This document shows positions 1-20,000 of a stretch of 20,000 nt of DNA, in pieces. The stretch is taken from the IMG/VR virus record IMGVR_UViG_3300047499_000163. One strand, 5' to 3'. Origin of the DNA: an uncultured virus (IMG/VR IMGVR_UViG_3300047499_000163) (taxonomy: Duplodnaviria; Heunggongvirae; Uroviricota; Caudoviricetes). The stretch's first letter is position 1. Each line of letters begins with the position of its first letter. The translations under genes and the position numbers were made by a program. The notes beneath the pieces are model-generated. The model searched no databases and was not told where the DNA came from. It saw nothing but the letters and a program-made list of their open reading frames with translations.

Positions 1-37
1 CCTTCTCGAACTCCTCTTTGGTTGCAGCAACGCTCAC
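1..37 (-). CDS. 5' end of hypothetical protein (MSVAATKEEFEK...), runs off the window
   Basis: GTG at 37 overlaps TGA 34-36; AAGGAGG SD upstream. Confidence 0.6.
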   Translation of the reverse strand, partial: MSVAATKEEFEK

Positions 38-202
38 TCGCGACCTCCTTGGCTTGTGTACACGACCTCGTCCTTGACGAAGAAACCGGGGTCGTCCACG
101 AGCGCAATCACCCTCTCGGGGTGATTGGAATTCGGCCTCCTGCGCGGCTTCCGCGAGGAACTCGAATTGTTTGTCGGGGCTCTTCTCCAGCCGGAATCTC
201 AC
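34..202 (-). CDS. hypothetical protein, ~55 aa, apparent frameshift near 127
   Basis: GTGA overlap with the ligase stop; MRFRLEKSPDKQFEFLAEAAQEAEF, then shifted frame NHPERVIALVDDPGFFVKDEVVYTSQGGRE* ending in an overlap with the next start. Confidence 0.45.
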
Positions 203-1482
203 TCGTAGTCCCTCACGGCGATGAACGAGGCGCACTTGGGGCGCCCGTCCTTGGTCAGTTCCGTGTAGCTGTACGTGACCACGGACCCGATGGCCGGGGG
301 CTTTTCGCGCAGCTCCACCGTCTTGGCGTTGAGCTGGAAGGTCGTGCCGTTGGGCATCCGCATGTTGAGCGAGCCCACCAGGCCCTTGAACTGGCCCTTG
401 GTGCTCTTCTCGTAGCCGATGACCTCGGCCTCGGCGTCCTGGAACAGCTTGAGCTTGAGCAGGGTCGCCGATCGGCGCGCTTCGTAGAGGCTGCCGGGCT
501 TGCGGAGCATGAGCCCCTCGGCGCCCAGGGCCACCACCCGCTTGAGTTCGGCGATCAGGTCCTTGTGGGACTTCACTGGAGAGTGCGTGTGCACCTCCAT
601 GTATGGGATCTTGGAGCCGGCCTTGAGGGCGTGCAGGGCGGCCATGCGCGCCTCGAACACCCCGCCGTGCTTGGGCATGTCGAAGGTGACGTACTTGACC
701 TGCTTCCAGCGATCCCCTGAATCCATCGAGCGAACGATGGAGAGGGTCTCCTGGAACATCTGGCGGCCCATCCAAAGCTCGCCGTCGAGCGGGTGATCGG
801 GCAGACCCGCCTTGAACCAAGCGGGCGCGTAGAAGACGTTGCCCTGGCGGGAGATGAAGTCCTTGCCATTCCAGTAGCCACGCACGCCGTCGAGCTTCTC
901 GGAGCAGTGCCACCCCGTGGGATCCAGGTCGTCGAAGTCGTCGTACTTCTGCGCGAGCAGCAGCGGCGGGCCGTTGATCTTGGCCTTCTCGTCCTGACGC
1001 AGGCTCCTGCCCTCGGCAGCAGCGCGGTCGATGAGGCTCTGCTTGTAGGCGGCCTCGGGGTCCATGCCCATTGCCGGATGATTCTCGGCCGCGCGCTCGG
1101 TGTCCGTCTTCTGCGGGACACCCGAAACCTTCTTGCCGAACACCGCAGCCAGCACCTCGTCCGGAGACTCCTCGACAGACGAAGTGCCGGCGGCACCCAC
1201 CCCCACCGGAGCCAGACCTGGCACAGCGGGAGTGGGTGCCTTCGTCGCAACCGCAGCGGGCAAGGCCGCGGAAGCGCCGCCGACGTTTGAAGATGCACCG
1301 TAGGGAGGCTTTTGGCCCATCACCTGAACGGTGTGCTTGCAGAACTTGAGGTTGACCGCTGCTGCCTTGCAGTTCTTCCAGCTCGGGCAAGTGCAGACCA
1401 CCACACCGCCCTTCATGTAGATGCGGTACGGGCTGGCGCCGGAACCCTGGATGAAGGTCTCTTGTCCTTCGGTCAGCGGCAT
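199..1482 (-). CDS. lig: ATP-dependent DNA ligase (minimal adenylation + OB domains) with N-terminal SWIM zinc finger and Ala/Pro-rich linker
   Basis: Motif I SEKLDGVR, III LDGELW, IIIa TFDMP, IV EGLMLR, V LLKLK, OB-fold tail (PPAIGSVVTYSYTELTKDGRP); N-terminal CTC...CKH SWIM pattern; GAGAGGAG SD before ATG 1482. Confidence 0.95.
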   Translation of the reverse strand: MPLTEGQETFIQGSGASPYRIYMKGGVVVCTCPSWKNCKAAAVNLKFCKHTVQVMGQKPPYGASSNVGGASAALPAAVATKAPTPAVPGLAPVGVGAAGTSSVEESPDEVLAAVFGKKVSGVPQKTDTERAAENHPAMGMDPEAAYKQSLIDRAAAEGRSLRQDEKAKINGPPLLLAQKYDDFDDLDPTGWHCSEKLDGVRGYWNGKDFISRQGNVFYAPAWFKAGLPDHPLDGELWMGRQMFQETLSIVRSMDSGDRWKQVKYVTFDMPKHGGVFEARMAALHALKAGSKIPYMEVHTHSPVKSHKDLIAELKRVVALGAEGLMLRKPGSLYEARRSATLLKLKLFQDAEAEVIGYEKSTKGQFKGLVGSLNMRMPNGTTFQLNAKTVELREKPPAIGSVVTYSYTELTKDGRPKCASFIAVRDYE

Positions 1483-1504
1483 GCGTCGCTCCTCTCCCGA
1501 TCCG

Positions 1505-1529
1505 TACACGCGCGCGGGGCGGACCTGCG
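1505..1529 (-). promoter_or_regulatory. bipartite promoter-like motif CGCAGGT-N15-GTA
   Basis: Matches the repeated motif; AGAGG SD starts 12 nt from the G of GTA. Confidence 0.7.
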
Positions 1530-1536
1530 CTCCGCG

Positions 1537-1684
1537 TCAGCCATCCCCTGGGTCCCTTCCAGAAAATGGCGTAAGGCGCGGCATCGCGCCTGACAACCCA
1601 CTCGCTCGGAGCGTCGTCGAGCCTGGCCATGTGCCAATCGTGCATGAGAATGGCGGCCTCGCGGGCGCGTTGCAATAGGGTCAC
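1537..1684 (-). CDS. small hypothetical protein (MTLLQRAREAAILMHDWH...), 3' end uncertain
   Basis: GTGA overlap with the upstream VMES stop; protein-like frame; needs a frameshift to use TGA at 1537. Confidence 0.4.
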
Positions 1685-1922
1685 GACTCCATAACCTCTT
1701 CGACGAGGGCCTCGTTGATGGCGGCTTGCAGCCGCTCGACTGGCACCTTTTTGACCAGGAACCGGATCTCTCGACGGAAGAGTTCAAGCGCTCGGCCTCG
1801 GCCTCGTTGGCACCAGCCTGCACGTACTTCTCGATGATCTCCTTGCGAGACTCGATGTCTGCACGTGCGCTGCTCATGAACAGAGAGCGGTCTTTGTCGA
1901 GTATGCCGCGCTGTCTGCTCAT
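1681..1922 (-). CDS. helical hypothetical protein with C-terminal VMES tag; 1-bp deletion near 1790
   Basis: MSRQRGILDKD...GANEAEAE joined to ALELFRREIRFLVKKVPVERLQAAINEALVEEVMES*; 242 bp, one base short of 81 codons. Confidence 0.7.
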
Positions 1923-2122
1923 GATTCCATCACTTGCCGGGCGACAACCAGGTCGCAATCCTCGGTCCTGTGCGGTTGGTCCGCGTCGTCCGGGCACACC
2001 CCTCGCTCGAGATGGACGGTCTTGCCGCATCTGTCGCAGCCCCACACCGTCAGGTGGCTCAGCATTCCCCGGGGAGGAAATGGCCGAGGCGAATGGTTGA
2101 TGTGCCAGCGATGGGGTGTCAC
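1919..2122 (-). CDS. small Zn-ribbon protein, HxW/CxxC/C class, VMES tag
   Basis: HRW...WGCDRCG...DCDLVVARQVMES*. Confidence 0.85.
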   Translation of the reverse strand: MTPHRWHINHSPRPFPPRGMLSHLTVWGCDRCGKTVHLERGVCPDDADQPHRTEDCDLVVARQVMES

Positions 2123-2365
2123 TCAGTAGTTCTCGTCCAGATACTCATCCAACTCGGCGGGCATGTAGCCGGCCTTCTTGGCGGCGTCGCACACGGTCTG
2201 AGGGACGCCCTTGTTGACCAGATCGACGAACGATCTGGCGCCTGTGAGATCGCTTCGCGAGAAGGACACCCCGTCGAAGGTCCAGCCCTGCTCTTCGGGA
2301 CGACGACCTTTGTTCCAGGGACGGACCACCGGACGAATCTGAGGGACGGTGGTTGCTGCGCTCAT
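2123..2365 (-). CDS. hypothetical protein, probably leaderless
   Basis: MSAATTVPQ...DEYLDENY; ATG 12 nt from the promoter GTA, no SD. Confidence 0.75.
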   Translation of the reverse strand: MSAATTVPQIRPVVRPWNKGRRPEEQGWTFDGVSFSRSDLTGARSFVDLVNKGVPQTVCDAAKKAGYMPAELDEYLDENY

Positions 2366-2374
2366 GCAGCGGGC

Positions 2375-2399
2375 TACGCGGGCGGTCGGGCGATCCACG
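2375..2399 (-). promoter_or_regulatory. promoter-like motif CGTGGAT-N15-GTA
   Basis: Same spacing as the other copies; intergenic. Confidence 0.6.
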
Positions 2400-2486
2400 G
2401 ACGGCGGGCCGGGCGAGGCGGCGAGAGGCGCACGGAGCAGCCATGGAGCGCGGGCGCGACCGGGCCGGACGGGCGCACGGCGCCGA

Positions 2487-2732
2487 TCAGATTCCCTCCT
2501 CCTCGAGGAGTTCCTCCGGCGTCTTGCCGATCATGCCGTACTCCTTGATGATGATCCCGACGTGTGCCATCAGAGTGAGCTTGAGAGACGCCTTGTACTT
2601 GGGGTCGAATCTGCGCGACTGCAGCACCTTCAGCCGCGTCAGAGCCATATATGCCAGGGTTTTGTGTTCGGGGTCGGGGGAGTTCTTACAGACGTACTCC
2701 AAGAACCATCCGAGCTTGAACTTCTCGCTCAT
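2487..2732 (-). CDS. hypothetical protein
   Basis: MSEKFKLGWFLEYVCK...; ATGA overlap; GC3-biased codons. Confidence 0.8.
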   Translation of the reverse strand: MSEKFKLGWFLEYVCKNSPDPEHKTLAYMALTRLKVLQSRRFDPKYKASLKLTLMAHVGIIIKEYGMIGKTPEELLEEEGI

Positions 2733-3007
2733 CCCTTCACCGTGCTGTTGATGGCGAAGTCCTTGGCGATCGCCCAATCCTTCTCGGGTTTGGGGGCGTG
2801 CCGGAAGTCCAGCAGGCACTTGCCGTCTTCCAGAGGCTCGGGGCACGGGTAGCCTCGGGAGAAATCCAGAAGCTCCTTCATGGCCTGGTCCTTCGCCGCG
2901 TCCGCGGCACGGGCCATTGCCACGTATCCCAGCTCGTGCTGACGCACCTGCTGGCGCTCGTTGACGGACAGGCCGGCTTGCCAGGTGTTGTTCCAGCGGA
3001 AGTACAT
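2729..3007 (-). CDS. hypothetical protein
   Basis: AAGGAG SD; TGATG overlap. Confidence 0.8.
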   Translation of the reverse strand: MYFRWNNTWQAGLSVNERQQVRQHELGYVAMARAADAAKDQAMKELLDFSRGYPCPEPLEDGKCLLDFRHAPKPEKDWAIAKDFAINSTVKG

Positions 3008-3192
3008 CAGGACAGCTCCTTCGGGTCGGTTGCGGGCTCGCGGTCTTCGTCGACCATGAAGCTCATGCGGAAAGCGAAGAGTCGGGAATCATCCTTGGGC
3101 ATCAGGCGCACGGCCTCGTCGTAGGTGAAGCCGATGGCCTGCAGGTAGTTGAGGACAGTTCGCCGGTAGTCGGCCACCTGAGCGGGAGTCAT
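3007..3192 (-). CDS. hypothetical protein
   Basis: MTPAQVADYRRTVLNYLQAIG...; ATGA overlap. Confidence 0.8.
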   Translation of the reverse strand: MTPAQVADYRRTVLNYLQAIGFTYDEAVRLMPKDDSRLFAFRMSFMVDEDREPATDPKELS

Positions 3193-3608
3193 CGGGATAC
3201 CTCGACAGTCTGCCGCAGACCGAGCGTCTCTCCGGTTGCCGTGGCGAACAGCGACAGGATGTTCTCCTGACCCGGCGGAATGGTGATGAAGACAACACCA
3301 CCCTCCTCCCGCACGTATCTGGTCATCGCCTTGGAGATATCCGGCAGAAGCTGGAGATTGGCCTGGTGCACATCGTCGAGGATGATGCCGACGTTCTCGG
3401 GCAGCTTGTCGAGCAGCCCCATGTTGGTCTCGTCGAGAGTCCCGGCGTTGATGGTGACGGCCTCCCTGCCGAGACGCCGGATAGCCATGTCCGAGAGCCA
3501 CACCTTGCCGGAGCCATAGACGCCGACGACCACCACAGCAACGTGATGGCCCGCGGCCTCGACGAGTTTCGAGACCACCTCTTCATTCCTCTTCATCACG
3601 GCTTCCAT
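3189..3608 (-). CDS. small P-loop NTPase/AAA+-like domain protein with atypical Walker A
   Basis: VVVVGVYGSGKV (Walker A with Val at the T/S position), VTINAG, IILDD Walker B; AAGGAG SD before ATG 3608. Confidence 0.75.
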   Translation of the reverse strand: MEAVMKRNEEVVSKLVEAAGHHVAVVVVGVYGSGKVWLSDMAIRRLGREAVTINAGTLDETNMGLLDKLPENVGIILDDVHQANLQLLPDISKAMTRYVREEGGVVFITIPPGQENILSLFATATGETLGLRQTVEVSR

Positions 3609-3866
3609 GTTGCTCCTTCTCAGATTGGAGACAATTGCTTTGGCCTTGGTCCATCCGCACACGATCCTGATGCAGGATCGGTGCAGGCCCTCAGTGTAGA
3701 TGTGAAGCCCTCCGGAAGAGGACCACTGCGCGACGCGCTCCAGGCCATCCTCTTCCCACACAACCACGGCTCCATACGCGCCGAGCTGGACCCAATCCCC
3801 GGTGGGTTCTTGAGGCCGGAATTCCGGGCTCTGGAAGCAGGAGTGGCGGAGGTCCTTCGCGGTCAT
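3609..3866 (-). CDS. hypothetical protein (MTAKDLRHSCF...); in frame with the AAA-like gene, so either a fusion or a separate gene whose stop was lost
   Basis: ATGA overlap at 3863-3866; strong internal SD at the junction. Confidence 0.6.
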
Positions 3867-4075
3867 GCCCTCTTCTCGAGCAGGCTCACTTCGATTTCGG
3901 CGAGGGCCAGGAGCTTTGCCATCTCCTGCCATTTGCAGTCGAGCCGGCACACGGGCACGGTCTCTTTCTCGCCGGTGGAAGTCCCCTGCGTGATCGTCGT
4001 CTTCTCGCAGCAGTCCTCGGGCCAGACCTTCATCATCTGGCGACGGACTGCCTCGACGGCGGCCAGTGCACTCAC
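3863..4075 (-). CDS. hypothetical Cys-containing protein
   Basis: GTGA overlap; MSALAAVEAVRRQMMKVWPEDCC... Confidence 0.7.
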   Translation of the reverse strand: MSALAAVEAVRRQMMKVWPEDCCEKTTITQGTSTGEKETVPVCRLDCKWQEMAKLLALAEIEVSLLEKRA

Positions 4076-4437
4076 GCGCCGACTGCCTTGTAGTACCCCA
4101 CGGCGCGCACAGTGATCTTCTCGCCGCCGAAGTCCTCGATGAGGGGAGTGCAGCCGGCGTAGAACTCGACCGCCTTGGTGATGAGCTGCTTGAAGAGCTT
4201 GCGGTCCTCGCGCCCCTGCGGCGCCTTGATGCGCGCGTAGATGGGGTTCTTCCAGTTGGCCTTGTCGGCCACCAGGTCGAAGAACGGCTTGTACATCATC
4301 TGCTCGGGGAGCAGCTCGGGCGGGCGCGGCGCTTCGTCGAGGAGACCTGGCTCGGTCACGACTTCGAGGGTCTCGTGGAGATTCAGCTCCACGACGTCCG
4401 GTCCAGCGCTCCCATGCTTGCAGCTTCCGTTGCACAT
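4072..4437 (-). CDS. hypothetical phage-type protein
   Basis: GGAGG SD; NWKNPI...AVEFYAG...AVGYYKAVGA. Confidence 0.85.
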   Translation of the reverse strand: MCNGSCKHGSAGPDVVELNLHETLEVVTEPGLLDEAPRPPELLPEQMMYKPFFDLVADKANWKNPIYARIKAPQGREDRKLFKQLITKAVEFYAGCTPLIEDFGGEKITVRAVGYYKAVGA

Positions 4438-4458
4438 CGCTCCACCTCCACCGATCGA

Positions 4459-4483
4459 TACGCGCCGACCGGCGCAATCTGCG
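4459..4483 (-). promoter_or_regulatory. promoter-like motif CGCAGAT-N15-GTA
   Basis: Consensus copy; GGAGG at +12. Confidence 0.8.
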
Positions 4484-4511
4484 CCCTGCGTGGGAGGAGC
4501 GGCTGGACTAT

Positions 4512-4709
4512 TCAGTCCATATGGATTTTCATGACGAGGGCCACGTCGCAATCCTGGCCTGCAGCCACCACTTCATGGTCCTTGTGCGGGTCGAATCCCT
4601 TGTAGAGGGTGGTGCCCCAACCGCACCTGTGGCAACGCCACCTGACACTAGTGGGTCCGCCGAGAGCAGACCGCCACTCGGATTCTTGAACCCACTCGTG
4701 CGGCTTCAT
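4512..4709 (-). CDS. small Zn-ribbon protein, HxW/CxxC/C class, tag variant IHMD
   Basis: HEW...WRCHRCG...DCDVALVMKIHMD*. Confidence 0.85.
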   Translation of the reverse strand: MKPHEWVQESEWRSALGGPTSVRWRCHRCGWGTTLYKGFDPHKDHEVVAAGQDCDVALVMKIHMD

Positions 4710-4941
4710 CGCTTCCTGCTAGGGAGCCTCTTCCAGAATCCCACGGCAAACATGCCAATCGTGACCACAGCTACGATCTGCAGGGGCATGGTCGTGTCGC
4801 TGTCGATCCACGCTTCGCGGATCTTCTGGATAGACCCCTCTTTCCCGTTCATGTCGAACCAGATCATCCAGAACACTGGTCGAAGAAGACCCCGAGCAAC
4901 AGGCCGAGCGCGTAGACGGCCCGTGGCGACGGGACCTTCAC
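4706..4941 (-). CDS. small two-TM membrane protein; 1-bp deletion near 4880
   Basis: MKVPSPRAVYALGLLLGVFF joined to PVFWMIWFDM...PLQIVAVVTIGMFAVGFWKRLPSRKR*; overlaps at both ends; 236 bp, one base short. Confidence 0.65.
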
Positions 4942-5180
4942 CACGTTTTTGCGCGGAGACTCCAGCCCTTCTTCTTGAGCCATGCCTGCAGTTCCTCCCA
5001 GCTTGCGGATGTACCCCGGTCCGGCGCGTTTGCCGTCTCCCGGAAGTACATGTCGTACACCTTGTCGAAGCGCAGACCTCCCACGGGAGGCTGCGGCTCT
5101 CCGCGCAGATCGAGGGTGCCGTCCTCGAATCGGCGCTCGATGATGACCATCTGGTCGCCGCGGAACGGCTGCATGCTCAT
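4938..5180 (-). CDS. hypothetical protein
   Basis: MSMQPFRGDQMVIIERR...; TGATG overlap; GGAGG SD. Confidence 0.75.
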   Translation of the reverse strand: MSMQPFRGDQMVIIERRFEDGTLDLRGEPQPPVGGLRFDKVYDMYFRETANAPDRGTSASWEELQAWLKKKGWSLRAKTW

Positions 5181-5692
5181 CAGAACGGAACCTCCAGAGT
5201 GACGGCATACGCCGCGAATGCCGCGGGGCTGTCGTCGCGCATGTCGGGGTCGCTCATGAACGCGGCCTCCTCCTGCTCGCGCTCGCGCTGGGCGAAGGCA
5301 GCCTTGTCGCGGAGATCCTGCTCGCGCTGGCGCTTGTCGGCCTGCTCCTGCAACCACTCCTTGGCGCGCTGCACGGCCTCCGTCAGGCGGATGTTGAGCC
5401 GGTCGAGAACGGACTGCACCGAGTGCACCCGCATCACGGGCTGGAACTTGCCCACGCCGAAGGAGCGCGAGCCGTTGTCCCACACGACACAGCAGCGAAT
5501 GGCGTCGCGACCCGCGGCGCGCACAGCGGTCGCGCCGTCGCGGATGCTCGTGTAGACCTTGATCATCAGGCTGGGATCCACTTGGGAGCGTTTGATGTAG
5601 ACCACCTCGTCGCGCTGCTTGGTGCGCGAATAGCCCTTCTTCTGCAGGAAGGCTTCGAGATCTTGAGCGGGAACCGCGATGAAGTTGGCCAT
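5180..5692 (-). CDS. hypothetical phage-type protein with C-terminal coiled coil
   Basis: 170 aa; GGAGG SD; KVYTSI...GRDAIR segment; charged helical tail. Confidence 0.85.
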   Translation of the reverse strand: MANFIAVPAQDLEAFLQKKGYSRTKQRDEVVYIKRSQVDPSLMIKVYTSIRDGATAVRAAGRDAIRCCVVWDNGSRSFGVGKFQPVMRVHSVQSVLDRLNIRLTEAVQRAKEWLQEQADKRQREQDLRDKAAFAQREREQEEAAFMSDPDMRDDSPAAFAAYAVTLEVPF

Positions 5693-5712
5693 AGGTTGCC
5701 TCCGCCCACCGA

Positions 5713-5737
5713 TACGGCGCGGACCGTGTGATCTCGC
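5713..5737 (-). promoter_or_regulatory. promoter-like motif GCGAGAT-N15-GTA
   Basis: Same spacing; GGAGG at +12. Confidence 0.7.
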
Positions 5738-5759
5738 TTTTTCGTTGTCCGATCATAGT

Positions 5760-5912
5760 ATGACAACGGTTTGCGAGAAGTGCAGTGCGATTGTGCGCCA
5801 TTCAATCCCTTTACAGCGGGAATTCTCCTGTGTTGAGCCATGTTGCGAGGACCCATGCCGTGAGACATCGGTCCGTTGCGGTCGATCCCGCGGCCGGTGT
5901 CGTGGTCCCTGA
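5760..5912 (+). CDS. possible small Cys-rich protein (MTTVCEKCS...)
   Basis: CxxC near the start; fills an intergenic gap; may continue by frameshift into LSHVARTH (C2H2-like). Confidence 0.35.
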   Translation: MTTVCEKCSAIVRHSIPLQREFSCVEPCCEDPCRETSVRCGRSRGRCRGP

Positions 5913-5980
5913 GGTAGACGTCTCCCTTGTGCTGGCGGGGTCTGAGAGAAACCCTTCTATGGGTGAAACGGAACTGCCTG

Positions 5981-6910
5981 CTAACCGCCTGAGGCGGGCC
6001 ACGGGTGATACGTTTCGCGCGCCTTCACTGAGGCGAATTCCAGCGGCTTTGAGGGTTCGAAGATGGCCGCTGTGAGGCGATAGCCGAAACAACAACCAGT
6101 GTCGACTCCGACGGTGAATGGACTCCCGTCTTGCAAGTCGATGCGCGGCACACCTCGCTGGGAGATGTGTCCGTGGATAACGCGCTGCGGCCCCTTCCAC
6201 GCCTGCTGCCAAGCAACGGTGTGGTCGGGCTGCTCGAACGTAGTCGTATATGCTTTGGGCCGGCGTTTCTGCTCGACGACGGGCGGAAGCCCTTTCGCAA
6301 TACGCTCCTTCTGCCGAGCCTCGCGCTTGGCGATGGCTTCCGGTGTCATCGCTCGTGCGGGGTCCGAATTGCCGTGAGGACGAACGGTCTCCATCGACTC
6401 GGGGATGGGGACCTTCTTCATTCCGACAAACTCGCCGGTCTTTTCGTCGACCCACCGGATGCGTGTCACGCGGTCGGATTTCTGCTCCGACAGGGGTTTG
6501 GGTTCAAACCCCGCGTGCACGCAGATCCAGTTGTCGCCAAGGTCGAGCCACAGCGGCAGGCTGTCCATCCAGGCCAGCTCCTCGTCAGAGAAGCTCATCC
6601 ACTGAGAGAGCGTTGGCTCTTCGGGTCTGCGCATTTCGTTGGCAGGGCCACCGGCCAGAGCACGCGCCTCTTTCTGGCGGAACTCGACGACCTTCTGCTC
6701 GTGGTTGCCCTTGGCAGACTCGGCCCCTCGCCGCATGAGGTCCATCACGTACTGGACAGTCTCCCTCGGATACGGGCCACGGTCGACAAAATCGCCCACG
6801 AACACCAGGCGATCCTTGCCAGGACGATACTCCACGAGCTGGACAAGCTCCATCAGCTCATCCAGACACGCGTGCACGTCGCCGATGACGATGGTACGGG
6901 GCATGGGCAT
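5981..6910 (-). CDS. calcineurin-like metallophosphoesterase (ApaH/PrpE/PPP phosphatase-like) with internal insertion
   Basis: GDVHAC, GDFVDRG, GNHE, VHAG, IHGH, VDTGCCFG..LTA motifs. Confidence 0.93.
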   Translation of the reverse strand: MPMPRTIVIGDVHACLDELMELVQLVEYRPGKDRLVFVGDFVDRGPYPRETVQYVMDLMRRGAESAKGNHEQKVVEFRQKEARALAGGPANEMRRPEEPTLSQWMSFSDEELAWMDSLPLWLDLGDNWICVHAGFEPKPLSEQKSDRVTRIRWVDEKTGEFVGMKKVPIPESMETVRPHGNSDPARAMTPEAIAKREARQKERIAKGLPPVVEQKRRPKAYTTTFEQPDHTVAWQQAWKGPQRVIHGHISQRGVPRIDLQDGSPFTVGVDTGCCFGYRLTAAIFEPSKPLEFASVKARETYHPWPASGG

Positions 6911-6917
6911 AACCCGA

Positions 6918-6942
6918 TACGTTACACCCCGCGCGATCTGCG
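6918..6942 (-). promoter_or_regulatory. promoter-like motif CGCAGAT-N15-GTA before a leaderless start
   Basis: Consensus copy; ATG at +10, no SD. Confidence 0.8.
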
Positions 6943-6954
6943 ATTGTGCCGGCG

Positions 6955-7164
6955 CTAGGATTCCATGATTTCGGCCACGATGGTCAGATCATTGAACTCG
7001 TCGCATGGCCACCGGCCAAATACTTCTTCGATCTGATACGGCACGGCCTTCTTCGTGGTCTTGTCACGTACGAAGCGCATACTGCACCGGCGGCAGACCA
7101 CCGTCTCCACATCGAGATACGTTTGCACCACCTCGAAGTCGTGACCTTTGTCGTCGAGGCTCAT
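6955..7164 (-). CDS. small Zn-ribbon protein, IMES tag
   Basis: HDF...VCRRCS...C...LTIVAEIMES*. Confidence 0.85.
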   Translation of the reverse strand: MSLDDKGHDFEVVQTYLDVETVVCRRCSMRFVRDKTTKKAVPYQIEEVFGRWPCDEFNDLTIVAEIMES

Positions 7165-7325
7165 GACTCCATCACCACGCGGACGATCTCGTCATGTAGA
7201 GCAGACTGGAGATGCTCCCCGAGCTTGACACAGTGCCGCTACACGCCGTAGCTCGAGCTGGATCTTGGGGTCTTCCCTGAACTTGCGAGCCCCGATACGG
7301 AGCTGGTGCAGTCGAGCTTGTGCAT
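7161..7325 (-). CDS. small helical protein with VMES tag; interrupted as sequenced
   Basis: Ends KLGEHLQSALHDEIVRVVMES*; in-frame TAG at 7239-7241, or two compensating indels giving RLHQLRIGARKFREDPKIQLELRRVAALC. Confidence 0.55.
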
Positions 7326-7347
7326 GTGCACCACTTCCGCCGATCGG

Positions 7348-7372
7348 TACGCGCGGATGGGCCGGGTCTGCG
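7348..7372 (-). promoter_or_regulatory. promoter-like motif CGCAGAC-N15-GTA
   Basis: Consensus copy; GGAAG at +12. Confidence 0.75.
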
Positions 7373-7379
7373 CTTGGCG

Positions 7380-7598
7380 TCAGGCTTCCATCACCTTGTA
7401 CACGATCATCTCTTCACAAGACAGATACGCCGTCTCGTTGGGTTCCTTCTTGACGTGCATCTTCTCGTCGGGAGCTGGCGCCGAATGCCTGTGGGTCTCG
7501 TAACCGCAGTTGCCGCAGACGAACACCTGGCGACTCTCGTTGCCGAAGTTGTCCTTCGAATAGGGGAACCGCCCCGTGGCCTGCCAGTCGTGGTTCAT
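7380..7598 (-). CDS. small Zn-ribbon protein, HxW/CxxC/C class, VMEA tag
   Basis: MNHDW...FVCGNCG...SCEEMIVYKVMEA*. Confidence 0.8.
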   Translation of the reverse strand: MNHDWQATGRFPYSKDNFGNESRQVFVCGNCGYETHRHSAPAPDEKMHVKKEPNETAYLSCEEMIVYKVMEA

Positions 7599-7862
7599 GA
7601 CTCGCGAAGCGTGCCTACTCCGTCCGAGAAGACCCATGATGCGTTCGACGACGAACTCGTCGACGCAATCCCCGAAGATCTTGCGCCAGTCATCCAGCGA
7701 GAAGCCGGACGTGTTCTTCTGATACATGAGCCGCTTGATATCCGATTTCACGGACACCAGGCGCCGCTCCTTGTCCTCGGCTTTGGCGAGAGTCTTCGGG
7801 TCAGGAACCTCGCTGGCGGGGACAACTGTCACGAGCTTGACGTGCCCTCGCAGATTACGCAC
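7599..7862 (-). CDS. helical protein with tag-like end (CVDEFVVERIMG); reads in frame into the next gene as sequenced
   Basis: GTG 7862, MRNLRGHVKLVTVV...; one extra G near 7634 would end it IMGSSRTE*. Confidence 0.6.
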
Positions 7863-7879
7863 GCGCGTTTCTCTGTGGC

Positions 7880-8128
7880 CTAGGTCCTCACCCACGGCAG
7901 CAGACTGGCCTGCATGACGGGACCGTGCAGTTGGCAGAACCCGAACACGTCGTGGTACCGGGCCTCGCGCAGACGGTACGGGAAAAGCTCCGAGTATTCG
8001 GCCCGCAAGAACACGTCGATGTTGCGCCCACACGGCTTCGTTGACGTCCACTTCACGAGCTTGCCCGTGATGGCATCTTTGGCCCCGTGGACCTCACCAT
8101 CAACGCGGTAGACGCACTTTGTGCTCAA
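7880..8128 (-). CDS. small Cys/His protein (C...C...CxxH)
   Basis: TTGA overlap; MSTKCVYR...PCGR...FCQLH. Confidence 0.7.
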   Translation of the reverse strand: MSTKCVYRVDGEVHGAKDAITGKLVKWTSTKPCGRNIDVFLRAEYSELFPYRLREARYHDVFGFCQLHGPVMQASLLPWVRT

Positions 8129-8343
8129 ATGCGACCCGCGAGGCGCTGCTCGCCTTCGCGCTCCATCTGGATCTCGGCCACGCGACTGTTCTCGCGGATG
8201 GTGCGTCTGTCGTCGTGTGGCGCGCACATCCAGGGGATGCCGTCATCGTCGAGACACGATTTCTCCTCGACCGTGAGGTACCCGACTGTCTGGCAGCCAG
8301 GATGGGTGCACTTGACGCGCTTCTTGCCTCGGTTGTGGGACAC
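8125..8343 (-). CDS. small Zn-finger-like protein
   Basis: GGAGG SD; CTHPGC...WMCAPH. Confidence 0.8.
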   Translation of the reverse strand: MSHNRGKKRVKCTHPGCQTVGYLTVEEKSCLDDDGIPWMCAPHDDRRTIRENSRVAEIQMEREGEQRLAGRI

Positions 8344-8363
8344 GCACCACCTCCGCCCGCTGA

Positions 8364-8388
8364 TACGCGCGGAGGCGCCCGATCTGCT
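8364..8388 (-). promoter_or_regulatory. promoter-like motif AGCAGAT-N15-GTA
   Basis: Near-consensus; GGAGG at +12. Confidence 0.75.
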
Positions 8389-8650
8389 ACTTGCTTCGGA
8401 TGATGATGCTCGAGTGCCGGCGCCTCGTGGAGGAGGCTCTCGTCAGCAGCTCGCATACCTTCATCGAGAGCCTGGCCAGAACCGCGAGCTGGTCGGCAGT
8501 CATCCTCTCGACAGTCGTGTTTGCGATGTCCTCGAACTCGTCGTCCGGAAGAAGACCGAGCTTACGGGCGGTCTTGAGAGTACCGAGCGCAGCCTCGCGC
8601 AAAGCGGCATTTTCGACCGCGTCTCTCGGAACTATCGCTAGGCGTTGCAT
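8387..8650 (-). CDS. hypothetical helical protein
   Basis: GGGGAGG SD; 87 aa. Confidence 0.75.
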   Translation of the reverse strand: MQRLAIVPRDAVENAALREAALGTLKTARKLGLLPDDEFEDIANTTVERMTADQLAVLARLSMKVCELLTRASSTRRRHSSIIIRSK

Positions 8651-8678
8651 GTCCCTCCCCGGACCGCCCGCGCGGTCC

Positions 8679-8846
8679 TCAGTCGTAATCGCCGTCGTCG
8701 TCGAGAATGATCACACTTCCGTCGTTGCGCACCACCGCTGCGGAGTCGTCCGGGTCTATGTCCAGTCGGAACTGCCGCTGGGTGTCCTCACAGGACGGCG
8801 GCGGCAAGGTGTCCGCAGAACGGGTATTCGGCTCGGGATACATCAT
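8679..8846 (-). CDS. small acidic hypothetical protein
   Basis: MMYPEPNTRS...IILDDDGDYD; GGAAAGG upstream. Confidence 0.55.
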   Translation of the reverse strand: MMYPEPNTRSADTLPPPSCEDTQRQFRLDIDPDDSAAVVRNDGSVIILDDDGDYD

Positions 8847-8899
8847 AGCCTTTCCGATTTTACAGGCATAAGGCGGCGAACGCACGAAGAAGTTACAGC

Positions 8900-8924
8900 C
8901 GAAGGTGAGTCTGGCCCTTTTGTA
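8900..8924 (+). promoter_or_regulatory. promoter-like motif CGAAGGT-N15-GTA
   Basis: Plus-strand copy directly upstream of an isolated plus-strand gene. Confidence 0.5.
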
Positions 8925-8960
8925 GCGCTCGTTGTGCCTGGCAAGGCGTGGGGAGACACC

Positions 8961-9152
8961 GTGAATCTGGTCGCGCATGACTGGCACCAGGTGCCCGCCG
9001 CGTTCAATAAGTGGCAGTGCTCCAAGTGCGGGTGCGCGGTCGCATCTGGCTGCAGACCTCCGGCTTTCCACGAGGTCCTCACTTTCCAGGATGGTCAAGA
9101 GTTCCTAGGAAACTGCGCCGAGATTCAGGTCTGGCAAGTGATGCTGGCCTGA
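8961..9152 (+). CDS. small Zn-ribbon protein, HxW/CxxC/C class, VMLA tag
   Basis: GGGAG SD; HDW...WQCSKCG...NCAEIQVWQVMLA*. Confidence 0.85.
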   Translation: MNLVAHDWHQVPAAFNKWQCSKCGCAVASGCRPPAFHEVLTFQDGQEFLGNCAEIQVWQVMLA

Positions 9153-9199
9153 AATACACGAAAGCCCGCCGGCCTTGTTCAGGACACGGCGGGCTCGTG
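9153..9199 (-). terminator. intrinsic terminator hairpin between convergent genes
   Basis: AGCCCGCCG...CGGCGGGCT stem followed on the minus strand by TTCGTGTATTT. Confidence 0.7.
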
Positions 9200-9202
9200 A
9201 AT

Positions 9203-9301
9203 TCAGTGCTTCTTGACGGCCGGCTTCTTCGCGGCGACCTTGCCCGCCTTCTTGGTGGTCTTGGTCTTCGCAGCCGGTGCCTTCTTGCTCTTCGTTGCCA
9301 T
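9203..9301 (-). CDS. 32-aa Lys/Ala-rich, histone H1-like basic peptide
   Basis: MATKSKKAPAAKTKTTKKAGKVAAKKPAVKKH; AAGGAG SD; terminator downstream. Confidence 0.8.
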   Translation of the reverse strand: MATKSKKAPAAKTKTTKKAGKVAAKKPAVKKH

Positions 9302-9350
9302 GGTGTTCTCCTTCGTGCGAGCTGCACGTGAGCACACTCTACTGAGTGAA

Positions 9351-9594
9351 TCACTCAGCGGAGAGCAGAGACACCACGGCTTCGAGGTGCGAGACCTCGC
9401 GACGAATCTCGAGCATGCCCCAAGGAACGGCGCAAACGGTGACTTCCATGAGGGAGCCCCACACGTCGAAGACCTCGGCGGCAGAGCCTCCGTGCTCGCG
9501 CACGTCATCTCTCAAGAAGTCAACCGCCTGCTCCAGAGCCTCTGGAGAGCGGATCTTACGGAAGGTAAAGACGGTTCGCCATGTGGCGCCTCAC
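9351..9594 (-). CDS. hypothetical protein; start disrupted by an apparent indel
   Basis: Open frame GATWRTVFTFRKIRSPEALEQAVDFLRDD...VVSLLSAE*; GTGA overlap is out of frame. Confidence 0.5.
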
Positions 9595-9770
9595 GACTCC
9601 ATGATTTCTTTGACGATACGCAGGTCGCACTCGCCGACCTGAGGTTTGTGCTTGGAGCTACACTCTTCACCGCAACGAGTGCAACGCCACAGAGGCGCTC
9701 CGAAGGCCACGGCGATGGCTTGCCCGAGGGTCAGCGGCTTCTTGGCGAGCCTCTCCCACTGATGCTTCAC
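9591..9770 (-). CDS. small Zn-ribbon protein, HxW/CxxC/C class, IMES tag
   Basis: MKHQW...WRCTRCG...ECDLRIVKEIMES*. Confidence 0.85.
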   Translation of the reverse strand: MKHQWERLAKKPLTLGQAIAVAFGAPLWRCTRCGEECSSKHKPQVGECDLRIVKEIMES

Positions 9771-9972
9771 AGCTCGCGCGAAGCCTACACCTCGGCCACG
9801 GGCTCGTCGTGCTCGTTCGGCCCGTATCCTCTGGACTCCATTCTGGCCGACAACGTGACCTGATGGGCTTGCCTTTGCCTTTGCCGTGGCGCTTCTCGAT
9901 CCACTCGGTGACGGCTTCTTTGACGTCGTCATCCGAGAGGTCGAAGGTCTGCGTCGACTTGCTCTTGCTCAT
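9767..9972 (-). CDS. hypothetical protein; 1-bp deletion near 9866; stop at 9785 or 9767
   Basis: MSKSKSTQTFDLSDDDVKEAVTEWIEKRHG...KP joined to HQVTLSARMESRGYGPNEHDEPVAEV*. Confidence 0.55.
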
Positions 9973-10388
9973 GACTCCATCACGTCCATGGCGATCTGCT
10001 CGCCGCAGTTGGGGTTGAGGTTCACCTTGGCGCACGCCTGGGCGAGGGTCTCGCTTCGCTGGACGTTGACCTGCCTCAGGCAGCTCTCGCAGCGCCACAC
10101 GTAGTAGTCGTCCTCGTAGATGGCGTCCTGGATGGTCTTCCACTTGTGGTTGCCGTAGTCGGGCTCCTCTTCCGGGAGGGTTTTGGCGTCGTCCGACTCG
10201 GCCATCTGGTCAAGCATGGCATCGAACGGGCTCTTCTCGACCAGCGCGCCGCCGTGCCCGATGAGATGGGCGTACGGGTCCGGAGGGCCAGCGGGGGCCT
10301 CGGGCGCGGCCTCCTTCGCGGCCTCGGGCGCGGCCTCGGGCTGTGGCGCCTTGTCGAGGCTCTCCAGGAACTTGTCGAAATCGCTCAC
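9969..10388 (-). CDS. acidic/Pro-Ala disordered N-terminus plus HxW/CxxC/C Zn ribbon with VMES tag
   Basis: NHKW...WRCESC...NCGEQIAMDVMES*; GGAGG SD. Confidence 0.88.
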   Translation of the reverse strand: MSDFDKFLESLDKAPQPEAAPEAAKEAAPEAPAGPPDPYAHLIGHGGALVEKSPFDAMLDQMAESDDAKTLPEEEPDYGNHKWKTIQDAIYEDDYYVWRCESCLRQVNVQRSETLAQACAKVNLNPNCGEQIAMDVMES

Positions 10389-10408
10389 GGGCCACCTCCG
10401 ATCGCCGA

Positions 10409-10433
10409 TACGCGGGCGACGCCATAGCTTACG
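10409..10433 (-). promoter_or_regulatory. promoter-like motif CGTAAGC-N15-GTA
   Basis: Good GTA box with GGAGG at +12; upstream box only partial. Confidence 0.55.
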
Positions 10434-10483
10434 CTGGCGACGCCGGCGTGGCAGCAGTTACGTTCTCGATGGTAAGTTCAAGA

Positions 10484-10690
10484 GTGATCGTCCAATGCAC
10501 TGCCGCAGGATGCGGCCGGCAAGAACCCTTACGCCAGGGGGCTTACGGTATGCCATTTCTTCCTCGAGGATGGCTGAGACTCTTCCGACATACCACCCAG
10601 GGAATCGAGGGAATAGTATGCCAGGTCTGCGCCGCGAGGATGATCGCGCGCGAGGACGCCTGGATGGAACGCCACAGACCTAGCCGTTGA
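10484..10690 (+). CDS. small Zn-ribbon protein (CxxxxC...CxxC)
   Basis: MIVQCTAAGCGR...PRGW...VCQVCAAR; GTG 12 nt after a GTA. Confidence 0.65.
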   Translation: MIVQCTAAGCGRQEPLRQGAYGMPFLPRGWLRLFRHTTQGIEGIVCQVCAARMIAREDAWMERHRPSR

Positions 10691-11642
10691 CCCTATCCCA
10701 GGGCTCGACGTACGGGATGCCGAGCACCTTGTACAGGTCGTGCTCGTCGGCACCTCCAAGCCGGGCTGTGGCCTTGCCGTCATCCACGCGCCAGATGCCG
10801 TACTCGTTGATGAGCATGCCCTTCGAGATCGCCATCTTGCGAAGCTCGATGTTGTGGGCCGTGCTGCCCGTGGCGTAGTTGAGTGCTGACCCGTACGACT
10901 CGGGCGGCACCAGCCACAGGTCCACCTGCATCGTACGACCCTGGTACGTGAAGCGAATCGAGCCCCGATTCTCGCCACGCGAGATCTTGGTGCCGATCTT
11001 CACGAACTCGTCGAGGAGAATGTCGCGGTCCTTCTCGTCAGCGCAGCACCCGACAATATCCACGTCCTTCGAGTCCACCGCGCGCCTGCGGATGCTGCCA
11101 CAGACCTCGAAGCGGAAGGAATCCACGTTGTTCTTGATCGCCTCGCTTCTGGCGATGATGAGATTCAGCTCTTCGACGACGTACTGCGCGAGGGCCTTCG
11201 CCTCGGCGTGCGGCACGCGGGCTTTCTTCACGGCGAAGAGCACCGCGTCGCGCCGCTTGTCGTCGAGCTTGCCTTCCTGCGCCGCCTTCACCAGCTCGTC
11301 GAAATTGTGGATACCTTCGGCGTGGAACTTGAGGGCGGTCTTCGGACCGATACCATCCACCTTGGTCATGGACAGGGCCTCGATGGGCACGTTTGCCGAC
11401 AGACCCTGCAAGCGCTTCGAAGTACCGGTCTCGAGGAAATCCCGGATAACCTCGGCGACAGACTCTCCGATCCCGGAGATTGCCCGCGGGTCGGTGTATC
11501 GGATGCCGCGGGATTCGAGCACGAGAGCCTCAGCGGCCTCCTCGAATGCCTTGATCTTGAAGCGATTGGGCTTGGCCTCGAGAGCCATAGCCATGCTGAT
11601 TGCCTGACGAAGGGCGCCGTACTTGTTGCTCATCATCATCAT
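10680..11642 (-). CDS. polX: family X DNA polymerase (Pol beta-like) without PHP domain
   Basis: HhH motifs ISGIGESVA and VDGIGPKTA; GSIRR...KDVD; VDL; ATGSTAHNIELR; INEYGIW; LGIPYVEP. Confidence 0.95.
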   Translation of the reverse strand: MMMMSNKYGALRQAISMAMALEAKPNRFKIKAFEEAAEALVLESRGIRYTDPRAISGIGESVAEVIRDFLETGTSKRLQGLSANVPIEALSMTKVDGIGPKTALKFHAEGIHNFDELVKAAQEGKLDDKRRDAVLFAVKKARVPHAEAKALAQYVVEELNLIIARSEAIKNNVDSFRFEVCGSIRRRAVDSKDVDIVGCCADEKDRDILLDEFVKIGTKISRGENRGSIRFTYQGRTMQVDLWLVPPESYGSALNYATGSTAHNIELRKMAISKGMLINEYGIWRVDDGKATARLGGADEHDLYKVLGIPYVEPWDRVNG

Positions 11643-11839
11643 CGCCGCCACCTCCACCAGCCGGTACGCCAGTGGAGGCAGCACTTCTTGGCGCGGTAGT
11701 GGATCTGGCTGAGCAGGGACTCGTTCGAGTGGCGGTACTTGTCCTCCGAGTCGGTGTGAACGCCAAGCTCTTTGGCGATGAGTTCCATCAGGGCGCGCTC
11801 CTGCGCCTGCTCGGGCGAGAGCTTCTTGGGCTTGGCCAT
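11639..11839 (-). CDS. hypothetical protein, 3' end uncertain
   Basis: MAKPKKLSPEQAQERALMELIAKELG...; AAGGAG SD; TGATG overlap. Confidence 0.65.
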   Translation of the reverse strand: MAKPKKLSPEQAQERALMELIAKELGVHTDSEDKYRHSNESLLSQIHYRAKKCCLHWRTGWWRWRR

Positions 11840-12083
11840 CAGGTGATCTCCTTGATGGTCTTGCTGTCCTTGTGGAACGTGACGGCGCGGCGGACGTATT
11901 TGCCCTTGACCAGCTCCATCACGTTCCAGTCGACCACCACGTCTTCGGTGGTGCTGGCGGTCCGCATGGGAACCGCGGCGAGGGCACGCCCCACGGCGGT
12001 CAGGTCTTCGCACGGGACGGCCTCGACGGCCTCCGCGTCCACGAGATCCGTGCGCCAGTGATGGTGATGACCAGGTACTTCAC
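11839..12083 (-). CDS. hypothetical protein, paralog of 12922-13194; 1-bp deletion near 12053
   Basis: MKYLVITITG joined to TDLVDAEAVEAVPCEDLTAVGRAL...WNVMEL...VRRAVTFHKDSKTIKEIT. Confidence 0.75.
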
Positions 12084-12445
12084 GATGCGGTCTCCTTCTT
12101 GCGGCAGAACAGCCGCACGAGCATGCCCGGTCCGGCGTTGCGGCCCGAGTAGGTCTTGCCGTTGTAGGTCGCGCGCCACGAGAACATCTCGACGCGAGAG
12201 TGCCCGAAGACCCAGCGCTTGTACGAAGAGACGAGCTTCACCGGGGCAATCACCTTGCCCTCGAAGTTCGTCAGGTCGTACCGGCCGTCCTCGCGGCGGG
12301 TGATGTAGCAGGCGATGTAGCCCTGCGCCTCGTCGATGACCGCCCCGAGGTTTGTGAACTCCCGGCCCTCGTGGATGAGGGTGGCCACTTCGACGTCGGC
12401 GCCGTTGGACGATTTCTGATGCTCCACTCGGAACTGCAGGGCCAT
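12080..12445 (-). CDS. hypothetical beta-rich phage-type protein
   Basis: GGAGG SD; 121 aa. Confidence 0.85.
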   Translation of the reverse strand: MALQFRVEHQKSSNGADVEVATLIHEGREFTNLGAVIDEAQGYIACYITRREDGRYDLTNFEGKVIAPVKLVSSYKRWVFGHSRVEMFSWRATYNGKTYSGRNAGPGMLVRLFCRKKETAS

Positions 12446-12466
12446 GGGGCCACCTCCGCCGATCGG

Positions 12467-12491
12467 TACGCGCGGCCGCAACCGACTCCCG
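12467..12491 (-). promoter_or_regulatory. promoter-like motif CGGGAGT-N15-GTA
   Basis: GCGCGTACCGATCGGCGGA identical to the 7348 copy; upstream box divergent. Confidence 0.65.
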
Positions 12492-12502
12492 GCTCGACTG
12501 GG

Positions 12503-12925
12503 CTAGTGCCTATTATCAGGCCGCCGGGTGATTCTCCAGTAGATGAGGCTGCCCGGGGTGCCTATTGGACCAATGCGCTTCGAAGCGCAGGTGCAGGAAC
12601 CGGGGCACCGTGAACAGCAAGGGTTCAGATTTTCGAAATCATGGCCCTTAGCGTTGTCAATGCGGTCAAGGCCTATCAGGACAGAACCATCTCCACAATA
12701 TTTACACGGCTGCAGAATGAGTTCTATGACCTGGTCCCTTGTTAGGATCGGTTTACCAAGACCGTTTCTCCGGTCTTGGGCGCGAGCGCCATACCAAACA
12801 ACTTGGTCCCGAGTCCTCCGGGCTTTTGACCGGTGCTTCGGTTTCCAAGTGCCAGCTATCCGTTTCCGTTTCTTGCCGGCAGCGAACTCGGGACCAACCC
12901 AGCCCTTCCGGTTCTTGACCCTCAC
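12503..12925 (-). pseudogene. HNH-type endonuclease truncated after CCSRC and joined to the 3' remnant of a paralog of 13446-13622
   Basis: QPCKYCG...GLDRIDNAKGH..EN..PCCSRC, then (shifted) RFLHLRFEAHWSNRH/SLIYWRITRRPDNRH*. Confidence 0.7.
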
Positions 12926-13194
12926 TCGATGCTTCGGATGGACTGTCCGTCCTTCTCGAAGACGACAGCGCGGCGCACAGTCGTCTTGCCGGTGGGCTTG
13001 TCGAGAACCTCGAAGACGGCCCATTCGGCGCCCTTCTTCTCCGACTTCTTGAGGGCCATGGCCACGTCGACGAAGTCCTTGCAGAGGACGACGTCCACGC
13101 GATCGGTCACTTCGAGTTCCTCGGGCTCGATGCCCTCGCAGACACCGGCGTCCGGATCTTCGACCTTCTTGACGCTGACGACGATGAAGTTCAT
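12922..13194 (-). CDS. hypothetical protein, paralog of 11839-12083
   Basis: VDVVLCKDFVDVAMAL...WAVFEV...VRRAVVFEKDGQSIRSIE. Confidence 0.85.
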   Translation of the reverse strand: MNFIVVSVKKVEDPDAGVCEGIEPEELEVTDRVDVVLCKDFVDVAMALKKSEKKGAEWAVFEVLDKPTGKTTVRRAVVFEKDGQSIRSIE

Positions 13195-13386
13195 CTAGGC
13201 CACCTTGTCCTTTGCCGGAGCCCACGGGGCGGGCGCCGTCGTGCGGCACACCTCCGTGCCGCGTTCGTCGTCCAGCTCCATCACGTCGACGACGATGAGG
13301 TTGGTCTTGCGGTTGACGAACAGGACGACCTCGCGGCCGTCTTCCAGCTTCGTCCGGAACCGCCGGATGCCCTTGATACCAGCCAT
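13195..13386 (-). CDS. hypothetical protein
   Basis: MAGIKGIRRFRTKLEDGREVVLFVNRKTNLIVVDV...; GGAGG SD. Confidence 0.8.
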   Translation of the reverse strand: MAGIKGIRRFRTKLEDGREVVLFVNRKTNLIVVDVMELDDERGTEVCRTTAPAPWAPAKDKVA

Positions 13387-13408
13387 GAATTCCACCTCCA
13401 CCTGCCGG

Positions 13409-13433
13409 TACGCGCCGCGTGCTCGGGTCTGCG
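13409..13433 (-). promoter_or_regulatory. promoter-like motif CGCAGAC-N15-GTA
   Basis: Consensus copy; GGAGG at +12. Confidence 0.8.
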
Positions 13434-13445
13434 CCTCGTATTGGG

Positions 13446-13622
13446 CTAGTGGCGGTTGCGCCACGAGCGGGTGATCCGCCAGTAGACGAGGTTCGCCAAA
13501 TGGCGCTGACTCCACGAGGATTCGAAGTGCAGCTTGAGGTACCGGGCGAGCTTCTCCAGATACGCACGTTTGGACCTAATCAGGTCGCCGCGCCTCAAAG
13601 CCTCGGGAGCCAGAAAGCTCAT
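13446..13622 (-). CDS. small basic helical protein
   Basis: MSFLAPEALRRGDLIRSKRAYLEKLARYLKLHFESSWSQRHLANLVYWRITRSWRNRH; ATGA overlap. Confidence 0.8.
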   Translation of the reverse strand: MSFLAPEALRRGDLIRSKRAYLEKLARYLKLHFESSWSQRHLANLVYWRITRSWRNRH

Positions 13623-14209
13623 GACAGCATCACTGTCGCAACAGCAATCAGGTCCTCCAGCTCTTGCTTGGAAGGGAAGGGCCTGTCGACCGTGAACATA
13701 TTGTCCACTATGACGGCGAGATGCCGGACGTACTCGCTGCAACCGAGGGCCTTCTGGCAGATATCCGCAAGCGAGTTGTGCGTCAGATGGCGGGCCTTGC
13801 GGTCCTGCTCCTTGATGTGGATGAGACCGCGCACGATGCCTTCCGGACCGAGTTCCTTGGCAAACTGACTCAGGCCGTCCGGGTATCCGATACGCCAGAT
13901 GGTCTCCTGTATGAGATCTTCCGGAATAGGCAGACCCCTTTGCTTGCAGACGTTGCGGTATTTCTTGGCGTTGGTGATGAGCGACCGAGAAGTCTTGCCT
14001 CCGAACTTGGGGTCGCTCATGCGCCGGTCGAGGTACGCCTGCAGCGCCTCCCTCGGGTCGCACACCTGGCACTTGCGCAGATGCTTGAGGACGGCTCCGT
14101 ACAGGATCTGGTTGTCGACGATGAAGCTCGACACCGGGCCGGTCTTCGTCTCTTTCGAGGTCCGACCGTCCTTCCGACCCTCCACGGTGATTTCGCAGTT
14201 CAGACCCAT
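13619..14209 (-). CDS. 196-aa hypothetical protein with HxxxCxxC and C-terminal VMLS tag
   Basis: KHLRKCQVC; ends LEDLIAVATVMLS*. Confidence 0.8.
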   Translation of the reverse strand: MGLNCEITVEGRKDGRTSKETKTGPVSSFIVDNQILYGAVLKHLRKCQVCDPREALQAYLDRRMSDPKFGGKTSRSLITNAKKYRNVCKQRGLPIPEDLIQETIWRIGYPDGLSQFAKELGPEGIVRGLIHIKEQDRKARHLTHNSLADICQKALGCSEYVRHLAVIVDNMFTVDRPFPSKQELEDLIAVATVMLS

Positions 14210-14472
14210 TCGACCCCTAGGCACGATAGCACATCGGCCAGCCAGGAGCCCTGCTTCTCGGGATCGTCGCCGAGCCCCATCCCGCCGAGCTTGTCGGCGT
14301 ACTCGTTCCAGACCCACTGGAGCTTGTCCCACAGCTCGTCGCGGGTCAGCGAGTCGTTGCCCATGATGGGGTCGTTGCCGAACGTGAACTTGTCGATACC
14401 CTGAGCGTCCCAGGCTTGGTCGAACTGTTCTCGCGTCGGCATTTCACCGTATGTCATCGTAAACAGGGCCAC
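14200..14472 (-). CDS. hypothetical protein
   Basis: GGAGG SD; MTYGEMP...SWLADVLSCLGVEWV. Confidence 0.85.
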   Translation of the reverse strand: MALFTMTYGEMPTREQFDQAWDAQGIDKFTFGNDPIMGNDSLTRDELWDKLQWVWNEYADKLGGMGLGDDPEKQGSWLADVLSCLGVEWV

Positions 14473-14492
14473 CGCGCACCTCCACGCGCCCG

Positions 14493-14517
14493 TACGCGTG
14501 CGCGTACTCGATCGACG
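14493..14517 (-). promoter_or_regulatory. promoter-like motif CGTCGAT-N15-GTA
   Basis: Same spacing; GGAGG at +12. Confidence 0.7.
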
Positions 14518-14790
14518 CCCGGCACCAATGTCCTTCGGATCGCGCGGGCTCGGGCGCGTTTGTGAAGGTGGTTGTTTCTCTAAGAGAGAATTTCAAAATC
14601 CACAAAATTAATAAAGTGATGACTGAATGAAATACCTCATCGTCCGCAAAAATATTTGGCTGCATTTAGTGCATGACCAAAGATTTTTACTCTTTTCAAT
14701 CCAATTGTGACCAGGTTCTTCTTCCATATAGTTGATCCTACACAGGACGGAAGCCCGAGCAGCCGGCGCGTATCAGGAACCGCTGAACCA

Positions 14791-15297
14791 TCAAGTAATT
14801 TGTGCAAACGGTTTTCGAAGTTGAGGAATACCATTGGGTGTTTGATGATAGCTCCGTTCCTCAACTTTTTTGATCTGCTGGCAGTTTGCACATAACACCT
14901 GGAATCCAGATGGAAGATTGCGGTCAAGCCATTTATAGAAATTGACACCTTGTCCAATTTCTTTCCGGTGTCGGTTTCCTCCTCCATTAATATGATCTAT
15001 GGTCAAGGCCCTCATATCATCGAATCCACATACACACCGCGGATGGGGACCACCATAGTGCAAGAAAACTCGATATTTACATTCGTAATATCGTGCAAGA
15101 CATGCGGCGTTATGAGCTTCTCGATATGTATCTCGCTCGGTTGCGTAATGACCACGCTTCTCACGACGAGCTATCGTACGTCGTTCATTCCGGCAAAGCT
15201 TGCACTCATGAAACTTGCCGTCTCTAGTAAAGCTACTGTTGCCAAAATCATTGATGGTTTTGCGTTTATCACATCTGGTACAACGCTTCTTCGACAT
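14791..15297 (-). CDS. HNH homing-endonuclease-like protein with N-terminal Zn finger, in an AT-rich island
   Basis: KRCTRC...ECKLC; RCVCG...LTIDHINGGG..HR...FYKWL...GFQVLCANC. Confidence 0.88.
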   Translation of the reverse strand: MSKKRCTRCDKRKTINDFGNSSFTRDGKFHECKLCRNERRTIARREKRGHYATERDTYREAHNAACLARYYECKYRVFLHYGGPHPRCVCGFDDMRALTIDHINGGGNRHRKEIGQGVNFYKWLDRNLPSGFQVLCANCQQIKKVEERSYHQTPNGIPQLRKPFAQIT

Positions 15298-15338
15298 ATT
15301 CTGAGTCACCATAAAAAGATGATTCTCGGGAGAGAAAC

Positions 15339-15533
15339 GTGATCACCTGCGAACTGCATCTGATGATGGGGCCATTCCCCGACAGATGCGACAGTGAAGC
15401 TGAATACTTCTACCAAGTGGGTGGCAGTTATCCTGAATATCACGCCCGCTGCAAACGACACCCGATGAACATGGAGGTCTGGAAGCCGGTCTCCAAGGAG
15501 CAGTATGTCTTCGGCTCTGTCATGGATTCCTAA
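15339..15533 (+). CDS. small CCCH-type protein, VMDS tag
   Basis: C...CDSEAEYFY...ARCKRH...VSKEQYVFGSVMDS*. Confidence 0.85.
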   Translation: MITCELHLMMGPFPDRCDSEAEYFYQVGGSYPEYHARCKRHPMNMEVWKPVSKEQYVFGSVMDS

Positions 15534-15708
15534 ATGCGACTTCTGCGGGAACACCGCTTGTAAGTTTTACAAGGCCCACCGTCGAAACGCCTGGGAGCAG
15601 ACGAAATACTTCGCTTGCTGCAATCTCCATAAGAATCCGATCAGAGACGATTCCGAAGGAGAGGTTTCCATCGACGAGTATGTTATCGCAGGAATCCACG
15701 ACTCGTGA
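15505..15708 (+). CDS. small CCCH-type protein, IHDS tag (start uncertain)
   Basis: CDFCGNTACKFY...ACCNLH...VSIDEYVIAGIHDS*. Confidence 0.8.
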   Translation: MSSALSWIPKCDFCGNTACKFYKAHRRNAWEQTKYFACCNLHKNPIRDDSEGEVSIDEYVIAGIHDS

Positions 15709-15722
15709 AGATGGAAAGTTAG

Positions 15723-15981
15723 ATGGCTCTCAATCCTTCTCGTCATTTTTGGGGTAAACCAGCTTACACATTTGTTCCATCATGTCAGGACACAAGAATC
15801 TTTCCAACACCGGAAGTTCAAAGACGTCAGGCTCACCCTGCGAGACGGGACTGTTCACACGCCAGTCAACGGCTGGAAGTGCAAGCGGTGCGGCCACATC
15901 TGGTGGGACTGCACGCCGCCTCGGCCGAGAGCCGAGCCCATTTGCCATATGCTCATCGTGAGCAAAGTGATGGAATCATGA
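15723..15981 (+). CDS. Zn-ribbon protein, HxW/CxxC/C class, VMES tag; apparent frameshift near 15800-15817
   Basis: MALNPSRHFW... joined to FKDVRLTLRDG...WKCKRCG...ICHMLIVSKVMES*. Confidence 0.75.
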
Positions 15982-16268
15982 ACGAACGGGACTACAGCGA
16001 AGCGGTGTACGACTGGCGAAGGACGGGCCGGCAGGACGCCGCGAACGTGATGGACCCGAACGAGATCGAGGACCGTCTCGGCAAGGAGCCCTCTGCTGCG
16101 GCCGTCAAGAAGTGGCTGCTCGAGGAGACGGATCCCGAGATCTACCTCGAAATGCCCGGGGATGTCACGGAGGAGCAGAAGAAGGGCCTGCTCGATGCAT
16201 GGGCGGATGGCTGGTCGGCGTACGCTTCGCATGCCATGGTCGGAAGGCCAAGGCCGGAGGATTCGTGA
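15978..16268 (+). CDS. hypothetical acidic protein
   Basis: ATGA overlap; MNERDYSEAVYDW...AWADGW. Confidence 0.8.
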   Translation: MNERDYSEAVYDWRRTGRQDAANVMDPNEIEDRLGKEPSAAAVKKWLLEETDPEIYLEMPGDVTEEQKKGLLDAWADGWSAYASHAMVGRPRPEDS

Positions 16269-16549
16269 CAGAGGAGTTGCCCTCAATCCAGTGCGACTAC
16301 TGCTGGGGAGATTCGCCGTCGCAGCAAGTACCGGACCGAGGGAGCCGGTGCCCGCACGAGGCCGAGCTTTTCTACATGATAAAATGTCGCCCCAACAGGC
16401 GAGATACCATGGAGGTCGCCCGGAGGCTCGGCCGCGACTTGTATATCTCGGCAAGGTGCCCGGCGCATCCGCGAGCGGATTCCACGCTCTTCGAGCGCCA
16501 GCCCATCAGCCGGGCCGAGTACCTGGTCGCTGAAGTGATGGAGTCGTGA
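16265..16549 (+). CDS. small CCCH-type protein, VMES tag
   Basis: CDYC...CPHEAELFY...SARCPAH...ISRAEYLVAEVMES*. Confidence 0.85.
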   Translation: MTEELPSIQCDYCWGDSPSQQVPDRGSRCPHEAELFYMIKCRPNRRDTMEVARRLGRDLYISARCPAHPRADSTLFERQPISRAEYLVAEVMES

Positions 16550-16773
16550 CAAGCCCCATCCGCCCCGACCAGCACGATTGGAGGAAGGGAGGAAGGCTCC
16601 GCTTGCCAGCGGACGTGCGTCCAGGAAAGCCCGCCCTGTGGCTCTACTCGTGCAGGAAATGCGGTCACTCGACCGCGGCGCAGTTCCAACCGAGCCGGAA
16701 CGCAAAAGTCCAGCTCAAAAGCGGGAACTTCTCCTGCGATGAGTACCTAGCGCGCAGGATCCACGAGAGCTGA
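16546..16773 (+). CDS. small Zn-ribbon protein, HxW/CxxC/C class, IHES tag
   Basis: HDW...YSCRKCG...SCDEYLARRIHES*. Confidence 0.85.
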   Translation: MTSPIRPDQHDWRKGGRLRLPADVRPGKPALWLYSCRKCGHSTAAQFQPSRNAKVQLKSGNFSCDEYLARRIHES

Positions 16774-16776
16774 GGG

Positions 16777-17094
16777 TCACTCCTCGCCGCGAGCCCGGCG
16801 CTTCTCGTGAGATACCCGGCCGCCGACGCGACCCGCGCGCCTGGCCTCTTCCGAAGTGAACTCGTGAGCGGTGCCTGCTCGGTGGGCAGCCTTGCCGCCT
16901 TTGCGGGCAATCTCGGACACGAGCTTGCGGTCCATGGCCGCAAAGCCGCGGGGTCGGGATTTGTCCGAATAGGGACCGGGCTGGGACCGAGGGGCTTCTT
17001 TCGCGGCAGGAGTCTCGGCCACGGTGTCCAGACCGTGGCATTCGGAGAACTTCTTGCCGGAAGCGCAGGGGCAAAGGTCTGAGGGAGCGGGCAT
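16777..17094 (-). CDS. SEC-C motif + KGG-repeat general stress protein (alternative start 17115)
   Basis: LCPCASGKKFSECHG; RGFAAMD...EIARKGGKAAH..GTAHEFTSEEARRAGRVGG. Confidence 0.88.
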   Translation of the reverse strand: MPAPSDLCPCASGKKFSECHGLDTVAETPAAKEAPRSQPGPYSDKSRPRGFAAMDRKLVSEIARKGGKAAHRAGTAHEFTSEEARRAGRVGGRVSHEKRRARGEE

Positions 17095-17111
17095 CGCCTG
17101 CCACTCTACAC

Positions 17112-17508
17112 TCATTCGAAGGTGCGCTCGTCTGGATGGGCTTGGAGAAATTCCGCCAGAACGTTGGGCAGAAGCCCCTCTCCGACATCTTCGCCGTTGA
17201 TGGTCTGCGGGGTGAACGCCACGTATTTGTTGCCGAACTCCTGCATGAGCTTGGTCTGAAATTGTTTGTCCTGCAGAAGCGTGCAGGATCTCGTCGTCGG
17301 AGATGGAACTCTCTTCCGATTCCGGCTCCATGTCGGCTGGTCCGACGAATTCTATCGACGCCGTGGCGTCAGAGCTGTCGGTATTCTTCCAATCGTAGTC
17401 CAGCTCGGCAAAGCAGAGGACCTTGACATCGGGGCTCTTGCCATTCCACGCAAGCCGGGTGCGACTTGCGATACGCAGATTTGGCCAACGCGCGCGTGCC
17501 ACGCGCAT
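17112..17508 (-). CDS. hypothetical protein; frameshift near 17280
   Basis: MRVARARW...ISDDEILH joined to LLQDKQFQTKLMQEFGNKYVAFTPQ...DERTFE*; the second frame has typical GC3 codons. Confidence 0.6.
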
Positions 17509-17527
17509 AGCAGCAAGGGGTACAAGC

Positions 17528-17992
17528 CTACCTGCAGACGACGGCGATGATGGCCGAGGGAAGATACGAGACGTAGCACTCTTCGTCAGCGTCGCCCACG
17601 ACGCGCACGAGGTATCCGCCGAGGTCGGTGTTGTTGACGGTGAAGTTGCAGAGCGAGAGCTTGGCGCGGCCGACTTCTTGCGAACCGTGGCGCCCGCCGA
17701 GGACGGGAGAGAGGAACTGCACGTCCACATACTCGGGCGTCAGGGCCTTGCACTCGACGAGACCGGGATAGTGGTCCGACAGTTCTTCGAAAAGGCGCTG
17801 CAGACGGTCCTGCATCCCCACGTCAGCCATGGCCGAGGGTACGGCGCGCGAGGTCGCGTTTCCGTCCGAGCTGCGCCGAAGATGCTCGGACTGGATCAAT
17901 TTCAACAATTTCTCGCGGGTTCTGGAAGGTGCGCGCGAGACCAGCTTGGAAAACCCGCCTTCGGGGTTCTTCGCAGCATGCAGCACCTGCAT
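17528..17992 (-). CDS. hypothetical protein (start uncertain)
   Basis: 154-aa ORF; C-terminal half is protein-like. Confidence 0.55.
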   Translation of the reverse strand: MQVLHAAKNPEGGFSKLVSRAPSRTREKLLKLIQSEHLRRSSDGNATSRAVPSAMADVGMQDRLQRLFEELSDHYPGLVECKALTPEYVDVQFLSPVLGGRHGSQEVGRAKLSLCNFTVNNTDLGGYLVRVVGDADEECYVSYLPSAIIAVVCR

Positions 17993-18043
17993 GCTTGGAG
18001 CGACCTATTGTTTCATTATGTCGTACCGTCTCCTACACAGTCT

Positions 18044-18266
18044 TCAGGAGGTCATGACCTGCCAGGCAACGAAGTCGCCGAGAGTGATCTCATCACCCGG
18101 CAGCTCGGTACCACGAGACCCCACCGCGCCGAGATGTTCGGCGCAGTACGCTTGGAGCCAGACTGCGCCGGACGGATAAGTCCTGGCGAAGAATCTCTGG
18201 GCGAGCTGGCCGCAGAGTCTCGAAGGGTCGCCGCCCTCCGCCAAAGTCAAAAGTGCAAGTGACCAC
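18044..18266 (-). CDS. small CCCH-type protein, VMTS tag; apparent frameshift near 18237
   Basis: MVTCTFDFG joined to ...LCGQLAQRFF...AYCAEH...EITLGDFVAWQVMTS*. Confidence 0.75.
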
Positions 18267-18766
18267 ACGAGCAGCGTACACCGAGTTGGGTGACGGACAA
18301 GCCGGGATTTCTCTCGGACAGCCGAGGAGCTGCTCGTCGACCGAGCAGAGAGTCTCGCAACCGGGAGAGCCGACGAAACTCATGCGCGTGCGACGAGTAC
18401 GCCGTTTGGGCTGTGATGACCAGCTGAAGAACGTGGTGCAGCAACCCGCAGAACCCAAACCCGAGCCACACCCGAGCCACCTGGAACCCTCCGAGCCAGA
18501 CGGCAGAGGCTTAGACGGGCTGGTCATTTGTCGAGGCCCCAGATCGTCGCCACCGCCGAGGCGCTGCAGCAAGTACCACGGCGAGTGGATGACTATGCGC
18601 CTTCGAGAAGGCGCCAGCGCTTCCCCACGAAATCCCTGACCCGTCCAAGGGCACTTACCAGCCCCGAGCTTTGGGTCGGACGCGGACGCGGACCCGAGCT
18701 GTCCGGACCATGCTCCAGAAGCATCCCAAGTAGTGGAAAGCGCGTCCCGGCCGCCGTACCTGAGTT

Positions 18767-19033
18767 GTGCCACCGATTGCCGACCCCTGCCCGACCTGCG
18801 AAAGCATCCTCCACCTCGCACAAGACGGGCGGCGTCCTTCGAGACCAGGACGGACGGGCGGGCAAGATGCGGACTTGCCGCAGAGCACTTCTACATCCTG
18901 CCGTACGACCCAGCAGCCAGAGGGCAGCTTTCGGCGAGGTGTGAGGGCCACAAAATCCCCGACCGAAGAACGAGGACTGCGCCGGCGCTTGACCCGAGAG
19001 GAGTACCTGGTGGCGGAAGTGATGTTCTCGTAA
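18767..19033 (+). CDS. small CCCH-type protein, VMFS tag; two compensating frameshifts
   Basis: CPTC...; shifted frame RCGLAAEHFY...SARCEGH; ends LTREEYLVAEVMFS*. Confidence 0.75.
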   Translation: MPPIADPCPTCESILHLAQDGRRPSRPGRTGGQDADLPQSTSTSCRTTQQPEGSFRRGVRATKSPTEERGLRRRLTREEYLVAEVMFS

Positions 19034-19042
19034 AGTCCGAGT

Positions 19043-19362
19043 ATGAGCTCGGACGTTGGGGACGTACGCATGGGAAGAGATGGTCACGACGGACGACGGG
19101 CGGCAGTTCTGGACGGTGGTGGTCTGGTGCGGCTGGAGAGTGGCCCGTCTCGCCCTTCCGTGGGCCTTCCTGCTGTCTTGCGGCCCGAGACCCTCCCCCG
19201 GGACCGTCCCGAGCCTCCTGTCCTCCCGGAACCGGAGAGAGCCCGCCCGCCCGAGGTGCTTCGCGGGAGACCCCAACGGAAGCGGACGGGGAGAAGCTGG
19301 GGTCTTTGCACGAAGTCCCGTGCCCGGCTCCTCCCGTCCCAGAGGCCAGCCCTGAGGACTAG
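19043..19362 (+). CDS. possible Pro-rich protein, frame uncertain
   Basis: Fills the gap; hydrophobic segment ending FLLSCG in one frame and a Pro-rich segment in another. Confidence 0.25.
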
Positions 19363-19567
19363 CAGGACATGACCCACCAGATGGTTTCCTCGTCCGGGGC
19401 AAGACGCTTCAAAGTGATGTCGTAGGAAGGCATGCTCCCCGGAGCAACCAGTGTGCCCGTCCAGGCTGCTTTTCGCAGGACATGACCCACCAGGGACCGT
19501 CCTTCTCCACGAAGATGGCTGCCCGGCTCGGCAAGACCGGAAAGCGCCACGGCGGGACCGGAATCAT
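19359..19567 (-). CDS. small protein with VMSC tag variant; apparent 1-bp deletion
   Basis: MIPVPPWRFP...WWVMSCEK... joined to LKRLAPDEETIWWVMSC*; ATG 12 nt from a GTA box. Confidence 0.5.
19362..19493. repeat. exact 19-bp direct repeat GCAGGACATGACCCACCAG
   Basis: Copies at 19362-19380 and 19475-19493. Confidence 0.95.
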
Positions 19568-19605
19568 ACGGGAAAGTACGCCCGAGAAGAACGTATCCTG
19601 AGAAG

Positions 19606-19902
19606 ATGCTGATTGGTCACGACCTACCCTGCGACCTCTGTTTCATTGAGGCCACCGATCAGAAAAACCAGAGTGCTTCCGGTTTTCCGACATGGTTGAC
19701 GCAAGATGAGCTGCCTCGAGGAACTAGGGAGATTCTGCTGGGAAGGTCTACAGCGTCCGTCTGCAGCCGGCATCTCGAGGCGGCCTCCAATGGGATGCGA
19801 AGTAGGGATGGCAAGTTGGCGGAGATTCTATGCAAGCATGGGAGGCGTTTCTCCGAATGCAAGCGAGCGCTCTGCGTCGTCGAAGGGATAATGCGGAGCT
19901 AG
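19606..19902 (+). CDS. Cys/His-rich protein, IMRS tag
   Basis: CDLC...CSRH...CKH...C...LCVVEGIMRS*. Confidence 0.75.
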   Translation: MLIGHDLPCDLCFIEATDQKNQSASGFPTWLTQDELPRGTREILLGRSTASVCSRHLEAASNGMRSRDGKLAEILCKHGRRFSECKRALCVVEGIMRS

Positions 19903-19910
19903 ACCTCGGA

Positions 19911-19980
19911 ACCGGGAAAAAATCCCCGGATCCCCGGAAAAATCCCCGGCGGCGGCTCCGCGGGCTGGGGGGGGGGGGGA
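19911..19980. repeat. short repeats (GGAAAAA[A]TCCCCGG x2, ATCCCCGG x3) and a G13 run
   Basis: Directly visible at the end of the window. Confidence 0.7.
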
Positions 19981-20000
19981 CGGGGGCGCCGTTCGCCCCG

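Follow-up and report, generated by a model that had tools for sequence, protein, structure and literature searches.

A C-terminal VMES tag on unrelated small phage proteins resembles an undescribed address label, with a MoxR/DUF2201 pair as its candidate reader

About 20 small, otherwise unrelated proteins encoded in a 20,000-nucleotide stretch of DNA from an uncultured virus of the Caudoviricetes (the window) end in the same tag of roughly 12 residues, with the consensus [C/S/T]-[D/E]-E-x-[I/V/L]-V-x-x-[V/I]-M-[E/D]-S-COOH. Tagged proteins characterise a clade of uncultured phages, most of them giant, with dozens to ~100 carriers each. The tag looks like an undescribed address label, and we suggest, at a probability of roughly 0.42, that this VMES tail is a protein-level recognition tag read by a single conserved partner, the best candidate being a phage-encoded pair of a MoxR AAA+ ATPase and a zincin-vWA protein (DUF2201), to which gene neighbourhood points.

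Among the 489 open reading frames (ORFs) of the window (stop-to-stop, at least 15 aa, six frames), 20 end in [VI][MH].[SADC], a pattern found only 10 further times in the 37,052 translated residues. A PSSM of 12 residues, built solely from 221 tags of two other phages (G001 and G002) and with its cut-off at the 99.9th percentile of 30,695 internal 12-mers, selected 21 of the 489 C-termini against 0.49 expected, the marginal member being 14463..14630 (score 3.4); 200 rounds of ORF shuffling gave a mean of 0.45 and a maximum of 3, bearing out the enrichment at C-termini that a preliminary description of this DNA had implied. Positions -12 to -5 alone, which were not used in picking the tags, separate 19 of the 20. 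In-frame GC3 favours most tagged frames, with weak support for those at 18290, 18767, 19359 and 19606. All 20 C-termini in that description exist in the sequence, and its list was short by one tagged ORF (18290..18427, plus strand); the internal copy VDEFVVERIMG is present, at 7632..7664 on the minus strand rather than at 7862, and the gene placed at 15723 does carry the tag, with its in-frame start at 15772. The ligase, PolX, phosphoesterase and HNH proteins are without the tag, as had been stated. The tagged features are as follows.

1681..1922, minus strand: tagged gene ending NEALVEEVMES, frameshifted as sequenced, with an ATG at 1922 out of frame with the tag
1919..2122, minus strand: class-1 zinc-finger protein (HxW..CxxC..C), 67 aa, ending CDLVVARQVMES
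4512..4709, minus strand: class-1 protein, 65 aa, with a His variant of the tag at its end, CDVALVMKIHMD (PSSM 12.8)
6955..7164, minus strand: tagged protein, 69 aa, ending NDLTIVAEIMES (PSSM 23.3)
7161..7238, minus strand: 3' portion of a tagged gene that is frameshifted, ending HDEIVRVVMES
7380..7598, minus strand: class-1 protein, 72 aa, ending CEEMIVYKVMEA (PSSM 28.7)
7632..7664, minus strand: internal tag VDEFVVERIMG within ORF 7380..8051, with no stop codon behind it as sequenced
8961..9152, plus strand, opposite to its neighbours: class-1 protein, 63 aa, ending CAEIQVWQVMLA (in-frame GC3 0.73)
9591..9932, minus strand: class-1 protein ending CDLRIVKEIMES, probably starting at 9770 (PSSM 28.6)
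9969..10388, minus strand: 139-aa protein whose C-terminal part is a class-1 module, ending CGEQIAMDVMES
13619..14209, minus strand: 196-aa tagged protein of a conserved family, ending EDLIAVATVMLS
15339..15533, plus strand: class-2 zinc-finger protein (C..C..CxxH), 64 aa, ending KEQYVFGSVMDS (PSSM 11.3)
15505..15708, plus strand: class-2 protein, 67 aa, ending IDEYVIAGIHDS
15772..15981, plus strand: Cys-rich protein, 69 aa, ending CHMLIVSKVMES (PSSM 26.4)
16265..16549, plus strand: class-2 protein, 94 aa, ending RAEYLVAEVMES
16546..16773, plus strand: class-1 protein, 75 aa, ending CDEYLARRIHES
18044..18268, minus strand: tagged ORF, 74 aa, ending LGDFVAWQVMTS (PSSM 15.9; in-frame GC3 0.71)
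18290..18427, plus strand: tagged ORF, 45 aa, ending CDEYAVWAVMTS (PSSM 23.2; frame not singled out by GC3)
18767..19033, plus strand: tagged ORF, 88 aa, ending REEYLVAEVMFS (PSSM 22.4; GC3 weak)
19359..19550, minus strand: tagged ORF, 63 aa, ending PDEETIWWVMSC (PSSM 16.4; GC3 weak)
19606..19902, plus strand: tagged ORF, 98 aa, ending RALCVVEGIMRS (PSSM 15.9; GC3 weak)

Both the 1681 and the 7161 gene carry a frameshift in the sequence as it stands, which leaves their tag frames without a start codon. At 1681..1922, one contig of run X9 has a 10-base insertion behind 1783, which by arithmetic restores the frame, since 239 + 10 is divisible by 3; runs X3 and X5 have the same form as the window. 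The upstream part of the 7161 gene sits in another frame (7192..7413), the two frames combined resemble by eye the tagged protein L003:6422-6715 (ELRRVAALC..KLG.HL), and the site is covered without gaps by contigs of runs X3 and X7. Relatives of the body that bears the internal copy are encoded close to the MoxR/DUF2201 pair, and one member of its family (L050:4421-4951) ends in TVERVMES.

The position of the motif relative to the stop codon is strict, in line with the terminal location first proposed. Across the complete relatives G001 and G002, a single residue separates V..VM[ED] from the stop 132 times, four residues do so twice, and 0, 2, 3 or 5 residues never. With a PSSM trained on these same genomes, 93 of 645 and 43 of 576 protein ends score above 15, as does no internal 12-mer among 140,563 + 125,556 residues. 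Residue preferences, obtained by leave-one-position-out, are specific beyond plain hydrophobicity: position -3 holds M 163, H 17, Q 11, L 3 and I 2 times (of 216), position -4 V 131 and I 32 times (of 170), position -7 V 128 and I 35 times (of 184), and position -1 S 148, T 17 and A 15 times (of 201). AlphaFold2 models of two body classes both render the tag as a helix, agreeing with the terminal helix envisaged earlier; that of the 1919..2122 protein (pLDDT 82) has three strands followed by a helix at residues 56-66, which is the tag. Because these compact models place the tag confidently (pLDDT 80-91 in the last blocks), and because the last invariant Cys of class 1 lies inside the tag, as its first residue, the helix may be packed on the body rather than free. 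Neither model has a fold match. The tag has no counterpart among the Pfam, PHROGs or NCBIfam families, and we found no published description of it in the literature, in agreement with the preliminary description, which did not recognise it as a described family.

The tag is modular, borne by fast-evolving, otherwise unrelated small non-structural proteins. Once the last 14 aa are removed, 80 tagged proteins fall into 69 BLAST clusters, and an hhalign comparison of class 1 with class 2 yields an alignment confined to the final 13 columns (probability 82%), which upholds the earlier claim of unrelated bodies. At least three Cys occur in 67 of the 80, and many carriers are presumed zinc fingers; others are Cys-poor helical proteins, some resemble winged-helix domains by eye, and conserved proteins of 150-270 aa also end in the tag. 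The carriers of G001 have a median length of 99 aa (longest 316 aa), and a Pfam scan of 143 of them detected no domain. Homologues in G002 exist for only 7 of 97, with a median identity of 27% versus 49.5% for all orthologues. Orthologues nevertheless keep the tag while their bodies diverge, as both partners are tagged in six of these seven pairs and all three relatives of the 196-aa window protein (58-67% identity) end in VMLS; four metagenome relatives of the 9969..10388 protein (P0017, P0039, P0083 and P0101) likewise retain it.

In the complete 436-kb genome G001, 146 of 3,511 ORFs are tagged against 4.5 expected, and giant relatives carry the tag on ~100 proteins. A strict DNA pattern gave 56, 22, 3 and 8 matches in four records and none for the reversed-pattern control. 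A class-1 profile matched 645 cluster representatives at E<=1e-3, and among the best 150 of these, 125 of the 129 small ones are tag-ended. Tag-bearing loci span GC contents of 0.42-0.68. Cellular genomes hold no tag array: a pattern scan of genome_contigs returned 34 single matches, at none of which is there more than one tag. Tagged genes are located among replication and repair genes and not in structural modules, with only 3 of the 146 G001 tags in the 180-260 kb structural region.

Since the motif ends exactly one residue before the stop, we infer that a single conserved partner reads it. The tag arrays of G001, G002 and G004 enclose genes for MoxR (AAA_5; 58-60% identity) and a DUF2201 protein (53-54%), the latter a fusion of an HExxH zincin peptidase domain with a vWA domain whose MIDAS is intact (Pfam DUF2201_N + DUF2201); alignment A2 shows HExxH and DxSGS without variation. 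This candidate falls in the protease or adaptor class of partners listed in the preliminary description. The partner would recognise both the free carboxylate of the C-terminus and the hydrophobic face of the helix (V-7, V/I-4, M-3); the tag end would dock on the vWA/zincin protein, and the MoxR ATPase might then remodel, process or destroy the client, a scheme akin to a two-part, tag-directed AAA+ protease or chaperone. Iyer et al. (PMC7824862), by contrast, proposed that the pair has a role in virion assembly.

Metagenome loci of the close DUF2201 lineage (37 loci, 286 kb, GC 0.32-0.68) hold 153 tags, with at least one in 26 of the 37; those of the distant lineage (40 loci, 391 kb) hold one. 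Tagged families of 150-270 aa are kept around the pair in up to seven of the eight lineages compared. The pair is absent from the window itself; four window genes have homologues within 10 kb of it in relatives, and the family of the 196-aa protein is found next to it there. In a quick tree of DUF2201, all VMES-bearing loci fall in one clade (25 of 60 rows, SH-aLRT 100), so that relatedness confounds the VMES association, which counts as a single evolutionary event. The pair-bearing G009 has one strict match in 308 kb, with only degenerate ...VM.. ends besides, strict tags number zero in the pair-bearing loci L116, L109, L137-L139, L131 and L132, and a crude test of 31 distant viral loci gave no enriched C-terminal motif. 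Conservation of DUF2201 between G001 and G002 is only average (50.6%, rank 86 of 182 orthologues), and 38 of the 146 tags of G001 are found away from the pair, beyond the first 120 kb.

We consider it unlikely that the reader is instead a very conserved hub of the host (RNA polymerase, a chaperone, an adaptor or an AAA+ protease such as ClpX or Lon) or some other protein of the phage, the tag then being a degron or a tether for takeover or anti-defence modules. The strict terminal position suits readers of C-termini in general, the carriers are ORFans with the rapid evolution typical of host-takeover genes, as their Pfam and G002 counts illustrate, and further possible readers are encoded in G001, namely an M16 peptidase, DnaJ and two Cdc48/Mpa-like AAA ATPases. 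However, the Mpa-like ATPase has no close G002 orthologue (26-32% identity, AAA core only), the GC range of the tag loci indicates probably diverse hosts, so that a reader of host origin would need to be present in nearly all of them, and the cellular genomes offer only their 34 single matches. Quite unlikely, too, is a capsid-targeting signal that loads the mini-proteins into the prohead for injection with the DNA, in the manner of T4 internal proteins or encapsulin cargo. T4-type prohead proteases cleave at a hydrophobic-x-Glu motif, which the V-M-E-S end resembles, but a cut after Glu would take off a single residue, and internal [VI]ME[SA] occurs only four times in 140,563 residues and in none of the head proteins examined. 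The carriers are suitably small, and G001 and G002 share a major head protein at 94% identity (median 49.5%), yet no large virion protein is tagged, and the carriers' genes sit amid replication and repair functions. According to one account (PMC3012670), the T4 internal proteins likewise form a diverse, defence-related set with only a short targeting sequence in common.

That the helix has no common partner, and is an internal element of one very divergent small-domain family kept by packing on the body or by carrying a zinc ligand, is decidedly unlikely. The compact models, the class-1 Cys that opens the tag and the Cys-rich majority of carriers fit such an element; a packing helix, however, need not stop exactly one residue past Glu or prefer Met over Leu or Ile at -3, the profile-profile comparison aligns the tag only, Cys-poor helical and conserved 150-270-aa proteins are tagged as well, and the models lack fold matches. 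It is very improbable that the helix serves for mutual binding among the tagged proteins, which would thereby build a condensate, a matrix or mixed oligomers: its amphipathic character, its beta-branched residues (-8, -7 and -4) and the many carriers in each genome would suit this, but some 11 helical residues are short for a stable coiled coil and the terminal register would be left unexplained. Hardly credible is a DNA-level signal at gene boundaries (translational coupling, ribosome binding or recombination). The arrays are tightly packed, window tags stop at TGA in 15 of 20 cases (TAG 3, TAA 2), and ten read TC[A/G]TGA, where ATG or GTG overlaps the stop. Codon variation already contradicts this reading, and bears out the varied synonymous codons remarked on earlier: Ser is written TCG 5, TCA 5, TCC 3 and AGC 3 times, Val/Ile as GTG 10, ATC 5, GTC 3, GTT 1 and ATA 1, and Glu as GAG 6 versus GAA 4. 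The use of two Ser codon families (TCN 13, AGC 3) shows that selection is on the protein. Substitutions are conservative in amino acids (V/I, M/H/Q, Y/F/W), the same tag occurs in phages from GC 0.42 to 0.68, and it ends genes without an adjacent downstream gene, as at 6955 (TAG stop), 19033 and 19902.

The MoxR/DUF2201 pair, our candidate reader, is flanked by a C-terminal tag in a second, independent case. Genes of 70-96 aa on either side of DUF2201 in the loci L177 and L176 end in a different tag, ...L-E-K-L-L, with 9 of 88 and 4 of 35 ORFs carrying it against expectations of 0.39 and 0.10; the DUF2201 proteins of these loci are only ~25% identical and lie in the other half of the tree.

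All 20 of the C-termini that the preliminary description had listed as sharing the VMES tag, a helix of about 12 residues with the consensus [C/S/T]-[D/E]-E-x-[I/V/L]-V-x-x-[V/I]-M-[E/D]-S-COOH, are present in the window, together with one tagged ORF absent from that list (18290..18427, plus strand). The window is GC-rich (0.50-0.65 per kb), and the pattern [VI][MH].[SADC] ends 20 of its 489 stop-to-stop ORFs (at least 15 aa, six frames), with just 10 further occurrences in all 37,052 translated residues. A 12-residue PSSM trained solely on 221 tags from two other phages, the related genome records G001 and G002, places 21 of the 489 C-termini (one of them marginal) above the 99.9th percentile of 30,695 internal 12-mers, where 0.49 would be expected; shuffled ORFs gave a mean of 0.45 and a maximum of 3 in 200 shuffles, bearing out the suggested enrichment at protein ends. 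The upstream eight positions alone, which had no role in tag selection, separate 19 of the 20 window tags. Conservation at the nucleotide level only, the alternative raised in the preliminary description, is contradicted by free synonymous variation: serine in the window tags is encoded by TCG (5), TCA (5), TCC (3) and AGC (3), valine and isoleucine by five codons, and glutamate by GAG (6) and GAA (4). Because the tag codons vary so freely, selection acts on the protein and not on the DNA. An internal copy, VDEFVVERIMG, is likewise present, but lies at 7632..7664 and not at the coordinate first assigned to it. GC3 support is weak for four tagged ORFs beyond 18.2 kb; GC3-based gene calling in the window is unreliable, passing antisense frames too, and the window gene total is not firm.

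The anatomy of the tag was counted over G001 and G002 together. After V..VM[ED] there is exactly one residue before the stop in 132 cases and there are four residues in two; spacings of 0, 2, 3 and 5 residues do not occur. With one position left out at a time, and numbering from the C-terminus, position -3 is Met in 163 of 216 cases (His 17, Gln 11, Leu 3, Ile 2), position -4 Val in 131 and Ile in 32 of 170, position -7 Val in 128 and Ile in 35 of 184, position -1 Ser in 148, Thr in 17 and Ala in 15 of 201, and position -2 Glu in 99 and Asp in 17 of 163; the acidic pair upstream is preceded by Cys or by Ser/Thr, according to the class of the body (classes 1 and 2 below, respectively). A helix merely packing on its own body should, we reason, need neither Met at -3 nor a fixed distance to the end. 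The Met requirement and the fixed distance to a free end are what we would expect of a peptide read from outside, and the strict register (132 against 0) is compatible with free-C-terminus recognition as in ssrA/SspB-type degrons. A search for use of the motif as a protease site found [VI]ME[SA] internally 4 times in 140,563 residues, and in none of the head proteins inspected. We put the probability that the tag has a common external reader at about 0.7.

That the bodies beneath the tag are unrelated, as had been proposed, is supported at two levels: 80 tagged proteins stripped of their last 14 residues fall into 69 BLAST clusters, and hhalign joins the profiles of the two zinc-finger-like classes over the final 13 columns only (probability 82%), which is to say at the tag. 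By simple patterns the same 80 comprise 26 of class 1 (HxW..CxxC..C), 15 of class 2 (C..C..CxxH), 26 otherwise Cys-rich and 13 Cys-poor proteins; the His and three Cys of class 1 and the three Cys of class 2 are invariant, and the Cys-poor group includes all-helical proteins, while some of its members look, by eye, like winged-helix domains. In AlphaFold2 models both classes have a small sheet and, behind it, a terminal helix formed by the tag (pLDDT 82, helix 56-66; pLDDT 85, helix 70-80). Neither model has a convincing fold match in the PDB by Foldseek (best E 0.9), in BFVD (best E 0.12) or in a wide fold search with VIA (best Z 3.1, B-box-like).

Family searches matched no tagged protein to a known family. 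Pfam matched none of 20 window proteins and none of 143 of the 146 tagged G001 proteins (the scan left out three that span locus borders), PHROGs placed no tagged protein in a known family, and NCBIfam had no relevant match at E<=0.01 for any of 18 tagged window proteins; 96 of 260 longer G001 ORFs do have Pfam matches, a rough comparison, those ORFs being longer. The Pfam family HEWD (PF20576) was considered for the class-1 body on a sole lead, an Atlas feature score of 0.86, and was set aside, the 20 window proteins having no Pfam match at E<=0.01; Atlas otherwise returned unnamed clusters only. A class-1 profile, run against 1.84 billion proteins, matched 645 cluster representatives at E<=1e-3; of the 129 small ones among its best 150 matches, 125 end in the tag, a count that is partly circular because the profile includes the tag. 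Alignment A1, used as a homologue query, gave 2 matches only, the word index being too coarse for these proteins. Three database proteins (P0133, P0143 and P0027) appear as two-module "fusions" that read W or G at the expected stop behind the first tag; we think that on those contigs TGA was translated as an amino acid by the gene caller.

Possession of the tag defines a phage clade whose members are uncultured and for the most part giant. With a back-translated pattern, the tag was located in the IMG/VR records G001 (436 kb) and G002 (393 kb), both with terminal repeats and both rated complete; three 20-kb loci of these records hold 8 tagged ORFs among 677, 36 among 765 and 23 among 752, and a strict DNA pattern gave 56, 22, 3, 8 and 1 matches in five records, its reversed-pattern control giving 0. 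Over the entire G001 genome loose tags end 146 of 3,511 ORFs of at least 40 aa (4.5 expected), and [VI]MES ends 70 ORFs; the tagged ORFs have a median length of 99 aa and a maximum of 316, and 108 of the 146 lie within the first 120 kb. In non-overlapping gene sets, 93 of 645 G001 proteins (about 14%) and 43 of 576 in G002 score above 15 at their end with the PSSM and no internal position does, the PSSM having been trained on these very genomes. The window is a distant relative of G001, at 43% identity in the ligase, 32% in the phosphoesterase, 32% in the 196-aa tagged protein (13619..14209, minus strand) and 50% in a 90-aa protein. No close relative turned up among GenBank phages, against which neither megablast of the window nor tblastn of the 196-aa protein gave a match, and the window PolX has no relatives in viral_contigs. 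A scan of genome_contigs (one genome per prokaryote species) yielded 34 scattered single matches, at most one tag to a locus, which by our estimate is about the chance number and gives no clue to the host.

G001 encodes a baseplate J-like protein, EF-Tu, a release-factor-like protein, sigma factors, DnaJ, RecA and clamp-loader subunits, and its tag carriers are located among replication genes. For the 182 orthologue pairs of G001 and G002 the median identity is 49.5%. Among 97 tagged G001 proteins a G002 homologue is detectable for only 7 (median 27% identity), and 6 of these 7 carry the tag in both genomes. Three of three relatives of the 196-aa protein, 58-67% identical, end in VMLS. The carriers evolve fast yet retain the tag. 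Upstream of 209 G001 genes, 7-mer enrichment picked out a tRNA-like word only; T4-type late and sigma-70 consensus motifs were essentially absent. Two other G001 genes deserve mention: at the edge of the tag-rich region an 868-aa protein (locus L024:3006-5609) carries a major-vault-protein shoulder (4e-29) and vault-repeat domains, and a 297-aa major head protein (L037:7666-8556) is 94% identical to its G002 counterpart, against the 49.5% orthologue median.

Within the window, two tagged genes are frameshifted and one is without its stop, and independent assemblies concur at these sites. The tags at 1681 and 7161 lie in frames without a start codon because both genes are frameshifted.

1681..1922, minus strand: tagged gene with a 10-base indel at 1783, polymorphic between samples
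7161..7413, minus strand: second tagged gene, split over two frames
7599..7664, minus strand: third tagged gene, which has lost the stop after the tag and reads through to the next gene

The window and sequencing runs X3 and X5 have the frameshifted form of the first gene; run X9, where one contig has 10 extra bases behind 1783, gives the form with the frame restored (contigs only, depth about 4). The split gene and the stop-less gene look like genuine decay of tagged genes, because contigs from other runs carry identical sequence. With some tagged genes caught decaying, or toggling via a 10-base indel, the turnover of small phage genes becomes measurable.

Genes for an AAA_5 MoxR ATPase and for a protein with the DUF2201_N + DUF2201 domains lie inside the tag-rich region of G001 (L021:5877-6998 and L021:9900-11384, with a tagged neighbour at L021:9579-9830), and likewise in G002 and a third related record, G004, with identities of 58-60% and 53-54%; PHROGs assigns these architectures to phrog_1297 and phrog_1314. 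In the DUF2201 protein (alignment A2) the HExxH zincin motif is invariant, as is the vWA MIDAS D368-x-S370-G-S372, with the MoxR ATPase gene alongside; in the relatives' arrays the zincin domain is fused to the vWA protein, and the window itself is without the pair. By sequence, the DUF2201 profile has no relative of solved structure, and the best GenBank phage match of the pair's lineage is 23.6% identical, with no close cultured relative. Several observations favour a link between tag and pair. In relatives, homologues of four window genes are found no more than 10 kb from the pair. Around the pair, families of tagged neighbours 150-270 aa long are conserved, and one of them is present in 7 of 8 lineages compared, invariably ending ..VM.. 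or ..VL... Of 77 metagenome DUF2201 loci, the 37 in the close lineage (286 kb) carry 153 tags and the 40 distant ones (391 kb) carry 1. Four close loci among 35 viral DUF2201 loci hold 23, 16, 16 and 3 tags; the 31 distant ones have 0 tags in 27 and 1 tag in 4, and crude clustering detected no enriched C-terminal motif in them. Variants are lineage-specific: locus L133 uses V-[V/I/L]-E-S, and the phage record G009 and locus L116 have degenerate ends only. Against a link, the pair also occurs with few or no tags, as in G009 (1 strict match in 308 kb) and at several loci with 0, the distant viral loci show nothing by the crude clustering, and the DUF2201 protein is only averagely conserved between G001 and G002, ranking 86th of 182 orthologues.

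Also against a link, every VMES locus falls in a single clade of a quick tree (25 of 60 rows), so the main association of tag and pair counts as one event. A second, independent co-occurrence is found beside a distant pair.

L177:1754-7714 and L176:2166-4962: a different tag, S-x-E-E-F...L-E-K-L-L, ending about a dozen genes of 70-96 aa

At these two loci, where genes for a RecD-like helicase and PolA also lie, the tagged genes flank a MoxR/DUF2201 pair that is Pfam-confirmed, about 25% identical and placed in the opposite half of the tree; the LEKLL-type end closes 9 of 88 ORFs where 0.39 would be expected, and 4 of 35 against an expectation of 0.10. Beside another distant DUF2201-like gene, at locus L175 (20 kb out of a 228-kb metagenome contig), the ending shared by four ORFs, ..[DE]-[EG]-I-[IM]-x-x-D-x-[LI], may be a third tag type. 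The MoxR proteins of eight VMES-clade loci (L050, L051, L052, L104, L106, L119, L123 and L135) themselves share a conserved C-terminus, ..V-R-K-A-M-K-[DS], which is in tag register (V at -7, M at -3) yet basic and low in PSSM score; this could be chance, or the end could be a docking tail.

The VMES tag is a modular helix at a strictly terminal position; its carriers form a large set of fast-evolving proteins, neither enzymatic nor structural, and it neighbours a MoxR/zincin-vWA pair. That this pair is itself the reader we hold only tentatively, at somewhat short of even odds. In such a case the free carboxylate, the small last residue and the V-7/V-4/M-3 face would dock on the vWA (MIDAS) or zincin domain, and the ATPase would then remodel, process or destroy the client. 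The Mpa/Cdc48-like ATPases of G001 were also considered as readers and set aside, G002 having no close orthologue. A broader scheme, which we regard as rather unlikely, is a phage proteome-wide addressing system in which the C-terminal helix, VMES here and ...LEKLL in at least one distant lineage, would serve as the handle by which the MoxR/zincin-vWA machine recognises a large, fast-turnover library of small effectors, these being processed, metal-loaded or destroyed on schedule, while tag and reader co-diversify between phage lineages. Such a system would match, on the viral side, the tag-directed proteolysis by AAA+ machines.

The proposed mechanism is modelled on the MoxR-vWA chaperone pairs. 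In CbbQ-CbbO, NorQ-NorD and the MIDAS domain of Rea1, a vWA/MIDAS adaptor grips the client by an acidic group for remodelling by the AAA+ partner; each has one dedicated client, and none is known to use a linear tag or a fused zincin. The ssrA tag and the SspB tail are short peptides at the extreme C-terminus that are read with their free end and send unrelated proteins to one ATP-driven machine; they have non-polar last residues and ClpX/ClpA-type readers, and are few per genome. VMES resembles them in its end position on unrelated proteins and differs in its end residues and in the number of its carriers. Encapsulin cargo-loading peptides are short and C-terminal too, and dock unrelated cargo inside an HK97-fold shell; their consensus differs from VMES.

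The nearest phage analogue is the T4 internal proteins, described as a diverse, fast-evolving small set sharing one short terminal address peptide, the CTS (PMC3012670). In both cases diverse small proteins have the signal alone in common; the CTS is N-terminal, about 10 residues long, removed by the prohead protease and present on a handful of proteins, whereas VMES is strictly C-terminal and ends about 14% of G001 proteins. VMES carriers also lie among replication genes. For the idea of a tag and its reader, the nearest published relative is formed by the zincin peptidases and small, fast-diverging proteins with a conserved C-terminal peptide that are attached to cellular vWA-MoxR systems (Kaur et al. 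2020, PMC7159879). These FxSxx-COOH-type systems are there described as mostly actinobacterial, with FxSxx, RxD or acidic-run motifs, often a radical-SAM enzyme, and a peptide thought to be released (PMC7159879). On that description the two have in common small, fast-diverging proteins whose conserved part is the extreme C-terminal peptide. A zincin metallopeptidase with a MoxR-vWA pair, adjacent in those systems, is present in the arrays of the VMES relatives and absent from the window itself. VMES differs in its phage setting, in the fusion of the zincin to the vWA protein, in its tens to hundreds of carriers, which look like folded zinc-finger proteins, and in its motif, [VI]-x-x-[VI]-M-[ED]-S, which is of neither the FxSxx, the RxD nor the acidic type. 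As to a radical-SAM partner, Pfam gave a single candidate among 260 G001 ORFs, a B12-binding radical-SAM protein that is encoded around 288 kb in a sugar-modification cluster and thus at a long distance from the arrays. The pair itself, in the same two architectures (AAA_5; DUF2201_N + DUF2201), was described by Iyer et al. (2021) from "group 2.2" jumbo phages and proposed to act in virion assembly and structural-protein processing, the available text mentioning no tag or client set (PMC7824862).

Among the papers listed by searches on the VMES tag, on small jumbo-phage proteins with a conserved C-terminus or zinc, and on phage vWA-MoxR/metallopeptidase systems, none describes such a tag. VMES would be a terminal address peptide, of a kind already known, unusual in scale and with a putative reader. 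If one partner reads the tail, some of the largest phages known would have roughly 1 in 7 of their predicted proteins in a single, hitherto unseen pathway, most of these proteins being ORFans without other functional clue. The tag could be used to list a phage's candidate takeover and anti-defence proteins by sequence alone and to fish out the common partner, and may allow foreign proteins to be routed likewise; the finding would also supply the widespread, unstudied phage MoxR/zincin-vWA pair with a client set and a testable job.

Four further features of the window stand apart from the tagged genes.

14400..15350: low-GC island, GC 0.50-0.54 per kb against about 0.62 elsewhere
14791..15312: 173-aa ORF in the low-GC island, GC3 0.37
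16777..17730, minus strand: ORF with no PHROG match
9203..9508, minus strand: 101-aa ORF with a Lys/Ala-rich end at 9203..9300, a stretch that begins MATKSKKAPAAK

The island ORF, placed among the HNHs in the preliminary description, has many relatives near tag arrays at other loci and is probably a mobile homing endonuclease. The ORF at 16777..17730 ends in what we take to be a SEC-C-type Cys motif and KGG-type repeats, and that at 9203..9508 may encode a small histone-H1-like basic protein.
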